Virus record (IMG/VR): IMGVR_UViG_2778261384_000002 | Source of the DNA: a virus | Taxonomy: Duplodnaviria > Heunggongvirae > Uroviricota > Caudoviricetes | Length of the DNA: 32,626 bases | Reading direction: 5' to 3' (one strand) | In this document: positions 1 to 32,626 of the stretch, one piece after another | How positions within the stretch are numbered: position 1 is the first letter of the stretch | Layout: each line of letters begins with the position of its first letter | Position numbers and translations under genes: made by a program | Notes under the pieces: generated by a model | The model's database searches: none | Seen by the model: the letters and a program-made list of their open reading frames with translations, nothing else | Told to the model about the DNA's origin: nothing

Positions 1-237
1 ATGTACACCTATAAGATGATACAAGTACCGCCCAATATCTCAGTTAAAGCACGTGACAACAAAGCAGGAATAGCAGCAGCTTACCTTCAAGACGTGGTAA
101 ACGAACAAGCCGCCAACGGCTGGGAGTTTCAGCGGATAGACACTATTGGGATTGAAGAAAAGCCAGGGTGTTTCGGTGGCAGCAAGACAAACTTTACTCA
201 GTACTACGTTATCACTTTTAGAAAAGAAGTGGATTAA
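1..237 (+). CDS. Host small protein, DUF4177-like; may be 5'-truncated by the window edge
   Basis: 78-aa ORF starting at base 1; pattern GWEF..GCFGG..YVITFRKE resembles DUF4177-type small proteins; stop overlaps the start of the next gene (ATG at 237). Confidence 0.4.
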   Translation: MYTYKMIQVPPNISVKARDNKAGIAAAYLQDVVNEQAANGWEFQRIDTIGIEEKPGCFGGSKTNFTQYYVITFRKEVD

Positions 238-452
238 TGTTAAAAGTCTTGAGTATTCGCCTTGTGTTGTTCTACCGAGCACATGCGCCAATGTATATTC
301 GTAACAGATGTCGTCACACCCCATCTTGTTCAAAATACACACTGATTGCATTAAAGCGTTTTGGATTCGTAAAGGGGTGGAAACTAGGTTTAAAGCGGAT
401 TTATCGTTGCCGTCCACCGAATGGCGGTATTGACTACCCGCCACACAAGTAA
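237..452 (+). CDS. yidD: YidD-family membrane protein insertion efficiency factor (host)
   Basis: 71 aa; motif HTPSCSKYTLIALKRFGFVKGWKLGLKRIYRCRPPNGGIDYPP matches the conserved core of YidD (CRFTPTCSSYGIEAL...KRVLKCHP..GG.DP) as recalled. Confidence 0.65.
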   Translation: MLKVLSIRLVLFYRAHAPMYIRNRCRHTPSCSKYTLIALKRFGFVKGWKLGLKRIYRCRPPNGGIDYPPHK

Positions 453-918
453 TGCCTAAGGCCGCCATAGTCGACGGCCTTTCTCAAGACCAAAGCGTAA
501 ATTTCAGTTTTATAGTTAGCTAAATATATGTTTTTATTGTAATTTTTAAAATCTCTAAAGCATTCCCTCACCCTCAAGCCTTCACGTAAAATAATTTTTT
601 CTTTTATTTTCAATGCAATAAAAACAGGCCGATCACATTCGTGATCTTTCTGTTTTCAATTAACTGAAAAAGCACGTAATTTTTTCAGTTCCGCAGATCC
701 TTTTTAGATCCTTGCTGCGCGGGCTTTTGCGGCCCTTTATTGCAATATCCAGAACTGAAAAAAATTTCGCTACACACAAGCCGCGGGCGTGCGGGTGAGC
801 GCGGTTTTCGTCCCGCTGGCGTTCCGGTGTTCAGATTTTGACCGCGCGCCGTGTATCGAGCACCGTCAGACCTGCAGGACTGGCATAAATGACAGTGTTT
901 GCCGGAATGAGGACGTAA

Positions 919-940
919 AAAAGCCCGCCAGGCGGGCAAT
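919..940 (-). terminator. Rho-independent terminator closing the minus-strand tail operon
   Basis: On the minus strand: GCCCGC-CTG-GCGGGC hairpin followed by TTTTTT, immediately downstream of the last tail-operon ORF (ends 950). Coordinates approximate (+/-2). Confidence 0.55.
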
Positions 941-949
941 GAGAAGGGA

Positions 950-2596
950 TTAGCGTTCTATGATGGGGGATAGCTGCGCATGTAGCGTCGCAGCATTGAC
1001 AGATTCAGCCGTAAACAATGCGGCGGTTGTAGGTGGGCTACTGGGGCCGCACTGGCAGTTATGAATGTGCGCAGCGTCAGCCGCTGCCAGCCGTTGAACA
1101 ACCATCATCAGGTTATCCAACAGCACAAAAATATTTATTGCGTCCGTGCCGGTCCAACTCTTTCCGGCTTCAAAATGCTGCAATTCTTTAGCCACGCTAC
1201 GCCGCAGCTTGCCGACGACTTCAACCAACTGCCTGCCAACAGCGTGCCGGTGATCTCCTCCTGCTCCGGTGTCAATATCACCTGCGGTCATCTGCTCAAT
1301 AGCGCCCAGGGTATGCAGGATATGCGACCCGCCAACCTGTAACACATCATCACCCGTTACGCTGGCGCGACGCTCCACGACGTCCGTCTGTTCTTCATCC
1401 ACCGTCAACTTTCGCACCCGCGCAACTTCGGTCAGTGCCTGATCGGTTTCGCGGCTGACATCGCCGCGACTGTTTGTCTTATGCAGAACGCCCGCGCGTG
1501 ACTGCTGCACCTGCTCACCCGCAGCAACAGCAGGCAGCGTCAACCCCTGCGCCATTACCTGGCGGATGTGTGGGCGGTCCGGGCGTGCCTCACTGAATCC
1601 CAGTTCGACCAGTGTTCCCGGCGCGGGGTACTGCATCAGGCCGCTATCGCTTCCGCCAAACCCAACCGGCAACGGCACAGCCTGATAAACGGGGACCGTT
1701 TGATCGGGTTTCCCGTCTTCATCCAGTAACTGAACGTTGACGGCAAAGCGCGGACGGAATGGATCTGATATGTCGCTATGGCCGGTCGTGTCGCTGATAG
1801 CCTCAACGCGACCAATTTTCGGCAGGTGTAAACCTGCGGCCAGTTCCGGAAACTCCTTTTCAGCCTGGCGGCGGAATTGCGATTTTTGCGCCTCGCGGCC
1901 TTTGCTGTCTGTTACCGCCCATTTGACTGACATCTGGTCATCAGTCAGATCGATACGCTTAACCCGTTGGCCGTTAACGACAGCGCCAGGCCGCAGTGAC
2001 GGCACGCACACGATCCGCATAGTGTCGCCGCCAGTCTGCTGATCAGAAAATCCGGACGGTATATCAACGGGCAATGACGGCCATCGGGATTCCTGCCAAC
2101 TACCAACAAATACAACACCTTCGGGCAACTGCTGCCAGATATAATCCGGGATAGAAAAAGCGCGCCCCAGGTTGTTTAGCAACTGATAGCCGCTGCCTGA
2201 ATGGGTAAAGTTAGGGATCGGCGTATCGGTGTATGTCTGCCCGTCTGGCAGCGCAAACGCCAGCCCGCACTGTTCAGTAACCCAGTTACAGACATCCCGT
2301 AATGTTGGGTGCTGTATTGAACAGGGCATAGGGCGCGCCAGTATTCCCGTTAATTCACGCACCAGGATACGCTGCCAGCCCTTTTCCGCCTGCTGACTAC
2401 GCTCAACAATACCAGTGAACCAGCGCAGCATTTTTCCGGAATACCCCAGATCCAGCGCGACCATTTTTCCCTGCAAGTTTTCATCACCGGGGACCGTGAC
2501 AAAACCCAACCCAGCGCCGGACAACTCCAGCGCCAGATGTACATTAACCGGCGTTACCGTCTGCGAACCGATATAAAAACGGCTTGTTATCTTCAT
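950..2596 (-). CDS. Phage tail/baseplate protein, possibly gpD-like (late control D / hub family)
   Basis: 548 aa, last gene of the tail operon, start overlaps the upstream gene; N-terminal segment ALDLGYSGKMLRWFTGIVE resembles the P2 gpD N-terminal motif as recalled. Family assignment is tentative. Confidence 0.4.
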   Translation of the reverse strand: MKITSRFYIGSQTVTPVNVHLALELSGAGLGFVTVPGDENLQGKMVALDLGYSGKMLRWFTGIVERSQQAEKGWQRILVRELTGILARPMPCSIQHPTLRDVCNWVTEQCGLAFALPDGQTYTDTPIPNFTHSGSGYQLLNNLGRAFSIPDYIWQQLPEGVVFVGSWQESRWPSLPVDIPSGFSDQQTGGDTMRIVCVPSLRPGAVVNGQRVKRIDLTDDQMSVKWAVTDSKGREAQKSQFRRQAEKEFPELAAGLHLPKIGRVEAISDTTGHSDISDPFRPRFAVNVQLLDEDGKPDQTVPVYQAVPLPVGFGGSDSGLMQYPAPGTLVELGFSEARPDRPHIRQVMAQGLTLPAVAAGEQVQQSRAGVLHKTNSRGDVSRETDQALTEVARVRKLTVDEEQTDVVERRASVTGDDVLQVGGSHILHTLGAIEQMTAGDIDTGAGGDHRHAVGRQLVEVVGKLRRSVAKELQHFEAGKSWTGTDAINIFVLLDNLMMVVQRLAAADAAHIHNCQCGPSSPPTTAALFTAESVNAATLHAQLSPIIER

Positions 2597-3228
2597 TTGT
2601 CTTTGTCCGTTTTGACAGCTGATCCGGCTGTACCGGTTGACGTCGTATCCGCTTTTGATTCAGACGGCGACGGGGCCAGCCAGTCATCAATTTTTTTCCA
2701 GAATTTATCTGATGACGACATTTCAGTGTCTGGCGGTGTATTTTCCCCGGAAGATGCGCCCGGTGTCGTAATGCCTGGCGTCGTCTGCGAAACAACCCCG
2801 CCCAGTTTTGAAAATACATTGGCCTCTTTTTTCTCCGGTACACTGCTGTACTCCCGCAGAGTGAACGACACGTTCCACGCCCGCAGTGAATCCGATTCCG
2901 GCGCGCTCAGACGCCCGGTGAATGTCGCCTGGCGCATGTTGATCGCCGTGGCGGTGAGATTGGAAACTCGGTAAACCGTCTGCTTTCCGCCCTCGTCCAC
3001 CCCTTCCGCCAGTTCAAAAATACGCGTAAGGAATTCAACATTACGAAACGGGATCACGCCGCTGACATTTAATTCCTTTGCTTTTATCCCGCCCTCACTT
3101 TTCTGTGTTCCCGACGTCTGGCCAGACTGATCTTTGTCTTTGAACGGCAAAACAGCCTCCACTTTCAGATTCAGCATTTTTACCGTTTCGCCGTTCAGCG
3201 TTAAAATTACTGGGTGTCTCGTGCTCAT
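2593..3228 (-). CDS. Tail-operon protein of unknown function
   Basis: 211 aa; start and stop overlap the flanking ORFs (translational coupling); Ser/Thr/Pro-rich C-terminus; no motif recognised. Confidence 0.4.
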   Translation of the reverse strand: MSTRHPVILTLNGETVKMLNLKVEAVLPFKDKDQSGQTSGTQKSEGGIKAKELNVSGVIPFRNVEFLTRIFELAEGVDEGGKQTVYRVSNLTATAINMRQATFTGRLSAPESDSLRAWNVSFTLREYSSVPEKKEANVFSKLGGVVSQTTPGITTPGASSGENTPPDTEMSSSDKFWKKIDDWLAPSPSESKADTTSTGTAGSAVKTDKDK

Positions 3229-4094
3229 AGGCAGCCCTTCAAAAACGACAGATCCGCGCCAGTGAACAGCACGACAGCAGTAAAAATAAAAGAATGGCCG
3301 GGCGGGCTACTGGATTCCAACGCAGACGCCAGTGACGCACCGCCACCGCTTCCCTTCCAGGACCAGACCTGCACGGCGGTTTCGTTCAGCTTGTCAAAGT
3401 CACCAGCCAGATCAGAAACAGCCTTTTCACGCAGCTTTACCAGTTCCGCCAATGTATCGACCGGCGCGCGGGTTTTATATGCGGCCAGCATCGCCATTTC
3501 TGACAACAGCAGGCGGCGCGATTCACGGTGATTTTTTTCGATCAGGTCGCCAGACTCCGGCCACGCCGGATAGGTCAGCGCGCCGGGGCGTTGCATTTTC
3601 TGGGATTCCTTGCCAGCGTGAGCGCGGGCGGTGTTCAGTGCCTGCGTAAATCCGGGGGCGGGCAAGGTGTCACAGACTTTTGTCAGCTTGCTAATGAAGT
3701 CCCCAATCTGACCAGCGCAAACCAGTAAACAAACGGCGTCACCGCCTGCGCCCATTCTCAGATCTGCACCATCGCGCAATTTTTCGGCCAGCCTTTTGAC
3801 GGCGTTCGGCGGGCTAAGATAAGTGCCGCTTTCTTCCTCCTTACCCGCGCCAAACGTCCAGTTATGAACGGCGATTTGCTGCCCGTTCGTTGTCAGTTTA
3901 TCCAGTTCGACGCGCAGATCGGCTACCTGATCCGCCTGCCCCGCCAATTCTGGCTGCGGCCACTGCGCCCGCGATTCCAGCGCGCGCAATGCGTTAATGC
4001 CAGGGGATGACAGCGACGACAACGCACCGTTTAACGTGTCATGCGGCGTTTTCACTTCATCCGGCAGTTTTAACTGTCCATTACTCCACGCCAT
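3225..4094 (-). CDS. Tail-operon hypothetical protein (about 290 aa)
   Basis: Track ORF 3225..4187 begins with TTG; the internal ATG at 4094 has a GGAG Shine-Dalgarno about 13 nt upstream. Hydrophobic C-terminus. No family recognised. Confidence 0.35.
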   Translation of the reverse strand: MAWSNGQLKLPDEVKTPHDTLNGALSSLSSPGINALRALESRAQWPQPELAGQADQVADLRVELDKLTTNGQQIAVHNWTFGAGKEEESGTYLSPPNAVKRLAEKLRDGADLRMGAGGDAVCLLVCAGQIGDFISKLTKVCDTLPAPGFTQALNTARAHAGKESQKMQRPGALTYPAWPESGDLIEKNHRESRRLLLSEMAMLAAYKTRAPVDTLAELVKLREKAVSDLAGDFDKLNETAVQVWSWKGSGGGASLASALESSSPPGHSFIFTAVVLFTGADLSFLKGCL

Positions 4095-4567
4095 GAATAA
4101 CCCCGCTCCCATTCGCTGGAAACCAGCGCGTGTAACTGGCCGGGCGAATAACGCCAGGCATCCCGTAACTGCATAAATTCGGCACAAAACTCGCTACAAA
4201 ACCACTTTTCAGGATTCCCACGGCAAAACAGCAAAAAGCCGATAACCCCGGCGATGTCGTATTTTTTCCCCGCGTACAGGCGGTAAAAACTGGCGATTTC
4301 CTGCGGGCTGGCGCTGATTTCGATCAAGTCCCATTTGTCAGAGGGTAAAGGCATTGTTTTAGCCCTGACCCCGCCATCACGGAACGATGACGAATAGCAG
4401 GTAAAATCCGTGCCGACGTCGTAGCACTGCGGCCCCACGGCGATTTCACAATGTGAATACGGACTGCGGGTAACAAGGCGTGTCACCCAGTCCGCCAGGC
4501 GGGCCAACCCTTTGTGTTCGCTGCGCCCACGATAAAACGCAATAAAAACCGCGTTCATGGTTGCCAC
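4070..4567 (-). CDS. Hypothetical protein with permuted papain-like (peptidase C92 / YiiX-like) motifs
   Basis: 165 aa; His-containing motif SPYSHCEIAV followed later by WFCSEFCAEF resembles the His-then-Cys order of C92/YiiX-type permuted papain-fold proteins; overlaps the tail fibre assembly gene stop by 13 nt. Confidence 0.35.
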   Translation of the reverse strand: MATMNAVFIAFYRGRSEHKGLARLADWVTRLVTRSPYSHCEIAVGPQCYDVGTDFTCYSSSFRDGGVRAKTMPLPSDKWDLIEISASPQEIASFYRLYAGKKYDIAGVIGFLLFCRGNPEKWFCSEFCAEFMQLRDAWRYSPGQLHALVSSEWERGYSWRGVMDS

Positions 4568-5157
4568 CCCTGGGACCAGTCGTAAGCCTCAACGGCGGCA
4601 ATATCGTCCAGGGCATTCACTGCCGCAATATGCGCCTGCGCGACGGCAAATAACCGCATATCATGTTCAATGGTCACAACCTCAAACTGCGCGGCGATCG
4701 CGTTGGTCAGTTCAATCATGCCGTTATTTTTGGTCTGCCACATAAGGCCAGACGGAAGCGCGCCCGCCTGCCCCATTTTTGCCAGCGTCATTTGCTGAAT
4801 GCGGCTGTCTGCGTCGCTGTGAAAATGATGGCCGTTAATTTCAACGTAATCAGCCGTCAACGTGTCGCGGTGTTGTTTGATTGACTGATTAACCGTTATT
4901 TTTGCGTGTTCCAGCGCGGCGCTGAATGCATCGGTGTCGTAAACCCATTTATCACCATTCAGGCGATAAAACTCACCTGGGGGAGGCGTTGTTACCAGTT
5001 TCCCAACGGCTGGATTTACCCAACAATCGCGATCATGGTAGCGCCACTGCGTGTCAGTGACGGGCATAATTGTTTCGGGTAAAACAATATTGAATTGATC
5101 GGTATCCAGCCACTGTAGAACTTTTAAATCAATAGGATTGTAATAAGCGTATTTCAT
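4555..5157 (-). CDS. Tail fibre assembly chaperone
   Basis: Start taken at internal ATG (MKYAYYNPIDLKV...) 4 nt after the tail fibre stop, with GGTGG Shine-Dalgarno; N-terminal motif and position directly downstream of the tail fibre gene are typical of Tfa chaperones. Confidence 0.6.
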   Translation of the reverse strand: MKYAYYNPIDLKVLQWLDTDQFNIVLPETIMPVTDTQWRYHDRDCWVNPAVGKLVTTPPPGEFYRLNGDKWVYDTDAFSAALEHAKITVNQSIKQHRDTLTADYVEINGHHFHSDADSRIQQMTLAKMGQAGALPSGLMWQTKNNGMIELTNAIAAQFEVVTIEHDMRLFAVAQAHIAAVNALDDIAAVEAYDWSQGWQP

Positions 5158-5161
5158 TGAG

Positions 5162-7255
5162 TTACCACCAAATTCTGACAAAACCTGGCGAACCATTGCC
5201 GCCATTACTTTTATTCAGCCCACTACAACTACCGCCAGAACCGCCCGCGCCGTATCCTGTCCCGTTACTACAACCTGATGGAATTCCTTTCCCACCAAGC
5301 CCGAATGGGCTATTTTCGCCGTCGCCAGCGGTCCATATTGTTGATTTAAGGCCATTGAATTCAGCCGGATCCCAAACGCCACTGTTCAGTAATCCACTGC
5401 CGCCCGCGGCTGAAACACCTCCGAAACTAGAAGAACCGCCAGCACCACCAACAATCAGCGCCGTGCCTGATGCAGGGATCGCACCAGCACCGCCAGCACC
5501 TACAGCAACAGAAACAGCCGCCCCCGGCGAAACGGCGACTATTGCAATAGCAATTTGAGCGGCGCGCCCTCCTGGTGCTGGCTTGTAGTAATTGGTGGAC
5601 GATGGGGCCGCGCTGCCGCCAGCACCGCCCCCGATCATTTCCACGAAAACTTTCTTTACCCCGGCAGGGACAGTAAATGTCCCGTTTGCAGTAAACAGGG
5701 CAAAATTACCGAAATAGCGCAAATCGGCGTTTGCCGTCGTGATAAAGTCCGGCGCGCCGGTAATATCGGACCAGGAGTGTTTATGGTTGGCAGCGGCTGC
5801 GCTTACGTCGCTGTACGTCAGCGTAATATCCGCTGACAGTGCCTTATTGTTCACCTTGCGCGTTGTTGGCACGGCGTTTACGTCGCTGTACGTCAGCGCA
5901 ATGTCCGCTGACAGCGCCTTATTGTTCACCTTGCGCGTTGTCGGCACGGCGTTTACGTCGCTGTATGTCAGCGTAATATCCGCTGACAGCGCCTTATTGT
6001 TCACCTTGCGCGTTGTCGGCACAGCGTTTACGTCGCTGTACGTCAGCGTGATGTCCGCTGACAGCGCCTTATCGTTCACCTTGCGCGTTGTTGGCACGGC
6101 ATTTACGTCGCTGTACGTCAGCGCAATGTCCGCTGACAGCGCCTTATTGTTCACCTTGCGCGTTGTCGGCACGGCGTTTACGTCGCTGTATGTCAGCGTA
6201 ATATCCGCTGACAGCGCCTTATTATTCACCTTGCGCGTATCCTGCACCGCGTGAACAATGCGTGGATCATCTGCTGCGGCAACCTGCCCCGCCAATTGCC
6301 CTACGTTGCACACCGCTGCGCCACCCAGCCCCAGATTTACGCGCGACTTGCCTTTATCATCCAAATCAGCCAAGTTTTGCGCCCGGCGCAAGTAGCGCTT
6401 ATCCAGATCGTCACTGTTACGCACTGGACGTAAATCAGTGACTGCCCCATCTGCGGCAATTTCAGCAATTTTAAATACATAGTGGGTTTTCCCCGCAGCA
6501 TCCGAATATTCAGCCAGATCGCCCGACGTAATGACGCAGATATCAGTGACCGGCACGCAGGCAGTCATTACAGACCCCTGCCAGACGGTATCCAGCCAGA
6601 CGGCGGCGGGTTTAGTCCCGACCGCGACATCCTGCGCGGCTTCGTTCGCCAATCGCAAACCGGCCACATAACCCAACCCCGGCAGGCAGCTATATTTCAC
6701 CCCGCTACGTTGAACCAGCCACCCATCATCAAAAAACAGCGCACTGCCGTAATGATCGATATTCAGTAAACGCTGATAATCATCAATACCCGTCAGACGG
6801 GCGGTAAAATCGATCTGCCACGTTTCGGCAGGCGTATTAATCCCTGTCTTTTCTGCAGCACCGTTAAATTCAATCAAAAACGAGCGAGTAAACGCGTTTC
6901 CCTGTTCCGTCGCCGTCGTTTTCACCTTTTCCAGCGCCGGGACCGTTGTCACCATCGCTAAAAGGCCCGTTTTTTTGCAAATCAGGCCGATCCAGTTAAA
7001 CGAAAAATCGCCGACGTTTGTTCCCAGGGTAAACGAGTACGCTACCGTGTTTTTGTTAACCACGCCCGCAGCGTTGACGGGTTCGCGGTAAACAATTTGC
7101 GCAGCATCCGGCAGACCGGCGTCACGGTTTATCACCGCACCCGGATCAAGGCCGGGCACATTAGCCAAAACAAATTCATCCAGCGAAATGTCGCCCGGCG
7201 TCAGCAGATCAGCGGCCTGCCACTGCTCAAATGCCGTCGTGATAATTGTTGCCAT
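5162..7255 (-). CDS. Tail fibre protein with tandem fibre repeats and glycine-rich C-terminal domain
   Basis: 697 aa; six tandem 26-aa repeats (TRKVNNKALSADITLTYSDVNAVPT) typical of phage tail-fibre repeat units; Gly-rich C-terminus; follows the gpI-like gene as in P2 (H after I). Confidence 0.8.
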   Translation of the reverse strand: MATIITTAFEQWQAADLLTPGDISLDEFVLANVPGLDPGAVINRDAGLPDAAQIVYREPVNAAGVVNKNTVAYSFTLGTNVGDFSFNWIGLICKKTGLLAMVTTVPALEKVKTTATEQGNAFTRSFLIEFNGAAEKTGINTPAETWQIDFTARLTGIDDYQRLLNIDHYGSALFFDDGWLVQRSGVKYSCLPGLGYVAGLRLANEAAQDVAVGTKPAAVWLDTVWQGSVMTACVPVTDICVITSGDLAEYSDAAGKTHYVFKIAEIAADGAVTDLRPVRNSDDLDKRYLRRAQNLADLDDKGKSRVNLGLGGAAVCNVGQLAGQVAAADDPRIVHAVQDTRKVNNKALSADITLTYSDVNAVPTTRKVNNKALSADIALTYSDVNAVPTTRKVNDKALSADITLTYSDVNAVPTTRKVNNKALSADITLTYSDVNAVPTTRKVNNKALSADIALTYSDVNAVPTTRKVNNKALSADITLTYSDVSAAAANHKHSWSDITGAPDFITTANADLRYFGNFALFTANGTFTVPAGVKKVFVEMIGGGAGGSAAPSSTNYYKPAPGGRAAQIAIAIVAVSPGAAVSVAVGAGGAGAIPASGTALIVGGAGGSSSFGGVSAAGGSGLLNSGVWDPAEFNGLKSTIWTAGDGENSPFGLGGKGIPSGCSNGTGYGAGGSGGSCSGLNKSNGGNGSPGFVRIWW
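5795..6250. repeat. Tandem direct repeat, about 78 bp x 6, in-frame inside the tail fibre gene
   Basis: Unit cgtcgctgtacgtcagcgtaatatccgctgacag...ttgcgcgttgtcggcacggcgtttacgt recurs with 78-bp period and a few point differences. Coordinates approximate. Confidence 0.8.
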
Positions 7256-7261
7256 TGTTAT

Positions 7262-7795
7262 TTATTCCCTGATAAGTGACGCGGCGTGACACACATAGTC
7301 ATTGTGTACGCTGCCCGCCTGAATATTGATCGGCGTGGATGTTAACGACTGGAAGCGATAGCGGCGACAGGTGCGCCCGTACTGCCGGACGATTTCACGC
7401 AGCAGATCACCGTGTTCAGAGATCTGCCGGTCGGTCAAATCCAACAAAATGACGTCCCAGTCAATACCGTCTACACGCTCATTTATCCCGACAAAACCTA
7501 TTTCCAGCCGTTCAAATATCCGGGCAAAACCCGCCGTACTGCCTGCATCCTGCGCATTAATGAACGCGTAATTCACGCGGCGACGGAACAGATCCAGCGG
7601 CTCCGCGTTTAAGCGGGTGACGTCACGCTGCCAGGCCAGCAAAAAGAGGATCGTTTCGTTACAGGTCAGCGCATCAAACTGCTGCAACGGCCAGCGCAGC
7701 CACGCATCAAGCCAAAGCCAGAAACGTTTGCACGCTGCCGCCAGCTTTTGCGGTTCGCCTTTGTTCATCCAGCTGGGCAATTTAATGTTCATCAT
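7262..7795 (-). CDS. Baseplate/tail protein, P2 gpI-like
   Basis: Start taken at ATG overlapping the gpJ-like stop (ATGA), giving about 177 aa; motifs LAWQRDV...RRRVNYAFINAQDAGSTAGFARIFERLEIGF resemble P2 gpI as recalled. Confidence 0.55.
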   Translation of the reverse strand: MMNIKLPSWMNKGEPQKLAAACKRFWLWLDAWLRWPLQQFDALTCNETILFLLAWQRDVTRLNAEPLDLFRRRVNYAFINAQDAGSTAGFARIFERLEIGFVGINERVDGIDWDVILLDLTDRQISEHGDLLREIVRQYGRTCRRYRFQSLTSTPINIQAGSVHNDYVCHAASLIRE

Positions 7796-8976
7796 GCGCT
7801 GCCCCATTTCACGCTTAATGACCGCAGGCGCGGAATATTCAGTTCACTGACGATGTCATCAAGAGAAAATTCAACAGACGACAGGGCGGGAAACGCCTCG
7901 TGAATTTCTTCACCCAACTTAGAAAAGCCAAACCGCGACCAGGGCCACGTTTTGGTAACGTCATACGCTGAATTCTCACGAAACGCGCAGCGCACCATGT
8001 TTTCAACGACCCCCGGCAGATCAGCACGTTCAGCATCGGTAATCATCGCGTTATCCGGGATGTGAAGCGTCACTTCCAGTTCATGAAAGGTTTCCGGCAT
8101 AGGGAAACATTGCATATCGTCGCCGTGTCCGTGGTTTCCCTGCCCCATCACGTAATCATTTACGGCTGCAATAAACGGATCACTGATCACACCTGCATCC
8201 AGCAATAAATACGCGTTAGCTGTTCCCGGTCCGCGCGGGGCGTCATGTAAAAAGAAAATGCGAGCGGTGCTCAATCCGGCCACACTGGCGATCGCCGAGC
8301 GATACACGGCGTCAATGTGATAGTTACCCACGACGTTAAACTGGTTACGGATACGCGGGCGAAATTCGTCGTCAGACTCACGATCAGCGCCTGGCTTCGT
8401 CAGCCAGTCATCGCCGGTCGTCACTTCCGCAACTCCCGCCACCGCGACGGGTAAAACATGGTAATAACCGGGCGCAAGGTTCCAGGCACTGCCCGCAGTA
8501 TCAGCCGTACAGGCGATCGATAGCTGCGCAATACCTGCGGGGATCATCGTCGTCGCATCCACAATCAGGCGATAAACTTCACCGTTAACGCGTTCTGTCT
8601 GAATGACAGTACCTGCCGGAATTGTCACATTTTCATCAGCACTGGTTTTAATAAACGTCACTGCACCCTGGGCGCACGTCGCCGCCTTACGTTCCAGACG
8701 GACCGCCCACGCCAGCAGGTCAAGCCACGTCCCGATCGCCGTAGCAACAAAAAGGTTAGTCAGAACCACATCTGCCAGCACATCACGCAGCCACAGCACC
8801 GGTTTAGTGACAATGGCGGAAATCAGACGCCAGAACGGCGACATTAACGACGTGTTAGTGACCAGCCCTTCATCATCGGCGACAGTCTGGAACTTCGCCT
8901 GAATTTCCTTTTCCGTACCCGGCAGGCCCGCGTCATCCAACAGGGCGCGGTAATCGGGTTTAGGTGTATCACTCAT
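7792..8976 (-). CDS. Baseplate J-like protein
   Basis: About 394 aa from ATG at 8976 (MSDTPKPDY), overlapping the upstream ORF by 8 nt; size and position between W-like and I-like genes fit the baseplate J family. Confidence 0.6.
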   Translation of the reverse strand: MSDTPKPDYRALLDDAGLPGTEKEIQAKFQTVADDEGLVTNTSLMSPFWRLISAIVTKPVLWLRDVLADVVLTNLFVATAIGTWLDLLAWAVRLERKAATCAQGAVTFIKTSADENVTIPAGTVIQTERVNGEVYRLIVDATTMIPAGIAQLSIACTADTAGSAWNLAPGYYHVLPVAVAGVAEVTTGDDWLTKPGADRESDDEFRPRIRNQFNVVGNYHIDAVYRSAIASVAGLSTARIFFLHDAPRGPGTANAYLLLDAGVISDPFIAAVNDYVMGQGNHGHGDDMQCFPMPETFHELEVTLHIPDNAMITDAERADLPGVVENMVRCAFRENSAYDVTKTWPWSRFGFSKLGEEIHEAFPALSSVEFSLDDIVSELNIPRLRSLSVKWGSA

Positions 8977-9304
8977 AAACAACCTCAACTGGATCAATCA
9001 GTCCGAATTCATAGGTTTCTGCCGTCACAATGACGCGGCCTGCCGCTTCCTCATACACGCGCACCGTTCCGGGGATTAGGCGGTTATCCGTTTCCACCAT
9101 CAGAATAATTTGCAGATAAATATCATTGCGCATGACAGCGGAACGCTGGCCGATAAGGTGCGTTGCCAGATTGCTTTCAATGATGCCGTGTTTAATGTCC
9201 TGACCAATGCTGACACGGTTGTCACAAAGCGTTGGTTCACGTCCGGTATTTAAAAGAAAATCGCCGTTAACAATTTTCAGATCGATATACAGTTTTTCAG
9301 TCAT
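8969..9304 (-). CDS. Small baseplate protein, gpW/gp25-like (DUF2590-type)
   Basis: 111 aa directly downstream of the tape measure gene and upstream of gpJ-like; size and position fit a gpW/gp25-type wedge protein. Tentative. Confidence 0.45.
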   Translation of the reverse strand: MTEKLYIDLKIVNGDFLLNTGREPTLCDNRVSIGQDIKHGIIESNLATHLIGQRSAVMRNDIYLQIILMVETDNRLIPGTVRVYEEAAGRVIVTAETYEFGLIDPVEVVYE

Positions 9305-11715
9305 CCCGCCGACATCTCCGCCATTTCCGCTATTTGCTGGGCGTCCTGCGCCTGCTGCACATACACATTGACGTTACCCACGCTGCGGCTGTTGTTTATA
9401 TTGGTCGTGCTTTTTGTTGTTTTACTGCTGACGCTGGCTACACCCGGATCAAGGACACCACCACGTAATACACCTGGGCTAGCAGGAGGCGGCGGCGGTG
9501 CAGTAGGGGAAACAGACGCAGGAACAACACCCGGAACCATCACAGACGCAGGCAATACAGCACCAGGAACCGGCGCAACAGCAGCGGATGACGTCGCAAC
9601 ACCAGGCGGCAGCATTACGCCCGGCGCTGGGGATGGGGCGGGCAATATTGCCCCCGGAACTATCGCAGCAGATGCTACGGGCGCAGGTACTCCAGCCGGG
9701 ACGGCGTCGGCCCCTTTTAATTCAATATCGACACCAGGCAATTTATTTAGCTGTTCAACAATACCGTTATATACGCCGTAAAATTGCTGGGCGATCGAAT
9801 CCCACAAACCGGAAAACATCTGCCCGACCGATTCAACGCCCGATTTAAACGAATCAGCAAACGAGAATTCAGAAAATGCAGTACATACGCTGTTCCAGCC
9901 CGCAACAACAGCGGGCCACGCCTGGATCAGCCAGTTCACAGCACTAATTAACAGATTGATTGGCATCAGGATCACGTCAAATGCAGCAGCAACGACAGAA
10001 CCGGCTGTACTGCCAGCATCAGAAAAAGTCGCCAGTTCATTTTCGGTATACTGAATTGGCGTCAGCAAATCACTAAACCAGCCGCACAGGCTTTTAATGC
10101 CATTCCATAACCAACTAACCACAGAACAAACCGCAGAAAATACCGGCCCCAACGCCGCCAGAACGTTCTGCAAAACCTGCGACTTTTGCGCCGCCTGCGC
10201 GAATCCAGTAACAAAACCGCTGAAAAATGCTTTAATTGGATTCCAGAATTTCACGACGGCAACCACGACAGCGCCGATCGCTAAAGCGATTAACGCAACC
10301 ACCCCCCAGATCGGGGCGGAAATGGCCGCAAGACTCCCACCAAAAGACAGCAAAGACATGCGCGCAGCCACCAGAGCGGTACGAAACAGCCTTGTGACAC
10401 CCGTTAACCGCAGGATGGACGCTGCACCACTGCTTAACGCTTTGAACATCGGCGTAATACCGGTGAAGATCCCCGCCAATTTAACGCCGGAATATGCCAT
10501 TTTAAGGCCACCGATCATCACGGAAAATGCTGCACCCGCCGCCGTTGCGCCAATAATTGACGCGGTAACAATTCCGATCCAGCGCGTAATATTCGGGAAT
10601 TTATTCAGCCAGGCGACAGCCGACTGGGCGACCTTTGTCATTTTTATCAGTAGCGGTTCCAAAACCGGCAACAACGCAGACCCCACAGCAATTTTTACCG
10701 CCGTAATACCTGCGGCGGCGCGCTCCCACGGATCGGCAACCGTGGCGGCGGCGCGTTTTACGTCGTCCAGCCCGTCGATCGCGTCAATCTCGCTGATACT
10801 GCGTTTCAGCCCGTCCGTATCACTGATCAGCAACTTGATCAGGGAAACCGCTTCATCACTGCCAAACGCTTTTTTCAGCAGGTCAGAATCCGCTACTTTG
10901 CTGATGTTCCCGAACCGCTTATGCAGCATGTCGAGAATTGCAGGCATTGACTTCATTTGCCCGGTGGCATCGGTAAACGACATTTTCAGCGTTTTCTGGG
11001 CGTTCCCTACCCCCGCCAGAAACGCTTTATATTTTGTACCGGCTTCACTGCCTGACATTGTTGACTGCAACTGACCCAGGATCGCGAATTGTTCCGCACT
11101 GCTGCGGCCTGCTGTCTGCGCAGCGGCCCCAAGTGACGTAAACGCCTGCGACATTGATTCACCGTCAGATTTAAACAGGTTGGCCGCATAGGCGGTTTGC
11201 CCGCCGATTTTCTCAGCCCATTTGATTTTCCCCATGCCGTCAGCAGTCTGTTTAAAGATGCCGTACATGGTCCCCATGTAGTTTGTGATCGTCTGCGTAT
11301 CGGCCTTTGTCGCCTTTGCAACAACCGCTGACGTGGTTGTGAATCCGGTCAATTCATCAGCAGACAATCCAGAAATTGCGGACTGAATATCGTAAGACGC
11401 GCTGACGATCTCCGCCGCGCTGCCGCCGTACTGCATACTGAATTGAAGCGCCGCGTTTTTAAGCTGCTTTAATCCCGTTTCGGTTACGTCCAGCGCCTTT
11501 ACAGAGTCCAGCGCGCGGCGCATTTCGATCGCCGGTTCCAGCCCGCCTTTTAATGCCTGGCCTGCGGCCCACATTGCCGCCGTTCCCATTGCAACCTGCT
11601 GCGCGCCGCTTTTTGCCGTCTGGCCCAGTGCGCTGACCTGCTGACGAATACCGCGCAGTGGGGCGCTTGCGCGGTCAATCAGAGAAATAATATAAGTCAG
11701 CGATTCACTAGCCAT
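9301..11715 (-). CDS. Tail tape measure protein
   Basis: 804 aa; alpha-helical N-terminal two thirds, multiple hydrophobic segments in the middle, Pro/Ala/Val-rich C-terminus; preceded by a frameshift-type chaperone gene. Confidence 0.85.
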   Translation of the reverse strand: MASESLTYIISLIDRASAPLRGIRQQVSALGQTAKSGAQQVAMGTAAMWAAGQALKGGLEPAIEMRRALDSVKALDVTETGLKQLKNAALQFSMQYGGSAAEIVSASYDIQSAISGLSADELTGFTTTSAVVAKATKADTQTITNYMGTMYGIFKQTADGMGKIKWAEKIGGQTAYAANLFKSDGESMSQAFTSLGAAAQTAGRSSAEQFAILGQLQSTMSGSEAGTKYKAFLAGVGNAQKTLKMSFTDATGQMKSMPAILDMLHKRFGNISKVADSDLLKKAFGSDEAVSLIKLLISDTDGLKRSISEIDAIDGLDDVKRAAATVADPWERAAAGITAVKIAVGSALLPVLEPLLIKMTKVAQSAVAWLNKFPNITRWIGIVTASIIGATAAGAAFSVMIGGLKMAYSGVKLAGIFTGITPMFKALSSGAASILRLTGVTRLFRTALVAARMSLLSFGGSLAAISAPIWGVVALIALAIGAVVVAVVKFWNPIKAFFSGFVTGFAQAAQKSQVLQNVLAALGPVFSAVCSVVSWLWNGIKSLCGWFSDLLTPIQYTENELATFSDAGSTAGSVVAAAFDVILMPINLLISAVNWLIQAWPAVVAGWNSVCTAFSEFSFADSFKSGVESVGQMFSGLWDSIAQQFYGVYNGIVEQLNKLPGVDIELKGADAVPAGVPAPVASAAIVPGAILPAPSPAPGVMLPPGVATSSAAVAPVPGAVLPASVMVPGVVPASVSPTAPPPPPASPGVLRGGVLDPGVASVSSKTTKSTTNINNSRSVGNVNVYVQQAQDAQQIAEMAEMSAG

Positions 11716-11718
11716 AAT

Positions 11719-11910
11719 TTATCCAAATAATTTAGCGACGCCATTCGCAACGCCAATACTGAAATTTTCCCAGTAATGGTTATCAAGCCAGACAGCGCGG
11801 GCTAATGTCTGCTCTGAATCATCACCATCAGGCAGATAATAACGGCGCAGGGTTAGCATTTGTTCCAGCCCGTTATTTTCAATAGCCCGCACGCGGGCAG
11901 TTATTTTTTT
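11719..11910 (-). other. Putative programmed -1 ribosomal frameshift site and extension (gpE' analog)
   Basis: Minus-strand heptamer A AAA AAA (plus 11904-11910) sits just before the chaperone stop; the -1 frame is open for 61 codons and ends in TAA 3 nt before the tape measure ATG. Confidence 0.55.
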
Positions 11911-12161
11911 ACAACAATATCCAGTTCCGGCGCGTACTGTTTATTAACAGCCGCCGCGATCTGAATGGCTGCACCTGGCTTTTTCAGGATGCCGTTTAAT
12001 GCGTCCTTACTTTCGCGGGAAACAATGGCGCGCACATATTCAACTGATGGCGTAACTTTGTTATCCATTGCCATTTCATTGATAAAAGAGTTATAGGCGA
12101 CTTCGTTCGGTTCGAAAACAACATCCACACCGGAAATAGTCAGCGTAATAGATTCATCCAT
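11901..12161 (-). CDS. Tail assembly chaperone (P2 gpE-like), short form
   Basis: 86 aa immediately upstream of the tape measure gene; ends ...VVKK* with a slippery A7 run at its last codons. Confidence 0.6.
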   Translation of the reverse strand: MDESITLTISGVDVVFEPNEVAYNSFINEMAMDNKVTPSVEYVRAIVSRESKDALNGILKKPGAAIQIAAAVNKQYAPELDIVVKK

Positions 12162-12210
12162 TTTTATTTATCCAGAATAAAGAAGTTAATATTTTAAAGC
12201 GTTTAAATGG

Positions 12211-12549
12211 TTATTTAACGCCGTTGTGTTCCAGACTGAAATGATTTCCGTCTGGTTTACTGAAACGACCGCCCCACGTCCCGCCGAGCGATTCCCAATA
12301 CTCCCCAAGCAGCAAGTAATCACGACTGTCTGTCTTATATTCGCCTTTGATAAACAGATTAAAATCGACGGCCAGTCGCTGCGTATGCAAACTGTTTTTA
12401 ATGCCGCTGCCTTTTTTGGCATTCAGTGCCGCCTGTTCCGGCGTGCGGTACGCTTCACCAAATGTCAGCCAAAAGCCATTCGCGTTGGCGTACTGGATTA
12501 ATAAAGCGATCATTGATGTAAATCGCTGCTGCTTTTCACTCAGTGTCAT
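12211..12549 (-). CDS. Endolysin, peptidase M15-type (L-alanyl-D-glutamate / VanY-like)
   Basis: Start at internal ATG (MTLSEKQQRF...) with GGGAG Shine-Dalgarno; motifs FGEAYRTPEQ..., HTQRLAVDF and GGRFSKPDGNHF are typical of M15 zinc peptidase endolysins. Confidence 0.7.
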   Translation of the reverse strand: MTLSEKQQRFTSMIALLIQYANANGFWLTFGEAYRTPEQAALNAKKGSGIKNSLHTQRLAVDFNLFIKGEYKTDSRDYLLLGEYWESLGGTWGGRFSKPDGNHFSLEHNGVK

Positions 12550-12838
12550 TTGTCTTGCTCCCGTTCCTGGACTGCGCACGATTACGCAGCCATAGTTCAA
12601 CCGCCTGATAGCCCGCAATACCGAAAGCAGCCCCCAGACCGTTTATTGCAACGGGGTGTAAATCAGGGAACTGAATCAATGCAACACCGGCCACCATCGA
12701 CACCGCAGCGCCTAAAATTACGCGTCCAATAATTAAACGCAGTGTGATCGGTTCAGCGGTATTCAACACCTTACCCAATGCAATTAATGCGCCAATCCCC
12801 GCCAAAGTGAGAACGCTTTTTTCATGCGGTGTTAACAT
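12536..12838 (-). CDS. Putative holin (three predicted transmembrane segments)
   Basis: 100 aa; three hydrophobic stretches and a charged C-terminus (RNRAQSRNGSKTNDTE); 3' end overlaps the endolysin start. Confidence 0.5.
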   Translation of the reverse strand: MLTPHEKSVLTLAGIGALIALGKVLNTAEPITLRLIIGRVILGAAVSMVAGVALIQFPDLHPVAINGLGAAFGIAGYQAVELWLRNRAQSRNGSKTNDTE

Positions 12839-12842
12839 ATAA

Positions 12843-13310
12843 TTACCCGATTAAATCGCGGGTATCTTCATCTGACAGATAAGGAATACCATTAATTTTG
12901 ATAAATTCAGGCGCAGTCACTTTATATTTAATTTTATAAACTGATTTTTCGCCGCCTGCGGTGTCCACGTCCAGCAAACTGTCAATTGCCAGCTTACATC
13001 CAAAAGCCTCGACTTTAATTTTTTCGCTGCCCGCCTTTGCATAAAATAAAATGTCTTCCGGTTCAATTCCGCGATAACTGCCAGCCGATGCCGCCGCATC
13101 ATGGATACGTAAAAAGTTTTTGGTATCCAGTTCCATGTCACCTTCGGCGCTGACGTCGCCGTCAACATAACCATCAGGAATGCCGCGCGTTTTCGCTACG
13201 TCAGAGTTATCAGTAATAGTCAGTGTAATTTTATTTACATGAATCGTGGTATTGAATAACGTAATATCAAACGCCATTCCCGAAATGCGTTTAGAACCCG
13301 ACATAATCAA
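12843..13310 (-). CDS. Tail tube protein (FII-like)
   Basis: About 155 aa directly downstream of the sheath gene, with overlapping stop and start; track start is TTG, an ATG lies two codons in. Confidence 0.55.
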   Translation of the reverse strand: MIMSGSKRISGMAFDITLFNTTIHVNKITLTITDNSDVAKTRGIPDGYVDGDVSAEGDMELDTKNFLRIHDAAASAGSYRGIEPEDILFYAKAGSEKIKVEAFGCKLAIDSLLDVDTAGGEKSVYKIKYKVTAPEFIKINGIPYLSDEDTRDLIG

Positions 13311-14446
13311 GCCTCATTCTGTACAGACAGATCAACCATAATATTTACGCCAATAACCAGCGGGCATTCAGTCGGGCGCGCCTGTACGTAAATATTTACA
13401 TGCGTTGAATCAATCCATGTAATAACAATATCACCCTCTTTTGGTGAATAGACTTCACCGGGGAATGACACGCCGTTAATAGTGGTACTTTTCGCCATCG
13501 TGCGCAGCGGTTTAGCAAACTGCATTTGATGATATTCAACGCTGGACGGCGTGGAATTTAACGAGCGGTTACCAATATTGCGAATAGCCAGTAAACGCAC
13601 CTGGCGCGCCACTTTATCGACAATGCGCAAAATACGGATCGATTGATAGTCGCCTCCTTTTGTCGCCAATAACGGGCCATCATTCCAGTAAATACCCTCA
13701 AAATCCGCATACGTGACCGGAACAGAATAACGCGCAGCGTCCAGCGCCTGCACAATATCCGCTGTTACCGTCTCTCCGTTTTTGTCTTTAGTTGCGTTGC
13801 CAACAGACACGAGCGATCCAGTTAAAACGCGCGCGGGAGTATCTGCAATTGTCACCAGCCGATTACATAAACGTCCAGCAATTACACCTGGCAAATTCTC
13901 ATAAAGACGGGGAACCAGCATAACGCCATCAGCAACTAACCCCGTTTGCCATTGCGTTAAAGCGGCGGAATATTGTTGCCATGTCATGTCACCGCCAACA
14001 GGATTTTTAACGGGTAAAATAAACCATGTCCAACGACCGTATGTCGCGATTAATTCCTGGCGGAGAGCGGCAGCTTCTTTGGCGCTTTTAGTTAGAGAAA
14101 AACCGGACTCTTCTTCATTCCAGTCAGCAAAATCCTCTAACAATACAACGCCCTCAAAACTTCCGTATTTTTGGCATTTTTTAACAGCATCCTGCCACTT
14201 TTCGTCAGAATCCATAAAATAAACCGATGCCGACCAATTTTGCCCCGCATTCATCATGGCGGCGCGAATATCGTCACCCGCTGAACTTGTAATTTTGTCT
14301 AAATCAGTTTGAGTATTTAGCGTGTAAAAACCTGGGGTGTAATTTTCAAGCGGCGCATAGCTGACGAACAATAAATGCCGCTCTATTTCATTTACAGTGC
14401 CCTGCGCCAGATCAATCTGATTAACCTGCACTTGTGGGTAAGTCAT
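13307..14446 (-). CDS. Tail sheath protein (FI-like, DUF2586-type)
   Basis: 379 aa; position upstream of the tube gene and size fit a contractile-tail sheath; ATG overlaps the upstream gene stop. Confidence 0.55.
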   Translation of the reverse strand: MTYPQVQVNQIDLAQGTVNEIERHLLFVSYAPLENYTPGFYTLNTQTDLDKITSSAGDDIRAAMMNAGQNWSASVYFMDSDEKWQDAVKKCQKYGSFEGVVLLEDFADWNEEESGFSLTKSAKEAAALRQELIATYGRWTWFILPVKNPVGGDMTWQQYSAALTQWQTGLVADGVMLVPRLYENLPGVIAGRLCNRLVTIADTPARVLTGSLVSVGNATKDKNGETVTADIVQALDAARYSVPVTYADFEGIYWNDGPLLATKGGDYQSIRILRIVDKVARQVRLLAIRNIGNRSLNSTPSSVEYHQMQFAKPLRTMAKSTTINGVSFPGEVYSPKEGDIVITWIDSTHVNIYVQARPTECPLVIGVNIMVDLSVQNEA

Positions 14447-15075
14447 GGTTTTCTCACCTTTTTTAATTCCTGCGCTAATATCCGCGCGTTATGTTTTGAA
14501 CGGGTATCAAGCCAGGAGCGCGGCGGCGCGGGGATGTCCCATTCTTTTTTCGCGGCTTCTTCTTTCAGAATGCGAATAATCAGCCCCGCCTGCCCCTGCT
14601 TAATGTTCTGCGTAATCCATTTAATTGACGGCGTTTTCTTCTTTTTGCCTTGCTTAACCGTGTAACCCAGCTGCCGCAACTTGACCGCCTGCCCCCTCGT
14701 GACCGGCGCATCATATGCAGGCTGACCGCGCTGGCGCTTGAGCTGCGCAGCCGTCACATGTTCCGGCTTACCGTAGTGATGGCGCGCTGCCATATCGCTA
14801 TGAACGGGGTTTTTCCAGTGCAACTTCACATCATCAGAAGTCGGCGTAATGCTCATTAGCGCAGGAATGCGACGCATCATTTTTTTACTGCCGCGCTGGC
14901 GCTTTTCCCATCCGCGCCCGTCCGGTGTCCGCTGCGCCCTGGCGTTCTGCTGCGCTTCCCGCTTAATCCGCCTGGCGGCATTCTGCAAAACCTGCCGCCG
15001 CTTTGCCGGTGGCAGTTCCAGCGCCGAAAGCCTGATTAGCGCCTCACGCTGGCCGCGCAGGTCGGTTCTAATCAC
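14443..15075 (-). CDS. Tail completion / virion morphogenesis protein, P2 gpS-like
   Basis: Segment RRIKREAQQNARAQRTPDGRGWEKRQRG resembles the gpS-family N-terminal motif as recalled. Track ORF begins with GTG at 15186 inside the upstream gene; GTG at 15075 has a GGGGTGG Shine-Dalgarno and is used here. Confidence 0.5.
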   Translation of the reverse strand: MIRTDLRGQREALIRLSALELPPAKRRQVLQNAARRIKREAQQNARAQRTPDGRGWEKRQRGSKKMMRRIPALMSITPTSDDVKLHWKNPVHSDMAARHHYGKPEHVTAAQLKRQRGQPAYDAPVTRGQAVKLRQLGYTVKQGKKKKTPSIKWITQNIKQGQAGLIIRILKEEAAKKEWDIPAPPRSWLDTRSKHNARILAQELKKVRKP

Positions 15076-15547
15076 CGGCCACCCCAACAGACAGATCGTA
15101 ATGTTCTGCCGTCCAGATCTCCGGCTCAGACAATGACCAGCGCCTGCCGTCCCACTCAATAGCCCCCTGCGCGTCTTCGCGAACACACAGCGGGCAACTG
15201 AATTTAATCGTGATTTCCACGTCGGCGATTTCCTCCGCCGACTCAGCGATCACCAGTGACGGATCGGGCAACTCCAGCTCATCCCGTCGCGTGTCACAAT
15301 CTGCCAGCCAGCCAGTAATCAGGCAGAACAGCAGCGCAGGCGGATAAACACGAAACGGGTAATTTTCAAATGACAGCACCGCGTCAAACTGCAATTGCGC
15401 TATTTCGCTATACAGACCCATGTCGCGCGGGGCGTAAATTAGCGCGGCGTTTTCCATCCATGAATCAAGGCAGGCGGACACCTTCGGCGGCAACTTGCTG
15501 ATCAGATATTCAGTCAACGCATTAAGCTGCGTGCGTGTCGGCGTCAT
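15068..15547 (-). CDS. Tail completion protein, P2 gpR-like
   Basis: 159 aa; ATGA overlap with the gpL stop; hydrophobic/aromatic pattern loosely matches P2 gpR as recalled. Confidence 0.45.
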   Translation of the reverse strand: MTPTRTQLNALTEYLISKLPPKVSACLDSWMENAALIYAPRDMGLYSEIAQLQFDAVLSFENYPFRVYPPALLFCLITGWLADCDTRRDELELPDPSLVIAESAEEIADVEITIKFSCPLCVREDAQGAIEWDGRRWSLSEPEIWTAEHYDLSVGVAGD

Positions 15548-15996
15548 AACAACCTCACCGTGGCGCGGGCATAGCCCATAATCTGGCGGATAACCTGCGC
15601 AGCTTCACCGCGTAAGCCGTCCGCCGTTTCCTGCGATTCCGCGCCGGGGTGCGTTTCACGACGTCCCACGGTGGCAAATTCCGGCATTAAATCGGCTTTC
15701 GCCCTGGCAAAAACAGCCTTTTTGTAAGACTCAGTCAGCGCGTTAGCCCCTTCACACGACGGCCCCGGAACATCTGCCGCAGAGGAATACCCCTGGCCGT
15801 GTTGAATATCGGTCCAGGTATCCAGATCACGGTTTACGCTGTCAATTGCCGCAAGTAGCGCCGCGATAACCGTCGCATTGGCGATACTGGCGGGGATCTG
15901 GCGGCGTTCCTCAAATTCTCCGGCGTTAATATCCGGCCAGAACTCCACGTTTTTGATCACCCGGTCCTGGTAGTTCGCCGTTTTGCCGGAAAACAT
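15544..15996 (-). CDS. Head completion/stabilisation protein, P2 gpL-like
   Basis: 150 aa directly downstream of the gpM-like gene with overlapping stop and start; size and order fit P2 L. Confidence 0.7.
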   Translation of the reverse strand: MFSGKTANYQDRVIKNVEFWPDINAGEFEERRQIPASIANATVIAALLAAIDSVNRDLDTWTDIQHGQGYSSAADVPGPSCEGANALTESYKKAVFARAKADLMPEFATVGRRETHPGAESQETADGLRGEAAQVIRQIMGYARATVRLL

Positions 15997-16808
15997 TAAG
16001 CGCCCTCAGTTTCAGAAGTCGCGGGCTGACCGGCGTCCACGGCGTGATCGGCGTTTTCTTCGCCTACACCCTCAGCCGCGCCCGCGCCGCGTGGCGGAGT
16101 CGTTTCAAGTTTGCGCAGACGTGCCGCGATACGCCCACGCAGGGAAGTAACCCCCGCGTTTTTGTATAGCGTGCCTGCCGCTTCCAGATATAAATCGGCC
16201 TGGCGCAATGCTGCCGGATCATCAAGATTTGCGGGATTAATGCGCCCATCAGCACCGCGCAGGATCAGGAAACCGGCCAGTTTGTAATATTTCGCCGTTA
16301 GCTGTTCGTTGAGCTTCCAGCGCTCAGTCACATTCTTAAAGGTTTGAGAGAAAAACGGCTCAATACTGCGGCCCGCTTCAAACTCAATTTCTGACCAGTC
16401 CAGCACTTCATCAGCCACCGTTCCGGGCAGATTGTTACGGAAACCTTCCGGTGACTCCTGACCCTGCTCGATCGCAATATCAGCCCAGTTCAGCGCCTGT
16501 TCAAACTTTCTGATGTCCATCAGCCAGACAATGCACCAGACGAAAACCGGATTTTGATAGATGTCGCCCGCTTCCAGGTACTTTTCAGCCCACGGCAACC
16601 AGCGCGGCAGCATAACGTCACGCTTCATTTGAAAGCGTTCTGCGTTGCTATGCAGATCGCGCAGCGTCCCGACATCCTGCCGTAACTGCAAAAGCTGCAC
16701 ATACAAACTACTGTCATCCAGACCAACCGCGCGGGGTGCGGCTTCACCGGTCATAACCTGGCGCGCGCGAATGCTTTCGACGTGGCGCTGAAACGGTGTC
16801 AACGGCAT
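15996..16808 (-). CDS. Terminase endonuclease / small subunit, P2 gpM-like
   Basis: 270 aa between capsid gene N and L; conserved P2 head-operon order O-N-M-L. Confidence 0.75.
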   Translation of the reverse strand: MPLTPFQRHVESIRARQVMTGEAAPRAVGLDDSSLYVQLLQLRQDVGTLRDLHSNAERFQMKRDVMLPRWLPWAEKYLEAGDIYQNPVFVWCIVWLMDIRKFEQALNWADIAIEQGQESPEGFRNNLPGTVADEVLDWSEIEFEAGRSIEPFFSQTFKNVTERWKLNEQLTAKYYKLAGFLILRGADGRINPANLDDPAALRQADLYLEAAGTLYKNAGVTSLRGRIAARLRKLETTPPRGAGAAEGVGEENADHAVDAGQPATSETEGA

Positions 16809-16817
16809 AACAAACCC

Positions 16818-17810
16818 TTACTTGATAGTGACTGCGGCTTCATCGATCGCGGCGTACAGCGCGGGAATTTCCAGCGCATAGCCCTGCATACGCCACCAGG
16901 AGGATTCAAACGCCTTACGGTCCCCGACGTGCTTCGCTTCGCGGCGCTGCGTGCCGGTTTGCGTGTAGCAATGCAGGTTTTTAGGGATAGTCACTGCAAT
17001 ACGCTTACCAGGGAAGAAAGGCGGTGTAACGTGGCGACGACCGGCGATAGATTTCAGCATCGGCGTAAACGCGGCTTTTTCGGTCGGCTTATCGGTCTGG
17101 TTTGCCATGCGCTGCTGTTCAGCGGCAATCAGATCAGAACCGGCCAGCACCGTTAATTGTGGATGTTCGCGGAATTGCGCGGGCAGCATCGCGATCACAT
17201 CCAGCGCCGCAGCGTCCAGGGTTAAATAATCCCCGCCAGCGCCGATCGACACGGCTGCGGTGAGAACATGAGAACCGTTGTCGTATTCCTTAGAAATCTG
17301 ATGCCAGCCCTTGTTAACATCTTCGCCGTTCGGGTTCGCCACCGGATCGGTATTTTCGGCAAAACTTTTACCATTAAAGCCGATGCGCAGGATGTCCAGC
17401 GCGAAGGATTCGTTTGCAAACTCAGTGACGAGTTTAAAGAACTCACCAGGCGTCCCGGAATTCGCCCAGACAGCCAAAAGCGCCCACTTCAGGCGCGCGC
17501 AGGAATCCGTTTCGCGCAATTCGTATTCGTTGCCATCAACGCCCAGATCGACACCGAAGCGCCCATCTTTTTTACGTCCAGTTAAAAGTTTAGAAACGCC
17601 AGCTTCAACAACCGCGCCTTTAATCTGGTTAACCGACAGCATAGAAATTTCTTTCAGAAATGCCGTTGAATCCAGCAGTGCTTTACGCAGTTTAATTTCC
17701 TGCGGCTGACTGATAGTGAACATATGCTTTGTGGTGGCGACGCTATACGCTTTCGCAAGCGTCACCGCATATTGGTTAATAAGTTTTTCCGCTTCCGGAG
17801 TAAGAATCAT
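16818..17810 (-). CDS. Major capsid protein, P2 gpN-like
   Basis: 330 aa following the scaffold gene; size and position fit P2 N. Confidence 0.8.
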   Translation of the reverse strand: MILTPEAEKLINQYAVTLAKAYSVATTKHMFTISQPQEIKLRKALLDSTAFLKEISMLSVNQIKGAVVEAGVSKLLTGRKKDGRFGVDLGVDGNEYELRETDSCARLKWALLAVWANSGTPGEFFKLVTEFANESFALDILRIGFNGKSFAENTDPVANPNGEDVNKGWHQISKEYDNGSHVLTAAVSIGAGGDYLTLDAAALDVIAMLPAQFREHPQLTVLAGSDLIAAEQQRMANQTDKPTEKAAFTPMLKSIAGRRHVTPPFFPGKRIAVTIPKNLHCYTQTGTQRREAKHVGDRKAFESSWWRMQGYALEIPALYAAIDEAAVTIK

Positions 17811-17847
17811 TTATTTATTCCTGATGAATAGTAATTATTACCCGGCT

Positions 17848-18693
17848 TTACACCAGATAATCCGGCACGGTCTGCGCGGGTTCGCCGTTCGGCTGTTCCG
17901 TCGTTTCACCAGACAGCGCGGTAAACTTTTGCAGCAACTGATCGACCTTGCCATTAAGTGTGGTGAATTGCTCCACGGTCACGACTTGCGACTGATCACT
18001 TTCCAGACTGTTTTGATTATTTTCAATAACAGTCGTGTTTTGTTTTGCGCTGAATGATTTAATTTCATCTACGGCGGTCCCCATTTTTTCTACAGCGGTA
18101 TTAAACACGCCCATTAATTGCGTGAATTGCTGTTCGTTCATAACGTCTTCTTCCTGATTAATGTCCGGATCGCGCGCGCCCTTTTCAGGTGACTGCGGCG
18201 GACGTGAAAAAATACGGCTGAAAAAAGAATCTTTTTCGGCAACTTCGGTCATCGGTTCACCGCTGCAAAAGCTGATAACATTCGGCGCGCCGGAAAATTC
18301 AAGACGATCGGTCCCCGTACTGGCGGGCAAATCGGTAACAGCAATCCCCGCAAGGTAATGCTTTCCGGTACTGGCGAAATTTTCCAGAATTTCTACGGAT
18401 GGGAATAGCTTTTGCTGATCATCGCGGTTTAACGACATCATCCATTTATTAGGCAGGAAACGCGCGTACAGCTTGATTTTGCCGTTAACCGTTTCACACT
18501 TAACGCTATGAACCGTGCCGAGGTTGTACCATTTTTGATGGCGGTCAACACTTGACGGCCAAATCATAGCGGTATATTCCGCCGCGTTATAAGTTTCCGC
18601 AGCTTCTGTCAGCCATTGTTCTTTTATTTCCCGCCCGTCTACAGTCGGGCCAGCAGTGGCAACGCAAAACCACGCGGTGGGTGTTTGTTTCAT
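17848..18693 (-). CDS. Capsid scaffolding protein, P2 gpO-like
   Basis: 281 aa (P2 gpO about 284 aa); first gene of the minus-strand head operon, divergent from terminase P; acidic coiled-coil C-terminal half. Confidence 0.8.
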   Translation of the reverse strand: MKQTPTAWFCVATAGPTVDGREIKEQWLTEAAETYNAAEYTAMIWPSSVDRHQKWYNLGTVHSVKCETVNGKIKLYARFLPNKWMMSLNRDDQQKLFPSVEILENFASTGKHYLAGIAVTDLPASTGTDRLEFSGAPNVISFCSGEPMTEVAEKDSFFSRIFSRPPQSPEKGARDPDINQEEDVMNEQQFTQLMGVFNTAVEKMGTAVDEIKSFSAKQNTTVIENNQNSLESDQSQVVTVEQFTTLNGKVDQLLQKFTALSGETTEQPNGEPAQTVPDYLV

Positions 18694-18845
18694 AAGTTAC
18701 CCTCATTTCGATAAAGTAAAGTAAAACACCCAGCCGTTTTATTTTCATGCCGTTAATTTCTGACTATTTCGGATATAAACCGTTATCAGAATTAAAGCGA
18801 ATATAGACCGGATACCCAACGTTTTTTAAATGCAAAAATCCCCTT
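18694..18845. promoter_or_regulatory. Divergent late-promoter region between O and P operons
   Basis: 152-bp AT-rich gap between divergently transcribed head operons, equivalent to the P2 P_O/P_P late promoter region. No Ogr-box (TGT-N12-ACA) could be located by eye. Confidence 0.4.
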
Positions 18846-20618
18846 ATGAAATATTCAGACGAATTAAGGGGAATGGCGAAAGCCCTTTATTTAAAGGGAC
18901 TCACCCCGAAAGAAATCGCCGCCCAGTTAAATCTGCCATCTGCGCGGATTATTTATCACTGGGCTGACGTGGGCGAATGGCGCGACCAGATGAAGGTCGT
19001 AAACATTGAAGACGCGATCGCGCGCCGCATTGCCCTGCTGACTGACCGGGAAAAGAAAACACCCGGCGAACTGGACGAACTGGACCGCCTGATCGGCCAT
19101 CACGTCAAACTGCTGACATCCAGAAATAAGCACGCTGAAAGAATGGCGGAAATAGACGCACGCGGACCCAGTGAAACATCGCGCGCAGCAGCCCCGGACG
19201 ACAGCGACGGCAAATCACGCCAGAAGAAAAGGCGCGCGAATGACGTCAGCCACCTGACAGAAGCTGATTTTGAGCGCTTCCTTTCGACACTGTTCGGCTA
19301 TCAGAAACGGCTGCATGAGAATTTAAGCCAGAAGATCCGCAACATACTGAAAAGCCGTCAGATCGGCGCGACATACTATTTTGCGTTTGAAGCGTTCGAA
19401 AACGCGACGCTGACCGGCGACCCGCAAATATTTCTTTCTGCCAGTAAGCGACAATCAGAAGTTTTCCGGTCATACATTGTCAATATCGCGTTGCAGGAAT
19501 TCGGCGTTACGCTGAAAGGCAACCCGATCAAACTGAACACCGCGCACGGCATCGCCGAACTGCATTTTCTGGCGACCAACAGCAACACCGCGCAGTCGAA
19601 TTCCGGTCACGTTTATATTGATGAATATTTCTGGATACCGAAATTTAATCGCCTTAATGACGTTGCGTCAGCGATGGCGACCCATGACAGATGGCGTTTA
19701 ACGTACTTTTCCACGCCGTCCGCTAAAACGCATGAGGCTTACCCGTTCTGGACCGGTGAAACATGGAAAGGCGGCAATAAAAAGCGGCGGGCGGCAGTCT
19801 TCCCGACGTTTGACGAAATGCGCGACGGCGGGCGACTTTGCCCGGATAAACAATGGCGGTACGTCATCACCCTGGAAGATGCGATCGCGGGCGGCTTCAA
19901 TCTGGCCAACATTGACGACTTGCGCGATCGCTACAGTGAAACCGCTTTTGCCATGCTGTTTATGTGCCAGTTTGTGGACGACAAAAACAGCGTGTTCAGG
20001 TTTTCCGACGTGGTGCGCTGCGGTGTGGAAACCAGCAAATGGAAGGATTACCAGCCCGGCAACGCGCACCCATATAACGGGGAGGTGTGGGGCGGGTTCG
20101 ACCCCGCGCGAACCGGCGACAACGCGACATTTGTCATTGTTGCCATTCCATCCACCCTGGCCGAAATGTTCCGCGTTCTGGAAAAGTATCACTGGCGCGG
20201 TTTGTCGTTTCAGTACATGGCGGATCAGATAGAAAAACTATTCCGGCTGTTCAATATGACGTTTATCGGCGTTGACGTGACCGGCATCGGCTACGGCGTG
20301 TTTGAACTGATCCAGAACTTCGCCCGCCGCCAGGCAGTGGCAATCCGCTACAACGTCGAAACGAAAACCCAGCTTGTACTGAAAATGATAGACGTCATCG
20401 AAAACCAGCGGATCGAATGGGACGCCCAGGAAAAGGACATTGCAGCGTCATTTATGAGCGTCAAAAAGGCGACCACGCAGAGCGGCGACAACCTGACGTT
20501 CATTGCAGACCGCAGCGCAGAGCACGGTCACGCCGATGTTTTCTTTGCAATCGCTCACGCGCTCTTTAATGAGCCGTTGAACTGGAAAAATAAACGTAAA
20601 TCAACATGGGCCGTATAA
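18846..20618 (+). CDS. Terminase large (ATPase) subunit, P2 gpP-like
   Basis: 590 aa (P2 gpP is 590 aa); divergent from the O-N-M-L operon and followed by the portal gene with TAAATG overlap. Confidence 0.9.
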   Translation: MKYSDELRGMAKALYLKGLTPKEIAAQLNLPSARIIYHWADVGEWRDQMKVVNIEDAIARRIALLTDREKKTPGELDELDRLIGHHVKLLTSRNKHAERMAEIDARGPSETSRAAAPDDSDGKSRQKKRRANDVSHLTEADFERFLSTLFGYQKRLHENLSQKIRNILKSRQIGATYYFAFEAFENATLTGDPQIFLSASKRQSEVFRSYIVNIALQEFGVTLKGNPIKLNTAHGIAELHFLATNSNTAQSNSGHVYIDEYFWIPKFNRLNDVASAMATHDRWRLTYFSTPSAKTHEAYPFWTGETWKGGNKKRRAAVFPTFDEMRDGGRLCPDKQWRYVITLEDAIAGGFNLANIDDLRDRYSETAFAMLFMCQFVDDKNSVFRFSDVVRCGVETSKWKDYQPGNAHPYNGEVWGGFDPARTGDNATFVIVAIPSTLAEMFRVLEKYHWRGLSFQYMADQIEKLFRLFNMTFIGVDVTGIGYGVFELIQNFARRQAVAIRYNVETKTQLVLKMIDVIENQRIEWDAQEKDIAASFMSVKKATTQSGDNLTFIADRSAEHGHADVFFAIAHALFNEPLNWKNKRKSTWAV

Positions 20619-21647
20619 ATGGCAAAACGTAAAAAGCAACAACCAGCCCCCGCGCCAGCTATTCAAAAACAGATGTCTTTTAGCGTGGAATTCGGCGACG
20701 CCGAGCGCGTGCCGTGCCTGGGTTCATATGATGGCGTAACGGATGAAGGGGACGGCTACTGGACGCCGCCCATTGACCGGGAATCGCTGGCAAAATTGCC
20801 CGACATCGCAACGTACCACGGCGCATGTCTGGGGGCGCGCGCAAAAATGGTCGCTGCGGGTTTTCTGCGCGGCGGCGGTCTGACGCCTGAAACCGCGCTG
20901 GCACTGGCCGTTAATTTCGTGACATTCGGTGATGTCGCGTTGCTGAAAATCCGTAACGGTTTCGGGCAGGTTGTACGCCTTTACCCGCTGCCGTCTGTTT
21001 ATGTGCGGCGTTCCACAGATGGCAAAACAAAATTATTGTTACGCGACGGTGAATATAAAGAGTATGCCGCAAAAGATATTATCTTTATTCGTCAGTATGA
21101 TACGTTGCAGCAGATTTACGGAAAACCGGATTATTTAGGCGGAATCCAGTCGGCGATGTTAAACAGTGACGCGACCATGTTTCGCCGTAAATATTACCGC
21201 AACGGAGCGCACTTAGGTTATATCCTGTACGCGACCGATCCGGACTTATCGCCGGAAATGGAAAAAGAAATTTCAGAAAAGATAGAACAATCAAAAGGTG
21301 CAGGTAATTTCCGCAGTATGTTTATTAACATCCCCAACGGTAAACCGGACGGCGTTAAAATTATCCCAGTGGGTGATGTCGCAACAAAAGACGAATATGT
21401 GAATATTAAGCGCATATCCGCACAGGACCAGTTAACCGCCCATCGTTTCCCGCCCGGCCTTGCGGGCATCATTCCGGATAACGTGGGCGGGCTGGGCGAT
21501 CCGTTAAAAGTCCGAGCCGTATATCAATTAGATGAAGTCTGGCCCATGCAGGCGCTAATTGAGAATGCAATCAATAGTGATTCCGAAATTACCCGCGCAA
21601 TGCAGGTGTTATTCAAAAAACCGAAAGCGATAGAGGATGAAAAATAA
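20619..21647 (+). CDS. Portal protein, P2 gpQ-like
   Basis: 342 aa directly after terminase P; size and order match the P2 P-Q operon. Confidence 0.9.
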   Translation: MAKRKKQQPAPAPAIQKQMSFSVEFGDAERVPCLGSYDGVTDEGDGYWTPPIDRESLAKLPDIATYHGACLGARAKMVAAGFLRGGGLTPETALALAVNFVTFGDVALLKIRNGFGQVVRLYPLPSVYVRRSTDGKTKLLLRDGEYKEYAAKDIIFIRQYDTLQQIYGKPDYLGGIQSAMLNSDATMFRRKYYRNGAHLGYILYATDPDLSPEMEKEISEKIEQSKGAGNFRSMFINIPNGKPDGVKIIPVGDVATKDEYVNIKRISAQDQLTAHRFPPGLAGIIPDNVGGLGDPLKVRAVYQLDEVWPMQALIENAINSDSEITRAMQVLFKKPKAIEDEK

Positions 21648-21964
21648 TGGCTAAACGGTTAAAATATACCCCGTTCAAAAATAGATTAAGGGGAATCAAA
21701 TTGCGCAGCCCGAAAATTATCTGTCCGGAATGCAACGGCAATTCAACGATCAAAAAGACCGTGCGGAAACATCCCCATCTATCAGATGTTTATTGCGCCT
21801 GTAATAACGTTGAGTGCGGTCATACTTTCGTTGTAAATATGACATTTTCCCACACCCTAAGCCCCAGCGCGCTTTCATCAGACCGCGCTATCAAAACGCT
21901 TATCGATATGATGTCACCCGGCCAGCGTCAAATCGCTTTAAACCTTTTACAGCCCAACATGTAA
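21647..21964 (+). CDS. Ogr/Delta-family zinc-finger late transcription activator
   Basis: 105 aa with CPEC...(22 aa)...CACNNVECGHTF, matching the Ogr CxxC-N22-CxxxxC zinc-finger arrangement; start overlaps the portal stop. Confidence 0.7.
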   Translation: MAKRLKYTPFKNRLRGIKLRSPKIICPECNGNSTIKKTVRKHPHLSDVYCACNNVECGHTFVVNMTFSHTLSPSALSSDRAIKTLIDMMSPGQRQIALNLLQPNM

Positions 21965-21993
21965 AAAAACCGCCGTATTGGCGGTTTTTTATA
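21965..21993. terminator. Bidirectional rho-independent terminator
   Basis: AAAAAAA-CCGCCG-tatt-GGCGGT-TTTTTT hairpin with A-run and T-run, between the convergent ogr-like gene (+) and HEPN-motif gene (-). Coordinates approximate. Confidence 0.6.
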
Positions 21994-22006
21994 TCTATAA
22001 ATTTTG

Positions 22007-22786
22007 TTATTCAGTTTCTTGTAAAAGATGCTCTTGTAAATTGCTTTCGGCAGCATCAATCCAAACAGACATACTCTCAACAAAATTAGAAATATCTTCC
22101 AACGCTTTGATTAAAATATCTTTACTGAGCGTGATTTTAGTACCTTCTTTATCAAAACCATTTCTATGTACTATGTCATGTCGTATCTTTGCAATTTTAC
22201 AAACCTCTGGTATTTCTTTCTTAACATTATCTGGAACTTTCTCTCCAAGCACAGCGCCGTAAACTTGGACAGTTTTTTCAATGTTATGGTACAAGTAGTC
22301 AGAAAACTTTCGAATAGCCACGGTTTTAACTATATCTGGATTTAAGTATACGTCTTTTAATGATAATTTTTCTTTTTTTAACTCTTCAACATCATCTATT
22401 GCATTTTCAAAAAAATGATTATTCCTAAGAATTAGACTTTTTATCATGTCACCTAGACATGTTTCCATCAGAGTTATTGAATAAGAGTACATCATTTTCA
22501 ATGCTGACTCGGAAGGCTTGGAAGTAATATCGTCTTTCAATTCTTCCATTTGTTCGCTGAATTGCCTGTACGCATAATTTTCTGACCCAAGCCGGAAAAC
22601 TTCATCCTGTAAAAATTCATCTTCCCAATAATCATCATCTGTAAATTGCCCAGATAGATATTGCGCCTTTAAGTCTTCCCACTCCTCATCACCCGGCTCG
22701 ACCCCCAGATCCGCATGTTCCCTTATCCACTCAATCATAGCTTCTTCAGCTTCACAAGCCTCAATGTATCGTTTTACTGAACCCAT
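22007..22786 (-). CDS. Accessory protein with HEPN-like R-x4-H motif (candidate abortive-infection RNase)
   Basis: 259 aa in a distinctly AT-rich segment; AGGGGA Shine-Dalgarno 6 nt upstream of ATG; acidic N-terminus; C-terminal KIRHDIVHRNG contains an R-x4-H motif of the kind found in HEPN nucleases. Confidence 0.45.
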   Translation of the reverse strand: MGSVKRYIEACEAEEAMIEWIREHADLGVEPGDEEWEDLKAQYLSGQFTDDDYWEDEFLQDEVFRLGSENYAYRQFSEQMEELKDDITSKPSESALKMMYSYSITLMETCLGDMIKSLILRNNHFFENAIDDVEELKKEKLSLKDVYLNPDIVKTVAIRKFSDYLYHNIEKTVQVYGAVLGEKVPDNVKKEIPEVCKIAKIRHDIVHRNGFDKEGTKITLSKDILIKALEDISNFVESMSVWIDAAESNLQEHLLQETE

Positions 22787-23010
22787 TTTTTCCCCTATAG
22801 ATTTTTTGCAAGTAGATGTGTCTGAAATGTTAACAGCATAAGGAACATCTTATCAATACTCCCCATCACAGTTATGAAGGATTAACTTAGAAAGCATCAC
22901 ATCACGCTTTCCCCTATTCAGGTCTACCCAGCAAATTATATTCATGCTATCTAATGTTCACGGTCACAATTTAAGTATTTACCGTTTAAATACATGGGGG
23001 TTGATTTAAT

Positions 23011-23292
23011 ATGAATAATGATTTATTAGACTGGCACAAAGCCGACATAATAGCCGCAGTCCACAAAAAAGGGACATCTTTAGCCGCACTTTCTCGCGGG
23101 GTAGGTTTAGGCAGTTCAACGCTTGCAAACGCTCTCACACGTTCTTGGCCGAAAGGTGAAAAGATTATTTCCACTGCGATCGGTGTCGAACCGTGGATCA
23201 TCTGGCCGTCACGCTACCACGACCCAATCACACATGAATTTATTGATCGTGGGCGAATGATGAAAGCACCGAAAAAACAAAACAGCCTTTAG
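23011..23292 (+). CDS. Ner/Nlp-family HTH DNA-binding regulator
   Basis: 93 aa; LDWHKADIIAAVHKKGTSLAALSR...STLANALTRSWPKGE...WIIWPSRYHDPITHEFIDR closely matches E. coli Nlp / phage Mu Ner as recalled. Confidence 0.65.
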   Translation: MNNDLLDWHKADIIAAVHKKGTSLAALSRGVGLGSSTLANALTRSWPKGEKIISTAIGVEPWIIWPSRYHDPITHEFIDRGRMMKAPKKQNSL

Positions 23293-23441
23293 ATTAGAAA
23301 TAGCATTCGCGCCGCAGCCATCGCCACTTCTCCAGCTGGCATTGTCAGATGTGAAACTTTCTATTCGGCTTTATTTTGTGCTTACCCTCCCTGAATGCCC
23401 GCCCACTCGGCGGGCCCTACAGGCAAATACTGTCATTTCCG

Positions 23442-26006
23442 TCAGTGCGGTACCGCAGCACGCCAGCGCGCCATCAGTTCCGCCGTTTTATTTTTCGCCA
23501 TCGCACGCCGCCAGTGCTGGAAGGTGTCAATCAGCACTAATTCGCCGGTGTTCAGGTTTGCCCGGTAAACGTTATCGATCACCGTCGCCTGCCCGCCCTG
23601 CGCCAGTGCCAGCGATTGCGCGCGCCCCAGCGGTATTTTGCGCAATTTCGCCCACGCCATGATGCGCGCGGCCAGTTCTGCCGCCGCAGCAGTGATCGGT
23701 TTTTCAGTCTCGCGAATGACCGCCGCCGCACGTAAATAATTTTCTGCGCGCAACTGGTCCGCGTCCGAACAGTCAGCCGTCGCTATTTGATACGCCATCG
23801 CCTCGAATTCGTCAGCAGCAGACTGTTTACGCTGTTTTTTGTGCGTCAGGCACTCAGCGCGCAGGCGTTTGCGCTGTTCCCGTGTCAATTTGCCGATCAG
23901 AACCTGTTCGGGATCTCCCGGTGGCGACGAGCCGCTGTTTTTCTCTCCCAAAAAGTCTGTTTTGCTGTTTATATTTTGCTCATCTTTTGCTGTTTTTTCA
24001 GGCTCCGTACAGTTATTGACACGAGTCCTAGCGGGCGCAGACGCGCCCTTAAGGTCAAAAGATGAACAGCCATCACCGGGGCGCTCCGCGCTCTCCGGCG
24101 ATTTTTTAACAATGCGAAAATCCCGCAACCTGGTTATTACCGGCGGGATATTAATCAGCGGCATAAATACACCGCGGATAACCGTCAGATATTCGCCCCA
24201 GCTGTTAGGCTCCGGTTTATCCTGATAAAACGTGCGTAACGGTAAATCCGCGCGTTTTGCCAGCGGTCCGCCCATGAGATTAACAAAACCGCCCCAGTCG
24301 CCCGCATCCGCTGCGGCGTGGATCTCGGCAAACAGCGGATTAACCTGATCAGCGGCCTGTTGATTCCCCAGCCTCCGCAGTTCGCGGTACACCGATACCG
24401 GTACACCGCCCAAAAACTGGAACTGTCTGATCCCCCACGTAGACGCCCACGCAGTGGCGTGATGCGCCGTGTCTTTCAGTGGGCGTCCGCTTTCGTCGTC
24501 GCGCTCATTATCCAGCGCGTAACCGTCGATATTTTTTGAGACGTATTTGACGATATAGCCCGTAGCGGTCCCCCGCTCAGGATCAATCGGTTTGAAATCG
24601 AAACGCGGCTGTATACCGTGTTTCGTCGTTAATTCGTCGGCGTCCTCAGCCGTTGCGTAACGCTGCATGACGTCGCGTAGCGCCTCCTGATGCTCCGGCA
24701 GAGTGAATAACAGGCCGTGCCAGTGCGGCGTCGCGTCGTGATGCGCCTCGGCTACACGTAAGCCAAAAGCGCCGATTTCCTGGCGCGCCAGCTCGGCGCG
24801 GATACGCTGCCAGATAGTATTCAGGTATTTTTGAGACTCACGCGGGCTAACGCCCTGCCATTTGGGATTACGATGACCAAACGCGGTAAACGCGTGATAT
24901 TTTGACGGCGCGGTAATAGTAAAAAAGCTGCCGACAAATCCCTGCTCGTTTGCTACCCGCTCAAAACCGCCAATTCGCGTCATAAGCTCAGTGCGGCGGA
25001 TCGCGGGATTGGACGCGCTTTTTTCTATCTGGTCCAGCAGTGAAAAATGCTCGCCTGTTTCCACGTCTTCTATTTCTAAACGCGCCATAATGTCGCGATT
25101 ACGCTCGCGGCGCTCCCGCCAGGCGCTCACGCGTTCTTTACTACAATAGGTAGATACGCTGCGGCGCACATCGCCCAGGGCGATCCGCAAATGTTCCCGC
25201 CAGCGCACGGCGTAACGCAGTAAATTGCGGTTCCAGTAGCGCGCGTCGATCATTTTGCTGATCGCTGCCGCCAGTTCGTCGGGCAACAGACGCGTTTTGT
25301 TTGCCCCTGTCGCTGTGACGTGAAAAACGTTAGCCAGCGTTTTCAATTCAGCATAAAACCGCCGACCGGTTTCGATTTCGTCCAGGTGTCCACAATCTGC
25401 GGCAATTTCTGCCAGCGTGGCGTTTGCGTAAATTGCGACATCCTGCGCCAGCAATTCAACATCCTCCGGCGAATAATCAGGCAGTGTGTCGAAACGACGG
25501 ATCAGATCGGTGAGTTGTTCAAAATTGTGATAGAGCGGCTCAAGGCCAACAAACGGCGTTTCATAAACCCGCCCAGCATTGCGGGGCGGGTTTATGGAAT
25601 ACCGATTCATAACGGCGGAAATGTGGATTAATTCGCGGCTGGCGATATCTCGCAGCGCCAGCGCCGCGACGTGTCGCCCCTGCTTTTCGTGAGAACGTTC
25701 AACGCGCGCAATCATGCGGCGGCGGACGAATAGCGGGTACGGCTGAAAAGTGGATTTTACACGCTGCCAAAATTCGTATTCGGCGGCGAACTCCTGCGGA
25801 TCGTGTTTCGGAGTCCGATCAACGCTAATTGCTGCGCGCGGGGCGTTCCACGCGTAGGGATACGGTGTATTGTCTGCGCCGCTCCCCAGGAACGGGGGCG
25901 GCGGTGTTGGGGCGTAGCGTCCGCGCGTCAATTGATAGACGCCTTCCACTGCGCAGCTAATGGATCGATTTCGTTGTAATAGGCGGTCATAAATCCGCCT
26001 CTTCAA
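23442..26006 (-). CDS. Replication initiation endonuclease, P2 gpA-like (rolling-circle)
   Basis: 854 aa; motifs YAWNAPR, ITAPSKYH, HHDATPHWHGLLF and YIVKYVSKNIDGYALD match the gpA family; track start is TTG, true start uncertain. Confidence 0.85.
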   Translation of the reverse strand: MKRRIYDRLLQRNRSISCAVEGVYQLTRGRYAPTPPPPFLGSGADNTPYPYAWNAPRAAISVDRTPKHDPQEFAAEYEFWQRVKSTFQPYPLFVRRRMIARVERSHEKQGRHVAALALRDIASRELIHISAVMNRYSINPPRNAGRVYETPFVGLEPLYHNFEQLTDLIRRFDTLPDYSPEDVELLAQDVAIYANATLAEIAADCGHLDEIETGRRFYAELKTLANVFHVTATGANKTRLLPDELAAAISKMIDARYWNRNLLRYAVRWREHLRIALGDVRRSVSTYCSKERVSAWRERRERNRDIMARLEIEDVETGEHFSLLDQIEKSASNPAIRRTELMTRIGGFERVANEQGFVGSFFTITAPSKYHAFTAFGHRNPKWQGVSPRESQKYLNTIWQRIRAELARQEIGAFGLRVAEAHHDATPHWHGLLFTLPEHQEALRDVMQRYATAEDADELTTKHGIQPRFDFKPIDPERGTATGYIVKYVSKNIDGYALDNERDDESGRPLKDTAHHATAWASTWGIRQFQFLGGVPVSVYRELRRLGNQQAADQVNPLFAEIHAAADAGDWGGFVNLMGGPLAKRADLPLRTFYQDKPEPNSWGEYLTVIRGVFMPLINIPPVITRLRDFRIVKKSPESAERPGDGCSSFDLKGASAPARTRVNNCTEPEKTAKDEQNINSKTDFLGEKNSGSSPPGDPEQVLIGKLTREQRKRLRAECLTHKKQRKQSAADEFEAMAYQIATADCSDADQLRAENYLRAAAVIRETEKPITAAAAELAARIMAWAKLRKIPLGRAQSLALAQGGQATVIDNVYRANLNTGELVLIDTFQHWRRAMAKNKTAELMARWRAAVPH

Positions 26007-26391
26007 TCATGCGGTAAGCGATCGCGTAAAATACGGGCGAATGAGGGTGCGCGGTAAAAAGCTCTTCAAGAAAGTCAGGGTAAATACTCAGTTTAAGCAG
26101 ATCACCTCTTGTCAGACCCCAATTAATAAGCACATAGCTATACACAAATAACAGATCAAAACTCAGCAAAACATCGCCAGTCCCCGTCTTATAAACATCA
26201 GTAATCACCCCGGCGACACAAGCCCCTGTCGCCGTTGGCGGATTCTTTCCTGTATCGTCAAAAATAAACTCACGGATAAATAAAAAATCTTCTTTTATAT
26301 AATCCCCCTCATTTAACAGCACCGCGCGTCTTTCGCGTTTTAACACTGGCTGAAAATAATCCGGCTGAATCGCTACTATGTGAATTGTCAT
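25987..26391 (-). CDS. Hypothetical protein with DUF3850/ASCH-like N-terminal motif
   Basis: 134 aa; N-terminus HIVAIQPDYFQPVLKRERRAVLLNEGDYIKEDFLFIREF resembles the DUF3850/ASCH pattern; overlaps flanking genes. Confidence 0.35.
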   Translation of the reverse strand: MTIHIVAIQPDYFQPVLKRERRAVLLNEGDYIKEDFLFIREFIFDDTGKNPPTATGACVAGVITDVYKTGTGDVLLSFDLLFVYSYVLINWGLTRGDLLKLSIYPDFLEELFTAHPHSPVFYAIAYRMIEEADL

Positions 26392-26585
26392 TCCGCGCCC
26401 CTCAAATCAATATTGTCACCGGGTAAAACTCTAATTGCCTGATATCGCGTGGAACGCGTGATCTGTTCATTGCGGTAAAACCCGTCAATAAACACTTCGG
26501 CATCAATTAAATACTGCTCATTCTTTTTTATTTCCCATATGTCAAATACACGGGTAATGACGGCGGGTGCACTAGTCCTCGTCAT
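26388..26585 (-). CDS. Small hypothetical protein (about 65 aa)
   Basis: Internal ATG with GGGGAG Shine-Dalgarno; overlaps the Dam gene stop by 14 nt; no motif recognised. Confidence 0.3.
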   Translation of the reverse strand: MTRTSAPAVITRVFDIWEIKKNEQYLIDAEVFIDGFYRNEQITRSTRYQAIRVLPGDNIDLRGAE

Positions 26586-27588
26586 AGAATTCACTCCCCG
26601 CGCTCGCACAAAAATCGACACTGTCACAAGCTCCACAGCCGCCATCCGGGCAACCCCAAACCGCGCGGCGCTGGGTGTCACAACTACACGGACGGCCCGT
26701 AATCAGGCGACCCCCGCAATATTCACAATGTGGGATATATCCGATCACTTCTTTTGCAGGCTCGCGTTTGCTGGTATTGGCACTGACTGACCGCTGAACA
26801 TTAATTTCCTGAAATGTGAACGGTGCGTAGATTTCTCGCGTGGCGGGCGTGTCGCTGTTGGAAATAACAACCTTTGCAGCACCTCGCGCGCTTATTTCTA
26901 ATAATCTCTGAACTAAGCGGCGGTGGTTGTCCTGGCTGAAGGTCTGCCCATAATATGTGGTAAAGTCTGCTGTTTCGCTGGCGGGTAAATATGGCGGATC
27001 GCAGTAAATAACGAGATTAGGCCCGAAGGGCAGCATTGATAATGTGTCATCAAAATTCATATTGATAAACACCGCATTTGTATCATTCGCCTTTTCTGCA
27101 AACTGCCGGATCTCCTGTTCGGGAAAATACGGCGCTGTCTTATGTCGACCAAACGGAACATTGTATTCCAGTTTATTGTTATAGCGACAAACGCCGTTAT
27201 AACCGTGCCGATTCAAATAGAGAAACCGCGCCGACTGCATTAACGACAATCGCTGCGATGGATATCGGCACCAATCTTTGCGGCAACTTGAATTTAATTC
27301 ATTAAATTCTTTGCGAATCTTTAAATAATATTCTTTTGAATTACCTTCTTTGAATAATTCCCGCGCAACGCAAATAAACAGATTAGTACTATGTTTCACA
27401 TGTTCATACGTGTTTATCAGATCTGAATTAATGTCAGCTAAAACATACTTATCATAACTTGTGTTTAAAAATACCGAACCGCCGCCAACAAACGGTTCCA
27501 TCAGACAATAACCCTTCGGCAAGTGCGGCAGCAGCTCAGGCAAAGCGCGAGTTTTTCCACCTGCCCACTTCAAAAACGGTCTGATCAT
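26572..27588 (-). CDS. Dam-family N6-adenine DNA methyltransferase with Cys-rich C-terminal extension
   Basis: 338 aa; motif I EPFVGGGSVFLN and motif IV DPPY; C-terminal about 60 aa carries 10 cysteines (CEYCGG...PCSCD...GCPDGGCGACDSVDFC). Confidence 0.8.
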   Translation of the reverse strand: MIRPFLKWAGGKTRALPELLPHLPKGYCLMEPFVGGGSVFLNTSYDKYVLADINSDLINTYEHVKHSTNLFICVARELFKEGNSKEYYLKIRKEFNELNSSCRKDWCRYPSQRLSLMQSARFLYLNRHGYNGVCRYNNKLEYNVPFGRHKTAPYFPEQEIRQFAEKANDTNAVFINMNFDDTLSMLPFGPNLVIYCDPPYLPASETADFTTYYGQTFSQDNHRRLVQRLLEISARGAAKVVISNSDTPATREIYAPFTFQEINVQRSVSANTSKREPAKEVIGYIPHCEYCGGRLITGRPCSCDTQRRAVWGCPDGGCGACDSVDFCASAGSEFYDED

Positions 27589-27806
27589 TTTTTATATTCC
27601 TTGTTATATCGTTCGTGAGTTAATAAAGTCCATTGCTGGCCGTCGTTTTTACTCAGTAACCGCCAACATCTGCCGATTGCAATTGACAGATAACCAGTCG
27701 CCAGCCGCCGCACTTTATCGCGGCGACCCTGTCGGAATTCACTAATTAAATTGTGTGCCTGATCAACAACGTAGGCGGGGCAATTATCATTTTTCCGGCG
27801 AATCAT
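27585..27806 (-). CDS. Small hypothetical early protein
   Basis: 73 aa, basic; overlaps both neighbours in the early operon; no motif recognised. Confidence 0.3.
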   Translation of the reverse strand: MIRRKNDNCPAYVVDQAHNLISEFRQGRRDKVRRLATGYLSIAIGRCWRLLSKNDGQQWTLLTHERYNKEYKK

Positions 27807-28374
27807 GATTCACCTTCTCCGCGCGAACGGCAGAAATATTTTTGATATCGTCGCTTAATCTGGCAATCTGGTTAATAACGTCATTCATTGCGTGATGCGG
27901 ATGTTCCAGAACCGCGCGCATTGATGAGTGACCGCATATTGTCAGCGCGATTTCTGCAACCGTTCTAACGTCGCGAGCATTCCAGAAATTCCAGGCCGGA
28001 CGAATCCCTGTCAGGCGCATCGAGTGATAAATAACTGGTAAATCAAAATCAGTGCCGCGCGCCCATATTTTTAAATCTTCTGAATCATCACAAAAACAAC
28101 AAAAATCGTTCAACTTATAGAGCGACTCTGATAAAGGCAAACCAGCATCGGATACAAGCTCATCTCTTGCGCATAAATTTTGCTTCATCCACCATTTAAC
28201 AGTATCCGCACCAATTGTCGCCCCTTTGTATTGAGCATCAGCAACATTAACGGGAATATAAATAGACATTCCAATCTCGCCAGTTCGGGGATCGAAAAAT
28301 GCGGCAGCAATAGAAACAATTGAGGCAGTTGGTTTATTATCCAATGTTTCAATGTCAATCATTATATTATTCAT
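27787..28374 (-). CDS. 3'-5' exonuclease, DEDD (DnaQ-like) superfamily
   Basis: 195 aa; N-terminal IDIETLD (Exo I D-x-E) with later FDLPVIYH and HHAMNDV motifs consistent with DEDDh exonucleases. Confidence 0.6.
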   Translation of the reverse strand: MNNIMIDIETLDNKPTASIVSIAAAFFDPRTGEIGMSIYIPVNVADAQYKGATIGADTVKWWMKQNLCARDELVSDAGLPLSESLYKLNDFCCFCDDSEDLKIWARGTDFDLPVIYHSMRLTGIRPAWNFWNARDVRTVAEIALTICGHSSMRAVLEHPHHAMNDVINQIARLSDDIKNISAVRAEKVNHDSPEK

Positions 28375-28376
28375 GA

Positions 28377-28592
28377 TTAGATTCCGTATGGTGAAGGGGG
28401 AAGAGATGGGCGGCTCAGCGCATTAGTAAGACGACGGCGCATGGATTGTATAAATGCAACAACATCAGGATCTGTTGATGCCAGTGTTAATTCGCCTGCG
28501 TTACGCGTTTTTATAGTCATTCCGCGCTCTTCAAGCTCCGGTAAAAATGAATGCAATACAAAACTGTATTCATCCCGTTTAGTCATAGACAT
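28377..28592 (-). CDS. Small hypothetical early protein
   Basis: 71-aa ORF in the early operon, 3 nt upstream of the exonuclease gene; no motif recognised. Confidence 0.3.
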   Translation of the reverse strand: MSMTKRDEYSFVLHSFLPELEERGMTIKTRNAGELTLASTDPDVVAFIQSMRRRLTNALSRPSLPPSPYGI

Positions 28593-28669
28593 ATAATTAC
28601 CCGTTTTTAGGTTGTAAGAATCCGCACCACTTTTTAAAGTGGTGTGCGATATTTAATAAATTCAGTTAA

Positions 28670-28903
28670 TTAAAAATAGCGTTTAATTAATTTAATCAGT
28701 GCGGCTATTACGCCCCTGTTTATTTTTTGCGTGTACACAAAAGGCTTGTTTCTGCCCTTAATAAACTGAACTCTTGACGGCTCCGGCTTAAAATAACGCC
28801 CGTCCGGTGTTTCAATCCAGCCGCGCGTCGATTTACAATGCGTGACCTGGCAACCGTTGCGTAATAGACTGGCGAATGAAGGAAATTGTTGTTCACTCAT
28901 AAC
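28670..28903 (-). CDS. Small hypothetical early protein
   Basis: Internal start MSEQQF... about 77 aa, overlapping the upstream small membrane ORF by 7 nt; basic C-terminus. Confidence 0.3.
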   Translation of the reverse strand, partial: VMSEQQFPSFASLLRNGCQVTHCKSTRGWIETPDGRYFKPEPSRVQFIKGRNKPFVYTQKINRGVIAALIKLIKRYF

Positions 28904-29118
28904 AGACACTCTAAAAGGGAGGCGACGCCAAATATTAGCAGCCAGCCACAAAATACATCTAAAAATAATGGTGCCGCCGCTTCAATATCCCTGTGTAATG
29001 CGTCAATAAAACGGATTCTGTTGCTACTGTTTTTTAATCTTCCGTAGGACCAAACAACAACGGCCCCCAAAATAAAAACCGCAACATTAAATATCCCCGA
29101 AAAAAAATATTGGCTCAT
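28897..29118 (-). CDS. Small membrane protein (two predicted TM helices)
   Basis: 73 aa with two hydrophobic segments (NVAVFILGAVVVW and FCGWLLIFGVASLL). Confidence 0.35.
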   Translation of the reverse strand: MSQYFFSGIFNVAVFILGAVVVWSYGRLKNSSNRIRFIDALHRDIEAAAPLFLDVFCGWLLIFGVASLLECLL

Positions 29119-29129
29119 TGCGCACCCGT

Positions 29130-29378
29130 TTATCTGCCAGTAATGGCAAGCTTTAGATCAGCGATCAGGCGGTCCAGTTGGTGGCGTCCGTCATCGTTCA
29201 GTGCGTCAATGCCGTAATCAAACGCAGCCAGAATTGCCATTTCCATTTCGCGGGATTCGATCGCGATGGGCAGTCGCTTACCCGGTTGCACATATACCGG
29301 CACGTCGTACCCTTCATAAAACGGATCGACTTCCCGCGCCTTTTCTGTGTTAAGTGGATTAAACATTTTTCCTCTCAA
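29130..29378 (-). CDS. Small hypothetical early protein
   Basis: 82-aa ORF; stop and start overlap the Cox-like gene (coupling); no motif recognised. Confidence 0.3.
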   Translation of the reverse strand: MRGKMFNPLNTEKAREVDPFYEGYDVPVYVQPGKRLPIAIESREMEMAILAAFDYGIDALNDDGRHQLDRLIADLKLAITGR

Positions 29379-29794
29379 TTAAACGCTGTCGTTTTTGTCA
29401 GGCTGGCTTCGGCGGTCATAAAAGCTCTGGCATACCATGCAACCATATTGATTTGTCTTAGTTCTCGACGATTCGGATCGACACGCGGAACTAATGGCAG
29501 ATAGCCGCGCTCCGCATCGCTTTGAACCTTACGCAAAGACTGTCCGAAGAATTCGGAAAATTCCTGCACTGTTAAAACCGGTTTAATGCCACTACTAAGG
29601 ATATGTTTCAGTGCGCGGTCAATTGCCATTAGTTCACGTTCAGAACGACTATCAGGGGCTCGCCAAGCGCGGCGCTGATGATTGCTTTGAGTCTGTTCGG
29701 GTAAAAACGCGCCTTGTGCCAGTTCAACAACCGGGTAGTAACCAGGATCAGTCTCCTGATGTGCGGGTAAAGCTCTGTTTTGCTCTGGTGTCAT
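29375..29794 (-). CDS. Cox/Apl-like HTH excisionase-regulator, first gene of early operon
   Basis: 139 aa; AGGA Shine-Dalgarno before ATG; segment LTVQEFSEFFGQSLRKVQSDAERGYLPLV parallels the P2 Cox HTH as recalled; divergent from the C repressor gene. Confidence 0.45.
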   Translation of the reverse strand: MTPEQNRALPAHQETDPGYYPVVELAQGAFLPEQTQSNHQRRAWRAPDSRSERELMAIDRALKHILSSGIKPVLTVQEFSEFFGQSLRKVQSDAERGYLPLVPRVDPNRRELRQINMVAWYARAFMTAEASLTKTTAFN

Positions 29795-29886
29795 TTGATA
29801 TCCTGTCGGTTTAGATTGGTTTCGTTTGTGCTCAACGGGGTACGTATTTGTACCCTTGGCGTAATATTAAGGGGCAAATTTGTACC
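29795..29886. promoter_or_regulatory. C/cox-type switch region with candidate operator repeats
   Basis: 92-bp gap between divergent Cox-like and C genes; direct repeat ATTTGTACC x2 about 32 bp apart, the second abutting the C start codon; overlapping GGGTAC/GTACCC inverted repeat. Confidence 0.45.
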
Positions 29887-30156
29887 ATGTCAACATTACT
29901 GGGCGAAAAAATTCGACTTATACGGGAAGCGGAAGGCCTCACCCGAGAGGATTTCGAAGCAATGACCGGCATACCTGCCGGAAATACAAAACGTTATGAA
30001 ACTGGTAGAACAAAAAGTATCGGTAGTGACTTTTTAACCAAAATTACTAATCACCCCAGATTCCAGCGGTATACGCTATGGCTGATGTCTGACATCACCG
30101 CACCAGAAGCAGGTCAGATAGCACCAGTTACCAAAGAAGAGAAAAAGACCGGTTAA
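29887..30156 (+). CDS. Immunity repressor, P2 C-type
   Basis: Track ORF begins with TTG at 29848; ATG at 29887 (AAGGGG Shine-Dalgarno) gives 89 aa; motif RFQRYTLWLMSDITAPEAGQIAP matches P2 C as recalled. Confidence 0.7.
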   Translation: MSTLLGEKIRLIREAEGLTREDFEAMTGIPAGNTKRYETGRTKSIGSDFLTKITNHPRFQRYTLWLMSDITAPEAGQIAPVTKEEKKTG

Positions 30157-30198
30157 TCACCGCCCGCACTGCGGGCGAATAATACATAAGGAAAATGT

Positions 30199-30648
30199 AT
30201 GTCAAAAGATAATGATACATTTATACCCCCAATACGCCCACCTCGTAATTCCCGCTATGGAGAACCATCACCAGAACTTATGAAAAGGCTACAACAAGTT
30301 ACCCCTGAATTATTCGCTGAATTTTTGATGTCAAAAAACGCCGCTCAGTTCTGCATATCATGTGGATTCACTAAATTAACAATGTCCGAAAATGGAGTTT
30401 ATAGTGGCGCGAAGATTCCCGAGAACTATGATTCTTTATCGCAAATCGATCAGGAAAAATTCGTAGGTGATAATACTCTCTGGTATGTAACGCCCGTGTT
30501 TGTGAATACTCATACAAAAATAAGATTAGCCGATGTCGAATATAAAATTAATTGCCCAAACTGCGGGCATATCAGCATTTATCGCGCCCGCCCGGTCGTC
30601 GCATGGATAGAAGAGAATCGCAAGGAATGCAAAAATGAGTCAGACTAA
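30199..30648 (+). CDS. Hypothetical zinc-ribbon protein (accessory cassette gene 1)
   Basis: 149 aa; AGGA Shine-Dalgarno; two CxxC pairs (CISCG and CPNCG) about 68 residues apart; AT-rich codon usage unlike the phage core. Confidence 0.5.
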   Translation: MSKDNDTFIPPIRPPRNSRYGEPSPELMKRLQQVTPELFAEFLMSKNAAQFCISCGFTKLTMSENGVYSGAKIPENYDSLSQIDQEKFVGDNTLWYVTPVFVNTHTKIRLADVEYKINCPNCGHISIYRARPVVAWIEENRKECKNESD

Positions 30649-31069
30649 GGATAATGTTCATCATATAAGAGAACGTCAGGTACCCATAAATAATGAGTCC
30701 ACAAACAGTAGTGACGACGGAGGCAACGGCATGAACAGCCTAATAAAACGCGTTGAAAAACTTGAAGACAATACCGGTGTAATTGTTAAAGAACTTACCC
30801 ATCTCAATGCGCGCGCTGATGACTTCGCCTCAAAGGGAGATCTGCGTGAACTCAAGGCGCAGATAACTGGGGATATGAAAGAACTCCGTGCGCAGATGAC
30901 CGGAGATATGCGCGAGCTTAAGGCACAGATTAGCGGCGAACTCAAAGAGTCCAGGTCAGCAGCCAGGGAAGATCTTGCAAAGGGATTACATAAGCAAATG
31001 ATATGGCTATGCTCTGCCCTTTTCGCTACAGCAGGAGTCATAATCGCTTTGGCAAAAGGTCTGCTCTAA
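30635..31069 (+). CDS. Coiled-coil protein with C-terminal transmembrane anchor (accessory cassette gene 2)
   Basis: 144 aa; start overlaps gene 1 by 14 nt with AAGGAA Shine-Dalgarno; three and a half 11-residue repeats (GDLRELKAQIT / GDMKELRAQMT / GDMRELKAQIS); hydrophobic C-terminus MIWLCSALFATAGVIIALA. Confidence 0.5.
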   Translation: MSQTKDNVHHIRERQVPINNESTNSSDDGGNGMNSLIKRVEKLEDNTGVIVKELTHLNARADDFASKGDLRELKAQITGDMKELRAQMTGDMRELKAQISGELKESRSAAREDLAKGLHKQMIWLCSALFATAGVIIALAKGLL

Positions 31070-31250
31070 TTGTGCGATATATTACTTTTTAATAAATTAT
31101 ACAAAAAATATACAACATATATTTTATATTGATTGATAATTACCATTTATTACATACATGAATTACTGATAAGCAGTTTTGGTTAAAATCTGTTCGTGTG
31201 CGAACAATACATTTGCGCCCTGAATGCCAATAATAGCAATCGAGGTGTAT

Positions 31251-31529
31251 ATGTCCTTGCGTAACCGCTTATTCTTGATAATTAATGCTGAAAATCTCAC
31301 TATCTGCAAATTCGCGATGTTTTGTGATATTTCGAAGAAGACACTGTATCAATTCAGGCAGCAAATAATAATGACGCTGCCTGATATTGATTTATTAAAG
31401 ATAGCCCGAAACCCCAGATTCAATAAATACACGTTATGGATGATGACAAATAAGACCGCAGCATCATCCGGGCAAATCGACCCGGCGCTTTTCCCTCTTC
31501 GCTCGCCAAAACAATCTATTAACCAATAA
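31251..31529 (+). CDS. Second P2 C-type repressor paralog
   Basis: About 92 aa from ATG at 31251 (GAGGT Shine-Dalgarno); motif RFNKYTLWMMTNKTAASSGQIDPALFP matches the C-repressor signature; lies immediately upstream of int. Confidence 0.6.
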   Translation: MSLRNRLFLIINAENLTICKFAMFCDISKKTLYQFRQQIIMTLPDIDLLKIARNPRFNKYTLWMMTNKTAASSGQIDPALFPLRSPKQSINQ

Positions 31530-31633
31530 CCCGAACTGGCAACAAATTGAACAGTTATATATTGCTGCGCGTGTTACCCAGTTCAGTTCGTCAGCAAATG
31601 ACGACCAGCATTCACAGCCGGAGAAAATGACAA

Positions 31634-32626
31634 ATGACCATTACTAAAAAGGACAACGGAAAATACATGGTTGATGTTCGGCCTGCGGGGCGTTCCGGGA
31701 AGCGCGTCAGGCGTTCATTCTCCACTAAATCAGAGGCTGTCACCTTTGAACGCTGGATAATAGCCAGTGCTAATAATAAAGAATGGCTGGAAAAACCAGC
31801 TGATCGGCGTCGGTTATCTGAACTGATCGAATTGTGGTGGAAGAACCACGGGCAAACGCTCACCGACTGCAAAAACCGGTTATGGATTTTGAATGCGTCA
31901 TGCGCGCGCTTAAATAATCCACGTATAACCCAACTCACCGCCCAGCTTTTTGCAGAGTACCGAACAAAACGGCGGGCAGAAGGGATCGCGCCAAAAACGT
32001 TAAATAATGAACAACGTTACCTGAAGTCAGTGTTCAGTAAATTGAAAGAACTGGATCTCTTCTGGGATAACAACCCAATGACTGGACTCGCAGAACTGAA
32101 ACTGGCCGAATCAGAACAGGGATATTTTACTGACGAACAGATTAGAACGGTTCTGACAGAGTTAACAGGCGACAACAAGCTGATAGCCAAACTTTGTCTG
32201 TCCACCGGTGCACGATGGAGTGAAGGTGCAAAATTAACCAGGCAGAGACTGGTTAACGGCATGGTGACATTTACAAAAACTAAAAATGGCAAATCACGTT
32301 CAGTTCCTATCGGTAAGGAACTGGAAATGGAGTTAATGCAGAGGATTGAAGCACACGATAAACAACTGATTTTCCCGGATGCGAGCTATCAGACTGCACG
32401 AAAAGTTATTAAAGGCGCTGTTCCTGATCTACCTGACGGACAGGCAACCCACGCTTTCAGGCACACTTTCGCCTCTCATTTCATGGCAAACGGAGGAAAC
32501 ATATTGGTACTTCAACGAGTCCTGGGCCATCACAAAATCCAACAAACGATGACTTATGCTCACTTTGCCCCTGATCATTTGTTTGATGCGGTGACATTAA
32601 ACCCATTAGCTACGATGAAAATATAA
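31634..32626 (+). CDS. int: Tyrosine integrase, P2 Int family
   Basis: 330 aa; N-terminus ...DVRPAGRSGKRVRRSF.TKSEA..FE and C-terminal GQATHAFRHTFASHFMANGGNILVLQRVLGHHKIQQTMTYAHFAP (R...HxxR...Y catalytic motifs) match P2 Int as recalled; stop codon is the last base of the window. Confidence 0.9.
   Translation: MTITKKDNGKYMVDVRPAGRSGKRVRRSFSTKSEAVTFERWIIASANNKEWLEKPADRRRLSELIELWWKNHGQTLTDCKNRLWILNASCARLNNPRITQLTAQLFAEYRTKRRAEGIAPKTLNNEQRYLKSVFSKLKELDLFWDNNPMTGLAELKLAESEQGYFTDEQIRTVLTELTGDNKLIAKLCLSTGARWSEGAKLTRQRLVNGMVTFTKTKNGKSRSVPIGKELEMELMQRIEAHDKQLIFPDASYQTARKVIKGAVPDLPDGQATHAFRHTFASHFMANGGNILVLQRVLGHHKIQQTMTYAHFAPDHLFDAVTLNPLATMKI

Follow-up and report, generated by a model that had tools for sequence, protein, structure and literature searches.

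The 32,626-nt stretch of DNA analyzed here (the window) raises the question of whether a P2-like phage has had its tail genes rearranged and its late activator moved, or whether its gene order is that of a lineage already known. Gene functions were assigned from PHROG, Pfam and NCBIfam searches, RefSeq annotation, and tblastn against five reference phages. The window very probably represents nearly the whole of a 33-kb temperate myovirus prophage from the HP1/K139-like branch of the Peduoviridae, apparently intact in its predicted gene content. The host chromosome is that of E. coli, where the prophage has inserted at the terminator of mipA, in the gap between that gene and yeaE, with 24-nt att repeats at L001 positions 12800 and 45836 (attR lies ~160 nt past the window end). 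Since a tRNA scan found none, integration is not into a tRNA gene; HP1 does integrate into a tRNA gene (PMC3448106), whereas this phage uses an intergenic terminator.

The late region would consist of two divergent operons, with P, Q and ogr on the plus strand and an operon of ~17.7 kb on the minus strand. The minus-strand operon would run O-N-M-L, R/S, sheath, tube, holin, endolysin, chaperone with its -1 frameshift extension, tape measure and DUF2590, followed by J, I, fibre, fibre assembly, orf33-like, orf34-like and, last, the hub-spike gene. The full late region lies within 950-21964, an interval to which the initial annotation had also assigned gpA, C, Cox and int; these four genes exist but fall outside it. 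On the plus strand, the terminase large subunit P (18846-20618; 41% identity to P2 P) and the portal Q (20619-21647; 37% identity to P2 Q) matched phrog_5909, 3746 and 68 as a P/Q pair. On the minus strand, the head genes O (17848-18693), N (16818-17810), M (15996-16808) and L (15544-15996) matched the head PHROGs phrog_71, 74, 70 and 73 (L, M, N, O), with 25-35% identity to P2 and 31-52% to HP1-like phages. Judged by sequence comparison, the genes for head and packaging are genuine homologues of those in P2, as had been annotated for Q, P, O, N, M and L (25-41% identity), and P2 has them in the same divergent layout. This P2-type head module, with its divergent P-Q and O-N-M-L, is laid out as in HP1, K139, ev239 and vB_YenM_324 (YenM324), at 31-59% aa identity.

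The proposal that the tail is a rearranged P2 tail did not hold, as no tail protein apart from the tape measure gives a tblastn match in P2; matches to P2 among the late genes were limited to the head genes, the tape measure and the holin (25-56% aa). All tail and lysis genes are on the minus strand. R-like and S-like tail completion/terminator proteins (15068-15547 and 14443-15075) matched phrog_26 and phrog_65 as an R/S pair, for which TIGR01635 tail_comp_S was also matched, the sole return from NCBIfam for ten tail proteins. The tail sheath (13307..14446; phrog_907, E 1.8e-117; DUF2586 type according to RefSeq annotation) is 37-48% identical to those of HP1-like phages and has no match in P2. 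Next come the tail tube (12843..13304; phrog_1182; 51-60% identity to homologues), a holin (12536..12838; phrog_175; 56% identity to P2 gpY) and an M15-peptidase endolysin (12211..12549; endolysin PHROGs; 76-80% identity to ev239 and YenM324). A search around the endolysin revealed no spanin gene; a 78-aa ORF lying inside the endolysin gene lacks a lipobox and was therefore discounted as a spanin candidate. The tail assembly chaperone (11901-12161) is followed by a -1 frame extension, DUF6890 (11719-11859), recognized by sequence and frame analysis. A candidate programmed frameshift at A_AAA_AAA, with a hairpin downstream, may make chaperone/DUF6890 the analogue of P2 E/E', the chaperone frameshift of P2 being its counterpart; a DUF6890 ORF is kept between chaperone and tape measure in all four of the four HP1-like phages. 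The operon continues with the tape measure protein (9301..11715; phrog_28; 26% identity to P2 gpT), a DUF2590 protein in the gpW position (8969..9304; Pfam DUF2590, 128 bits), a baseplate J/gp47-family wedge protein (7792..8976; phrog_6; 40-59% identity) and a gpI-like baseplate protein (7262..7795; phrog_1228; 48-55% identity). The tail fibre, the gpH analogue (5162..7255; tail-fibre PHROGs), is conserved N-terminally in HP1-like phages (40-56%) and contains about eight tandem repeats of 75 nt (25 aa) each at ~5724-6323.

Beyond the fibre, where four genes had been counted, there are five ORFs. A DUF4376 tail-fibre-assembly-like protein occupies the gpG position (4555..5157; Pfam DUF4376; phrog_2837 and phrog_1807), and an extra 162-aa ORF (4070..4558; phrog_1128, E 1.7e-52) had no matches in the five reference phages, being absent from HP1, K139, ev239 and YenM324. 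The 289-aa homologue of HP1 orf33 and K139 orf37 (3225..4094; phrog_1677, E 1e-59; 27-33% identity, syntenic) is probably a baseplate protein; it is followed by a 211-aa HP1 ORF34-family baseplate complex protein (2593..3228; PF25759, 180.7 bits; 41-53% identity) and by a 548-aa baseplate hub-spike protein homologous to HP1 orf35 and K139 orf39 (950..2596). The hub assignment of this last protein was settled by a fold search, and the protein is predicted to do the job of P2 gpD plus gpV; confidence in the model is moderate overall (pLDDT 65.5), with values above 80 for the N-terminal ~230 residues only. Comparison by hhalign of thin profiles of the orf35 and orf34 families with P2 gpD, gpV and gpU gave no similarity, and PDB sequence searches gave no match for the hub-spike, orf34-like, orf33-like or sheath proteins. 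Literature searches for HP1 orf34/orf35 baseplate work or the DUF2586 sheath found nothing relevant. A strong predicted Rho-independent terminator on the minus strand (GCCCGCCTGGCGGGC then TTTTTT; 923..937) ends the long late operon. From R/S to orf33-35, tblastn matches are collinear for every gene but the DUF4376 and 162-aa ORFs, and the predicted tail is a separate HP1-type contractile-tail module, not rearranged P2 tail genes.

The late activator, an Ogr/Delta-type zinc-finger protein (21647..21964, plus strand), carries the motif CX2CX22CX4C and matches PF04606 with 51.1 bits against a cut-off of 26.3; its four Cys are unchanged in every aligned homologue, P2 Ogr among them. It had been read as fused to the 3' end of the portal gene, but the portal stops at a TAA (21645-21647), which an ATG at 21647 overlaps (TAATG), and the activator has a start of its own. 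Judged by alignment with homologous proteins, this is probably the TTG at 21701, with the Shine-Dalgarno AAGGGG, 53 nt past the portal stop, as in ev239. Nor is the gene relocated: a homologue stands beside the portal in HP1 (where the copy is unannotated), K139, PV94, ev239 and vB_YenM_324. The position between portal and replication genes, characteristic of the HP1/K139-like lineage, has been described for K139 (PMC8537503). The Ogr-type zinc finger would activate both late operons, probably via a single conserved dyad, TTCGGATA-N8-TATCAGAA, in the O/P divergent promoter region (18768..18791). This candidate binding site is found in the same place in ev239, YenM324, K139 and HP1; the window contains a single copy, where chance would give 0.09. 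TGT-N12-ACA, the Ogr site of P2, shows no enrichment (6 copies in the window versus 6.85 expected), and the O/P intergenic region has none; a sigma-70 promoter scan returned fewer sites than in shuffled sequence. In the interval between ogr and the HEPN gene, a hairpin terminator (aaaaaaaccgccgtattggcggtttttta; 21965..21990) with A-run and T-run flanks could work in both directions.

Replication, immunity and integration genes are of P2 type, as initially annotated. These comprise a gpA-type replication endonuclease (23442..25931, minus strand; phrog_91, E 7e-226; 31% identity to P2 A), a P2 C-type repressor (29887-30156, plus strand; phrog_147) that is a short (89-aa) HTH protein with 44% identity to P2 C and 51% to that of ev239, and a tyrosine integrase (31634..32626, plus strand; 47% identity to P2 Int). 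The Cox-like match is weak, involving only the C-terminal half of a 139-aa ORF (29375-29794, minus strand; phrog_575, E 7.5e-9). No homologue of CI/CII was found; a CI (plus CII) repressor of 186/HP1 type marks the HP1-like phages as delimited by regulatory region (Nilsson et al. 2011, PMC3448106), a group to which the present phage would not belong by that definition. Lysogeny would be held by the P2 C-type repressor facing the Cox-like gene. Cargo genes include, between attL and cos on the plus strand, a DUF4177-like small ORF (1..237; weak Pfam DUF4177; 63% aa identity to HP1 orf3) and a YidD-like small ORF (237..452; Pfam YidD, 66.8 bits; 50% aa identity to HP1 orf2), so that the pair has homologues in HP1. 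A HEPN (RiboL-PSP) gene of low GC content (35%) on the minus strand (22007..22786; PF18735, 29.2 bits) sits in the A-to-Q hotspot position, which has been described previously (PMC9122126). PADLOC gave no match for the HEPN gene; among the cargo genes it returned an orphan Dam-type methylase and one marginal PbeC match, and nothing else.

A candidate cos core, GCCGCGGGCGTGCGGGTGAGCGCGGTTTTCGTCCC, lies at 780..814, alongside TTTTTTCAG/CTGAAAAA repeats at ~650-770. When the record ends of PV94 and of K139 are joined, the motif aligns across each junction; for PV94 the cohesive ends have been mapped experimentally (PMC3986222). A similar motif occurs in ev239 at the corresponding site, downstream of its last tail gene. 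The cos site of HP1 adjoins attP (PMC2771037), with which the HP1 annotation agrees, while that of P2 adjoins Q. The cos site of the present phage is probably beside the att end, at ~780-814, as in HP1, and not beside the portal as in P2.

The late gene order is collinear with that of five described genera, represented by the Haemophilus phage HP1 (Hpunavirus), the Vibrio phages K139 (Longwoodvirus) and PV94 (Vulnificusvirus), the Escherichia phage ESSI2_ev239 (Evevirus) and the Yersinia phage vB_YenM_324 (Tresduoquattuorvirus). Late proteins share 27-80% aa identity with their collinear counterparts in ev239, YenM324, K139 and HP1. Protein identity is highest with ev239 and YenM324 (sheath 46-47%, J 59%, P 59%, endolysin 76-80%, Ogr-like 55-58%), whose late order is identical to that of the window from the hub-spike gene to ogr; ev239 also shares the P2 C-type repressor (51%). 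However, neither gives a nucleotide-level match, and most proteins are 30-60% identical. Both have Rz-like spanin genes, as does HP1, and both lack the 162-aa ORF, the Dam, ParE-like and Fil early genes, and the HEPN cargo gene found here; ev239 has a primase-type replication protein instead of gpA. HP1 and K139 are the prototypes of the order, which runs QP, ONML, R, S, sheath, tube, lysis, chaperone, and then tape measure, DUF2590, J, I, H, G and orf33-35, with an ogr-like zinc finger beside the portal and cos near attP (PMC2771037; PMC8537503). They differ from the present phage in their CI/CII (186-type) repressors, where this phage has the P2 C type (PMC3448106), and in host and GC content, with protein identities of 27-58%. 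P2 shares with the window the gpA rolling-circle initiator, C-type repressor, Cox-like protein, Int and Ogr-type zinc finger. By contrast, its late genes form four operons (among them X-lysis-R-S, V-W-J-I-H-G and FI-FII-E-T-U-D-ogr), and its tail proteins, the tape measure excepted, have no detectable sequence similarity to those of the window; the tail places the phage outside the genus Peduovirus, with no tblastn match to P2 tail proteins except T and a different order.

There are two alternative explanations for these observations. It is extremely improbable that the prophage is a recent and unique hybrid, a P2 phage with a swapped-in foreign tail module and a moved ogr. Such a hybrid would account for regulatory proteins that are closest to P2 (C 44%, Int 47%) next to tail genes without P2 homologues, and the fibre-distal end does vary among the closest E. 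coli relatives, the match to H7 beginning only at query position 4919. However, the whole late region, including the head genes and the position of ogr, is collinear with the five genera at similar divergence, no junction of differing similarity occurs within 950-21964, and the head genes are nearer to HP1-like phages (31-59%) than to P2 (25-41%). The C-type switch is also joined to an HP1-type virion in ev239, and a 2011 paper described prophages of E. coli and Yersinia that join a regulatory region of P2 type to structural genes of HP1/K139 type (PMC3448106). The recent-hybrid reading is already largely refuted, and the modular pairing of immunity and integration genes of P2 type with an HP1-type structural set is old and has been described before.

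A defective or domesticated element, such as a cryptic prophage or tailocin, is very unlikely. The ORFs for head, packaging, tail, lysis, replication, switch and integration functions are all intact, despite the undetected spanin gene, and the att repeats are present. The element is rare (6-8 of 5,426 genomes) and none of 50,697 phage records is a matching isolate, as might be expected of a cryptic prophage; against this, copies that are 99.9-100% identical occur in strains from human, frigatebird, chicken and dog, and many E. coli strains carry perfect CRISPR spacers with correct PAMs. The near-identity across strains differing in genome size and host suggests recent horizontal spread.

The initial annotation was right to propose a distinct peduovirus lineage, but this lineage is already well described, HP1-like viruses having been treated as a separate group since 2009 (PMC2771037). 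It had also held that a described genus with exactly this order and high identity would make the arrangement routine; exactly this order is present in described genera, while the identity is low (27-80% aa, no megablast match). The terms "rearranged," "relocated" and "fused" are therefore misleading, because the order is shared with described genera and the literature knows the group. ICTV genera are delimited at ~70% or more nucleotide identity over the genome. The 21-kb late region had no nucleotide match by megablast among the 50,697 phage records (INPHARED), and the lack of megablast matches, together with protein identities of mostly 30-60%, would place the phage outside Evevirus, Tresduoquattuorvirus, Hpunavirus and Longwoodvirus. 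The prophage is 99.9% identical in six of the 5,426 complete E. coli genomes, which, with zero matches in phage records, indicates an undescribed species, probably a new genus, within the Peduoviridae. It is a new, rare phage of a long-known lineage, not a new sort of mosaic.

Perfect type I-E CRISPR spacers against the prophage were observed in ~200 of the 5,426 complete E. coli genomes, compared to 6-8 that carry the prophage itself. At least 11 protospacers were perfectly matched, mostly with AAG or ATG PAMs; a literature search turned up nothing relevant on E. coli spacers that target P2-like prophages. The spacer matches suggest that this rare phage has been encountered in nature often enough to mark E. 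coli arrays clearly. It is conceivable, although doubtful, that the lineage of this rare HP1-like coliphage, which may be a new genus, is a present or past major type I-E CRISPR target and that its HEPN gene is an uncharacterized single-gene anti-phage system.

The gene order itself is of little import, being the usual arrangement in a lineage known since 1996-2002. What the analysis contributes lies in the correct classification of a phage combining an HP1/K139-type virion with a P2-type switch, probably an undescribed Peduoviridae species or genus in E. coli, and in the annotation gained, namely the hub-spike assignment, the candidate E/E'-type frameshift, the candidate cos and the candidate late-activator binding site. 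In addition, the spacer matches could help studies of the largely unexplained origins of E. coli spacers.

The gene content initially assigned to the late region of the prophage (950-21964) was confirmed by PHROG, Pfam and NCBIfam searches together with RefSeq annotation. The minus strand, followed from 18693 towards 950, opens with the four head genes (O, N, M, L) and two tail completion proteins (R-like, S-like). Next come the sheath (DUF2586) and tube, the lysis pair of holin and M15 endolysin, the chaperone and the tape measure; the baseplate proteins (DUF2590, J-like, I-like) then lead to a 697-aa fibre. Beyond the fibre lie five ORFs rather than the four originally counted (DUF4376 fibre-assembly-like, 162-aa, 289-aa, 211-aa matching Pfam HP1_ORF34, and 548-aa). 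The plus strand carries P, Q and a 105-aa ORF with an Ogr/Delta zinc finger (PF04606, 51 bits). The presence of gpA, int, the C-like repressor and the Cox-like ORF was also confirmed, although at 23442-32626, outside the interval in which they had been placed.

The initial annotation interpreted this order as a P2-type mosaic with a rearranged tail, but the tail proved to be collinear with that of HP1-type phages. When the sheath and Ogr-like proteins were searched by tblastn, matches were confined to HP1/K139-type phages, whose hosts are Haemophilus, Pasteurella, Vibrio, Aeromonas, Pseudoalteromonas, Cronobacter, Salmonella, Yersinia and Escherichia. In their annotated maps, ev239, K139, HP1, vB_YenM_324 (YenM324) and PV94 have the same gene order as the window, and gene-by-gene tblastn revealed complete collinearity from the 548-aa gene through the Ogr-like gene (27-80% amino acid identity), apart from two ORFs (DUF4376 and the additional 162-aa one). 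In contrast, only the head and packaging genes (P, Q, O, N, M, L), the holin and the tape measure matched P2 (25-56%); therefore, the tail is not a shuffled P2 tail. On sequence comparison, it is a separate HP1-type tail module. The 'HP1-like viruses' were split from the 'P2-like viruses' in 2009, their tail genes generally having no similarity to those of P2 and their cos adjoining attP (PMC2771037). Virion genes of HP1 type are found here alongside a P2-like C (44% identical to the P2 repressor) and Int (47% identical to P2 Int), and by its sequence the window matches the description by Nilsson et al. (PMC3448106) of E. coli and Yersinia prophages with a P2-type regulatory region and HP1/K139-type structural genes.

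The proposed fusion of ogr to the portal gene was not upheld, as the portal gene ends at a TAA (21645-21647) that overlaps an ATG (TAATG). Alignment with homologues suggests that the true ogr start is the TTG at 21701, preceded by AAGGGG, which leaves a gap of approximately 53 nt after the portal gene, like that in ev239. In K139, an ogr homologue lies between the portal and replication endonuclease genes (PMC8537503), and tblastn located an unannotated ogr-like ORF adjoining the portal gene in HP1. By its sequence, the late region is organised as two transcription units that diverge from each other: a 17.7-kb minus-strand unit whose genes overlap or closely abut and which ends at a strong terminator (923-937), and a plus-strand unit terminating at a hairpin with an A-run and a T-run on its flanks (~21965-21990). 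The Ogr-like protein, with a CX2CX22CX4C motif that is invariant in the alignment, would probably activate both units. No copy of TGT-N12-ACA, the P2 site, occurs between O and P; another dyad, TTCGGATA-N8-TATCAGAA (18768-18791), occurs once in the window and in the same place in ev239, YenM324, K139 and HP1, and is a candidate activator site.

Three of the five post-fibre genes are homologues of HP1 orf33, orf34 and orf35. PDB sequence searches with the proteins of these three genes and with the sheath returned no match, and a thin profile-profile comparison with P2 gpD, gpV and gpU found no similarity. On the basis of a fold search with its predicted model, the last gene (548 aa, 950-2596, minus strand) is a predicted hub-spike protein, functionally equivalent to P2 gpD plus gpV, which would explain the absence of distinct D and V genes. 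The shaft of the fibre gene (~5724-6323, minus strand) contains approximately eight tandem 75-nt (25-aa) repeats. In strain 40EC, the closest E. coli relative, the match to the window ends at ~5868, and thus the distal fibre and downstream baseplate genes vary between relatives.

In the chaperone region (11719-12161, minus strand), the chaperone ORF finishes with a slippery A_AAA_AAA that precedes a GC hairpin, GCCCGCgtgcGGGC, and the -1 frame runs on into a conserved ORF, DUF6890, which RefSeq annotates as a separate 46-aa protein and which HP1, K139 and YenM324 also possess, without annotation. This arrangement looks like a candidate E/E'-type programmed -1 frameshift, which would fuse the chaperone to the DUF6890 ORF. 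Compared to ev239, YenM324 and HP1, which have an Rz/Rz1-type spanin after the endolysin, no spanin gene of this type was found after the endolysin in the window (12162-12549). An embedded 78-aa ORF was rejected as a spanin because it lacks a lipobox.

In strain S1-KEN-03-A, the prophage sits between yeaE and mipA, flanked on both sides by a 24-nt direct repeat, AAAACAGGGCGTGACGCCCT(T/G)TTT, whose copies are spaced by 33,036 bp and which constitutes the hairpin immediately downstream of mipA. The complete 33-kb prophage corresponds to approximately 4836829-4869888 of NZ_CP145698.1. The window therefore starts ~230 nt inside attL and ends with the int stop codon, ~160 nt before attR. No tRNA genes were found in the window. 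When the genome ends of K139 are joined, a GC-rich motif at 780-814 can be aligned over the junction, and the same holds for PV94, whose cohesive ends were mapped experimentally (PMC3986222); cos therefore probably adjoins the att end, like that of HP1. Repeats TTTTTTCAG/CTGAAAAA lie near this motif (~650-770); together with the candidate cos core they are common to the genome ends of PV94, K139 and HP1, and the TTTTTTCAG element also occurs at the P2 genome end. A DUF4177-like and YidD-like pair (1-452, plus strand) is homologous to HP1 orf3 (63% amino acid identity) and orf2 (50%). In HP1 these two genes are part of the lysogeny operon, with cI and int on either side; in the window they occupy the other end of the prophage, flanked by attL and the candidate cos.

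Cargo genes occupy both of the positions that have been reported as hotspots for defence genes among P2-like and K139-like phages (PMC9122126). A low-GC (35%) HEPN RiboL-PSP-family gene (22007-22786, minus strand) is bordered by the terminator of ogr and by a Ner/SfsB-like gene, upstream of gpA, which is the position of the P2 gpA-to-portal (old/tin) hotspot (PMC9122126). PADLOC matched no model to this gene, and it is therefore possible that it is an uncharacterised anti-phage gene. The other position, which separates the C-like repressor from int and is the K139-type hotspot and site of K139 glo (PMC9122126), contains two ORFs without an assigned function (149 and 144 aa; 30199-31069, plus strand), for which the only hit was a marginal one to PbeC. 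In addition, a small early-operon ORF (27585-27806, minus strand) has a Pfam ParE-like toxin domain (62.7 bits), with no obvious antitoxin annotated beside it, and a 186 Fil-family cell-division inhibitor is found at 28670-28900.

Among 5,426 complete E. coli genomes, six contain a chromosomal segment 99.9% identical to the entire late region, and two further genomes hold more diverged relatives. Strains S1-KEN-03-A, 99RCEF and ZF8-1 are carriers of the prophage. Approximately 183 genomes match the late region solely through hits annotated as CRISPR, and 18 more match one site in the Dam gene; spacers matching the phage thus occur in ~200 of the 5,426 genomes, compared to only 6-8 for the prophage. 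Ten type I-E spacers from nine arrays were examined, all 100% identical to the window (1394-1425, 2349-2380, 6366-6397, 8425-8456, 11794-11825, 12024-12055, 17277-17309, 20253-20284, 20703-20734 and 26717-26748). The PAM was AAG or ATG for eight and ACG for one; one of the ten appears to have been inserted in reverse orientation, since its reverse complement has an AAG PAM next to it. In strain 2014C-3097, a single array holds two spacers against the phage.

The gene arrangement, initially regarded as a distinct lineage or a hybrid, is routine for a described lineage, which shares its order but not high identity. Megablast of the late region against 50,697 phage records gave no match, the nearest proteins are mostly 30-60% identical, and homologues of the predicted hub-spike protein do not exceed 50% identity beyond a few E. 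coli sequences. The phage has no close described relative and probably represents a new species or genus.

Follow-up and report, generated by a model that had tools for sequence, protein, structure and literature searches.

Two evolutionarily independent genes in the late tail operon of an HP1-type prophage: an Orf33-family protein and a predicted permuted NlpC/P60 enzyme linked to DUF4376 fibre chaperones

Two genes directly downstream of a prophage tail fibre assembly gene raise the question of whether they encode parts of the tail or cargo carried within it. They lie in a stretch of 32,626 nucleotides (IMG/VR record IMGVR_UViG_2778261384_000002), here called the window, at a place that an earlier note, made from the sequence alone, had equated with the Z/fun exclusion locus of phage P2; the note nevertheless leaned towards structural proteins, for example a tail-associated cell-wall hydrolase. 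Our analysis indicates that the interval holds two evolutionarily independent genes within one late tail operon, and that neither of them is a Z/fun-like cargo gene. The explanation that we favour for the pair, with a probability of roughly 60%, is that the second gene (geneB) encodes an Orf33-type baseplate-region protein and the first (geneA) an acyl-type accessory enzyme belonging to the fibre cassette, both within a single late operon.

The late tail operon of an HP1-type prophage

The window is an HP1-type Peduoviridae prophage of E. coli and not a P2-type one. Its Pfam and PHROG matches comprise L, R, S, a DUF2586 sheath, an HP1 Orf24 tube, DUF2590, J, I and HP1_ORF34, and it is colinear with HP1, K139, phiO18P and ESSI2_ev239. 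The tail genes follow the order TMP-W-J-I-fibre-Tfa-geneA-orf33-orf34-orf35, with geneB in the position of orf33 and two further genes, geneC and geneD, in those of orf34 and orf35. The genes from the fibre gene to geneD are all on the minus strand. The fibre gene (5162..7255, 697 aa; Pfam Phage_tail_fib 1.7e-26, Gly_rich_2 3.5e-08) encodes a protein with a tail-collar fibre domain at its N-terminus, a glycine-rich domain at its C-terminus and six repeats of 25 aa; at the nucleotide level a tandem repeat with a period of 75 nt spans 5799-6238 in 5.9 copies. The fibre assembly gene, Tfa (4555..5205, 216 aa), encodes a C-terminal DUF4376 domain (Pfam 6.1e-11; residues 102-205, about nt 4591-4902), while domain-wise comparison with other loci shows that its N-terminal half is variable and co-varies with the fibre tip. 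Next come geneA (4070..4558), whose ATG overlaps the Tfa stop codon, and geneB (3225..4094). The earlier note had given these proteins 165 and 290 residues. The likely start of geneA is the ATG at 4558, yielding 162 aa as in the RefSeq/PGAP call, with a GTG at 4567 as the alternative that would give 165 aa; geneB encodes 289 aa.

The operon continues with geneC (2593..3228, 211 aa), an HP1 Orf34-family baseplate complex protein (Pfam PF25759 HP1_ORF34, 2.8e-53). It is possibly the equivalent of P2 gpU, a link of the Orf34 family that comes from HHpred and was marked as uncertain by its authors (PMC10612066 Table S1); a search of the geneC profile against the PDB found nothing. The last gene, geneD (950..2596, 548 aa), encodes an Orf35-type hub and spike protein (phrog_2258 baseplate protein, 1.5e-205). 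A gpD-gpV fusion is stated for the Orf35 type (PMC10612066 Table S1), and the geneD profile matches the VgrG/T4 gp5 spike region (E 3.6e-4); pairwise BLASTP against P2 gpD and gpV was uninformative, and the spike link emerged only with the profile. A Rho-independent terminator-like hairpin on the same strand (GCCCGCCTGGCGGGC followed by a T run, 923..937) lies 13 nt past the geneD stop codon and closes the late tail operon. Scanning 950-7255 for minus-strand promoter-like sites found none, and the sole strong terminator that the same scan gave for the tail operon is the one after geneD.

Both genes of interest are firmly embedded in this transcription unit. ATGA overlaps occur at the Tfa/geneA, geneB/geneC and geneC/geneD junctions, and geneA and geneB overlap by 25 nt; their GC contents (0.536 and 0.574, respectively) are close to those of the neighbouring tail genes (0.50-0.56), and geneA is unlike the low-GC island of the window at 22007-22786. 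The earlier description of two consecutive minus-strand reading frames after the fibre-assembly gene, translationally coupled to the tail operon and core-like in GC content, is thus borne out. The proposed equivalence to the P2 Z/fun slot does not hold in the window: three more same-strand tail genes precede the terminator, whereas Z/fun of P2 lies on the opposite strand past a terminator. In HP1-type phages the tail operon extends beyond the fibre genes as far as those for the hub and spike. Direct searches were of little help in classifying the two products. The region had no megablast match in the phage collection, and Pfam, NCBIfam and PADLOC searches with both proteins likewise found nothing, the PADLOC anti-phage defence models being considered up to an E-value of 0.1; single-sequence PDB searches returned chance matches only. 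Homologues of both are numerous, and therefore neither is a chance reading frame.

The Orf33-family protein

By sequence comparison geneB, for which no family had at first been recognised, is a member of the HP1 Orf33 family. It matches phrog_1677 over its full length (E 1e-59, residues 4-287), tblastn with it recovers HP1 orf33 (6e-24) and K139 orf37 (2e-17), and the profile of its own family matches HP1 orf33 at 7e-39. An exhaustive profile search gathered 293 clusters and found no bridge to any named family, indicating that the family is closed. The genomic context is strongly conserved: orf34 is immediately preceded by a homologue in about 70 of the 80 viral loci compared, and orf33 directly precedes orf34 and orf35 in the window, HP1, K139, phiO18P and ESSI2. 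A distant homologue, ACA1 gp46, was found in virions by mass spectrometry with two spectra, at an abundance like that of gpW, gpJ and gpV (PMC10612066 Table S2). The authors of that study related it to HP1 orf33 by HHpred at 16% identity (PMC10612066), and our hhalign comparison of the geneB family profile with gp46 gave an E-value of 3.2e-5 and a probability of 73%. Because of the synteny with Orf34 and Orf35 and the presence of this relative in virions, geneB is most likely a conserved protein present in few copies at the baseplate, where it would have a structural or attachment role. It would be made together with the gpU-like Orf34 protein of the baseplate complex and the Orf35 gpD-gpV hub-spike fusion. 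The suggestion that the pair might be structural rather than cargo is thus upheld as far as geneB is concerned. The phages C5a, yong1, Canoe and SMHB1 possess orf34-orf35 and no orf33, so orf33 is not universally needed in HP1-type tails.

Structural data add little to this assignment. The predicted model of geneB is poor (pLDDT 61) and its structural search returned no meaningful fold match; the geneB profile found nothing in the PDB and did not match P2 gpU or gpD. Relatives of geneB show matches to FlgN, SlyX and Baculo_PEP_C, all below threshold, which we judged to reflect coiled-coil composition and not homology. An alternative function, which appears unlikely without being far-fetched, is that Orf33 is a non-structural assembly factor, such as a helical chaperone for the fibre or the hub, that does not enter the virion. 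This would agree with the long helices predicted for geneB and with the sub-threshold FlgN-type (export chaperone) matches seen in 23 of 50 family members, though these do not attain the Pfam threshold and are of the sort that coiled-coil composition typically produces. It would also account for the lack of orf33 in C5a, yong1 and Canoe, the three sampled HP1-type phages that likewise have no separate fibre chaperone gene; yet SMHB1 has a small gene after its fibre gene and still no orf33. The proteomic signal of ACA1 gp46 amounts to only two spectra, but it comes from purified virions in which, according to the authors, non-structural proteins went undetected (PMC10612066 Table S2).

A permuted papain-like enzyme in fibre cassettes

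On its predicted structure, geneA is a soluble stand-alone permuted papain-like enzyme of the NlpC/P60 superfamily, of the YaeF/YiiX type, with predicted catalysis by Cys121 and His36. The codons of these residues lie at 4196..4198 and 4451..4453 (minus strand), in the motifs FCSE and YSHCE, which form part of the longer motifs WFCSEFCAEF and SPYSHCEIAV. Together with Tyr100 they are invariant in 116 sequences and occur in the permuted order, with His before Cys, which supports the assignment to the permuted NlpC/P60 enzymes. The geneA profile matches 3kw0, the structure of BcPPNE, with both catalytic motifs aligned, His36 with His49 and Cys121 with Cys154. In structural comparison the model displays the papain-like NlpC/P60 alpha+beta core; its closest matches are permuted enzymes, with YiiX and BcPPNE the best, and its neighbours include TseH (6.7), RID (5.9), PLAAT4 (5.7) and Cln5 (4.6). 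Residues 11-30 and 101-120 of the model have pLDDT values below 70. Tyr100, the candidate for the signature tyrosine of these enzymes, precedes Cys121 by 21 residues, against a spacing of 13 in YiiX and 27 in BcPPNE. [quoted passage not shown]

These features support the earlier reading of geneA as a YiiX/C92-type protein at the level of fold, profile match and invariant residues, whereas the profile check against the C92 and NlpC/P60 models that had been proposed with it did not reach Pfam thresholds. Pfam Peptidase_C92 (PF05708) does not match geneA and is touched by only one of the 116 family members (E 0.092); no match of the 116 members to NLPC_P60, CHAP or other lysin models was obtained at E-values up to 1. 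As the Pfam C92 score is not reached, membership rests on fold and motifs, and by sequence the geneA family is a sister clade of C92 rather than a part of it. Searches for a transmembrane segment, a signal peptide and a docking or delivery domain in geneA were negative, and a BFVD search returned just same-sized uncharacterised phage proteins, with no fusions. Neither the fold nor the invariant residues bear out two labels attached to geneA, the name 'enoyl-CoA hydratase/carnithine racemase-like' and the category 'moron' given by PHROGs.

Comparison of gene neighborhoods places geneA outside the tail genes that HP1-type phages have in common and indicates that it is an accessory gene rather than an essential part of the baseplate. 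It is absent from HP1, K139, phiO18P and ESSI2 and is carried by only 3 of 80 HP1-type loci, so that the structural reading is not supported for geneA as a core tail gene; it travels with the fibre-assembly gene instead. It comes directly after a fibre-assembly gene in more than 80 loci, the upstream gene ends at the geneA start in nearly all of 80 loci, and 46 of the 62 proteins encoded upstream of geneA contain DUF4376. With Tfa as the query, all three genome loci that were found carry geneA. The Tfa C-terminal domain (53-70% identity) and geneA (51-58% identity) are shared by loci whose fibre, Tfa N-terminal domain and J are unrelated, and the downstream neighbours of geneA vary among a Dam methylase, a second fibre, sheath, capsid and CHAP genes. 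The unit of exchange among P2-, Mu- and HP1-type tails is thus the DUF4376 domain plus geneA. The Tfa proteins of HP1, K139, phiO18P, ESSI2 and P2 are devoid of DUF4376, and many geneA-linked chaperones retain part of a Caudo_TAP-like N-terminal region. In true P2-type phages the geneA homologues are situated at the G/FI junction. The jumbo phage RP12 carries a distant homologue singly, encoded on the other strand and not near fibre genes, and hence an enzyme of this type can exist without a chaperone partner. The tight linkage between geneA and the chaperone could come from adjacency alone. The SuMu proteomics paper does not mention gp51, the geneA homologue of that phage, and a search for STM4198 returned no functional data.

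The permuted NlpC/P60 enzymes that have been characterised target lipids or fatty-acyl bonds rather than peptidoglycan (PMC3142127, PMC7387801, PMC12994826) and have a hydrophobic S1 pocket (PMC3142127, PMC12994826). TseH shows phospholipase activity (PMC12994826), and the crystals of YiiX, whose function is unproven, contained a bound fatty acid (PMC3142127). By analogy, the reaction that geneA most likely catalyses involves an acyl-thioester on Cys121, followed by hydrolysis or transfer of the fatty-acyl group. The gene probably reached the lineage of the window through recombination, as the 3'-terminal part of a fibre cassette. In P2-, Mu- and HP1-type myoviruses, and in some siphoviruses, it is found right after the fibre-assembly gene and is translationally coupled to it. 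Its expression would be late and coordinated with that of the fibre and the chaperone, and it might act jointly with the complex of chaperone and fibre tip. The target would be linked to lipid: a lipid or lipoprotein of the host envelope at the receptor, the fibre, or the chaperone. A more specific and decidedly speculative proposal, to which we give little credence, is that DUF4376 and the YiiX-like enzyme constitute an undescribed two-part fibre system in which an enzyme held at the tip alters host fatty-acyl groups at adsorption. The DUF4376 domain of the chaperone would hold the enzyme at the fibre tip, adsorption would deliver it to the cell surface, and a fatty-acyl group of lipid A, of a lipoprotein or of a phospholipid in the outer membrane would be removed or transferred, thereby preparing the membrane for irreversible binding or penetration.

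Against an accessory enzyme of the fibre cassette, the rival with most in its favour, still somewhat unlikely, is that geneA is cargo acting inside the infected or lysogenic cell, as a lipid- or lipoprotein-modifying enzyme that alters the envelope, for instance the receptor of the linked fibre. It might thereby block superinfection, stop the loss of progeny on debris or aid lysis, and a target coinciding with the receptor of the fibre would explain why it stays next to the fibre genes. A soluble, cytoplasmic protein with no docking domain fits such a role, as do the patchy distribution (the 3 of 80 HP1-type loci), the solitary RP12 homologue with no fibre context, the location in P2-type phages at the very junction where P2 has Z/fun, and the placement of the family by PHROGs under moron/host takeover. 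However, geneA has no promoter or terminator of its own and overlaps its neighbours at both start and stop; its GC content is core-like, in contrast to the genuine low-GC island; it had no PADLOC match; and expression restricted to the late phase is a poor fit to exclusion. Moreover, its conserved partner is DUF4376 and not the receptor-binding fibre tip, which varies independently.

Two readings based on peptide bonds are less attractive. The papain-like Cys/His fold and the strict genetic coupling to the chaperone gene could point to a processing protease that cuts the chaperone off the folded fibre, or trims fibre or chaperone, and BcPPNE, crystallised with a bound amino acid, has been discussed as a peptidase or amidase (PMC3142127). 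We regard this as quite improbable in view of the fatty-acyl specificity and hydrophobic pocket of the characterised permuted members; in addition, Caudo_TAP-type chaperones function with no geneA-like partner, and no fibre system is known to use a separate cysteine protease. Tail lysins normally sit with the spike or tape measure genes, whereas geneA is linked to the fibre chaperone. This, along with the permuted catalytic order, best matches to YiiX and BcPPNE rather than to P60 or CHAP enzymes, the lack of any lysin model match in the family, and the M15 endolysin that the phage already encodes at 12211-12618, makes a peptidoglycan hydrolase helping the tail across the cell wall very improbable indeed, despite the NlpC/P60 superfamily fold. 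The phospholipase activity of TseH (PMC12994826) speaks against it as well, and the cell-wall hydrolase offered as an example in the earlier note is accordingly not sustained for a permuted, lipid-acting class.

The mildly new element here is the association of geneA with DUF4376-type fibre chaperones, which is tight and widespread across unrelated tail types; geneB is an ordinary conserved tail protein, and its annotation can be tidied from orphan to Orf33 family. The class to which geneA belongs suggests that it works on lipids or acyl groups, an uncommon kind of chemistry for anything linked to tail fibres. If geneA does act at the fibre tip or on the receptor, it would represent a new accessory activity in phage adsorption and would provide a handle on the function of DUF4376 and YiiX-like proteins.

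Comparison with known systems

Orf33 of Haemophilus phage HP1, Orf37 of Vibrio phage K139 and gp46 of Pseudoalteromonas phage ACA1 belong to the same family as geneB and occupy the same place directly upstream of Orf34 and Orf35. An additional N-terminal helical region of about 70 aa is present in geneB and the K139-type proteins in comparison to the HP1, ESSI2 and ACA1 members, and, unlike HP1, K139 and ACA1, the window alone has a foreign gene, geneA, between this gene and the fibre chaperone. The Z/fun locus of P2, a moron for lysogenic conversion, is located between G and FI; it follows the terminator of the V operon and is encoded on the opposite strand. The likeness is confined to geneA, which is also found just past a fibre-assembly gene; both window genes differ from Z/fun in being co-directional with overlapping neighbours and in having no signals of their own, and hhalign to Z/fun revealed no similarity (probability 0.1% for the geneA family and 0.2% for the geneB family).

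The nearest counterparts of geneA are YiiX (E. coli, PDB 2if6) and BcPPNE (Bacillus cereus, PDB 3kw0), small single-domain proteins of similar size with the same permuted order, His then Cys with a Tyr (in geneA probably Tyr100) between them, in which the SH and (F/I)CSE motifs align with those of geneA residue for residue. Identity is 19-23%, with geneA below the Pfam C92 threshold; the place aligned with the third catalytic residue, Glu in YiiX and BcPPNE, holds Ser in geneA, which, unlike them, also has near-invariant Cys37, Cys54 and Cys125. While YiiX and BcPPNE are chromosomally encoded, geneA is encoded in phage tail-fibre cassettes. The permuted Cys/His core is likewise shared with LnsA of S. 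aureus, the T6SS effectors Tox-Act1 and TseH, MARTX RID, PLAAT/LRAT and Cln5, a group that sets the fatty-acyl chemistry expected of geneA (PMC7387801, PMC12994826, PMC3142127). These enzymes are secreted, toxin-borne or membrane-targeted, whereas geneA has no signal peptide, transmembrane segment or delivery domain, and no obvious immunity-like gene beside it. Canonical NlpC/P60 and CHAP tail lysins have Cys before His, the reverse of the order in geneA.

The Tfa of the window is of the same kind as the Caudo_TAP chaperones P2 gpG, Mu U and lambda Tfa, but its C-terminal half is DUF4376, and it is this half and not the fibre-matching one that stays with geneA; the classical Caudo_TAP chaperones that we examined have no geneA partner. 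Were the two-part system real, it would parallel the receptor-modifying esterases and depolymerases of other phage fibres, with lipid as its target.

The HP1-type late region and its tail operon

Judged by its gene families, the late region of the window is HP1-like rather than P2-like. Families matching HP1 include GPL, GpR and tail S, a DUF2586 gene occupies the sheath position, and the HP1 Orf24 tube, a holin, an M15 endolysin, a tape measure protein (TMP), DUF2590 (the gpW equivalent), J and I are also encoded. Between 12000 and 14500 the DUF2586 and Orf24 genes have GC contents of 0.46 and 0.42, versus ~0.54 for the baseplate, fibre and TMP genes, a possible sign that the tail module is mosaic.

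The tail fibre gene (5162-7255, minus strand) is followed on the same strand by the fibre-assembly gene Tfa (4555-5205), a gene for a 162-aa permuted papain-like protein (4070-4558), a gene for a 289-aa HP1 Orf33-family protein (3225-4094), the Orf34-family baseplate complex gene (2593-3228; HP1_ORF34, PF25759, E 2.8e-53) and an Orf35-type hub-spike gene (950-2596; phrog_2258 'baseplate protein', E 1.5e-205). A profile of the latter and its relatives matches VgrG and T4 gp5 in their spike portions (E 3.6e-4), in agreement with the description of HP1 Orf35 as a gpD-gpV fusion (PMC10612066 Table S1). The order TMP-W-J-I-fibre-Tfa-orf33-orf34-orf35 is common to HP1, K139, phiO18P and ESSI2_ev239, indicating that hub and spike genes lie downstream of the fibre genes in this tail type.

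The ATG of the papain-like gene overlaps the Tfa stop as ATGA, that of the Orf33-family gene lies 25 nt within the 3' end of its predecessor, and ATGA overlaps recur at the starts of the Orf34-family and hub-spike genes. The junctions from Tfa to the hub-spike gene are translationally coupled, as the earlier note had stated for the two middle genes, and the core-like GC content that it ascribed to them also holds (0.536 and 0.574, similar to the fibre, J, I and TMP genes). Its protein lengths need correction: 165 aa reflects an upstream GTG start, and 290 aa is one too many. In an identical E. coli prophage adjoining yeaD/yeaE, RefSeq/PGAP likewise has genes of 162 and 289 aa here, each named 'hypothetical protein'. 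A consensus scan found no minus-strand promoter-like site at 950-7255 and a single strong terminator-like hairpin (937-923) right after the hub-spike gene, which places the five genes past the fibre, Tfa through hub-spike, in one late operon. Past this terminator, GC falls to 0.45 within 1-950, where the plus strand carries two small ORFs, one of 78 aa that resembles DUF4177 below threshold (1-237) and one of 71 aa from the YidD family (237-452); they may be either cargo of the phage or host DNA bordering the prophage.

Within the fibre gene, 5799-6238 is a tandem array in which a 75-nt unit occurs 5.9 times with 93% matches, giving the fibre shaft a repeat of 25 aa (…KVNNKALSADITLTYSDVNAVPTTR…). 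The fibre of a close relative (locus L014) is 52% identical in its middle part and 84-86% at its ends, which suggests variation in repeat number or sequence. In the hub-spike gene, 34 nt at 2348-2381 (CGTTAATTCACGCACCAGGATACGCTGCCAGCCC) are identical to a CRISPR spacer plus flanking bases from the annotated array of E. coli WP8-S18-CRE-02 (NZ_AP022245.1, ~985176-985226); the same short megablast match occurs in GSH8M-2, YSP8-1 and 16 more records, with an individual alignment for WP8-S18-CRE-02 only. Of 5426 complete E. coli genomes, only 7 carry the prophage.

The Orf33 family

Along its entire length the 289-aa protein matches phrog_1677 (E 1e-59), and tblastn recovers HP1 orf33, HP2 orf33, K139 orf37, Kappa KP43 and phiO18P gp44. 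In alignment-seeded and exhaustive profile searches the family is closed and comprises 293 clusters (50% identity), whose members span 230-310 aa, the shorter ones lacking the first ~70 residues. The family is already catalogued, and its distribution establishes it as near-core in the HP1-type tails sampled: a homologue lies directly upstream of orf34 in ~70 of 80 viral loci picked by their orf34 gene, and the exceptions seem mostly to be ORF-filter artefacts. By gene content it is nevertheless not universal, as C5a, yong1, Canoe phage and SMHB1 yield no orf33 at E up to 10 despite possessing orf34-orf35. In the first three of these the fibre gene abuts orf34, and there is no chaperone gene; in a small sample of HP1-subgroup phages, the presence or absence of Orf33 tends to go with that of a separate fibre chaperone. 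In Pseudomonas phage phi3 (NC_030940.1) the family profile detects an unannotated homologue (E 2.5e-22) in the gp32-gp33 annotation gap, at ~28460-29373 of the record (~4090-5004 of the locus extracted).

The strongest functional evidence comes from the literature. In phage ACA1, proteomics of purified virions revealed gp46, which HHpred matches to 'HP1 orf33' (PMC10612066 Table S2; GenBank note), at a spectral abundance per mass of 0.09, comparable figures being 0.08 for gpW, 0.05 for gpJ and 0.06 for gpV, and unexpected proteins were not detected in these virions (PMC10612066 Table S2). Our family profile aligns with gp46 (hhalign E 3.2e-5, probability 73%), which occupies the same syntenic position. 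We conclude that the 289-aa protein is a conserved low-copy tail protein, virion presence being documented in the literature for this homologue; its most likely location is the baseplate, and a non-structural role in assembly is a live alternative.

A papain-like family linked to DUF4376 chaperones

The 162-aa protein has no match in Pfam, NCBIfam or PADLOC, and no signal peptide or TM segment is predicted. An AF2 model (pLDDT 81, pTM 0.80) matches E. coli YiiX (2if6, 11.4), a B. cereus 'cysteine peptidase' (3kw0, 11.0), TseH (6.7), Aichivirus 2A (6.5), MARTX RID (5.9), PLAAT4 (5.7), PPPDE (5.0) and Cln5 (4.6), and the family profile retrieves 3kw0 from PDB (E 0.005), with YSHCE aligned on FSHTG and WFCSEF on YICSEF. 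These matches bear out the permuted papain-like fold predicted by the earlier note. His36 and Cys121 correspond to His49 and Cys154 of 3kw0 (numbering of Xu et al., PMC3142127), whereas the position of its Glu64 is Ser57 here. Invariant positions in an alignment of 116 homologues are A7, Y9, T30, H36, E38, C54, D61, G63, V64, R65, K67, W76, Y100, D101, G104, C121, S122 and P139, of which Tyr100 is a candidate for the signature tyrosine. Besides the predicted catalytic Cys121, Cys37 (codon 4448-4450), Cys54 (4397-4399) and Cys125 (4184-4186) are 94-100% conserved in this alignment and might together bind a metal; YiiX is termed a 'metalloprotein' in the title of the 2if6 deposition.

Its relatives, 94-185 aa long, are without exception stand-alone proteins. 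PHROGs places the 162-aa protein in phrog_1128, 'enoyl-CoA hydratase/carnithine racemase-like', category 'moron, auxiliary metabolic gene and host takeover'. Its family also includes gp51 of the Mu-like phage SuMu (L001 4947-5468) and ORF176 of jumbo phage RP12 (L097 4995-5438), and gp51 and its H. parasuis homologue bear the same name. Neither name nor category is supported by fold or motifs, and both appear to be propagated misannotation. The family forms a new clade, without a Pfam model, within a known enzyme superfamily, and the name it has inherited is misleading.

The gene is absent from HP1, K139, phiO18P and ESSI2 and occurs in 3 of 80 HP1-type loci, all from the window's own lineage, a phyletic pattern that marks it as non-core in these tails. 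Homologues follow the fibre and Tfa genes of SuMu (gp51) and are also found in the Salmonella STM4198 prophage remnant, Moraxella Mcat phages, Pasteurella phages and a P. stutzeri siphovirus; in true P2-type phages the homologue is the last gene before the sheath gene. Across 80 IMG/VR loci its start coincides, almost without exception, with the end of the upstream ORF, whose product contains Pfam DUF4376 in 46/62 cases and Caudo_TAP in 18/62; according to local iterated profiles, 38 upstream proteins have DUF4376 at the C terminus and a partial Caudo_TAP-like region at the N terminus. With the window's Tfa as query, all three recovered genome loci carry the gene directly downstream, as do the only two records with a close Tfa in the phage collection. 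In loci with unmatched J (identity at most 25-28%), I, fibre and Tfa N-terminal half, the Tfa C-terminal half and the papain-like protein are still 53-70% and 51-58% identical, respectively, to those of the window, identifying these two as the shared unit. Genes further downstream vary freely (Dam methylase, second fibre gene, sheath, capsid, CHAP protein). Taken together, the shared unit and its variable flanks indicate that DUF4376 and the papain-like gene behave as a single mobile module located 3'-terminally in fibre cassettes, a linkage established here by gene neighborhoods and for which we found no description in the literature. DUF4376 is absent from P2 gpG and from the chaperones of those HP1-type phages compared that lack the gene; the module probably recombined in between fibre and orf33 in the window's lineage. 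An exception is the distant RP12 homologue, a lone gene without fibre context.

The cell-wall hydrolase that the earlier note offered as an example is disfavored, as the enzyme belongs to a different class whose known members are lipid- or acyl-directed. Acyl-transferases or thioesterases of this class include RID, PLAAT/LRAT and Cln5. The hydrophobic S1 pocket of YiiX is occupied by a fatty acid (PMC3142127), LnsA has a role in lipoprotein N-acylation (PMC7387801), and Tox-Act1 and TseH are phospholipases (PMC12994826). By analogy, an acyl-thioester would be expected to form on Cys121, followed by fatty-acyl hydrolysis or transfer, and the enzyme may work on a lipid-linked target together with the complex of chaperone and fibre tip. 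As the main rival reading, it may be an accessory acting inside the cell to modify lipids or lipoproteins of the envelope; against this stand the late, promoter-less and overlapped position of the gene and its linkage to the constant domain of the chaperone rather than to the receptor-binding tip. Overall, we regard the tail module as unremarkable apart from one lead of modest interest, the DUF4376-linked enzyme.

Cargo and the comparison with P2 Z/fun

GC falls to 0.31-0.43 at ~21500-23000 of the window, where a 259-aa ORF (22007-22786, minus strand) matches RiboL-PSP-HEPN (E 1.1e-06), flanked by an Ogr/Delta-like zinc-finger gene (21647-21964) and replication gene A (23442-26006). This HEPN gene appears to be the true low-GC cargo (moron or defence) of the prophage. 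The stretch after Tfa, which had been equated with the Z/fun slot of P2, is not a P2-style moron site, as the HP1-type hub and spike genes come next. Profile comparison of each of the two families revealed no resemblance to Z/fun, and neither gene is a Z/fun-type moron: in P2, Z/fun lies on the opposite strand past the V-operon terminator, whereas both genes of the window lie on the strand of the tail operon.

Follow-up and report, generated by a model that had tools for sequence, protein, structure and literature searches.

A repeat array of variable copy number and a glycine-rich C-terminal domain in the tail fibre gene of a probable HP1-like prophage

A tail fibre gene within a 32,626-nucleotide stretch of viral DNA (the window) contains an array of six tandem in-frame repeats, which behaves as a variable-number tandem repeat. 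Near-identical alleles of the gene in Escherichia coli carry three, five, six, or seven units. A previous reading of the sequence alone had proposed that such arrays expand and contract, and the comparison of copy number among related prophages that it recommended has borne this out, since the number differs among the relatives. The gene product is probably the tail fibre of a temperate, HP1-like myophage that has integrated into E. coli, and is a modular protein that combines the variable-number array with a glycine-rich tip. Sequence comparison of relatives indicates that the distal domain is swapped as a cassette and shuffled independently of the N-terminus. The fibre belongs to an already known kind, a modular tail fibre with a known tip fold. 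The features of the locus are listed in Table 1.

Table 1. Positions of the fibre gene, its parts, and the adjacent genes in the window
Feature	Position	Strand	Evidence and remarks
Baseplate_J gene	7792-8997	minus	Upstream of the fibre gene; Pfam/PHROG and annotation
Tail_P2_I-like gene	7262-7807	minus	Upstream of the fibre gene; Pfam/PHROG and annotation
Tail-fibre gene, 697 aa	5162..7255	minus	Open reading frame list; Pfam and PHROG matches; stop codon 5162-5164
N-terminal tail-collar fibre domain, aa 2-157	6785..7252	minus	PF12571, E 1.7e-26
Shaft motif YLRRAQNLADLDDKGKSRVNLGLGGAA, aa 286-316	6308..6400	minus	PDB match to repeats of 'short tail fiber gp92', 9zd7, E 1.2e-5
Six tandem in-frame 75-bp / 25-aa shaft repeats, aa 340-489	5789..6238	minus	Tandem Repeats Finder, repeat search, translation
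Conserved linker NHKHSWSDITGAPDFITTANADLRY, aa 490-514, with HxH motif, from array to tip	5714..5788	minus	Kept in all tip types of the alignment
C-terminal TNF-like plus glycine-rich (TG) domain, aa 515-697	5165..5713	minus	PF21722, profile against PDB, AF2, Foldseek; predicted receptor-binding tip
DUF4376 protein, 200 aa from MKYAY	4555..5157	minus	PF14301, E 6e-11; probable tail-fibre chaperone

The fibre gene and its surroundings

The sequence-only reading had delimited the open reading frame exactly, and its assignment as a tail fibre is upheld by the PF12571 domain, by matches to PHROG tail-fibre families with E-values down to 6e-112, and by the position of the gene after Baseplate_J and Tail_P2_I. 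The match to PF12571 (Phage_tail_fib) scores 93.4 bits against a cut-off of 23 and aligns the N-terminal domain to profile positions 6-149 of 150. This domain presumably attaches the fibre to the baseplate. The conserved proximal part of the fibre reaches approximately residues 280-340. An identical gene is present in six complete E. coli genomes, where it is labelled 'phage tail-collar fiber domain-containing protein'.

The order of Baseplate_J and P2-I-like genes, fibre gene, and DUF4376 gene is the same in the window and in loci L001-L010, and the neighbours of the fibre gene include HP1_Orf24 and HP1_ORF34. A megablast search against 50,697 phage records returned no matches. The repeat array and the glycine-rich tip are unmatched in the isolated phages of the collection at E ≤ 1e-5.

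Structure and copy number of the repeat array

Tandem Repeats Finder identifies a single array at positions 5799-6238, with a period of 75, 5.9 copies, 93% matches, no indels, and a score of 768. The start-to-start spacing of the repeats in the repeat search is also 75 nt, and translation of the six in-frame copies gives the 25-residue unit TRKVNNKALSADITLTYSDVNAVPT. Six near-identical in-frame repeats had thus been recognised correctly from the sequence alone, whereas the unit had been given as 78 bp and 26 residues, one codon too long. Of the variable positions named there, N/D (unit 3) and T/A (units 2 and 5) are present, and V/S is not. The last unit, at the end of the array, differs by N to S and VPT to AAA. 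The other differences between units are mostly synonymous third-position changes. The DNA identity between units is 84-99%, and 93-99% within units 1-5; units 1 and 4 differ in a single nucleotide, as do units 2 and 5. The longest exact repeat spans 122 nt at an offset of 225 bp (three units), which indicates that the array includes a recent three-unit higher-order copy. Because the unit consists of 25 codons, each gain or loss of a unit stays in frame.

The array is devoid of glycine (0%), which makes up 8.8% of residues 1-339. In a single-sequence search, the shaft motif that resembles 9zd7 is the sole PDB match of the whole fibre. The AF2 monomer model of shaft residues 270-520 has a mean pLDDT of 46.6 and a pTM of 0.14, and is unusable. 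The linker that follows the array has low pLDDT in the monomer model, and its HxH motif might bind a metal. The 25-residue unit is widespread, with approximately 2000 matching protein clusters, and occurs in 1-13 copies per protein among the best 150 of these. Searches of the repeat region against Pfam (E ≤ 10) and NCBIfam yielded only noise and no model. This very common fibre repeat is missing from curated domain libraries.

The fibre proteins of 722, 697, 672, and 622 residues correspond to seven, six, five, and three units, respectively. The five-unit alleles have two array structures and the three-unit alleles several, and all alleles share at least 99.4% identity outside the array, with 99.4-100% over the N-terminal 339 residues and 98.4-100% over the C-terminal 183 residues. 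The flanking DNA of the variants contains 0-9 SNPs in 12.6 kb. Three loci with differing arrays (L004, L007, and L010) have no SNPs between them in 12,644 flanking nucleotides. The array of L004 consists of units u1, u5, and u6, that of L007 contains a duplicated u4, that of L008 lacks u4, and those of L009 and L010 include hybrid units. The unit order in the variants, such as u1-u5-u6 or the duplicated u4, fits in-register unequal recombination or replication slippage. Copy number also varies among diverged relatives, which have two to seven units overall. E. albertii fibres have five or three units, and Salmonella fibres two to six. In the complete genome of strain 40EC, a related allele encodes 669 residues with five units, and a protein of the 40EC type (P0029) has 594 residues and two units.

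Six units were found in approximately 170 contigs, three in approximately 40, five in 3, and seven in 1. Examples are assembly GCA_048605295.1 with three units, GCA_012646525.1 with seven, GCA_006233615.1 and GCA_902845485.1 with five, and strain LZSFT34 with six. For this allele, the sources of the variant arrays are draft assemblies, or contigs with an unchecked sequencing method. The complete E. coli genomes in RefSeq that carry the allele (6/6) share one identical six-unit array, indicating that the array was stable over the spread of the prophage. The uniformity of the complete genomes is also what would be expected if the allele always had six units and short-read assemblers had collapsed or mis-expanded the array. 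Skipping the 122-nt exact repeat would yield exactly the common three-unit form u1-u5-u6, and the seven-unit and five-unit forms are singletons from draft assemblies. However, such an artefact is rather improbable as the source of the differences. The three-unit protein (P0016) is present on contigs of more than 1 Mb from five blocks of the collection, the largest of 4.84 Mb, and approximately 170 contigs, mostly draft, resolve the six units correctly. Collapse cannot produce the hybrid units or the duplication seen among the several distinct variant structures. Furthermore, the five units of 40EC were read in a complete genome, and copy number varies again within the E. albertii and Salmonella lineages.

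Programmed variation, whether through a diversity-generating retroelement, a Gin/Cin-type invertible segment, or a mechanism dedicated to phase variation, is extremely improbable. Where units differ non-synonymously, the changes are from A to G (N to D and T to A), which have a superficial likeness to adenine-directed mutagenesis; however, it is the number of whole units that varies, and not scattered adenines. Switching by a retroelement or an invertase was rejected, as neither a reverse transcriptase nor a serine invertase is present among the window's open reading frames that were scanned or annotated, among which a tyrosine integrase at the end of the prophage (31634-32626) is the sole recombinase. 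Their absence points to ordinary repeat recombination or slippage as the origin of the variation. Inverted repeats around the fibre gene are weak and at chance level, and none is significant.

Copy number may determine the length of the fibre and affect infection. Each 25-residue unit would lengthen a trimeric shaft by a constant amount, and the number of units would set the length and reach of the fibre. The repeats would double as homologous junctions for the swapping of tips. It is also possible, if not the reading we favour, that the array is truly variable and functionally neutral, so that the units are a spacer whose gain or loss is drift that is tolerated, with no effect on adsorption or host range. 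The predominance of the six-unit form (approximately 170 contigs against approximately 40 with three units, 3 with five, and 1 with seven) and the invariance of the array in the complete genomes with this allele are compatible with neutrality, and the range of 1-13 copies across the best 150 of the approximately 2000 matching clusters suggests a generic building block. On the other hand, purifying selection acts on the units at the protein level, with differences between them that are mostly synonymous, and every variant observed preserves the frame and whole units. By analogy, duplications in phage T4 gene 37 reportedly alter the host range, though these are in the adhesin tip and not in the shaft. 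A literature search on the copy number of fibre repeats found nothing relevant.

The proposal that copy number affects fibre length and infection can be extended to a hypermutable length-tuning locus. In such a locus, the array would often gain or lose units in frame within a population of lysogens, yielding virions whose fibres differ in reach and match the thickness of the O-antigen or capsule, and the repeats would be a universal homologous adapter by which HP1-like prophages in Escherichia and Salmonella exchange knob modules and glycine-rich tips. We consider this extended version unlikely.

The glycine-rich tip and the downstream gene

The sequence-only reading had described the C-terminal 150 residues as glycine-rich and as a probable receptor-binding tip. 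The glycine content is indeed high (25.3%), and the folded domain is larger than described, with approximately 183 residues. The domain matches PF21722 (Gly_rich_2) with an E-value of 3.5e-8 and a score of 34.2 bits against a cut-off of 24.3, over profile positions 2-98 of 226 only. Distant homologues of residues 490-697 all contain PF21722. A homologue search with the tip alone gave 20 matches, a number that is low because glycine-rich words saturate the candidate list. In an hmmsearch of the tip profile against the PDB, the Pam3 fibre (7yfw/7ypx) was matched with an E-value of 1.9e-16, with profile positions 84-269 aligned to residues 74-274 and a high composition bias. When the single sequence of the tip was compared with the PDB, all matches were at chance level (Argonaute, E approximately 0.7), and a literature search for 'Gly_rich_2' and 'PF21722' found nothing relevant.

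Structure prediction of the C-terminal domain, which had been recommended together with the copy-number comparison, produced an AF2 model with a mean pLDDT of 81.9 and a fold that matches TG-domain proteins. The best Foldseek match in the PDB is 7ypx_A, with an E-value of 1.1e-5, a moderate query TM-score (TMq) of 0.59, and 26% identity. Further matches include Bxb1 gp33 and the glycine-rich domains of ALK and LTK, and the best PDB matches are all TG-domain proteins.

The TG domain of Pam3 gp24 is described as the distal, host-recognising part of that fibre with a hypervariable tip, for which receptor binding was 'proposed' (PMC9608196). Homology to Pam3 gp24, together with the evolutionary pattern, supports the assignment of the domain as a putative receptor-binding tip, which would bind the host receptor through variable distal loops. 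At least four tip types, approximately 50% identical to each other, are found on N-termini that are 95-99% identical. Among fibres with exchanged distal parts, the proximal identity is 95% for P0011 and P0031, and 99% both for the window fibre and P0021-22 and for P0024 and P0025. The breakpoints of the exchanges lie at or inside the array, and some of the relatives also exchange an inserted knob-like domain.

Many phage fibres end in autoproteolytic chaperone domains. With such fibre ends as precedent (PMC9608196), the C-terminal domain could be an intramolecular chaperone or a structural cap, removed or buried in the mature fibre, rather than a receptor-binding tip. This is very unlikely, however, as the Pam3 gp24 counterpart of the domain is seen both in the fibre structure 7yfw (listed only as 'Pam3 fiber proteins' and taken as a virion reconstruction) and in 7ypx, a complex of fibre and chaperone, and the Bxb1 homologue gp33 is located in a tail-tip structure. 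Moreover, a distinct chaperone-type gene follows the fibre gene, and no other part of the protein is as divergent or as much shuffled as the C-terminal domain.

The start codon of this downstream gene is 4 nt past the fibre stop codon, and an alternative start at 5205, which gives 216 residues, overlaps the fibre gene. The match to DUF4376 (PF14301) covers residues 102-205 with 43.2 bits against a cut-off of 25. Proteins with DUF4376 encoded downstream of the fibres of Alteromonas phages V22 (gp27) and A5 (gp9) are chaperones (PMC7289586, PMC10579305). By analogy, the DUF4376 protein is probably a tail-fibre chaperone, which would aid the trimerisation and folding of the tip. The protein has no significant match among the solved structures of the PDB. 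Co-variation of the chaperone N-terminus with the tip type was considered and rejected, as it gave no signal: the DUF4376 proteins of relatives are 74-79% identical, and the three compared are so throughout.

Implications and comparison with known systems

If copy number and tip type set the host range, the alleles with three, five, six, and seven units in identical backgrounds would form a natural series for relating fibre length to adsorption. At least four interchangeable glycine-rich tips would be available for the engineering of receptor-binding proteins, and the Pam3-type TG tip, described structurally in one cyanophage and one mycobacteriophage, would also be found in enterobacterial prophages. 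Current views of phage fibre evolution are unchanged, and the locus is a tidy but ordinary example.

The proximal part of the fibre (residues 1 to 276 or 340) is 42-52% identical in tblastn to the fibres of HP1-like phages, namely Haemophilus HP1 and HP2 (orf31), Cronobacter ESSI-2, Yersinia vB_YenM_324, and Aeromonas phiO18P. The tail module that these phages have in common with the window comprises HP1_Orf24, DUF2590, Baseplate_J, and HP1_ORF34. In contrast, the distal two-thirds of their fibres are unlike those of the window fibre.

Tandem duplications in gene 37 of phage T4 were reportedly selected for expanded host range. As in the window fibre, a short fibre segment is duplicated in tandem and in frame by recombination between repeated motifs, which gives rise to fibre variants. 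However, the duplicated segment of T4 is in the adhesin tip, whereas the units of the window fibre are in the shaft. The original reference for the T4 duplications is Tetart et al. 1996 (J Mol Biol 258:726), which PMC9603124 cites.

The TG domains of ALK and LTK and the 'tail wing brush' protein gp33 of mycobacteriophage Bxb1 (7mzy, 7nx1, 9d93) belong to the same fold class as the tip, with Foldseek E-values of 1e-5 to 1e-3, and gp33 also matches the tip profile (E 0.0016). Since the TM-scores are low (0.25-0.45) and the identities 12-22%, the relation is at the level of the fold only. V22 gp27 and A5 gp9 resemble the downstream protein in their C-terminal DUF4376 domain and in the position of their genes directly after the fibre gene, whereas the architecture of the V22 and A5 fibres is unlike that of the window fibre.

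Pam3 gp24 and its chaperone gp25 (7ypx, 7yfw; PMC9608196) share with the window locus a homologous distal TG domain and a chaperone gene directly downstream. Pam3 gp25 resembles Tfa of phage Mu in structure and C-terminal sequence, and DUF4376 does not appear in PMC9608196. Pam3 gp24, from a phage with a cyanobacterial host, is a minimal fibre whose N-terminus forms an alpha-helical bundle, and differs from the window fibre in having neither a repeat shaft nor a tail-collar N-domain. Nevertheless, in the tips of both fibres the glycine motifs are conserved and the distal loops are variable.

Identity and setting of the fibre gene

The identification of the 697-residue product as a tail fibre from sequence alone is borne out by an N-terminal Pfam tail-collar domain and by matches to PHROGs tail-fibre families (best E 6e-112), and in RefSeq the gene already has a tail-fibre annotation. 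According to Pfam and PHROGs, a tape-measure gene, DUF2590, Baseplate_J and a P2-I-like gene lie upstream of it, whereas a DUF4376 protein, two genes annotated without function, the HP1_ORF34 baseplate protein and a 548-aa protein lie downstream. The window contains the entire prophage. An identical fibre gene is present in six of 5,426 complete E. coli genomes, in a prophage that combines a P2-type capsid module with an HP1-type tail module and adjoins yeaE and gapA. A DNA-level search of phage records gave no match.

Features of the fibre gene and of the surrounding prophage
Feature	Window position	Strand	Protein residues	Evidence
Tail-fibre ORF	5162-7255	minus	697 aa	
Tail-collar fibre N-terminal domain			aa 2-157	Pfam, E 1.7e-26
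Six in-frame 25-residue units, TRKVNNKALSADITLTYSDVNAVPT	6238-5789	minus	aa 340-489	translation
HxH linker	5714-5788		aa 490-514	
Gly_rich_2 domain			aa 523-624	Pfam, E 3.5e-8
Opposite-strand ORF	5739-6254	plus	171 aa	
DUF4376 protein, MKYAY start at 5157	4555-5157		200 aa	
Tail-module protein	4070-4567	minus	165 aa	phrog_1128, E 1.6e-53
Tape measure	9301-11715	minus		
RiboL-PSP-type HEPN protein	22007-22786	minus		
Rv2179c-like 3'-5' exoribonuclease	27787-28374	minus		
Tyrosine integrase	31634-32626			

DUF4376-type proteins were shown to be fibre chaperones in Alteromonas phages V22 and A5 (PMC7289586, PMC10579305), and by analogy the DUF4376 protein encoded here is probably a fibre chaperone. 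Its start is ambiguous: an alternative 216-aa form (window 4555-5205), used in part of the RefSeq records and gene calls, shares 44 nt with the fibre gene, while others have the 200-aa form, the start of which is conserved in E. coli N1420. The label of phrog_1128, 'enoyl-CoA hydratase/carnithine racemase-like' (moron category), is odd for a protein encoded between the putative chaperone and baseplate genes; a Pfam scan of this 165-aa protein gave no match. The tape measure has a C-terminal end of low complexity, a long run rich in Pro, Ala and Val (…PAGVPAPVASAAIVPGAILPAPSPAPGVMLPPGV…TAPPPPPASPGV…). The HEPN protein and the exoribonuclease, encoded among the early and accessory genes, are possible defence or cargo genes.

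Anatomy and copy-number variation of the shaft array

The fibre ORF contains a single strong repeat array (Tandem Repeats Finder: 5799-6238, period 75, 5.9 copies, 93% matches, no indels, score 768), and a repeat search gave a constant spacing of 75 nt. The sequence-only reading had described six tandem in-frame copies of 78 bp and 26 aa; the number and frame of the copies hold, and the unit is one codon shorter, with 75 bp and 25 aa. Of the differences between units listed there, N/D and T/A are present and V/S is not, as the last unit closes with ...DVSAAAA instead of ...DVNAVPT. The remaining differences are mostly synonymous third-position changes, indicating drift of the DNA under a conserved peptide sequence. 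One nucleotide separates unit 1 from unit 4, and likewise unit 2 from unit 5, and the array contains an exact 122-nt repeat at an offset of 225 bp, which points to a recent three-unit block copy of part of the array. The opposite-strand ORF is itself repetitive and was rejected as a gene, being a shadow of the array.

The array expands and contracts, as had been proposed from the sequence; the outcome named there as counter-evidence, one repeat number in all relatives, is contradicted by the data. A protein search identified E. coli alleles of 722, 697, 672, and 622 aa with 7, 6, 5, and 3 units, respectively, whose sequences beyond the array are identical to 99.4% or more (99.4–100% in the N-terminal 339 aa; 98.4–100% in the C-terminal 183 aa). 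The five variant loci share one chromosomal site. L004 has three units in the order u1-u5-u6, having lost 225 bp within the exact 122-nt repeat; L007 has seven units, with u4 duplicated; L008 has five, with u4 lost; and L009 and L010, with five and three units, each include a hybrid unit. There are zero SNPs among L004, L007, and L010 in the 12,644 nt flanking the array, and L008 and L009 are one SNP apart. Whole units vary in frame on near-identical backgrounds, and the unit orders are compatible with unequal homologous recombination or with slippage during replication. Since forms with six units and shorter ones occur in both sub-lineages of the allele (Ala63 and Ser63), the array changes have recurred. 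Repeat numbers differ among relatives not only within this allele but also in other lineages: 40EC-type fibres have five units in the complete genome (669 aa) but two in P0029 (594 aa), E. albertii fibres have five and three, and Salmonella fibres two to six.

It is improbable that the copy-number differences are assembly artefacts. The common three-unit form is the expected product of a short-read assembler skipping the 122-nt repeat, yet the three-unit protein occurs on contigs longer than 1 Mb in five collection blocks (up to 4.84 Mb), and collapse cannot yield the duplication or hybrid forms. All six complete genomes with the exact window allele have six units, and the variants of this allele with an inspectable source are draft assemblies; however, six units were resolved in approximately 170 contigs, mostly drafts. 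Apart from the array, two alleles of the fibre gene have small in-frame losses: P0008 (694 aa) lacks three residues (GAG) of a glycine motif in the tip, and P0019 (608 aa) lacks 14 aa (GQVAAADDPRIVHA) just ahead of the first unit.

Distribution of the unit, and the linker and tip

No model in Pfam or NCBIfam covers the 25-aa unit. An exhaustive HMMER search with a three-unit query yielded 2,016 cluster representatives at E ≤ 1e-3, 666 of them at E ≤ 1e-10. Among the best 150 of the 2,016 (P0141-P0290), the modal spacing is 25 residues, strict-motif copies reach 13 per protein, and some proteins have tail-fibre N-terminal domains. The unit is a common fibre building block. Some proteins of 1,500–2,000 aa among these best 150 hold more than a dozen units. 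In some relatives the array is broken by a knob-like domain of ~100 aa, and the array seems to be a place where an additional module can insert as well. The knob (…TPGIYYQPANANTSAALNYPEN.AGALIVYRDAG.QQEYRVYNSSRRWTRAQY…), which sits between 25-aa units, occupies about aa 440-545 of the fibre at locus L002 4001-6367 of E. coli N1420 and is also present in P0020, P0027, P0028, and P0031-P0033.

The linker AAAxH.H.W(S/A)DI.G.PDF joins the array to the tip and is conserved in every tip type. HxH motifs in other trimeric fibres bind metal ions on the axis, and by analogy the linker might, speculatively, act as a metal-binding registration clamp on the trimer axis.

The C-terminus is glycine-rich as described before, with 25% glycine in the last 150–183 residues versus 9% in the N-terminal 339 and none in the array. 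Profile A1, built from relatives' tips together with distant proteins of the Gly_rich_2 type, matches the fibre of cyanophage Pam3 (7yfw, 7ypx) with E about 2e-16. The AlphaFold2 model of the tip calculated using A1 is confident for aa 515-697 (mean pLDDT 81.9, pTM 0.77), and in a Foldseek search of the PDB the Pam3 fibre is the top hit (E 1.1e-5, TMq 0.59); the 'tail wing brush' gp33 of Bxb1 and the ligand-binding domains of ALK and LTK, which are rich in glycine, come next. In Pam3, the homologous domain forms the distal fibre end; its glycine lattice is conserved, its tip is hypervariable and has been proposed as the part that binds the receptor, and a chaperone gene lies downstream (PMC9608196).

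Tips are exchanged among the fibres. Among the relatives, four or more types of tip, with pairwise identities of about 50%, are combined with N-termini that are 95–99% identical; examples of such combinations are P0024 versus P0025, and the window versus P0021 and P0022. In P0022, unit 1 is window-type and unit 2 (TRKVNDKPL...) 40EC-type, and we therefore read the switch, from the sequences rather than a mapped breakpoint, as falling inside the array. Such exchange on near-identical N-termini is what would be expected of a receptor-binding cassette. The distal position of the Pam3-type homologue and the cassette exchange agree with the earlier assignment of a receptor-binding tip, and binding itself is likely.

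Proposed mechanism and related systems

The fibre architecture is modular. Unequal recombination or slippage would add or remove whole units in frame, each making the trimeric shaft longer by a constant increment; the tip would bind the receptor, the DUF4376 protein would aid folding, and the array would double as a recombination junction. It is possible, though short of probable, that the array is a neutral spacer, the length changes of which are immaterial for infection. No reverse transcriptase or invertase was found among the scanned and annotated ORFs of the window, nor significant inverted repeats in the surroundings of the fibre gene. The copy-number series and tip cassettes are useful experimental material, and would not surprise a phage biologist.

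The gp24-gp25 pair of Pam3 resembles the window system in the tip, whereas the proximal part and the chaperone differ. Conversely, the fibres of HP1-like phages are alike in the proximal part and differ distally; isolated phages ESSI-2, vB_YenM_324, HP1/HP2 (orf31), and phiO18P have only the first 276–340 residues in common with the window fibre, at 42–52% identity. The fibre-chaperone pairs of V22 and A5 have the chaperone domain in common with the prophage. Also among the closest known systems are the gene 37 tandem duplications of phage T4, which Tetart et al. reportedly found in 1996 to expand host range.

Follow-up and report, generated by a model that had tools for sequence, protein, structure and literature searches.

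A probable programmed -1 ribosomal frameshift joins a Phage_TAC_10 tail assembly chaperone to DUF6890 in an HP1-like Escherichia coli prophage

In the DNA analysed here, a 32,626-nucleotide stretch of the caudoviricete virus record IMGVR_UViG_2778261384_000002 (the window in what follows), the gene for an 86-aa putative tail assembly chaperone ends in a run of A residues, and the interval between it and the tape-measure gene is occupied by a second ORF of 61 open codons in the -1 frame, which lacks a conserved start and carries a coding signal right after the 0-frame stop. This arrangement raises the question of whether the second ORF is a gene of its own or is reached by ribosomes that leave the chaperone frame. 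The window represents an HP1-like (Peduoviridae-type) E. coli prophage, and comparison with related loci points, with high confidence, to programmed -1 frameshifting by the ribosome at the end of its chaperone gene. The features of the locus are collected in Table 1.

Table 1. Coordinates of the chaperone locus and its neighbours in the numbering of the window.
Feature	Position	Strand	Remarks
Tail sheath gene	13307..14446	-	PF10758 (DUF2586), E=3e-104; phrog_907 'tail sheath', E=2e-117
Tail tube gene, HP1 Orf24 family	12843..13310	-	PF10772, E=7e-61; phrog_1182 'tail protein'
Holin	12536..12838	-	PF04550; RefSeq annotation of identical region
M15 endolysin	12211..12549 (RefSeq call)	-	PF13539
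Tail assembly chaperone ORF, 0 frame	12161..11901	-	86 aa; stop TAA 11903..11901
Slippery heptamer A_AAA_AAA	11910..11904	-	in phase GT[A AAA AAA] TAA = X_XXY_YYZ; abuts 0-frame stop
Putative -1 frame extension, 61 codons	11722..11904	-	base 11904 would be read twice; stop TAA 11721..11719
Candidate stimulatory hairpin GCCCG-CGUG-CGGGC	11885..11898	-	from RNA fold; 5 nt past heptamer
Tape measure protein gene, 804 aa	9301..11715	-	PF10145, E=7.5e-31; phrog_28, E=5.5e-98

The anatomy of the locus was established by reading the minus strand of window positions 11400..12400 directly, together with the ORF listing. The 86-codon chaperone ORF ends with ...GAT ATT GTT GTA AAA AAA TAA on that strand, and translation in the -1 frame from the last A of the heptamer gives ITARVRAIENNGLEQMLTLRRYYLPDGDDSEQTLARAVWLDNHYWENFSIGVANGVAKLFG (61 sense codons), whose part upstream of its Met-16 includes the peptide AIENNGLEQMLTLR. 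Only the trinucleotide ATT (11718..11716) separates the stop of this extension from the tape-measure ATG at 11715, leaving a gap of 3 nt. The original prediction of a canonical -1 heptamer at the end of the chaperone ORF is thus borne out by the sequence, and the lengths that it gave (86 aa, 61 codons and a 3-nt gap) all agree with both the sequence and the ORF list. An A7 run alone is not unusual, as 11 such runs occur in the window against 18.9 expected from shuffles. A -1 frame that stays open for at least 61 codons past the gene end was found for 14 of the 34 window genes; this control is confounded by neighbouring genes that overlap in that frame, which is why open -1 frames are common in the window, and it was not counted as evidence.

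Both parts of the locus belong to known protein families. The 86-aa ORF matches PF10963 (Phage_TAC_10) over its full length (1-82/82; E=1e-33, 115.7 bits with a gathering threshold of 25.7), and the -1 peptide matches PF21830 (DUF6890; E=1.2e-20, 73.4 bits with a gathering threshold of 23.6), which is described by Pfam as a family of unknown function, as well as phrog_7050. The predicted model, which covers the 86-aa chaperone part, bears a possible resemblance to tail assembly chaperone folds; a PDB sequence profile search with an alignment of the fused protein gave nothing significant (best E=0.26), and no family was matched in NCBIfam. The gene order is sheath, tube, holin, endolysin, chaperone and tape measure, with baseplate genes downstream. 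The tape-measure gene immediately follows the chaperone gene, and the tube gene precedes it, as in the lambda G/GT and P2 E/E+E' class of chaperone pairs, with the lysis genes inserted between tube and chaperone in the same order as in HP1, F108 and PV94. By analogy with lambda gpGT (PMC5009743), the tube protein is the presumed partner of the extension domain.

Several further features of the neighbourhood were observed. The gap between endolysin and chaperone is just 49 nt (12162..12210) and holds no spanin genes, which sit at the corresponding place in Yersinia phage YenM324, HP1, phiO18P and phi3. Relatives of the chaperone protein were found in 68 phage records, all of HP1-like Peduoviridae; the 15-kb structural region at window positions 7000..22000 had no megablast match among 50,697 phage records, and the window thus represents an HP1-like E. 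coli prophage lineage without a closely related sequenced phage isolate in that collection. Seven of 5,426 complete E. coli genomes and two IMG/VR contigs contain, with 100% identity, a segment of 601 bases that takes in the chaperone gene and the extension and reaches ~66 nt into the tape-measure gene. The tape-measure ORF has 2415 nt (804 aa) in the window versus 2334 nt (777 aa; positions 3536..5869 of locus L001) in the RefSeq record of E. coli 40EC, where the 601-base segment is identical; the difference of 81 nt would imply a different tail length. Further along, window positions 5799..6238 contain 5.9 tandem copies of a 75-nt unit (93% matches), which encodes the 25-residue repeat RKVNNKALSADITLTYSDVNAVPTT in a putative tail fibre (697-aa ORF, 5162..7255, minus strand). 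In addition, a 32-nt stretch inside the chaperone gene, TTACGCCATCAGTTGAATATGTGCGCGCCATT (~12017..12048, minus strand; also positions 411-442 of locus L003), is a perfect match to a type I-E CRISPR spacer of E. coli 2014C-3097 and is preceded in the window by AAG, the canonical PAM. Just a short match at this place was found in 89 further complete E. coli genomes, and among the matches listed 8 of 8 lay in annotated CRISPR regions; the prophage itself is present in only 7 complete E. coli genomes.

The comparison with relatives was based on 24 genome loci and 80 viral-contig loci encoding relatives, together with annotated phage regions, which yielded 97 distinct sequences; these are related to one another, so the counts do not represent independent events. 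A heptamer A_AAA_AAN is present in phase in all 97 sequences (A_AAA_AAC in 92, A_AAA_AAA in 4 and A_AAA_AAG in 1), and the codon ahead of it is NTA throughout (GTA in 90, CTA in 6 and ATA in 1), GTA making up about 20% of the Val codons elsewhere in the compared genes. The surroundings are more variable: the 0-frame stop immediately follows the heptamer in 95 of the 97 and may be TGA (52), TAA (39) or TAG (6), and the downstream sequence varies too. The extension measures 60-64 codons across the set and terminates at the tape-measure start, its stop overlapping that start by 4 nt in 66 sequences and by 1 nt in 19. As the heptamer is kept in phase in every sequence and is followed each time by an extension of this length reaching the tape-measure start, the signal goes beyond chance, and the comparison shows the site to be maintained by selection.

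The site also occurs in the phages HP1, F108, phiO18P, PV94, ACA1 and phi3 and in two Vibrio phages, and the host genera with the conserved site include Haemophilus, Pasteurella, Aeromonas, Vibrio, Pseudoalteromonas and Pseudomonas. The 0 frame of ACA1 and phi3 runs 21 nt beyond the heptamer, so that conservation concerns the heptamer as such, over and above its place among the closing codons of the gene. Only one locus, L027, lacks the heptamer in frame; its chaperone gene is interrupted midway by an indel, and it retains ...EIEVKN-stop, the slippery site and the extension one frame back. This locus comes from Enterobacter sp. EA-1 (CP025776.1, ~2500..2760), and the indel may be an error of the assembly or a mark of a decaying prophage.

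Whether the extension is translated from its beginning was assessed in an ungapped alignment of 70 sequences (A3), in which the 42 nt from the 0-frame stop to the position of the ATG called by RefSeq were tested. Column entropy by -1-frame codon position was 0.54, 0.51 and 1.42, and 72% of single-base codon differences were synonymous in the -1 frame compared with 8% and 9% in the other two frames. This periodicity and the excess of synonymous changes show that the 42-nt stretch is under protein-coding selection in the -1 frame, and residues R90, I94, N97 and Q101 of the putative fusion, all upstream of the RefSeq ATG, are conserved in the family. At the position of that ATG a start codon is found in only 4 of the 97 sequences and a Tyr codon in 77, so that 93 have no start there; a GTG, ATG or TTG at extension codon 4-5 is present in only 7, and in 48 the first ATG, GTG or TTG of the extension frame comes at codon 47-51. 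The window itself has a GTG at codon 5 (11892) and an ATG at codon 16, the latter shared with 3 relatives, and some independent initiation at this ATG may make a minor contribution in the lineage of the window.

When the extension served as query for an exhaustive HMMER search of 1.84 billion representative proteins, only 27 credible relatives were returned, all of 30-81 aa; their called starts are ragged (the alignments begin at query residues 3 to 34), and no in-frame fusion of DUF6890 to anything was found among these proteins. A less informative word-indexed search yielded just 4 small ORFs. Similarly, all of 60 chaperone homologues have at most 86 aa, save one of 87 aa. Entry from the chaperone frame is the only consistent way in which the conserved N-terminal part of DUF6890 could be translated, and the data show translation of the extension in the -1 frame without a start of its own. 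The original prediction of a frameshift gains support from the in-phase site in all 97 sequences, from the start-less -1 extension and from the coding constraint in the -1 frame.

RNA structure downstream of the heptamer differs among clades. The main clade has a stem of 7 bp closing a 17-nt loop, which begins 8 nt past the heptamer; it is 87% paired over 70 sequences (at most 46% for slid controls), four of its pairs have changed on both sides in a compensatory manner, and the folding energy lies far below that of shuffles (median z -2.98, 64 sequences). Some of these compensatory changes alter amino acids on both stem arms, as in locus L080, where this holds for both changes in the stem CGAATCC/GGATTCG. 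In the window, 4 of the 7 pairs of the main-clade stem can form, non-contiguously (first row of A3), and the stem is not preserved there. Other clades, among them those of the window, PV94 and the Vibrio phages, each have a different hairpin at the same place. Between 3 and 9 nt past the same heptamer, the stems are of 7 bp around a 17-nt loop, 6 bp around GGUG, 8-9 bp in PV94 and 7 bp around an 11-nt loop in Vibrio prophages (A3 columns 17-52; loci L004, L080, L019, L113, L114 and others).

The hairpin of the window has five G-C pairs, and the region around it folds with about -9 kcal/mol. Shuffled sequences fold just as stably (z=+0.36) and the pairing is not general across the family (48% of cells paired), on which grounds the hairpin is regarded as a candidate stimulator and not as a proven one. 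Inspection for an upstream Shine-Dalgarno-like stimulator revealed only a weak GGA ~9 nt upstream, which also encodes conserved residues.

The same protein could in principle be made without any slip of the ribosome, if RNA polymerase added one A to the A7 run and A8 mRNAs were then read straight through into the V-K-K-I-T-A... fusion. Worked from the sequence, one inserted A yields exactly the -1 product, and AAAAAAA is under-represented in all three frames of E. coli genes, which was attributed by the authors of that study partly to transcriptional slippage or indel mutation (PMC4066793). However, it is from ~9 bases upwards that runs prone to slippage are seen to be selected against, and a run of 8 A's has been called non-slippery (PMC1088944); where transcriptional slippage calls for about 9 or more A/T, the window has 7 A's and 92 of the 97 relatives have 6 followed by C. 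The constant X_XXY_YYZ phase of the A run also argues against transcriptional slippage, as does the stem with compensatory changes found 5-9 nt downstream in most clades, a position typical of a stimulator of ribosomal frameshifting. Transcriptional slippage as the source of the fusion is accordingly regarded as unlikely, even though the A7 run permits a little of it, with an identical protein as the result; a variant in which the A7 lineages make part of their fusion in this way is less likely than a purely ribosomal origin.

Annotation, on the other hand, favours two genes, namely the 86-aa chaperone and an independent 47-aa 'DUF6890 family protein': PGAP calls them separately in all 7 identical E. 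coli genomes, a separate small ORF also appears in the records of phiO18P, F108, phi3 and a Vibrio prophage, and the ATG at extension codon 16 (giving MLTLRR..., 47 aa) or the GTG at 11892 (57 aa) would be usable as starts in the window. The family as a whole offers little room for this arrangement, since neither start position is kept among the relatives, the starts called in databases are ragged rather than fixed, and the 14 codons ahead of the RefSeq ATG, with their conserved residues, are already under coding constraint in the -1 frame; independent genes are accordingly considered very improbable. An ordinary gene of 147 codons, broken in two by a frameshift mutation or only seemingly so by an error of sequencing, is hardly conceivable as the origin of the locus. 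Homopolymer runs are indeed error-prone, and L027 has an indel elsewhere in the gene, but the region is identical in seven complete genomes and two metagenomic contigs, the same -1 offset is held by all 97 relatives, including those with A6C sites, which are not long homopolymers, and no uninterrupted fused gene was found among the 1.84 billion representative proteins or the 60 chaperone homologues. The homopolymer error that the original prediction had named as its possible refutation is excluded by these identical assemblies and by the A6C relatives.

A programmed ribosomal frameshift would then work as follows. Most ribosomes would translate the 86-codon ORF and halt at UAA, releasing the short chaperone, while a minority would slip back one base on A_AAA_AAA, either with two tRNA-Lys slipping in tandem or with the P-site tRNA-Lys slipping while the A site is filled by the stop codon, which is slow to decode; both routes are possible because the stop directly abuts the heptamer in 95 of the 97 sequences, and both would give the same protein. 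The slipped ribosomes would read AUA ACU GCC... for 61 more codons and produce a 147-aa fusion (Phage_TAC_10 plus DUF6890) ending at the start of the tape-measure gene, and slipping may be made more frequent by the G-C hairpin 5 nt downstream. In E. coli, -1 shifting is documented for the heptamers A_AAA_AAA and A_AAA_AAC, which along with A_AAA_AAG are the prevailing motifs of the IS1 and IS3 families; A_AAA_AAC functions in IS1 although its intrinsic efficiency is low (PMC4066793). We infer that the efficiency at the chaperone site is probably low as well, which would suit a chaperone pair because the lambda pair requires a ratio of ~30:1 (PMC5009743). If the pair behaves like lambda G/GT and P2 E/E+E', the tape-measure protein would be coated by the N-terminal part common to both forms and the tail tube protein would be brought in by the extension, with neither form of the chaperone left in the virion. 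No demonstration of a 147-aa product of the Phage_TAC_10 family was found in the literature searched.

The frameshift reading differs from the current annotation. RefSeq describes the locus in the 7 identical E. coli genomes as a 'putative phage tail assembly chaperone' and a separate 47-aa 'DUF6890 family protein', and most phage records of the family give the second part as a separate 'DUF6890 family protein' or 'hypothetical protein', or omit it. Searches of the literature found nothing on DUF6890, and nothing relevant for HP1, orf26 and frameshift. In the light of the comparative data, the free-standing 'DUF6890 family protein' gene models of RefSeq are most probably wrong. We further consider it likely that DUF6890 is never independent and forms an obligatory -1 extension of all Phage_TAC_10 chaperones in HP1-like contractile-tailed phages, with a signal made of an A-run 'shifty stop' and downstream stems reinvented differently in each clade; on this reading DUF6890 would be the counterpart of the lambda T domain and of P2 E'. 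Recognition of the frameshift would give DUF6890 a function and would correct gene models in the HP1-like prophages of Enterobacterales, Pasteurellaceae, Vibrio, Aeromonas, Pseudoalteromonas and Pseudomonas. The stems of the different clades, all combined with one heptamer, provide a small set of natural downstream stimulators that are exchangeable for one another. The observation holds up, yet it exemplifies a rule that is well known and leaves the existing concept unchanged; what it contributes is a further, independent sequence family in which the chaperone frameshift of phages is conserved.

Among known systems, the heptamer class of the window is shared with IS1 insAB' (A_AAA_AAC) and dnaX (A_AAA_AAG), which are unrelated genes; dnaX has an upstream Shine-Dalgarno stimulator, of which sequence inspection reveals no clear counterpart in the window. 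An A7 site had been regarded in the original prediction as a departure from the usual chaperone arrangement, a view that does not hold, as AAAAAAC adjoining the chaperone stop has been published for phage Loki and the same heptamer for the tail chaperone of phiCbK (PMC5313236, PMC3556154).

The architecture of the window is shared by the gpE/gpE+E' pair of P2, which, like the window, combines a contractile tail and membership of the Peduoviridae with a second part in the -1 frame. Its products are of comparable size (91 aa for the short form and 142 aa for the fusion, versus 86 and 147 aa), and its fusion ends at or overlaps the start of the tape-measure gene T, the same layout as in the window. 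The P2 site, however, is T_TTT_TTG ~20 nt before the E stop, whereas the A run of the window lies directly against the stop, and the P2 chaperone gene follows the tube gene directly, whereas a holin and an endolysin lie between them in the window. The label gpE/E'-type, given to the pair in the original prediction, therefore fits in architecture and presumed function and does not extend to membership of the P2 families. The window fusion matches neither of the P2 families, PF10109 (Phage_TAC_7) and PF06528 (Phage_P2_GpE), and alignment with P2 E', which had been suggested as a check, was carried out as a profile comparison and gave no similarity (24-sequence profile of the window family against P2 E+E', hhalign probability 0.2%). 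The two pairs are thus best described as analogous, without homology detectable at the level of sequence profiles.

The lambda tail is non-contractile, the lambda slippery site is G_GGA_AAG, and homology of the lambda proteins with those of the window is not expected. The gpG/gpGT pair follows the same logic as the window, the gene ahead of the tape measure having a -1 slip close to its end; its shared part binds the tape measure, the extension of gpGT binds the major tail subunit, and tail assembly depends on both forms, which are made in a fixed low ratio and do not stay in the virion (PMC5009743). The roles proposed above for the window chaperone and its extension are taken over from this system by analogy.

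Both Pfam families of the window recur in HP1 and ACA1. The type member, orf26 of HP1 (Phage_TAC_10), has both Pfam families in common with the window at 43.5% identity and carries A_AAA_AAC against its stop; the -1 extension, an ORF of 60 codons ahead of orf27, stops short of the tape-measure gene. Its last codon is AAC rather than the AAA of the window, the upstream lysis genes are shared, and its record annotates neither the extension nor a frameshift. The gp36/gp36a pair of Pseudoalteromonas phage ACA1 (OR438928), a true homologue, has PF10963, PF21830 and the same A_AAA_AAA; it is ~32% identical to the window protein, and its 0-frame stop lies 21 nt past the heptamer instead of next to it. 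A-run heptamers beside a chaperone stop are thus already known, and so is a frameshift annotation in this homologue: the ACA1 record gives gp36a as a two-piece CDS with a 'projected programmed frameshift analogous to that in phage P2' and cites the P2 paper.

Follow-up and report, generated by a model that had tools for sequence, protein, structure and literature searches.

The window (the whole 32,626-nucleotide stretch of DNA analysed here) represents a prophage whose lysis cassette is of the standard HP1-group kind except that its spanin genes are missing. Spanin homologues are absent from the whole prophage, and at least five diverged relatives in E. coli, E. albertii and assembled contigs share the spanin-free junction. 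In phage lysis of Gram-negative hosts, the third step, performed by spanins, is regarded as obligatory. We think it probable that the ancestor of this clade lost the spanin module by deletion, and that release of its phages now most likely relies on the holin and the endolysin alone.

The genes concerned all lie on the minus strand and are given here in their 5' to 3' order on that strand:

13307..14446 (-): tail sheath gene (DUF2586; PF10758, E 3e-104), upstream, within the tail operon
12843..13310 (-): tail tube gene (HP1 Orf24 family; PF10772, E 7e-61), upstream border of the lysis slot
12536..12838 (-): holin gene, 100 aa (PF04550, E 7.8e-40; PHROG 175 'holin', E 1.7e-38)
12536..12549 (-): overlap of the holin and endolysin genes, 14 nt, AATGACACTGAGTGA (from the sequence; PGAP coordinates agree)
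12211..12549 (-): endolysin gene, 112 aa, M15/LAS-type zinc peptidase (PF13539; PHROG endolysin families)
12162..12210 (-): AT-rich spacer, 49 bp, from the endolysin stop to the chaperone start (from the sequence)
11901..12161 (-): tail assembly chaperone gene (PF10963, E 1e-33), downstream border of the lysis slot
11719..11910 (-): chaperone -1 frameshift region and DUF6890 extension (PF21830 DUF6890, E 9e-21)
11904-11910 (-): slippery run A_AAA_AAA, directly before the chaperone stop codon (from the sequence)
11885-11898 (-): GC hairpin 3' of the slippery run (from the sequence)
11719-11892 (-): DUF6890 ORF (PF21830)
9301..11715 (-): tape measure gene, which continues the late tail operon (PF10145)

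A preliminary description had placed a holin and an M15-type endolysin at 12211-12838, overlapping each other between the tail tube and chaperone genes. Profile matches for both proteins and for both flanking genes agree with that assignment, and the coordinates are exact. (The PGAP label for the tube gene in the identical prophage of E. coli LZSFT34 is just 'phage protein'.) The 14-nt overlap probably couples translation of the endolysin gene to that of the holin gene. Only 4 nt separate the stop codon of the tube gene from the holin ATG and only 49 nt separate the endolysin gene from the chaperone gene, and for that reason the cassette is probably co-transcribed with the late tail genes. Scans of the sequence for sigma-70 promoters and terminators yielded matches at or below chance, and a search for the P2 late-promoter motif TGT-N12-ACA yielded them at chance level; neither informs on transcription units. 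The DUF6890 ORF was considered as a small lysis protein and set aside: it encodes the part that a -1 frameshift adds to the chaperone, and this extension is conserved in relatives that carry spanins (61% in ESSI2_ev040).

The holin aligns with 83 of the 86 positions of the PF04550 (Phage_holin_3_2) profile, scoring 135.6 bits (cut-off 25), and is 65% identical to the holin of phage ESSI2_ev040. It had been described as a protein with three TM segments. Two strong hydrophobic segments, at about residues 8-25 and 33-57, bear that out in part; the third, at residues 60-84 and followed by a charged C-terminal tail, is glycine-rich and weaker (mean KD 1.05, from hydropathy only), so that a three-segment topology is plausible. 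The protein would act as the timed hole former that releases the endolysin.

The endolysin is a small cytoplasmic zinc peptidase of the LAS/M15 type. It matches PF13539 (Peptidase_M15_4) with 39.2 bits against a cut-off of 25 as well as PHROG endolysin families 1768, 465 and 2649, and its zinc ligands, H55-x6-D62 and the distal H103, are invariant in 25 homologues. A sequence search against PDB chains returned no matches, and recourse was had to a fold search with an AF2 model (pLDDT 76.5). Foldseek aligned that model with ChiX (5opz), LysECD7 (8q2g), Ply500 (2vo9; the match is to its catalytic domain), LysB4 (6akv) and VanY (5hnm), with probabilities of 0.97-1.0 and TM scores of 0.51-0.56 at modest E-values (2e-3 and weaker). 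The best PDB fold is that of Serratia ChiX, an L-Ala-D-Glu endopeptidase; since the nearest folds are L-Ala-D-Glu endopeptidases, the enzyme is predicted to cleave the peptide stem of peptidoglycan, the candidate bonds being L-Ala-D-Glu and D-Ala-D-Ala. Neither a signal nor a SAR segment was found on it: all 15-residue hydropathy windows are too low for a TM segment, and the uncharged stretch at residues 10-31 (mean KD 0.93) is a helix of the catalytic fold in the AF2 model. Lacking such a sequence, the endolysin should gain access to the cell wall only with the help of the holin.

The location of these genes inside the tail operon had been seen as an oddity by comparison with P2, whose cassette follows the head genes. 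That does not hold up once the comparison is made with the right phages. The order tube-holin-endolysin-Rz-like spanin-chaperone is found in Haemophilus HP1, Escherichia ESSI2_ev040, Yersinia vB_YenM_324 and Salmonella SI7. HP1 itself has its late-transcribed hol and lys genes, which encode a pinholin and a SAR muramidase, flanked by the tube gene orf24 on one side and by orf25 on the other (PMC7312051). A site between the tube and chaperone genes is thus the norm for HP1-group Peduoviridae, and since the tail and lysis module of this prophage is HP1-like, P2 is the wrong reference.

What is out of the ordinary is the content of the slot. Through alignment of the chaperone, 140 related loci were fetched, 136 of which contain both the tube and the chaperone genes. 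In nearly all of the 136 the gap between these genes is about 1120-1160 bp, filled by a holin, an endolysin and an Rz homologue. An Rz-like i-spanin occupies the slot in 116 of them, in most cases with a detected overlapping lipoprotein o-spanin. Just four have a holin and an endolysin only, and nine, all of them in Xenorhabdus, have no cassette; the remainder have other cassettes. In its content the slot is modular. The Aeromonas-type cassettes are made up of a TraR-like gene with a different holin and lysin, and those that were inspected contain spanins, as does L031.

The spanins of the relatives are genuine two-component pairs. The i-spanin has an N-terminal TM segment and the o-spanin is a lipobox-containing ORF in an overlapping frame, the lipobox being LSAC in ESSI2_ev040, MSGC in Yersinia 324, TSGC in SI7 and LLAC in HP1. 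Two-component spanins have also been listed for HP1, HP2, ESSI-2, K139 and PhiO18P (Kongari 2018, PMC6139136). One locus (L149) with a 143-aa 'endolysin' was considered as an intermediate of spanin decay and dismissed, an intact i-spanin being encoded there in another frame together with a LysC-like o-spanin.

Where the relatives have these genes, the prophage of the window has the 49-bp spacer. The preliminary description saw no Rz/Rz1-type pair near the cassette, and a search of the entire 32.6 kb found none elsewhere. The fetched loci supplied 93 i-spanins and 89 o-spanins, from which profile HMMs were made. Run against the six-frame translation of the window, the i-spanin profile returned a best E of 0.15 and the o-spanin profile a best E of 6, as against 1e-54 and 1e-46, respectively, in the positive control, ESSI2_ev040. 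Over five loci of the clade with their flanks (the full LZSFT34 locus, N1420 and three more) the best E was 0.003, and that match is an antisense one of 12 bits. Searching the window by tblastn with the spanins of the relatives gave no credible match. A lipobox scan that took in all possible starts of the six reading frames, over the whole window, brought up no plausible ORF, its lenient version returning only four tiny or implausible ORFs and an ORF embedded in the endolysin gene (12186-12422). Nor does the window have an ORF of the unimolecular spanin type, with a lipobox at the N-terminus and a TM segment at the C-terminus.

Several individual candidates were looked at more closely and rejected as spanins. 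The embedded ORF, which had already been said to lack a lipobox, does lack one; its leader is too short for an o-spanin, and it is judged spurious because stop codons interrupt it in the 81%-identical N1420 prophage and in contig L069. A tblastn match of the ESSI2 Rz at 29504-29695 (E 0.05) falls in a Cox-like excisionase/repressor gene (PHROG 575) that is absent from N1420, and is taken as chance. Two membrane proteins encoded in the lysogeny and early regions, a 144-aa coiled-coil protein with a C-terminal TM segment (30635-31069) and a 73-aa protein with two TM segments (28897-29118), were entertained as spanins of an unusual kind; both are without a signal or a lipobox, and N1420 lacks them.

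Could spanins nevertheless be present and have been missed, because the lipobox is atypical, the genes lie far away or the topology is unusual? Precedent for oversight exists: 196 o-spanins had gone unannotated, and i- and o-spanin genes are sometimes about 1 kb apart (Kongari 2018, PMC6139136). A strict lipobox heuristic, moreover, missed 31 of 114 known-positive loci in our hands. Against this stand the contrast between the strong signals of the profiles in the control and their weak ones, at best, in the window and the five clade loci, the poor yield of the lenient scan (its embedded ORF being broken in relatives) and the lack of any ORF of the unimolecular type. We regard this explanation as very improbable, the least probable of those considered here.

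The absence extends beyond the window. Junctions free of spanin genes are found in the window and the identical IMG/VR contigs L067 and L068, in N1420 and L069 (each at about 81% nucleotide identity to the window), in the pairs L150/L152 and L151/L153, which represent two Logan assemblies, and in E. albertii L156. The 49-nt spacer is homologous in the window, L152 and L153 and is shorter in N1420; in L156 the gap between endolysin and chaperone is 29 nt, judging from gene coordinates only. In a quick neighbor-joining tree of two short proteins (tube and chaperone) with midpoint rooting, the three clade members that were included (window, N1420 and L069) form one deep branch.

Since the relatives carry an i-/o-spanin pair in this exact slot, its absence is a clade-level deletion and not the mark of a cassette that was always without spanins. 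Loss is also more parsimonious than repeated gain, because HP1, SI7, ESSI2, Aeromonas-type and Buttiauxella-type cassettes all carry spanins in the slot. A further locus, the short contig L025, has an unrelated spacer and is nested among spanin-bearing Xenorhabdus and Brenneria lineages; by virtue of that nesting it counts as an independent loss. The deletion in the clade is precise and conserved, and the neighboring genes are still under constraint. That the junction is shared by diverged relatives, with two complete prophages at different att sites among them, makes the deletion an old one in intact-looking prophages.

These two prophages are those of E. coli strains LZSFT34 and N1420. The window is 100% identical to the former, which lies between yeaE and mipA, is bounded on both sides by a 20-bp direct repeat, and has a P2-type capsid, terminase, portal and Ogr, an HP1-type tail, replication genes and an integrase. 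The N1420 prophage sits at a tRNA-Leu site between 86-bp repeats, and its integrase and immunity module differ from those of the window. Over a 2.8-kb segment (window 11700-14500), 100% identity is seen with six complete E. coli genomes, whose hosts were dog, human, frigatebird and chicken; one further E. coli genome is 98.9% identical and the N1420 relative 81%. About 89 E. coli genomes have, in type I-E CRISPR arrays, a perfect 32-nt spacer against the chaperone gene with the correct AAG PAM, implying that phages of this clade infect cells.

These properties bear directly on a second explanation, which is that the prophages are decaying or domesticated, so that loss of the spanins is mere erosion or is made good in trans by co-resident prophages. 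Lambdoid Rz/Rz1 genes are indeed common in E. coli genomes. The phage collection that was searched holds no isolated phage of the spanin-less clade (best nucleotide identity about 71%), and the tape measure gene of E. albertii L156 is called in two pieces. On the other hand, the head, tail, replication and integration genes are all intact in both the window element and N1420, as are the att repeats at two different sites served by differing integrases. The identity of six genomes from unrelated hosts argues for recent horizontal spread, and it speaks against decay, as do the CRISPR spacers. Erosion also fits poorly with a precise, conserved deletion flanked by genes under constraint. Decay or domestication is accordingly considered improbable, if less so than spanins that were overlooked.

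How, then, would a phage of this clade leave its host? On the reading that we prefer, deletion of the spanin module and release by the two remaining proteins, the 100-aa holin would build up in the inner membrane late in infection and open holes at a set time; these would release the cytoplasmic 112-aa zinc peptidase, which would in turn cut the peptide stems of the peptidoglycan. For the usual final step, in which an Rz-like i-spanin and an overlapping lipoprotein o-spanin bring about fusion or rupture of the outer membrane, no gene is present, a module of roughly 490 bp having presumably been lost in the ancestor of this small clade, whose members are prophages of E. coli and E. albertii, and a spacer of 29-49 bp having been left in its place. 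The outer membrane would be expected to fail mechanically once the wall is gone, in a lysis that may be less robust and cation-sensitive but is evidently tolerated. The case for unaided failure is made by analogy with spanin mutants of lambda, which arrest as spheres in the absence of shaking or shear, or when Mg or other divalent cations stabilize the outer membrane. Arrest of that kind means that a clade without spanins should pay a cost. It is somewhat surprising, therefore, that this one has survived for long, and its survival leaves room for a factor that has escaped notice.

Such a factor, making spanins dispensable, is the third explanation to be weighed: the clade would encode an unrecognized disruptor of the outer membrane that is not a spanin, in the form of a disruptin-like cationic peptide, a small nested ORF or an enzyme that escapes through the lesion made by the holin. 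There is precedent in phage phiKT, which has no spanin and uses a 56-aa cationic peptide, gp28 (bioRxiv 515445), and in LambdaSo, which required an unexpected 65-aa membrane protein and whose spanin ORFs are deeply nested. The clade is, besides, old, diverse and apparently mobile without spanins.

A search of the prophage for a spanin substitute, disruptin-like or other, identified none. No free ORF for a small cationic amphipathic protein was found in or beside the cassette, where just those 49 bp are free. A scan of the late region for conserved alternate-frame ORFs came up with six, all short, none hydrophobic or convincing; that they are open across the clade is accounted for by its high nucleotide identity. 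In a comparison of gene content, a YidD-like/DUF4177 pair, a 162-aa protein of the tail-fibre module, a DUF4376 protein, a ParE-like protein, Fil and several small early proteins are common to the window and N1420 and absent from ESSI2_ev040. The YidD-like/DUF4177 pair (1-452), although conserved in the clade, is on the opposite strand at the end of the prophage, and is treated as a moron of the lysogenic-conversion type. A YiiX-like cysteine hydrolase (4070-4558), its fold confirmed, is a weak lead as a stand-in acting on the outer membrane or the cell wall: it has no signal peptide, and an unrelated phage of the P2 type (L155) also has the gene after its tail-fibre assembly gene, so that the gene travels with the fibre module and not with spanin loss. 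The 144-aa and 73-aa membrane proteins fail as substitutes, too, on account of their absence from N1420. All the same, the persistence of the clade, its spread between hosts and its being targeted by E. coli CRISPR spacers leave a minor but appreciable chance that an unrecognized factor exists. We accordingly think it unlikely, though clearly less so than decay or oversight, that this long-lived, diversified and apparently mobile clade breaches the outer membrane with something that is neither a spanin nor a disruptin of the phiKT type.

The favored reading, ancestral deletion followed by lysis with holin and endolysin only, makes of this clade a natural knock-out with matched controls: temperate, resident in E. 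coli, with a scar of 29-49 bp where its relatives have their spanins, and with a second, independent loss to set beside it. If its lysis should prove normal, a new factor for outer membrane disruption would be there to be found in a 33-kb genome; if lysis should prove impaired, the clade would reveal to what extent spanin function is needed in the gut. The position of the cassette in the tail operon, being ordinary for the HP1 group, carries no weight in this. The interest of the case is modest, and lies in its being a tractable E. coli setting for asking whether a phage without spanins breaches the outer membrane, and by what means. To our knowledge only one alternative to spanins, the phiKT disruptin, has been worked out.

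The nearest known systems are the ESSI-2-like Peduoviridae (ESSI2_ev040, ESSI-2, vB_YenM_324 and SI7), which have their cassette in the same slot, with a PF04550 holin, a small M15 endolysin and overlapping genes for the two. Identities to ESSI2_ev040 and Yersinia 324 are 59-65% for the holin and 76-88% for the endolysin (88% to ESSI2_ev040). The difference is that in these phages the endolysin gene is followed by those for an i-spanin of the Rz-like type (PHROG 1152) and for a lipoprotein o-spanin that overlaps it, where the present prophage has its 49-bp spacer. HP1 likewise has a late-transcribed cassette, which follows the tube gene orf24 and precedes the genes for chaperone and tape measure (PMC7312051), although its pinholin and SAR muramidase are unrelated in sequence to the holin and M15 peptidase described here; it keeps an Rz-like spanin and an embedded lipobox ORF, of which this prophage has neither.

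P2 belongs to the same virus family, and the window shares with it the P2-type capsid, terminase and Ogr genes and the logic of holin followed by endolysin. Its lysis genes are Y (holin), K (endolysin), lysA and those of the LysB/LysC spanins, in a cassette that follows the head genes L and X. The present cassette, in contrast, is in the HP1-type slot and has no spanins.

A holin-like protein and a small M15 peptidase are also paired in type 10 secretion systems, as in Serratia, with its ChiW holin and ChiX L-Ala-D-Glu endopeptidase. Type 10 systems adjoin a gene for secreted cargo, whereas this cassette belongs to the late tail operon of a prophage that is complete and has att sites, and nothing suggests that it serves non-lytic secretion.

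Phages without spanins make up about 13-15% of those infecting Gram-negative hosts (91 of 677 genomes; PMC6139136; bioRxiv 515445), and phiKT is one of them; like this prophage, they have a holin and an endolysin with no identifiable spanin. The kind of cassette, its slot and the category of spanin-less phages are thus already known, and what is new is limited to a datable loss at the level of a clade, together with one independent loss, in a family with a fixed spanin slot and in a tractable host. phiKT has its disruptin, gp28, where this prophage has no small cationic amphipathic ORF in or beside its cassette. Unlike those of phiKT, however, the nearest relatives of this prophage carry spanins, and the loss can therefore be dated and compared.

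The absence of spanins from a lysis slot, the interval between the HP1 Orf24-type tube gene and the tail assembly chaperone gene, is not confined to the window and its clade. The locus L025, a 2.8-kb contig binned as a 'Bacillales' metagenome-assembled genome (MAG), carries a holin-endolysin-chaperone junction without spanins. The contig groups with phages of Xenorhabdus and Brenneria; its junction is a second spanin-less case, independent of that in the window, and its 'Bacillales' assignment looks like mis-binning. The slot can also be without lysis genes altogether: in nine Xenorhabdus loci (L039, L040, L044, L047, L050-L053 and L063), a stretch of just 127-225 bp, free of any lysis gene, separates the HP1-type tube and chaperone genes. 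Such loci may derive from phages in a tailocin-like manner, or their lysis genes may be located elsewhere in the element.

The chaperone gene that borders the slot in the window carries a predicted programmed -1 frameshift signal, made up of a slippery run, a hairpin and a -1 frame:

11885-11910, frameshift signal
11719-11892, extension ORF

The A_AAA_AAA slippery run immediately precedes the chaperone stop codon, and a GCCCGC..GCGGGC hairpin follows it 5-6 nt downstream. The -1 frame runs on into the extension ORF, which PGAP labels as a separate 'DUF6890 family protein'. Within the chaperone gene, the site at 12024-12058 is the target of an E. coli type I-E CRISPR spacer. Positions 12024-12055 are identical (32/32) to a 32-nt spacer of E. 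coli arrays (strain 2014C-3097, for example), and the CTT that directly follows reads as an AAG PAM on the opposite strand. Among 5,426 complete E. coli genomes, about 89 have a match to the 12024-12058 region under CRISPR-annotated features.

Cargo genes lie between the late and the replication genes:

22007-22786, minus strand, cargo gene
23011-23292, plus strand, cargo gene
27585-27806, minus strand, cargo gene

Two of them encode a HEPN protein of the RiboL-PSP type and an SfsB-like regulator, neither of which is present in the related spanin-free prophage of E. coli N1420; the third, adjoining the Dam methylase gene, encodes a protein with a ParE-like toxin domain. At the prophage end stands a further pair, oriented opposite to the tail genes:

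1-452, plus strand, DUF4177 protein and YidD-like 'membrane protein insertion efficiency factor' (PF01809)

It looks like a conserved moron pair, being also found in E. albertii and 96-99% identical in the N1420 prophage, as against 81% for the rest of that prophage.

Follow-up and report, generated by a model that had tools for sequence, protein, structure and literature searches.

The DNA analysed here, referred to as the window, is a stretch of 32,626 nucleotides that corresponds to a distant P2-like prophage of Escherichia coli integrated beside mipA. A standalone HEPN protein of 259 amino acids (WP_087603724.1) is encoded in it by an ATG-initiated open reading frame, hereafter the HEPN gene, which has the terminase, portal and Ogr/Delta zinc-finger genes on one side, and a divergent HTH_35 gene and the replication gene gpA on the other (Table 1). 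The GC content, measured in 300-nt windows, was 0.30–0.33 across the HEPN gene as compared with 0.50–0.60 in the flanking phage genes. For the whole open reading frame it was 0.355, for the intergenic region upstream 0.348, and for the entire window 0.502.

Table 1. Positions of features in and around the HEPN gene. Positions are those of the window.
Feature	Positions	Strand	Basis or remark
Protospacer region in portal gene	20702-20736		perfect spacers in other E. coli genomes
Ogr/Delta late activator gene	21647-21964	plus	
Variable cassette relative to the N1420 sibling prophage	21919-23450 (approx.)		blastn homology stops at 21918 and restarts at 23451
Bidirectional intrinsic terminator common to ogr (plus) and the HEPN gene (minus)	21963-21990		folding; U-runs on both strands
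HEPN gene, 259 codons, ATG start	22007-22786	minus	ORF list; WP_087603724.1
HEPN domain, codons 91-259	22010-22516	minus	
Rx4H catalytic motif, R202-H-D-I-V-H207	22166-22183	minus	CGA CAT GAC ATA GTA CAT, read directly
Acidic all-helical N-terminal domain, codons 1-90	22517-22786	minus	proposed sensor/autoinhibitory module
Protospacer in the HEPN gene	22709-22740	minus	E. coli type I-E spacer
AAG PAM	22741-22743	minus	
Shine-Dalgarno sequence, AGGGGA	22791-22796	minus	read directly; 4 nt 5' of the ATG
Promoter-like sequence, TTGATA-18-TAACAT, extended TG (weak)	22827-22856	minus	consensus scan
HTH_35 (Ner/SfsB-like) gene, 93 codons	23011-23292	plus	Pfam HTH_35, E 5.7e-32
Protospacer region in gpA	about 23500-24150		perfect spacers in other E. 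coli genomes
ParE-like toxin gene, 73 codons	27585-27806	minus	
Two ORFs of 149 and 144 codons	30199-31069	plus	function unknown

The gene has expression signals of its own. The Shine-Dalgarno sequence and the bidirectional terminator claimed in an earlier reading of the letters alone (the sequence-only reading) were both confirmed. The terminator contains a hairpin, CCGCC-N5-GGCGG at 21970–21984, with an A-run and a T-run on its sides and folding energies of −16.0 and −15.5 kcal/mol on the two strands (z −5.4 and −4.5), which none of 200 shuffled sequences matched. Because the hairpin folds strongly on both strands, the terminator is bidirectional and can serve both ogr and the HEPN gene. A consensus scan of the upstream region revealed a weak promoter-like sequence that is kept in the intergenic region of E. 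albertii; the count of such sites was not above shuffle expectation. Comparison with the E. albertii ortholog, which is 80% identical, gave a dN/dS of 0.127 for the gene, 0.115 for its N-terminal part and 0.133 for its HEPN part. The open reading frame is a real gene, under purifying selection.

The island was 100% identical in six, and 99.9% identical in one, of 5,426 complete E. coli genomes, and the HEPN gene product itself was 100% identical in all seven. The copy in strain 40EC differs only by 1 nt in the length of the A-run that separates the Shine-Dalgarno sequence from the ATG. This copy, for which PGAP predicts only 161 aa, was considered as a pseudogene and rejected as such, since its open reading frame is intact and the indel lies in the A/T run before the start codon. 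The idea that the island is younger than the prophage backbone was likewise set aside. The lower identity of 40EC is restricted to a different gpA allele, while its portal, ogr and sfsB proteins are identical, so that no inference on the age of the island can be drawn from this strain. In the phage database, neither the island nor 8.5 kb of backbone had a nucleotide match at megablast level, and at the protein level only six weak matches were found.

Position at the gpA–gpQ hotspot

The HEPN gene lies between gpA and the portal gene gpQ, and this interval is variable among related prophages. In the sibling prophage N1420, gpA is 94% identical and the terminase–portal–ogr DNA about 80% identical, but both the HEPN gene and the HTH_35 gene are missing. 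The breakpoints of homology enclose these two genes, and the swapped cassette therefore comprises both. At the same site N1420 carries one unrelated, AT-rich gene of 440 codons (GC 0.366), identifying the HEPN gene as swappable cargo rather than a core gene of the lineage. The 440-aa protein (locus L003, 5503–6825) had no Pfam match and is another uncharacterised single-gene candidate. The sequence-only reading had described an AT-rich island holding a single gene. This is true of the AT-rich trough, but the unit that is exchanged also includes the divergent HTH_35 gene, whose GC content is 0.465.

The same reading had placed the gene at the position equivalent to tin and old of P2, and this placement stands. 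Position is all that is common to the two loci. Old is an ABC ATPase joined to a Toprim nuclease and Tin is not a HEPN protein, and both are unrelated to the window protein; tin and old serve prophage-encoded exclusion of other phages. The interval is the gpA–gpQ hotspot, in which 1,650 arrangements were catalogued, many of them anti-phage, and whose cargo also includes genes outside defence, for example those of partition systems and toxins (Rousset et al., 2022; PMC9122126). Only three of eight further P2-hotspot systems cloned in that study were active. The exact locus, WP_087603724, has an entry in its Table S5A; it was not found among the systems that were cloned or tested (Rousset et al., 2022; PMC9122126). 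A P2-borne ‘putative HEPN’, pFR103, is included only with the additional systems that were tested, and not with those that were validated (Rousset et al., 2022; PMC9122126). It was considered as an informative relative and rejected: its protein (MNDIFVLTREELE...) looks unrelated on inspection, and the pFR103 result thus says nothing on the HEPN gene of the window.

Several other features of the prophage were recorded. The Ogr/Delta late activator gene lies directly 3' of the portal gene, with an ATGA overlap, and adjoins the hotspot. In P2, ogr is located near att/int. The pipeline of Rousset et al. (2022; PMC9122126) treated the Ogr/Delta gene as hotspot content. The ParE-like toxin gene belongs to the early operon, where it overlaps with the genes for Dam methylase and the 3'–5' exonuclease at their ends; it has no antitoxin annotated beside it and is missing from N1420. 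Two open reading frames between the HTH immunity-region gene and the integrase gene are replaced in N1420 by genes for a membrane protein and a WYL-domain protein, and this interval is therefore a second variable cargo site of the lineage. The P2 cos sequence had no match in the window at up to three mismatches, and the cos site was thus not located.

The HEPN gene is also matched by a CRISPR spacer. A spacer of strain LR-28, the leader-proximal and hence newest spacer of its ygcE–queE array (locus L002, 2789–3061), matches the gene at 32 of 32 positions, and the protospacer has a canonical AAG PAM on the spacer-sense strand. This match indicates a natural type I-E spacer that was acquired from the HEPN cargo gene or from an identical copy elsewhere. 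The prophage lineage was found in only 7–8 of the 5,426 E. coli genomes, yet perfect spacers against its portal and gpA genes were present in at least 20 other complete E. coli genomes. The CRISPR memory of E. coli thus seems to be directed unusually often at a P2-like lineage that is itself rare.

The HEPN domain and the acidic N-terminal domain

Residues 83–241 of the protein were matched by Pfam PF18735 (HEPN_RiboL-PSP) with an E value of 1.1e-6 and a score of 29.2 bits, only 0.8 bits over the gathering cutoff of 28.4 bits; the match covers positions 13–187 of the 191 in the model. The same family is called on many homologs of the protein. The match is marginal alone, yet it is backed by the agreement of the AlphaFold2 model, the invariant residues and the dN/dS values. 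The AlphaFold2 model, built from 46 homologs, is all-helical (pLDDT 89.5, pTM 0.76) and forms the all-alpha, up-and-down helical bundle of the HEPN fold. The sequence KIRHDIVHRNG occupies residues 200–210, and within it R202-HDIV-H207 was invariant in 46 of 46 aligned homologs. R202, H203, V206, H207, R208, N209 and G210, together with E108 and H167, did not vary among the 46 sequences, down to 21% identity. On the basis of the profile, the fold model and the invariant motif, the protein belongs to the HEPN superfamily and, by a narrow margin, to PF18735.

The sequence-only reading had recognised a HEPN protein by its R-x4-H motif, and profile, predicted structure and motif conservation now agree in returning a HEPN fold. 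Neither of the two outcomes named beforehand as evidence against that reading, the lack of such a fold or the status of a core gene, was obtained. It had also called the protein uncharacterised. That is correct with respect to experiment, and no experimental study of any family member was found in the literature searched; it is not correct with respect to annotation, as PGAP names the product ‘HEPN domain-containing protein’, the Pfam family corresponds to the Ribo L-PSP-HEPN family described in 2013, and the locus is in Table S5A (Rousset et al., 2022; PMC9122126). The PADLOC models gave no match to the protein. A sequence search of the PDB returned only chance-level matches to RNF213, and BFVD only weak matches, one of them to a MAE_28990-like phage HEPN.

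The N-terminal 90 residues include 27 D/E and 8 K/R, giving a pI of about 4.05 and a net charge of about −19. They are modelled as four helices with pLDDT values of 64–91 and had no match in Pfam, in line with the earlier description of an acidic domain that could not be recognised. The acidity is kept family-wide, even in clades in which the N-terminal sequence has been replaced and identity is about 20% in the N-terminal part as against about 40% in the C-terminal part. Charge conservation and domain swapping, the two observations on which the proposal is founded, suggest that the N-terminal domain may gate the HEPN effector.

Homologs, their neighbours and alternative functions

A profile search of 1.84 billion representatives returned 2,232 clusters at 50% identity, of which 798 had E<=1e-30. 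In these proteins the HEPN core nearly always lies at the C-terminus, and the region preceding it varies in length between 0 and about 400 aa. In longer members the core is fused to HEPN/Toprim-NTD1, HEPN/RES-NTD1, an ABC/SMC-type ATPase, HNH, HARE-HTH or treble-clef zinc-finger repeats. Judged by domain architecture, this variety of fusions is the combinatorial sensor–effector pattern typical of defence proteins, and the context of the family points to conflict systems. The gene for a 314-aa paralog (33% identical) immediately precedes that for an ApeA homolog with ApeA_NTD1 and HEPN_Apea domains on widespread IncX plasmids, and the two genes may form a two-HEPN defence locus. The pair was observed at 4764–7084 of locus L015, from the IncX1/X3 plasmid NZ_CP069446.1, and on about 270 similar plasmids of Salmonella and E. 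coli; these are conjugative, IncX-type and about 32–36 kb in size, and carry the pair near hns/hha/topB. Other copies of the family lie near HEPN_RES_NTD1–RES and AAA_15/21 genes.

Fourteen genomic contexts of HEPN homologs were inspected for shared neighbours. In E. albertii the homolog occupies the same slot as in the window and is accompanied by HTH_35. In a decayed P2-like remnant gpA and the portal gene are truncated, while the HEPN, HTH_35 and ogr genes are intact. Another P2-like prophage has a 79%-identical homolog 131 nt from gpA, without HTH_35. Beyond P2-like elements, homologs were found in prophage-like accessory regions of Enterobacter and Buttiauxella beside umuDC/SRAP (the Enterobacter copy next to tail-fibre and invertase genes), in integrase islets of Cronobacter and of one metagenome, in conjugative elements or ICEs of Yersinia, of Pectobacterium and of the AcaB/TraR type, and on 278 plasmids, 223 of which are predicted to be conjugative. 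The metagenomic islet (locus L020, 5001–6942) contains two convergent paralogs of 254 and 258 aa with a 97-aa open reading frame between them. Genes of the family are usually AT-rich compared with their surroundings. No neighbour gene recurred across independent lineages in the 14 contexts, and the HEPN gene moves alone between many kinds of mobile element.

Instead of acting in defence, the protein could serve the phage or mobile element that carries it, in the processing of host or phage RNA at induction, in counter-defence or in competition between plasmids and other mobile elements. Members of the family occur on conjugative plasmids and ICEs as often as in prophages, the hotspot accommodates non-defence cargo as well (Rousset et al., 2022; PMC9122126), and the acidic N-terminus could be a nucleic-acid mimic like those of anti-restriction proteins. 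We nevertheless regard such a role as unlikely. The gene is not conserved among sibling prophages, and members of the family are found near genes for ApeA, RES and OLD-like ATPases. An intact copy has also been kept in the decayed remnant, which can neither replicate nor package, and this argues for a benefit at the level of the host. The remnant lies beside fieF–pfkA–sbp on a metagenome scaffold (locus L018, 1–7000); its gpA is reduced to 362 aa and its portal to fragments of 82 and 184 aa, and its HEPN protein, intact and with HTH_35 and ogr beside it, is 82% identical to that of the window. These intact genes suggest that the cassette was kept after the death of the phage.

Alternatively, HEPN might be the toxin of an addiction or stabilisation module that maintains the prophage rather than excluding other phages, with the divergent HTH_35 protein as repressor or antitoxin. 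Against N1420 the two genes are exchanged jointly, E. albertii and the prophage remnant each have both of them, and the 224-nt divergent intergenic region that they have in common contains conserved blocks. Within the available part of Table S5A, HTH_35 was moreover found only with the HEPN gene of the window (Rousset et al., 2022; PMC9122126). Every HTH_35-linked copy, however, belongs to one orthologous lineage, so that the linkage represents a single evolutionary event. In the other P2-like prophage nothing of HTH_35 intervenes between gpA and the homolog, and the gene was absent near homologs in eight other independent contexts, including all those outside P2-like prophages. In addition, the HEPN and HTH_35 genes are divergent and do not form an operon. 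An addiction module is thus improbable, and the most plausible view of the HTH_35 gene is that of a facultative neighbour specific to one lineage, not an obligate partner; it is possibly a regulator using the common divergent promoter region.

An antitoxin could also be an RNA. An upstream RNA was looked for because the related AbiF, AbiD and AbiV were recently shown to be type III toxin–antitoxin systems, AbiF and AbiV being protein–RNA pairs in which the RNA lies upstream (PMC13064643); the HEPN gene of the window is preceded by 224 nt of untranslated DNA, in which a small non-coding RNA that neutralises the HEPN RNase might be encoded. Such a system is very improbable here. The 400 nt upstream are dissimilar between independent contexts in which the coding sequences are similar, and in the comparison with E. 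albertii identity was 82.3% upstream, 82.1% in the coding sequence and 82.4% downstream, unlike the pattern of AbiD/F. Several homologs have an upstream gap of only 30–130 nt or overlap an upstream open reading frame, and the protein had no Abi_2 match in Pfam at E<=1. Neither tandem repeats nor an Rfam match above threshold were found upstream, by sequence tests that a purely structural RNA could escape. The sequence-only reading had seen no partner gene, and the 14 contexts bear it out, as no obligate partner, whether protein or RNA, emerged from them.

A HEPN protein that lacks RNase activity, and instead binds a ligand or serves as a scaffold, is very improbable, given the absolute invariance of R-x4-H and its flanks, E108 and H167 in the 46 sequences, down to 21% identity, and the scoring of the Ribo L-PSP-HEPN family as Rx4-6H-positive (Anantharaman et al., 2013; PMC3710099).

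Proposed function and relation to known systems

We consider it probable, on balance, that the window protein is a defence effector based on a HEPN RNase. Its likeliest function would be that of a self-contained abortive-infection RNase, carried as exchangeable cargo at the gpA–gpQ hotspot. Its anti-phage activity is inferred from genomic context and from analogy; that it cleaves RNA, dimerises and is gated by its N-terminal domain, and what triggers it and which RNA it attacks, are inferred as well. In the mechanism that we propose, the HEPN gene would be expressed in the lysogen from a promoter of its own and give a latent protein, the acidic N-terminal helical domain keeping the C-terminal HEPN domain inactive or acting as a sensor. 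A product of a superinfecting phage, or of another invading element, would lift the block. The HEPN domains would pair, two Rx4H motifs building the active RNase site, and cleavage of an essential RNA (tRNA, rRNA or mRNA) would arrest translation and abort the infection.

The closest functional parallel may be HepS, a solo HEPN protein of the Gifsy-1 prophage of Salmonella that is made constitutively and has no partner (Sargen et al., 2026; PMC13043305; PDB 9oik). HepS shows neither activity nor toxicity until it is bound by a phage tail-tip protein, and then cuts tRNAs in the anticodon loop (PMC13043305). HepS and the window protein each have a single HEPN domain in a chain of 200–260 aa and a canonical Rx4-6H motif; their genes occupy accessory positions in temperate prophages, and no partner or inhibitor co-occurs with them. 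In HepS one protein both detects the phage and carries out abortive infection, as is proposed for the window protein. No sequence homology to HepS was found.

ApeA, reportedly described by Gao and colleagues in 2020, is said to be a single-protein HEPN defence system. Like the window protein, it is the product of a single gene, in which a HEPN effector at the C-terminus follows an N-terminal domain that varies, and its gene is likewise present in P2/P4 hotspots; it differs in belonging to the ApeA_NTD1 and HEPN_Apea Pfam families, neither of which is matched by the window protein. With PF18735 and the Ribo L-PSP-HEPN family, the window protein has in common a match to nearly the whole model, above the gathering threshold, and the Rx4-6H-positive motif (PMC3710099). 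The endoRNase L-PSP fusion and the ParB operon context of the name-giving family are absent from the window gene, and its enterobacterial clade has the acidic N-terminal domain of about 90 aa instead. The nearest HEPN relatives of the Ribo L-PSP-HEPN family are AbiD, AbiD1 and AbiF (Abi_2; Anantharaman et al., 2013; PMC3710099). These lactococcal proteins are known Abi effectors and, like the window protein, are encoded on mobile elements, but the window protein has no Abi_2 match in Pfam or PADLOC. Systems of the AbiF type, moreover, need a conserved upstream non-coding RNA antitoxin (PMC13064643), and none is conserved at the homologs of the window gene. HEPN–MNT toxin–antitoxin systems of types II and VII are set apart by an adjacent MNT gene, which the window gene lacks: no nucleotidyltransferase (MNT antitoxin) gene was found in the contexts inspected, and the neighbours in the window are Ogr/Delta and HTH_35. 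By sequence and by the criterion of defining partners, the window protein does not belong to the HepS, ApeA, Abi_2 or HEPN–MNT families. We propose that in its mode of action it would most resemble HepS or ApeA, as a one-protein sensor and HEPN effector.

A bolder version of this scheme, which we hold to be doubtful, would make the acidic N-terminal domain an intramolecular nucleic-acid mimic lying on the RNA-binding face of the HEPN domain, a built-in antitoxin that a basic nucleic-acid-binding protein of the invader would titrate away. The protein would then exemplify a new class of single-chain, ‘decoy-gated’ HEPN Abi systems, some 2,200 protein clusters strong and spread over prophages, ICEs and IncX plasmids.

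The gene is of the kind expected as cargo at a mapped hotspot, and its value lies in being a prioritised candidate rather than a surprise. The clade is spread through P2-like prophages, prophage-like and integrase-bearing islands, ICEs, and IncX plasmids that are common in Salmonella and E. coli. If active, the protein would provide the first functional assignment for the PF18735 (RiboL-PSP) HEPN clade. It would also establish, beside HepS, a second paradigm of abortive infection by a solo HEPN protein, in the form of a single-chain sensor–effector of 259 aa that would be simple to dissect.

Follow-up and report, generated by a model that had tools for sequence, protein, structure and literature searches.

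Exonucleases of the DEDDh type remove nucleotides by hydrolysing the 3'-terminal phosphodiester with two metal ions, a histidine serving as the general base, and frequently use both sugars, acting on DNA and RNA. DexA, RNase T, oligoribonuclease (Orn) and REXO2 form homodimers, the two subunits completing each other's active sites at their interface, and in DexA it is the partner subunit that contributes Trp W152. DexA of phages T4 and T2 (PDB IDs: 8KEL and 8KEN), which stems from a virulent phage with 5hmC DNA, is a DNA exonuclease whose catalytic set has been equated with D12/E14/D103/H162/D167 of Pol III epsilon, and in which the Asp at position 169 (D169) is essential for 5hmC recognition (PMC12153337). 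The same study describes an E. coli homologue of DexA, EcD ('HREX', HAK9828821.1), which digests 5hmC T4 DNA while sparing unmodified DNA, protects E. coli and keeps the Asp equivalent to D169; it also found Escherichia to be the commonest genus with bacterial DexA homologues (PMC12153337). Rv2179c from Mycobacterium tuberculosis, the founder of Pfam family PF16473, is presented in PMC8628891, with reference to Abendroth et al. 2014, as a 3' exoribonuclease, and what that source says of it describes a cellular RNA-processing enzyme and not a phage early gene.

Temperate enterobacterial phages, too, carry members of this family among their early genes, as in the lambdoid and P22-like modules of mEp235 (XSB40935.1) and phiKp_30 (gp060), whose exonucleases share 35-38% identity with the protein described here. 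In mEp235, a lambdoid phage, the homologue lies within an Erf-SSB-exonuclease-(anti-RecBCD) module, and in the Lederbergvirus phiKp_30 it stands directly 3' of the SSB gene, where the genes around it carry no annotation. Moreover, there are prophage proteins of 640-900 aa in which the exonuclease domain follows the RecE N-terminal region (PF06630) as a C-terminal fusion, and these RecE-N::Rv2179c-like fusions occupy the recE position of Rac-like prophages.

Our subject is a stretch of viral DNA of 32,626 nucleotides (IMG/VR record IMGVR_UViG_2778261384_000002), which as a whole is called the window below. It encodes a P2-type major capsid protein, a GPO scaffold, a gpP-like terminase, a portal, Ogr/Delta, the GPA replication endonuclease, a 186-type Fil and an integrase, and its sequence identifies it as a P2-family (P2/186-like) prophage of E. 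coli; in E. coli chromosomes, this prophage adjoins mipA/yeaG. An earlier note on this DNA had proposed a phage-encoded DEDD 3'-5' exonuclease with an IDIETLD motif at 27787-28374, and the structural, replication and integration genes just named bear out the phage origin. The reading frame itself is present on the minus strand with a length of 195 aa, an N-terminus that reads MNNIMIDIETLD in the sequence and the following features:

27787-28374, minus strand: coding sequence of the 195-aa DEDDh 3'-5' exonuclease (DexA/Rv2179c-like, PF16473), ATG start
28339-28362, minus strand: Exo I motif MIDIETLD, residues 5-12, as read from the sequence
28354-28356, minus strand: catalytic D7, Exo I
28348-28350, minus strand: catalytic E9, Exo I
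28042-28044, minus strand: catalytic Asp D111, Exo II, within GTDFDLPVI, placed by alignment with D119 of DexA
27880-27897, minus strand: Exo III, H160-x4-D165 (HHAMND), aligned with H186/D191 of DexA

The protein matches PF16473 (3'-5' exoribonuclease Rv2179c-like domain) at E=4e-45 and 154.1 bits, the gathering cut-off being 27 bits, and does so near full length (model positions 1-171 of 177), which places it, on sequence grounds, in the DexA/Rv2179c-like family; PHROG 255 'exonuclease' is matched as well (E=1e-46). In two alignments, of the window protein with 13 and with 28 homologues (14 and 29 sequences), residues D7, E9, D111, H160 and D165 are invariant, and they align with D7, E9, D119, H186 and D191 of T2/T4 DexA; the two proteins have identical DEDDh catalytic residues and belong to the same Pfam family. 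Since H160 is present alongside the acidic residues, the protein can be assigned to the DEDDh subtype. The acidic residues on which the earlier exonuclease claim had been made to hinge are therefore all in place. As a separate observation on DexA, the figure legend in PMC12153337 has E12, while the Exo I Glu is E9 by the DexA sequence.

The earlier note had looked to the DnaQ family for comparison, and at the level of the superfamily this is sound, as the DEDDh residues are those of the window protein too; DnaQ (Pol III epsilon), RNase T and oligoribonuclease have the same superfamily fold and the five catalytic residues, at 12-20% identity to it. As a DnaQ proofreading subunit or orthologue, however, the protein is ruled out, since neither PF00929 (Pfam, E<=0.01) nor any NCBIfam model, those for DnaQ included, matches it and the window has no polymerase gene. 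Its place is instead in PF16473, a very large family in which 9,875 clusters (50% identity) match at E<=1e-3, of which 4,046 do so at E<=1e-10.

Structural comparison gave a similar picture. An AlphaFold2 model, built from the 29-sequence alignment without the T2 DexA row, has a mean pLDDT of 93.2 and a pTM of 0.88, and the RNase H-like alpha/beta fold can be recognized in this model. When we searched the PDB with it using Foldseek, DexA was the best match (8kel/8ken, E=5e-13, TM 0.79), and next in rank came RNase T, the S. thermophilus DnaQ domain, Orn and REXO2; there were 138 PDB matches at E<=1e-3, and the best 50 of the 138 are all DEDDh enzymes. In a single-sequence search of the PDB (phmmer), DexA 8kel/8ken was the sole match (E=1e-8), and a profile of the 29 homologues again placed DexA first (E=8e-22), ahead of the DnaQ domain, oligoribonucleases (Orn), Cas2-DEDDh, the PolC exonuclease and RNase T, while hhalign aligned the protein with T2 DexA at 99.2% probability. 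Sequence, profile and predicted fold thus agree in pointing to DexA as the closest solved structure. Neither the profile search (E<=0.01) nor the best 50 of the 138 Foldseek matches contained a PDB chain named Rv2179c, and for this reason Rv2179c seems more distant than DexA from the window protein.

For all this likeness, the window protein and DexA share only ~24% identity, and they differ in length (195 aa versus 227 aa), the two extra loop/helix insertions of DexA being missing from the shorter protein. The DexA residue Trp W152 is kept as W131 (in FWN; MAFFT and hhalign), whereas DexA D169 aligns with G148 or with an insertion in the window protein and its close clade (MAFFT and hhalign), in a loop region where the alignment is less certain. 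Furthermore, S87/D90, the tetramer contacts of DexA, become P80/E83 in a segment that is poorly conserved. EcD, known from its published description, resembles the window protein in being a short E. coli DexA-like DEDDh exonuclease that keeps the catalytic residues and the Trp and has none of the extra loops of DexA. However, it begins with MIDTET, differs in sequence and retains the D169-equivalent Asp where the window protein has Gly. A MIDTET start is absent from all the homologues of the window protein that we retrieved, a BLAST search of E. coli genomes with an EcD composite returned no match, and the 20-mer of the EcD cloning primer gave only chance matches in viral, genome and metagenome contigs, none of them with an exonuclease ORF.

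These comparisons bear on whether the window protein could be an HREX-type defence or inter-phage nuclease which, in the manner of EcD, digests 5hmC- or otherwise modified T-even DNA and leaves unmodified DNA alone. Points in favour of such an activity are the findings on EcD (T4 DNA digested, E. coli protected), Escherichia as the most frequent carrier genus of DexA homologues (PMC12153337) and the retention of the W152 equivalent, but the G148 or insertion at the D169 position in the window protein and its close clade tells against it. Here, it should also be said that the window protein, unlike DexA, comes from a temperate P2-like prophage with unmodified DNA, and that the exonuclease drew no PADLOC match, a further point against a defence role. 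We consider this reading improbable, and return to it below with the distribution and the placement of the gene.

As to the gene itself, a variant from another E. coli prophage, with 91.7% identity across the surrounding 1.3-kb region, differs from the window exonuclease at 83 positions, 46 of which are third codon positions, and the codon changes comprise 40 synonymous and 29 non-synonymous ones, a substitution pattern that reads as that of a translated gene. The start annotated by PGAP is M5 (window 28362), 12 nt downstream of the first ATG. Alternatively, the longer start (28374) appears to be at least as good, because the MNNIM/MNxxM N-terminus is retained even in homologues at 32-36% identity, codon 3 shows a synonymous change (AAT>AAC) in two relatives and an SD-like GGA/GGGG/GGGAG lies 10-14 nt 5' of the first ATG in three lineages. 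On the plus strand opposite the gene there are only ORFs of 30-47 aa, and scans of the locus gave no Rfam family, no tRNA and no meaningful repeats. That the gene is a degenerate, inactive or unexpressed remnant without function would agree with the P2 family at large being able to dispense with it, but we regard this as very nearly incompatible with the intact frame, the invariant catalytic residues, the third-position substitution bias, the high-confidence fold prediction and the synteny that is kept in relatives down to 44% identity.

The gene is patchily distributed. The 1.3-kb stretch around it (window 27400-28700) was found in 8 of 5,426 complete E. coli genomes, and exonuclease homologues with identities of 67% in Salmonella, 52% in Klebsiella and 45% and 44% in more distant cases all lie between cox and gene A in P2-like prophages, usually with a Dam gene and a ParE-like ORF nearby. 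Among 50,697 phage records, the best protein match has 38% identity, from which it follows that classic P2, 186, PSP3 and Fels-2 are without the gene; a megablast against the same records, run with the exonuclease locus and with 25 kb of the window, gave no match, and so the prophage has no close sequenced phage isolate. From these sequence comparisons, the gene is best described as accessory and patchy, yet recurrent in one branch of P2/186-like prophages. An accessory gene of such patchy occurrence is also what an HREX-type defence nuclease could be expected to be, and this is to be set to the credit of that reading.

Conversely, the genomic placement argues for a lytic gene. The exonuclease lies within an array of minus-strand genes, running between the repressor/Cox region and gene A with overlaps and gaps of -20 to +180 nt, and the array and its upstream region contain the following features:

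29887-30156, plus strand: HTH repressor (C/CI-like), divergent from the early array
29864-29893, minus strand: candidate early promoter (Pe/pR equivalent), TTGACA-18-TAATAT, 10/12, a consensus match only
29375-29794, minus strand: Cox/Apl-like protein, 139 aa, first gene of the array (phrog_575, E=7.5e-9)
29130-29378, minus strand: 82-aa ORF (78 aa from the PGAP start at 29366)
28897-29118, minus strand: 73-aa ORF between the 82-aa ORF and Fil
28670-28900, minus strand: Fil, phage 186 filamentation protein family, upstream of the exonuclease
28377-28592, minus strand: 71-aa ORF (phrog_21140), directly upstream of the exonuclease
27585-27806, minus strand: ParE-like ORF, 73 aa (PF24732), sharing 20 nt with the 3' end of the exonuclease gene
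26572-27588, minus strand: Dam-family N6-adenine DNA methyltransferase, 338 aa, with a 4-nt overlap with the ParE-like stop
25987-26391, minus strand: 134-aa ORF between Dam and gpA
23442-26006, minus strand: replication endonuclease gpA (PF05840), last gene of the array (PGAP start 25931)

In relatives, PF10743 (Phage_Cox) is found at the position of the Cox-like gene of the window. Of the sigma-70-like matches in a scan of 8.5 kb, the candidate promoter is the best. It precedes the Cox-like gene by 70 nt and shares positions with the start of the divergent HTH repressor gene, a geometry that would be expected for the P2/186 early promoter and that we take as supporting evidence only. As the promoter and terminator scans gave overall counts not above shuffled expectation, the reading of the array as a single operon rests on gene packing and on analogy with P2/186. 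On this architecture and analogy, the proposal of the earlier note that the exonuclease belongs to an early operon, here one of P2/186 type, is supported. A gene inside a repressor-controlled early lytic operon should be silent in the lysogen, and with no distinct promoter of its own and no position like that of a lysogen-expressed moron, the exonuclease again fits poorly with HREX-type defence.

The earlier note had further described the neighbours as small genes of unknown function, which holds for the 71-aa ORF but not for Fil, the ParE-like protein and Dam, all of known type. The stop of the 71-aa ORF comes 2 nt ahead of the exonuclease ATG, and the SD-like GGA/GGGG/GGGAG falls inside its last codons, an arrangement in which the two genes are probably translationally coupled. 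The 71-aa ORF adjoins the exonuclease gene in relatives from E. coli, Salmonella and Klebsiella and is absent from those at 44-45% identity; it is possible that it encodes a partner of the exonuclease. On the other side, a ParE-like ORF is directly 3' of the exonuclease in 4 of the 6 lineages examined, the window included. A strict toxin-antitoxin pairing of the ParE-like ORF with the exonuclease was considered and rejected, as in the Klebsiella relatives Dam and another ORF intervene and in one locus the ParE-like ORF is missing. The Dam-family methyltransferase has a Cys-rich C-terminal tail.

Two further possibilities arise from this neighbourhood. In the first, the exonuclease is an anti-defence nuclease that, early in lysis and possibly together with Dam, destroys a nucleic acid of host immunity whose 3' end is free, such as retron msDNA or linear oligonucleotide signals and primers. 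The early placement beside the host-interference genes Fil and Dam would suit this, as would the family member of mEp235 that adjoins anti-RecBCD genes, and retron-TA systems are acted on by Dam methylation as well as by the degradation of msDNA by exonucleases (bioRxiv 10.1101/2020.06.22.160242). In that system, however, nucleases and methylases trigger the retron response and do not block it (bioRxiv 10.1101/2020.06.22.160242), and the remaining points are purely circumstantial, such an activity being known for no member of the family; we rate the idea as very unlikely. In the second, the 71-aa ORF, the exonuclease and the overlapping ParE-like ORF together form, in place of a housekeeping enzyme of DNA metabolism, a weapon module that the induced phage turns against competing nucleic acids. 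The targets would be the modified DNA of superinfecting phages, through an HREX variant of altered specificity, or host immune nucleic acid, and the small flanking proteins would be specificity or regulatory subunits. We hold such a module to be a speculative possibility with little chance of being correct.

By far the most probable explanation, in our judgement, is that the gene encodes a competent DEDDh 3'-5' exonuclease of the early lytic operon that processes DNA 3' ends. This explanation builds on an intact gene, the family membership, the undamaged catalytic residues, the predicted fold and the operon position, which is conserved. From its sequence, the protein is predicted to be a catalytically competent two-metal-ion DEDDh 3'-5' exonuclease, in which His160 would, as in the family, serve as the general base. 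Like DexA, RNase T and oligoribonuclease, it probably forms a homodimer, and the conserved W131 fits a dimer without proving one. Transcription would occur in the repressor-controlled early (lytic) operon, together with Fil, the ParE-like protein, Dam and the rolling-circle initiator gpA, and the enzyme's most likely job would be to remove nucleotides from the free 3' ends of ssDNA and oligonucleotides during lytic DNA metabolism. It may, for instance, trim or clear 3' tails and fragments where DNA replicates and recombines, in the style of DexA in T4 and not as a proofreader inside a polymerase.

That the substrate is DNA rather than RNA we infer by analogy, for DexA is a DNA exonuclease and the contexts in which the family occurs, namely the Erf-SSB-exonuclease module and the RecE fusions, favour DNA-end processing. 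The earlier note had offered replication or recombination, and the breakdown of host or competitor nucleic acids, as possible roles; either is conceivable, and the family context leans towards work on DNA ends. There are, though, points against it. The module and fusion homologues adjoin SSB or stand at the recE position, whereas the window gene lies between Fil and Dam, and the window encodes no SSAP, SSB or other recombination partner. P2-type rolling-circle replication is not known to need an exonuclease from the phage, and classic P2-family phages do without the gene. Rv2179c, moreover, is an exoribonuclease according to what PMC8628891 says of it, which keeps an RNA or nano-oligonucleotide substrate as a live alternative. 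The enzyme would then be an exoribonuclease or oligonucleotidase that trims RNA 3' ends or degrades nano-RNA, nano-DNA or dinucleotides, with nucleotide recycling or a change in host RNA during lytic growth as the outcome. Besides the naming of PF16473 after the Rv2179c exoribonuclease, this agrees with RNase T, oligoribonuclease and REXO2 being the nearest structures after DexA, and with close homologues being labelled '3'-5' exoribonuclease' by several database sources. Yet such names are transferred labels and not tests, seeing that DEDDh enzymes often act on both sugars, and the nearest characterised relative, by sequence and by fold, is the DNA exonuclease DexA, just as the family is found in DNA-recombination modules and RecE fusions. 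An RNA-directed role is accordingly the less likely of the two, though one to be taken seriously, and DNA 3'-end processing in early lytic growth is the reading that we prefer.

That the gene encodes an exonuclease is in itself already known and ordinary, since the identical protein (WP_157904513.1, from identical E. coli prophages) is named '3'-5' exonuclease' in RefSeq by PGAP and the family is large and described. What value is left lies in the position of the gene, which in its P2/186-like branch is always between the Cox/Fil region and gpA. Together with the antiphage activity claimed for a bacterial homologue (PMC12153337), the finding raises the question of whether the DexA homologues of temperate phages serve in DNA metabolism or in inter-phage conflict.

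Two small ORFs flank the exonuclease gene directly in the early array, as follows:

28377-28592, minus strand: 71-aa ORF (phrog_21140), whose stop lies 2 nt ahead of the exonuclease ATG
27585-27806, minus strand: 73-aa ParE-like ORF, whose product matches a ParE-like toxin domain (PF24732, E=3e-17)

The 71-aa ORF gave no match in a Pfam search. The E. coli, Salmonella, and Klebsiella relatives also have it next to the exonuclease, with 45-57% identity, while a DUF5347 ORF takes its place in the relatives with a 44-45% identical exonuclease. Here, we consider that the product of the 71-aa ORF may work as a partner of the exonuclease or regulate it. On the other side, the ParE-like ORF has a 20-nt overlap with the 3' end of the exonuclease gene, and no obvious antitoxin gene was found at this locus. 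This ORF lies directly downstream of the exonuclease in several P2-like lineages and is detached in Klebsiella; moreover, it is annotated as a hypothetical protein in some PGAP runs and left uncalled in others.

A related DEDDh domain was also found in larger proteins of 640-900 aa (P0081, P0057, P0098, P0125, P0129, and P0141; loci L026 3847-6219 and L027 4001-6373), in which the N-terminal region of RecE (Exonuc_VIII, PF06630) is followed by a C-terminal Rv2179c-like DEDDh domain. These fusion proteins occupy the recE position of Rac-like prophages, where no RecT gene adjoins the fusion genes. Such RecE-like proteins look like the product of a nuclease-domain swap.

Elsewhere in the window, we noted the following features:

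26572-26730, minus strand: Cys-rich C-terminal tail (~50 aa) of Dam
26388-26681: unannotated 97-aa ORF overlapping the Dam tail in a different frame
30199-31069, plus strand: two ORFs (149 aa and 144 aa) in the repressor-integrase interval
22007-22786, minus strand: low-GC island (GC 35.5% vs ~53% in the flanks)

In the 338-aa Dam methyltransferase, the D12 methyltransferase domain stops near residue 285; beyond it lies the Cys-rich tail (CEYCGG...CSC...CPDGGCGACDSVDFC), which looks like a zinc-binding extension. In the repressor-integrase interval, the 149-aa ORF has Zn-ribbon-like CxxC pairs. The sole match for that locus was a weak one to PbeC (E=9e-4). In related prophages, the equivalent slot is filled by different cargo, with a membrane protein and a WYL-domain protein in L011, and other small ORFs in L022. 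This is a variable moron locus, and one that is probably lysogen-expressed. The low-GC island, with ogr/delta on one side and the sfsB-like and gpA genes on the other, encodes a 259-aa HEPN protein (RiboL-PSP-HEPN, E=1e-6), for which a PADLOC search returned no match. We regard it as a candidate for defence cargo that a lysogen would express from a P2-type hotspot.

As for distribution, a megablast search against 50,697 deposited phage genomes gave no match for the window's first 25 kb or for the exonuclease locus, and, on these comparisons, this P2-family prophage lineage is without a close sequenced phage isolate. With 27400-28700 as query, an identical stretch was found in 6 complete E. coli genomes and a variant of ~91.5% identity in 2 others. 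In addition, a 33-nt CRISPR spacer found in 21 complete E. coli genomes has 100% identity to 27635-27667, a protospacer located within the ParE-like ORF. On the minus strand, the AT just before this protospacer and the G at its first base together form an ATG type I-E PAM. In strain H15, the matching spacer holds the last position in a type I-E array, at its leader (cas2e-proximal) end. Thus, the prophage lineage of the window has been recorded by E. coli CRISPR.

Follow-up and report, generated by a model that had tools for sequence, protein, structure and literature searches.

A diverged paralog of the P2 repressor C beside the integrase gene of P2-like prophages

The window (the whole stretch of viral DNA analysed here, 32,626 nucleotides, from a P2-like E. 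coli prophage) encodes two full-length homologs of the P2 repressor C, named C1 and C2. The P2 switch is the textbook case of its kind: a single small repressor, C, acts at direct repeats, and its transcript also carries int. C1 fills the ordinary immunity role in a P2-type switch of the standard kind. C2 lies beside the integrase gene, and its sequence and its relatives indicate that it is a real gene and not a remnant. It is a paralog of C1, is predicted to adopt the same fold, is under purifying selection, is linked to int and occurs independently of the cargo and of the type of C1. We tentatively favour, at somewhat less than even confidence, the reading that C1 and C2 are two old paralogs of P2 C with different jobs, C1 in immunity and C2 as an int-linked regulator. 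The second, conserved paralog is found between terminator and int in at least six lineages and three genera, and literature searches turned up no account of a duplicated C gene in a P2-like phage. Coordinates are collected in Table 1.

Table 1. Features of the cox-int region, with positions counted from the first letter of the window.
Feature	Position	Strand	Evidence or remark
Cox-like gene, first of the early operon	29375..29794	-	PHROG 575 "Cox-like excisionase and repressor", 7.5e-9; weak Pfam Phage_Cox match
Putative C1 operator, two 9-bp direct-repeat half-sites ATTTGTACC	29846-29854 and 29878-29886		
Predicted early promoter Pe (TTGACA-18-TAATAT)	29864..29893	-	10/12 consensus matches
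C1, canonical P2-type immunity repressor, 89 aa	29887..30156	+	P2 C, 52% identity; PHROG 147, 3e-27; Pfam HTH_31
GC-rich hairpin CGCCCGC-ACT-GCGGGCG, just past the C1 stop codon	30161..30177	+	-16.4 kcal/mol, z -2.8
Cargo gene 1, 149 aa, CxxC...CxxC zinc-ribbon-like motifs	30199..30648	+	PHROG 4293, 7.8e-20 (unknown function); weak zinc-ribbon Pfam match
Cargo gene 2, 144 aa, coiled coil and hydrophobic C-terminal segment	30635..31069	+	
Very AT-rich spacer	31070..31169		Not conserved in other lineages
Conserved C2 leader, ~80 bp, with GAGGTG and palindrome	31170..31250	+	Common to L002, L030 and L032, partly L031
Leftward promoter-like site AGGACA-16-TATTAT, TG before the -10	31230..31257	-	Consensus match only
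C2, diverged C-family paralog linked to int, 92 aa	31251..31529	+	
Conserved coding-like stretch, +1 frame relative to C2 (..NWQQIEQL..SANDD..)	31530..31647	+	No PHROG match
Direct repeats (A/G)CAAATGAC, 29-36 bp apart	31593..31638	+	Also in L030 and L031
Tyrosine integrase int, 330 aa	31634..32626	+	Pfam Int_N and Phage_integrase

C1 overlaps the predicted early promoter Pe, whose -35 hexamer overlaps the C1 start codon, as is also the case in L002 and L030. The putative ATTTGTACC half-sites, which C1 is predicted to bind as direct repeats, lie one on each side of the Pe -10 hexamer with a spacing of 32 bp, compared with 22 bp in P2, 26 bp in P2 Hy dis and 34 bp in W-phi. This geometry resembles that of the W-phi operator, in which 10-bp half-sites spaced by 34 bp flank the -10 (PMC1904268). 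Read from its sequence, C1 retains K8, R13, E16, G17, R20, Y37, E38 and G40. In the sister prophage L005, the operator half-sites and ~63 codons of C1 (its N-terminal half) are replaced together; despite this swap, cox, cargo, C2 and int are nearly identical to those of the window, with C2 97-98% identical.

The original prediction had recognised two ORFs with the P2 C signature, one divergent from the Cox-like gene and one immediately upstream of int. Both ORFs and both positions were confirmed: C1 diverges from the Cox-like gene, C2 lies 105 nt upstream of int, and both match PHROG 147 over their own full length (1e-15 for C2). The alignment proposed at that time gave 76 gap-free residues between C1 and C2 with 34% identity (E 2e-14); C2 is 37.5% identical to P2 C, to which C1 is closer (52%), and matches PDB entries 2l49/2xcj with E 1.9e-8. 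The start of C2 is the one conserved in its relatives and is preceded by GAGGTG, a strong ribosome-binding site conserved between lineages. An AlphaFold2 model of C2, computed from an input alignment of mostly canonical C proteins, has a mean pLDDT of 86.8 and five helices. Its closest structural match is P2 C (2xcj_A; TM-score 0.79/0.86, rmsd 1.4 A), and the model has the five-helix helix-turn-helix fold of the P2 C family, whose members P2 C (2xcj/2l49), W-phi C and P2 Hy dis C are homologs of C1 and C2 of ~90 aa. Six lineages from three genera have an intact C2 reading frame, and 36 of the 92 positions are invariant within the C2 subfamily. Across five lineages, which differ by about one synonymous change per site, with synonymous sites near saturation, dN/dS is 0.13-0.5, and it stays below 1 in the N-terminal and the C-terminal half alike. 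A C2 that had lost its helix-turn-helix or dimerisation regions, or that was a remnant, is contradicted by these results, since the helix-turn-helix fold, the C-terminal half and purifying selection are all kept. The AT-rich codon usage ascribed to C2 did not hold, because its third-position GC is 48%, although its overall GC (39%) is below that of C1 (44%). C2 is absent from the NCBI PGAP feature table of the one E. coli genome inspected, and for the six further E. coli genomes with this region the feature summaries list an identical set; standard annotation misses C2 in E. coli genomes that carry it.

The two paralogs share with the P2 C family the C-terminal motif PRFxKYTLWxM...GQIxP, and they part in the N-terminal half. 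Among canonical C proteins, R13 is present in 111/112, E38 in 110/112 and G40 in 107/112. In the C2 type, R13 is replaced by I or M, G17 by N or K, R20 by I or G, Y37 by F or L, E38 by R, M, K or Y, and G40 by Q or R; the near-invariant set R13, G17, Y37, E38 and G40 (with R20 as R/Q) is therefore missing from C2 and complete in C1. Contacts to the DNA backbone were assigned to R13 and R20 in the structure of P2 C, where E38 positions these two residues (PMC2995052). Because R13, R20, E38 and G40 are missing, canonical DNA binding by C2 may be lost or changed. The C-terminal residues L49, K51, P56, F58, K60, Y61, L63, W64, M66, G75, Q76 and P79 (P2 numbering) are all found in C1 and in every C2-type sequence, one of which has V for L49; T67 varies within the C2 type (T, L or I). 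Between C2 lineages, the helix-turn-helix region is the most variable part and the scaffold is conserved. C2-type proteins are much more basic than canonical C, with a net charge of +2 to +8 vs a canonical mean of +1.5, and this basicity fits nucleic-acid binding.

In the tree, the C2 type is monophyletic on a long stem, a clade separate from P2 C. The subfamily is rare: a search of 5.8 billion proteins returned five C2-type clusters, and one of 1.84 billion returned one or two representatives. No match for 29300-32626 was obtained in a nucleotide search of 50,697 phage records, and none of these records has two C-like places. A one-genome-per-species scan gave no C2-type locus, only ordinary C in Erwinia, and viral and metagenome scans gave, beyond near-identical copies of the element, ordinary single-C phages only. 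A C2-type gene lies directly upstream of int in the window, in L002, L030, L031 and L032, and in Pantoea allii L038, whose protein is 38% identical; wherever upstream sequence is available, a canonical C stands ahead of it, and in 6/6 lineages that C occupies the cox-adjacent position. L030, L031 and the Pantoea locus have the C1-C2-int layout without cargo, and in Enterobacter L002 it holds an unrelated cargo gene of 293 aa. Conversely, the two-gene cargo family of the window lies between a C array and int in L033, where C2 is absent, and homologous cargo follows int in the Klebsiella P2-like element CP052639. A single block, comprising the conserved leader, C2, small ORF and int, is common to all five close lineages. 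The cargo-less loci, the other cargo, the C2-free cargo and the C1 swap in L005 together show that C2 travels with int, independently of cargo and of C1 type, and that the two paralogs were in place before the cargo entered between them. L033 has the same integration site and a related integrase, and its lack of C2 means that C2 is not required for integrase function.

The hairpin behind C1 has the form of a terminator stem without a T-tract, and the cargo starts right behind it. In the cargo-less L030, where CTTTGTTTT follows the homologous hairpin, a terminator is called, and a strong terminator occupies the equivalent place after C1 in Pantoea L038. Judged from these called terminators and from the stem kept in the window, the C1 transcript is insulated from C2-int. 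The gap that separates the terminator of C1 from the leader of C2 has become a site where accessory genes insert; in the window their products are a zinc-ribbon-like protein and a membrane protein with a coiled coil. Cargo gene 1 is 39% identical to its L033 homolog, and cargo gene 2, which overlaps it by 14 nt, is 29% identical to the L033 partner gene; neither has a credible PADLOC defence-system match. The whole gap at 31070-31250 has 27% GC, and its spacer part probably marks where the cargo insertion ends on the right.

The leader of C2 was searched for regulatory signals. No sigma-70-like promoter on the + strand was predicted in it in any lineage, by a scan that also missed Pc upstream of C1; for this reason, a promoter of its own for C2 is one that we infer. 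The leftward candidate promoter has its -35 hexamer overlapping the C2 start codon, mirroring the layout of Pe and C1, and homologous leftward sites are present in L002 and L032 (ATGACA-16-TATATT, 10/12 matches). A search for direct-repeat operators upstream of C2 was negative, and Rfam gave no family, either at its gathering threshold over the whole window or at E<=1 in 29700-31700. The leader is conserved across lineages with differing C2 recognition helices and is thus unlike a co-evolving operator and repressor. The palindrome TGTTCGTGTGCGAACA, with arms of 6 bp, is present as had been noted, one base away from the position first given (31191-31206, not 31192-31207). As an operator it was rejected: the gap contains three inverted repeats vs 1.1 +/- 1.4 in shuffles, 14.5% of which reach three; conservation is limited to GTTC-N6-GAAC in 3/5 lineages; and the C proteins that have been characterised recognise direct repeats instead of palindromes (PMC1904268, PMC2995052).

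Between C2 and int lies the small ORF in the +1 frame. It begins inside the 3' end of C2, and its stop falls -1 to +15 nt from the int ATG in 5/5 close lineages; in the window, the conserved stretch ends 14 nt inside int. A TTG start found in four lineages reads TCG in the window. Programmed frameshifting from C2 into this ORF was considered and rejected: the only slippery-looking heptamer, T_TTC_CCT, shifts to the closed -1 frame, and the stop codons of C2 have no conserved shift site. A start that is independent or coupled is the likelier explanation.

In P2, the Pc transcript drives both C and int, a coupling to which the non-inducibility of P2 is attributed. There, int comes directly after a single C, whereas here a terminator (with cargo, in the window) and a second paralog stand between; C2 also differs from P2 C in lying away from cox and Pe (1.4 kb from cox) and in having no recognisable direct-repeat operator. 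The basic layout is cox, C1, terminator, C2, small ORF and int, and C2 belongs to a rare subfamily inherited together with the integrase. In the reading that we favour, C2 would be made from the int transcript and chained to int via the overlapping reading frames. C2 would be a DNA-binding regulator of the int unit, not an immunity determinant, with its DNA binding, its target and its effect on int all presumed. The likely mode would be autorepression, giving a pulse of integrase when the phage enters a cell free of C2 and low expression in the lysogen. The C2-int arrangement would uncouple int from the Pc transcript. If so, int is freed from Pc coupling in these prophages, and P2-like phages have a new route for separating the control of integration and excision from immunity. 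A broader version appears possible but doubtful: C2 would belong to a neofunctionalised, so far undescribed branch of C in P2-like prophages of Enterobacterales, int-linked and devoid of the canonical DNA-contact residues, that steers integration and excision apart from the immunity switch, and prophages would use the interval from C to int to accumulate repressor paralogs (as many as four in a row, or fused in pairs) beside accessory cargo, gaining multi-immunity.

Other roles for C2 were weighed against regulation of int. Dual or heteroimmune repressors had been suggested at the outset. On this reading C2 would be produced in the lysogen and would silence the early promoter of a superinfecting P2-like phage of another immunity class. 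C2 is full length and basic with the family fold, its variable helix-turn-helix on a conserved scaffold is the pattern of immunity repressors (PMC2995052), and canonical C genes are indeed stacked in L032 and L033. This reading is weakened because no C2-type protein was found as a cox-adjacent repressor (50,697 phage records, 5.8 billion proteins, 1.84 billion representatives) and because the family-invariant R13, E38 and G40 are missing; moreover, C2 is always beside int behind terminator or cargo, whereas the extra canonical copies lie directly behind C1. We consider it unlikely. Less likely still is a C look-alike that has given up operator binding, retains the dimer helices and the C-terminal surface, and acts on proteins, soaking up antirepressors such as epsilon of the satellite P4 or forming mixed dimers with an incoming repressor. 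The C-terminal surface of P2 C and T67 have been implicated in protein contacts and epsilon sensitivity (PMC2995052), and it is this surface that C2 keeps: K60, Y61, W64, M66, G75, Q76 and P79 remain while R13, R20, E38 and G40 are lost. T67, however, is not conserved in the C2 type, the excess of basic charge over canonical C would be needless for a decoy, the N-terminal half is still under purifying selection, and mixing of C2 with C1 would sabotage the repressor of the prophage itself. As either an extra immunity factor or a decoy, C2 would be a new prophage-encoded protection against related phages or satellites.

Two further readings concern the origin of the locus. A functionless, decaying leftover of an old recombination between heteroimmune phages would account for a gene that PGAP leaves unannotated in E. 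coli genomes, that is missing the canonical DNA-contact residues and whose leader retains a Pe-like leftward promoter candidate with no gene to drive. The intact frame in six lineages, the dN/dS values at near-saturated synonymous sites, the conserved ribosome-binding site and the invariant positions make this very improbable. Least credible of all is the earlier suggestion that the accessory cassette arrived from another P2-like phage with C2 as its own repressor. The position of C2 directly 3' of the cargo, its GC content below that of C1 and the AT-rich spacer between cargo and C2 speak for it. It was abandoned in the face of C2 loci with no cargo (L030, L031, L038) or with unrelated cargo (L002), of homologous cargo without C2 in L033 and after int in Klebsiella, and of the block from leader to int shared by the five close lineages.

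Both stacking of repressors and insertion of accessory genes have counterparts elsewhere. Tandem or fused canonical C genes (L032 and L033; fused proteins P0006-P0009, P0122, P0123 and P0172) place more than one C domain between cox and int on the lysogenic strand, as here. L032 has four in tandem and L033 two, and their secondary copies are similar to the C copies that lie next to cox in other prophages; complete E. coli genomes gave no match to the tandem-C region of L033. These copies follow the first C after gaps of 30-45 bp, or are fused to it, and keep the canonical helix-turn-helix residues, whereas C2 is a subfamily of its own with its own leader beside int. P2-like phages have insertion hotspots for moron and defence genes, e.g. 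the old and tin/fun(Z) loci. The site here is like them in its fixed position, in holding different accessory genes in each relative and in being apparently read from a lysogenic promoter; an interval between the repressor terminator and a C2-int unit is not known to be among the described hotspots of P2-like prophages. The C1-C2 interval is a cargo site that can be used for finding new accessory or defence genes.

The integrase itself shares no more than 48% identity with any other from the phage collection. Its stop codon marks the end of the window, and the next gene is mipA in E. coli L001 and in L003. The (A/G)CAAATGAC sequence is the only conserved direct repeat near C2; it shows no co-variation with helix 3, and its last copy covers the int start codon.

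The right end of the window comprises the regulatory region of a P2-like prophage (table), and 7 of 5,426 complete E. coli genomes contain this 3.3-kb region (99.3-100% identity). The next gene past int was mipA in the one E. coli genome whose flanks were inspected; mipA likewise adjoins int on an assembled contig carrying a near-identical C2 (99%). The original prediction of two C-family paralogs in this region was borne out by their mutual alignment (34% identity over 76 residues, gap-free, E 2e-14), by full-length matches of both proteins to PHROG 147, and by their identity to P2 C (52% for C1 and 37.5% for C2); the C2 sequence also matched the solved P2 C structure (E 1.9e-8). No description of duplicated C genes in P2-like phages was found in the literature, and none of 50,697 phage records contained two C-like places. 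C2 has a lower GC content than C1; the AT-rich codon usage once ascribed to C2 was not confirmed, because its third-position GC is 48%. The predicted palindrome exists, but at 31191-31206, one base from its proposed position, and its 6-bp arms are not above chance.

Features of the regulatory region in the window and at comparison loci
Feature	Location	Strand	Remarks
Early region	window 26388-28374		Names from L001, an inspected E. coli genome: ParE-family toxin-like gene overlapping DNA adenine methylase and 3'-5' exonuclease (Rv2179c-like)
Fil-family filamentation protein gene	window 28670-28951
Cox-like gene	window 29375-29794	-
Predicted promoter at C1 start	window 29893-29864	-	TTGACA-18-TAATAT
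C1	window 29887-30156	+
C1 hairpin	window 30161-30177
Accessory genes (cargo)	window 30199-30648 and 30635-31069		Overlapping pair
Gap between cargo and C2			181 bp, 27% GC
C2	window 31251-31529	+
Tyrosine integrase (int)	window 31634-32626
Coding-like stretch in +1 frame relative to C2	window 31530-31647; L030:1052-1213; L032:1337-1486; L002 about 6212-6377
Promoter-like site at C2 start	window 31230-31257; L002:5980-6007; L032:1090-1117; L038:5958-5985		Leftward
Enterobacter sp. MF024 gene order	L002		cox / C1 / unrelated 293-aa gene / C2 / int
L030 gene order	L030		cox / C1 / terminator / C2 / int; cargo-free
L031 gene order	L031		canonical C end / 200 bp / C2 / int; cargo-free
L032 gene order	L032		three tandem canonical C genes, then C2
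L032 canonical C genes	L032:13-306, 343-603, 647-910		Differing recognition helices
L032 C2-type gene	L032:1114-1395
Pantoea allii gene order	L038		cox / C1 / strong terminator / C2-like / int

C2 is a real, constrained gene with the same predicted fold as the rest of the family. Comparison of five lineages gave a synonymous divergence of ~1 per site and dN/dS of 0.13-0.5; neither half of the protein reaches a ratio of 1, and the helix-turn-helix region evolves fastest. Conservation extends to the start at 31251 and to the GAGGTG upstream of it. The AlphaFold2 model, built on an alignment of mostly canonical C proteins, contains five helices (pLDDT 86.8); the structure it matches best is that of P2 C (TM 0.79/0.86, rmsd 1.4 Å). 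Because the reading frame is constrained and the predicted fold resembles that of P2 C, C2 appears neither to be an untranslated remnant nor to have lost its helix-turn-helix and dimerisation regions, as the original prediction required. The gene was not annotated by PGAP: it is absent from the feature table of the one genome inspected, and the other six share the same feature summary. C2-type proteins are rare: a set of 5.8 billion proteins yielded five clusters, and a set of 1.84 billion no more than one or two representatives.

All near-invariant family residues are retained in C1. A consensus-like leftward promoter is predicted to overlap its start codon, and two identical ATTTGTACC half-sites, 32 bp apart, lie on either side of the -10 hexamer. 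P2-type operators are direct repeats at the early promoter (Pe) with a spacing of 22, 26 or 34 bp, and the layout of the putative C1 operators agrees with them (PMC1904268). A sister prophage (L005, L006 and L025) is almost the same as the window in cox, cargo, C2 and int; its operator region and approximately the first 63 codons of C1 have been exchanged as one block, accompanied by two copies of a new half-site, GTCTAATT(A/G)GACT. Since this part of C1 is exchanged together with the half-sites while C2 does not change with them, specificity is predicted to reside in C1 and its operators. Judged from sequence, C1 is the immunity repressor, of an immunity type that is new but otherwise ordinary for the P2 C family. 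The natural immunity swap spans ~240 bp (window 29840-30080 versus L005:5590-5830), and its right-hand junction falls inside the conserved C-terminal coding part of C1.

The position of the C2-type gene is identical in every lineage found. It occurs free of cargo in L030, L031 and L038, and with other cargo in L002. Cargo without C2 was found in L033, a prophage containing two canonical C genes (93 and 98 aa, 30 bp apart) followed by homologs of both cargo genes (39% and 29% identity) and int, and in a Klebsiella P2-like element, where int is followed by a gene homologous (36.6% identity) to the first cargo gene. These arrangements contradict the earlier proposal that the cassette was imported with C2 as its own repressor; because each occurs without the other, comparison of the loci indicates that cargo and C2 are independent. 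C2 has been inherited along with int, the cargo having been inserted between two pre-existing paralogs. In the window, the insertion begins directly 3' of the C1 hairpin, whose T-tract is lost there and retained in L030.

Of the two cargo proteins, the first (149 aa, PHROG 4293) contains two CxxC motifs, and the second (144 aa) is a coiled-coil protein whose C-terminal tail is hydrophobic; PADLOC gave no credible match for the pair. Several other, larger genomes of Salmonella and Klebsiella phages also carry homologs of the 149-aa gene alone. In Enterobacter, the cargo between C1 and C2 (L002:4845-5726) encodes a 293-aa protein of PHROG 3989 (5e-97) that weakly matches both PDC-S48, a candidate defence protein (4e-8), and the BRCT-like portions of NAD-dependent ligases. 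The L033 prophage (L033:5001-7644; also L034 and L035) occupies the same mipA-side site; 16 contigs of this type were read for the first repressor, and the C-array region was not found in complete E. coli genomes. At L038:5139-7341, flanked by a cation-efflux gene and cpxP/cpxRA, only cox, C1, the C2-like gene and int are left; this prophage remnant is reduced to its switch and integrase module, in which both repressor paralogs are intact.

Comparison of the C2-type sequences, which form a single clade on a long stem, with 112 canonical members of the family showed that they keep all invariant residues of the C-terminal half. R13 (111 of 112 canonical sequences) is replaced by I or M, E38 (110 of 112) by R, M, K or Y, and G40 (107 of 112) by Q or R; G17 becomes N or K, and R20 becomes I or G. 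The L038 protein (38% identity to C2) likewise lacks R13 and the YExG motif. In the P2 C crystal structure, R13 and R20 are assigned to DNA-backbone contacts and are positioned by E38, the recognition helix is helix 3 (residues 31-39), and the surface G75-H83 is strictly conserved (PMC2995052). C2-type proteins are also unusually basic (net charge +2 to +8; mean for canonical C, +1.5). By sequence and fold C2 belongs to the C family, yet it departs from a canonical immunity repressor in key residues and position, and no operator of the canonical kind was found in its leader. A role in heteroimmunity is unlikely: the stacking of canonical C genes in other elements speaks for it, but the search turned up no phage whose primary repressor is of the C2 type. 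Loss of the DNA-contact residues and retention of the C-terminal surface would suit a decoy or modulator acting at the protein level; the strong positive charge argues against such a role, which seems quite improbable.

In P2, C and int share one promoter, Pc. On the favoured reading, which is an inference, C2 is a regulator co-expressed with int, probably an autorepressor, and would set the integrase level without reference to the immunity switch. In the two clearest cargo-less lineages C1 is followed by a terminator, and the C2 leader (~80 bp) is conserved. A conserved coding-like stretch in the +1 frame begins within the 3' end of C2 and stops -1 to +15 nt from the int start codon in all five close lineages. 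Its peptide signature is ..DWQQI(D/E)QL...SANDD.., with variation mainly at third codon positions; a TTG start is seen in four lineages, the corresponding codon being TCG in the E. coli lineage, and the ORF had no PHROG match. The placement of this ORF suggests a coupled-translation chain from C2 through the small ORF to int. Several observations weigh against C2 as an int regulator. Neither a + strand promoter nor an operator was found in the C2 leader, although the promoter scan also failed to detect Pc ahead of C1; C2 has lost the canonical DNA-contact residues; conservation of the leader extends across lineages with different C2 recognition helices; and L033 manages without C2.

Direct repeats of (A/G)CAAATGAC occur at window 31593-31638 with a spacing of 29-36 bp, the last copy containing the int ATG, and also in L030 and L031, where they are 34 and 33 bp apart, respectively. 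Their spacing resembles that of C-type operators, but their sequence does not co-vary with C2 helix 3. In four lineages, the C2 start codon is overlapped or adjoined by a leftward sigma-70-like promoter that points toward C1 or cargo. The site mirrors the Pe/C1 layout and has no gene downstream; it may be left over from an old switch or may give rise to antisense RNA.

Tandem and fused C genes were also observed elsewhere. L032:1-1489 (Logan contig, SRR25820363) carries four same-strand C-family genes, with array gaps of 37-44 bp and similar ribosome-binding-site motifs (TTTAGGGAT..); it looks like a stack of immunity repressors, on a short contig that is possibly an assembly artefact. Single polypeptides of 163-195 aa with two C-family domains are represented by P0006-P0009 (L036:5001-5519), P0122, P0123 and P0172. 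At the one locus inspected (L036), the two-domain gene immediately precedes int, and the phage encodes a Toprim primase. Covalent linkage of two C domains would offer an interesting means of binding non-identical direct repeats.
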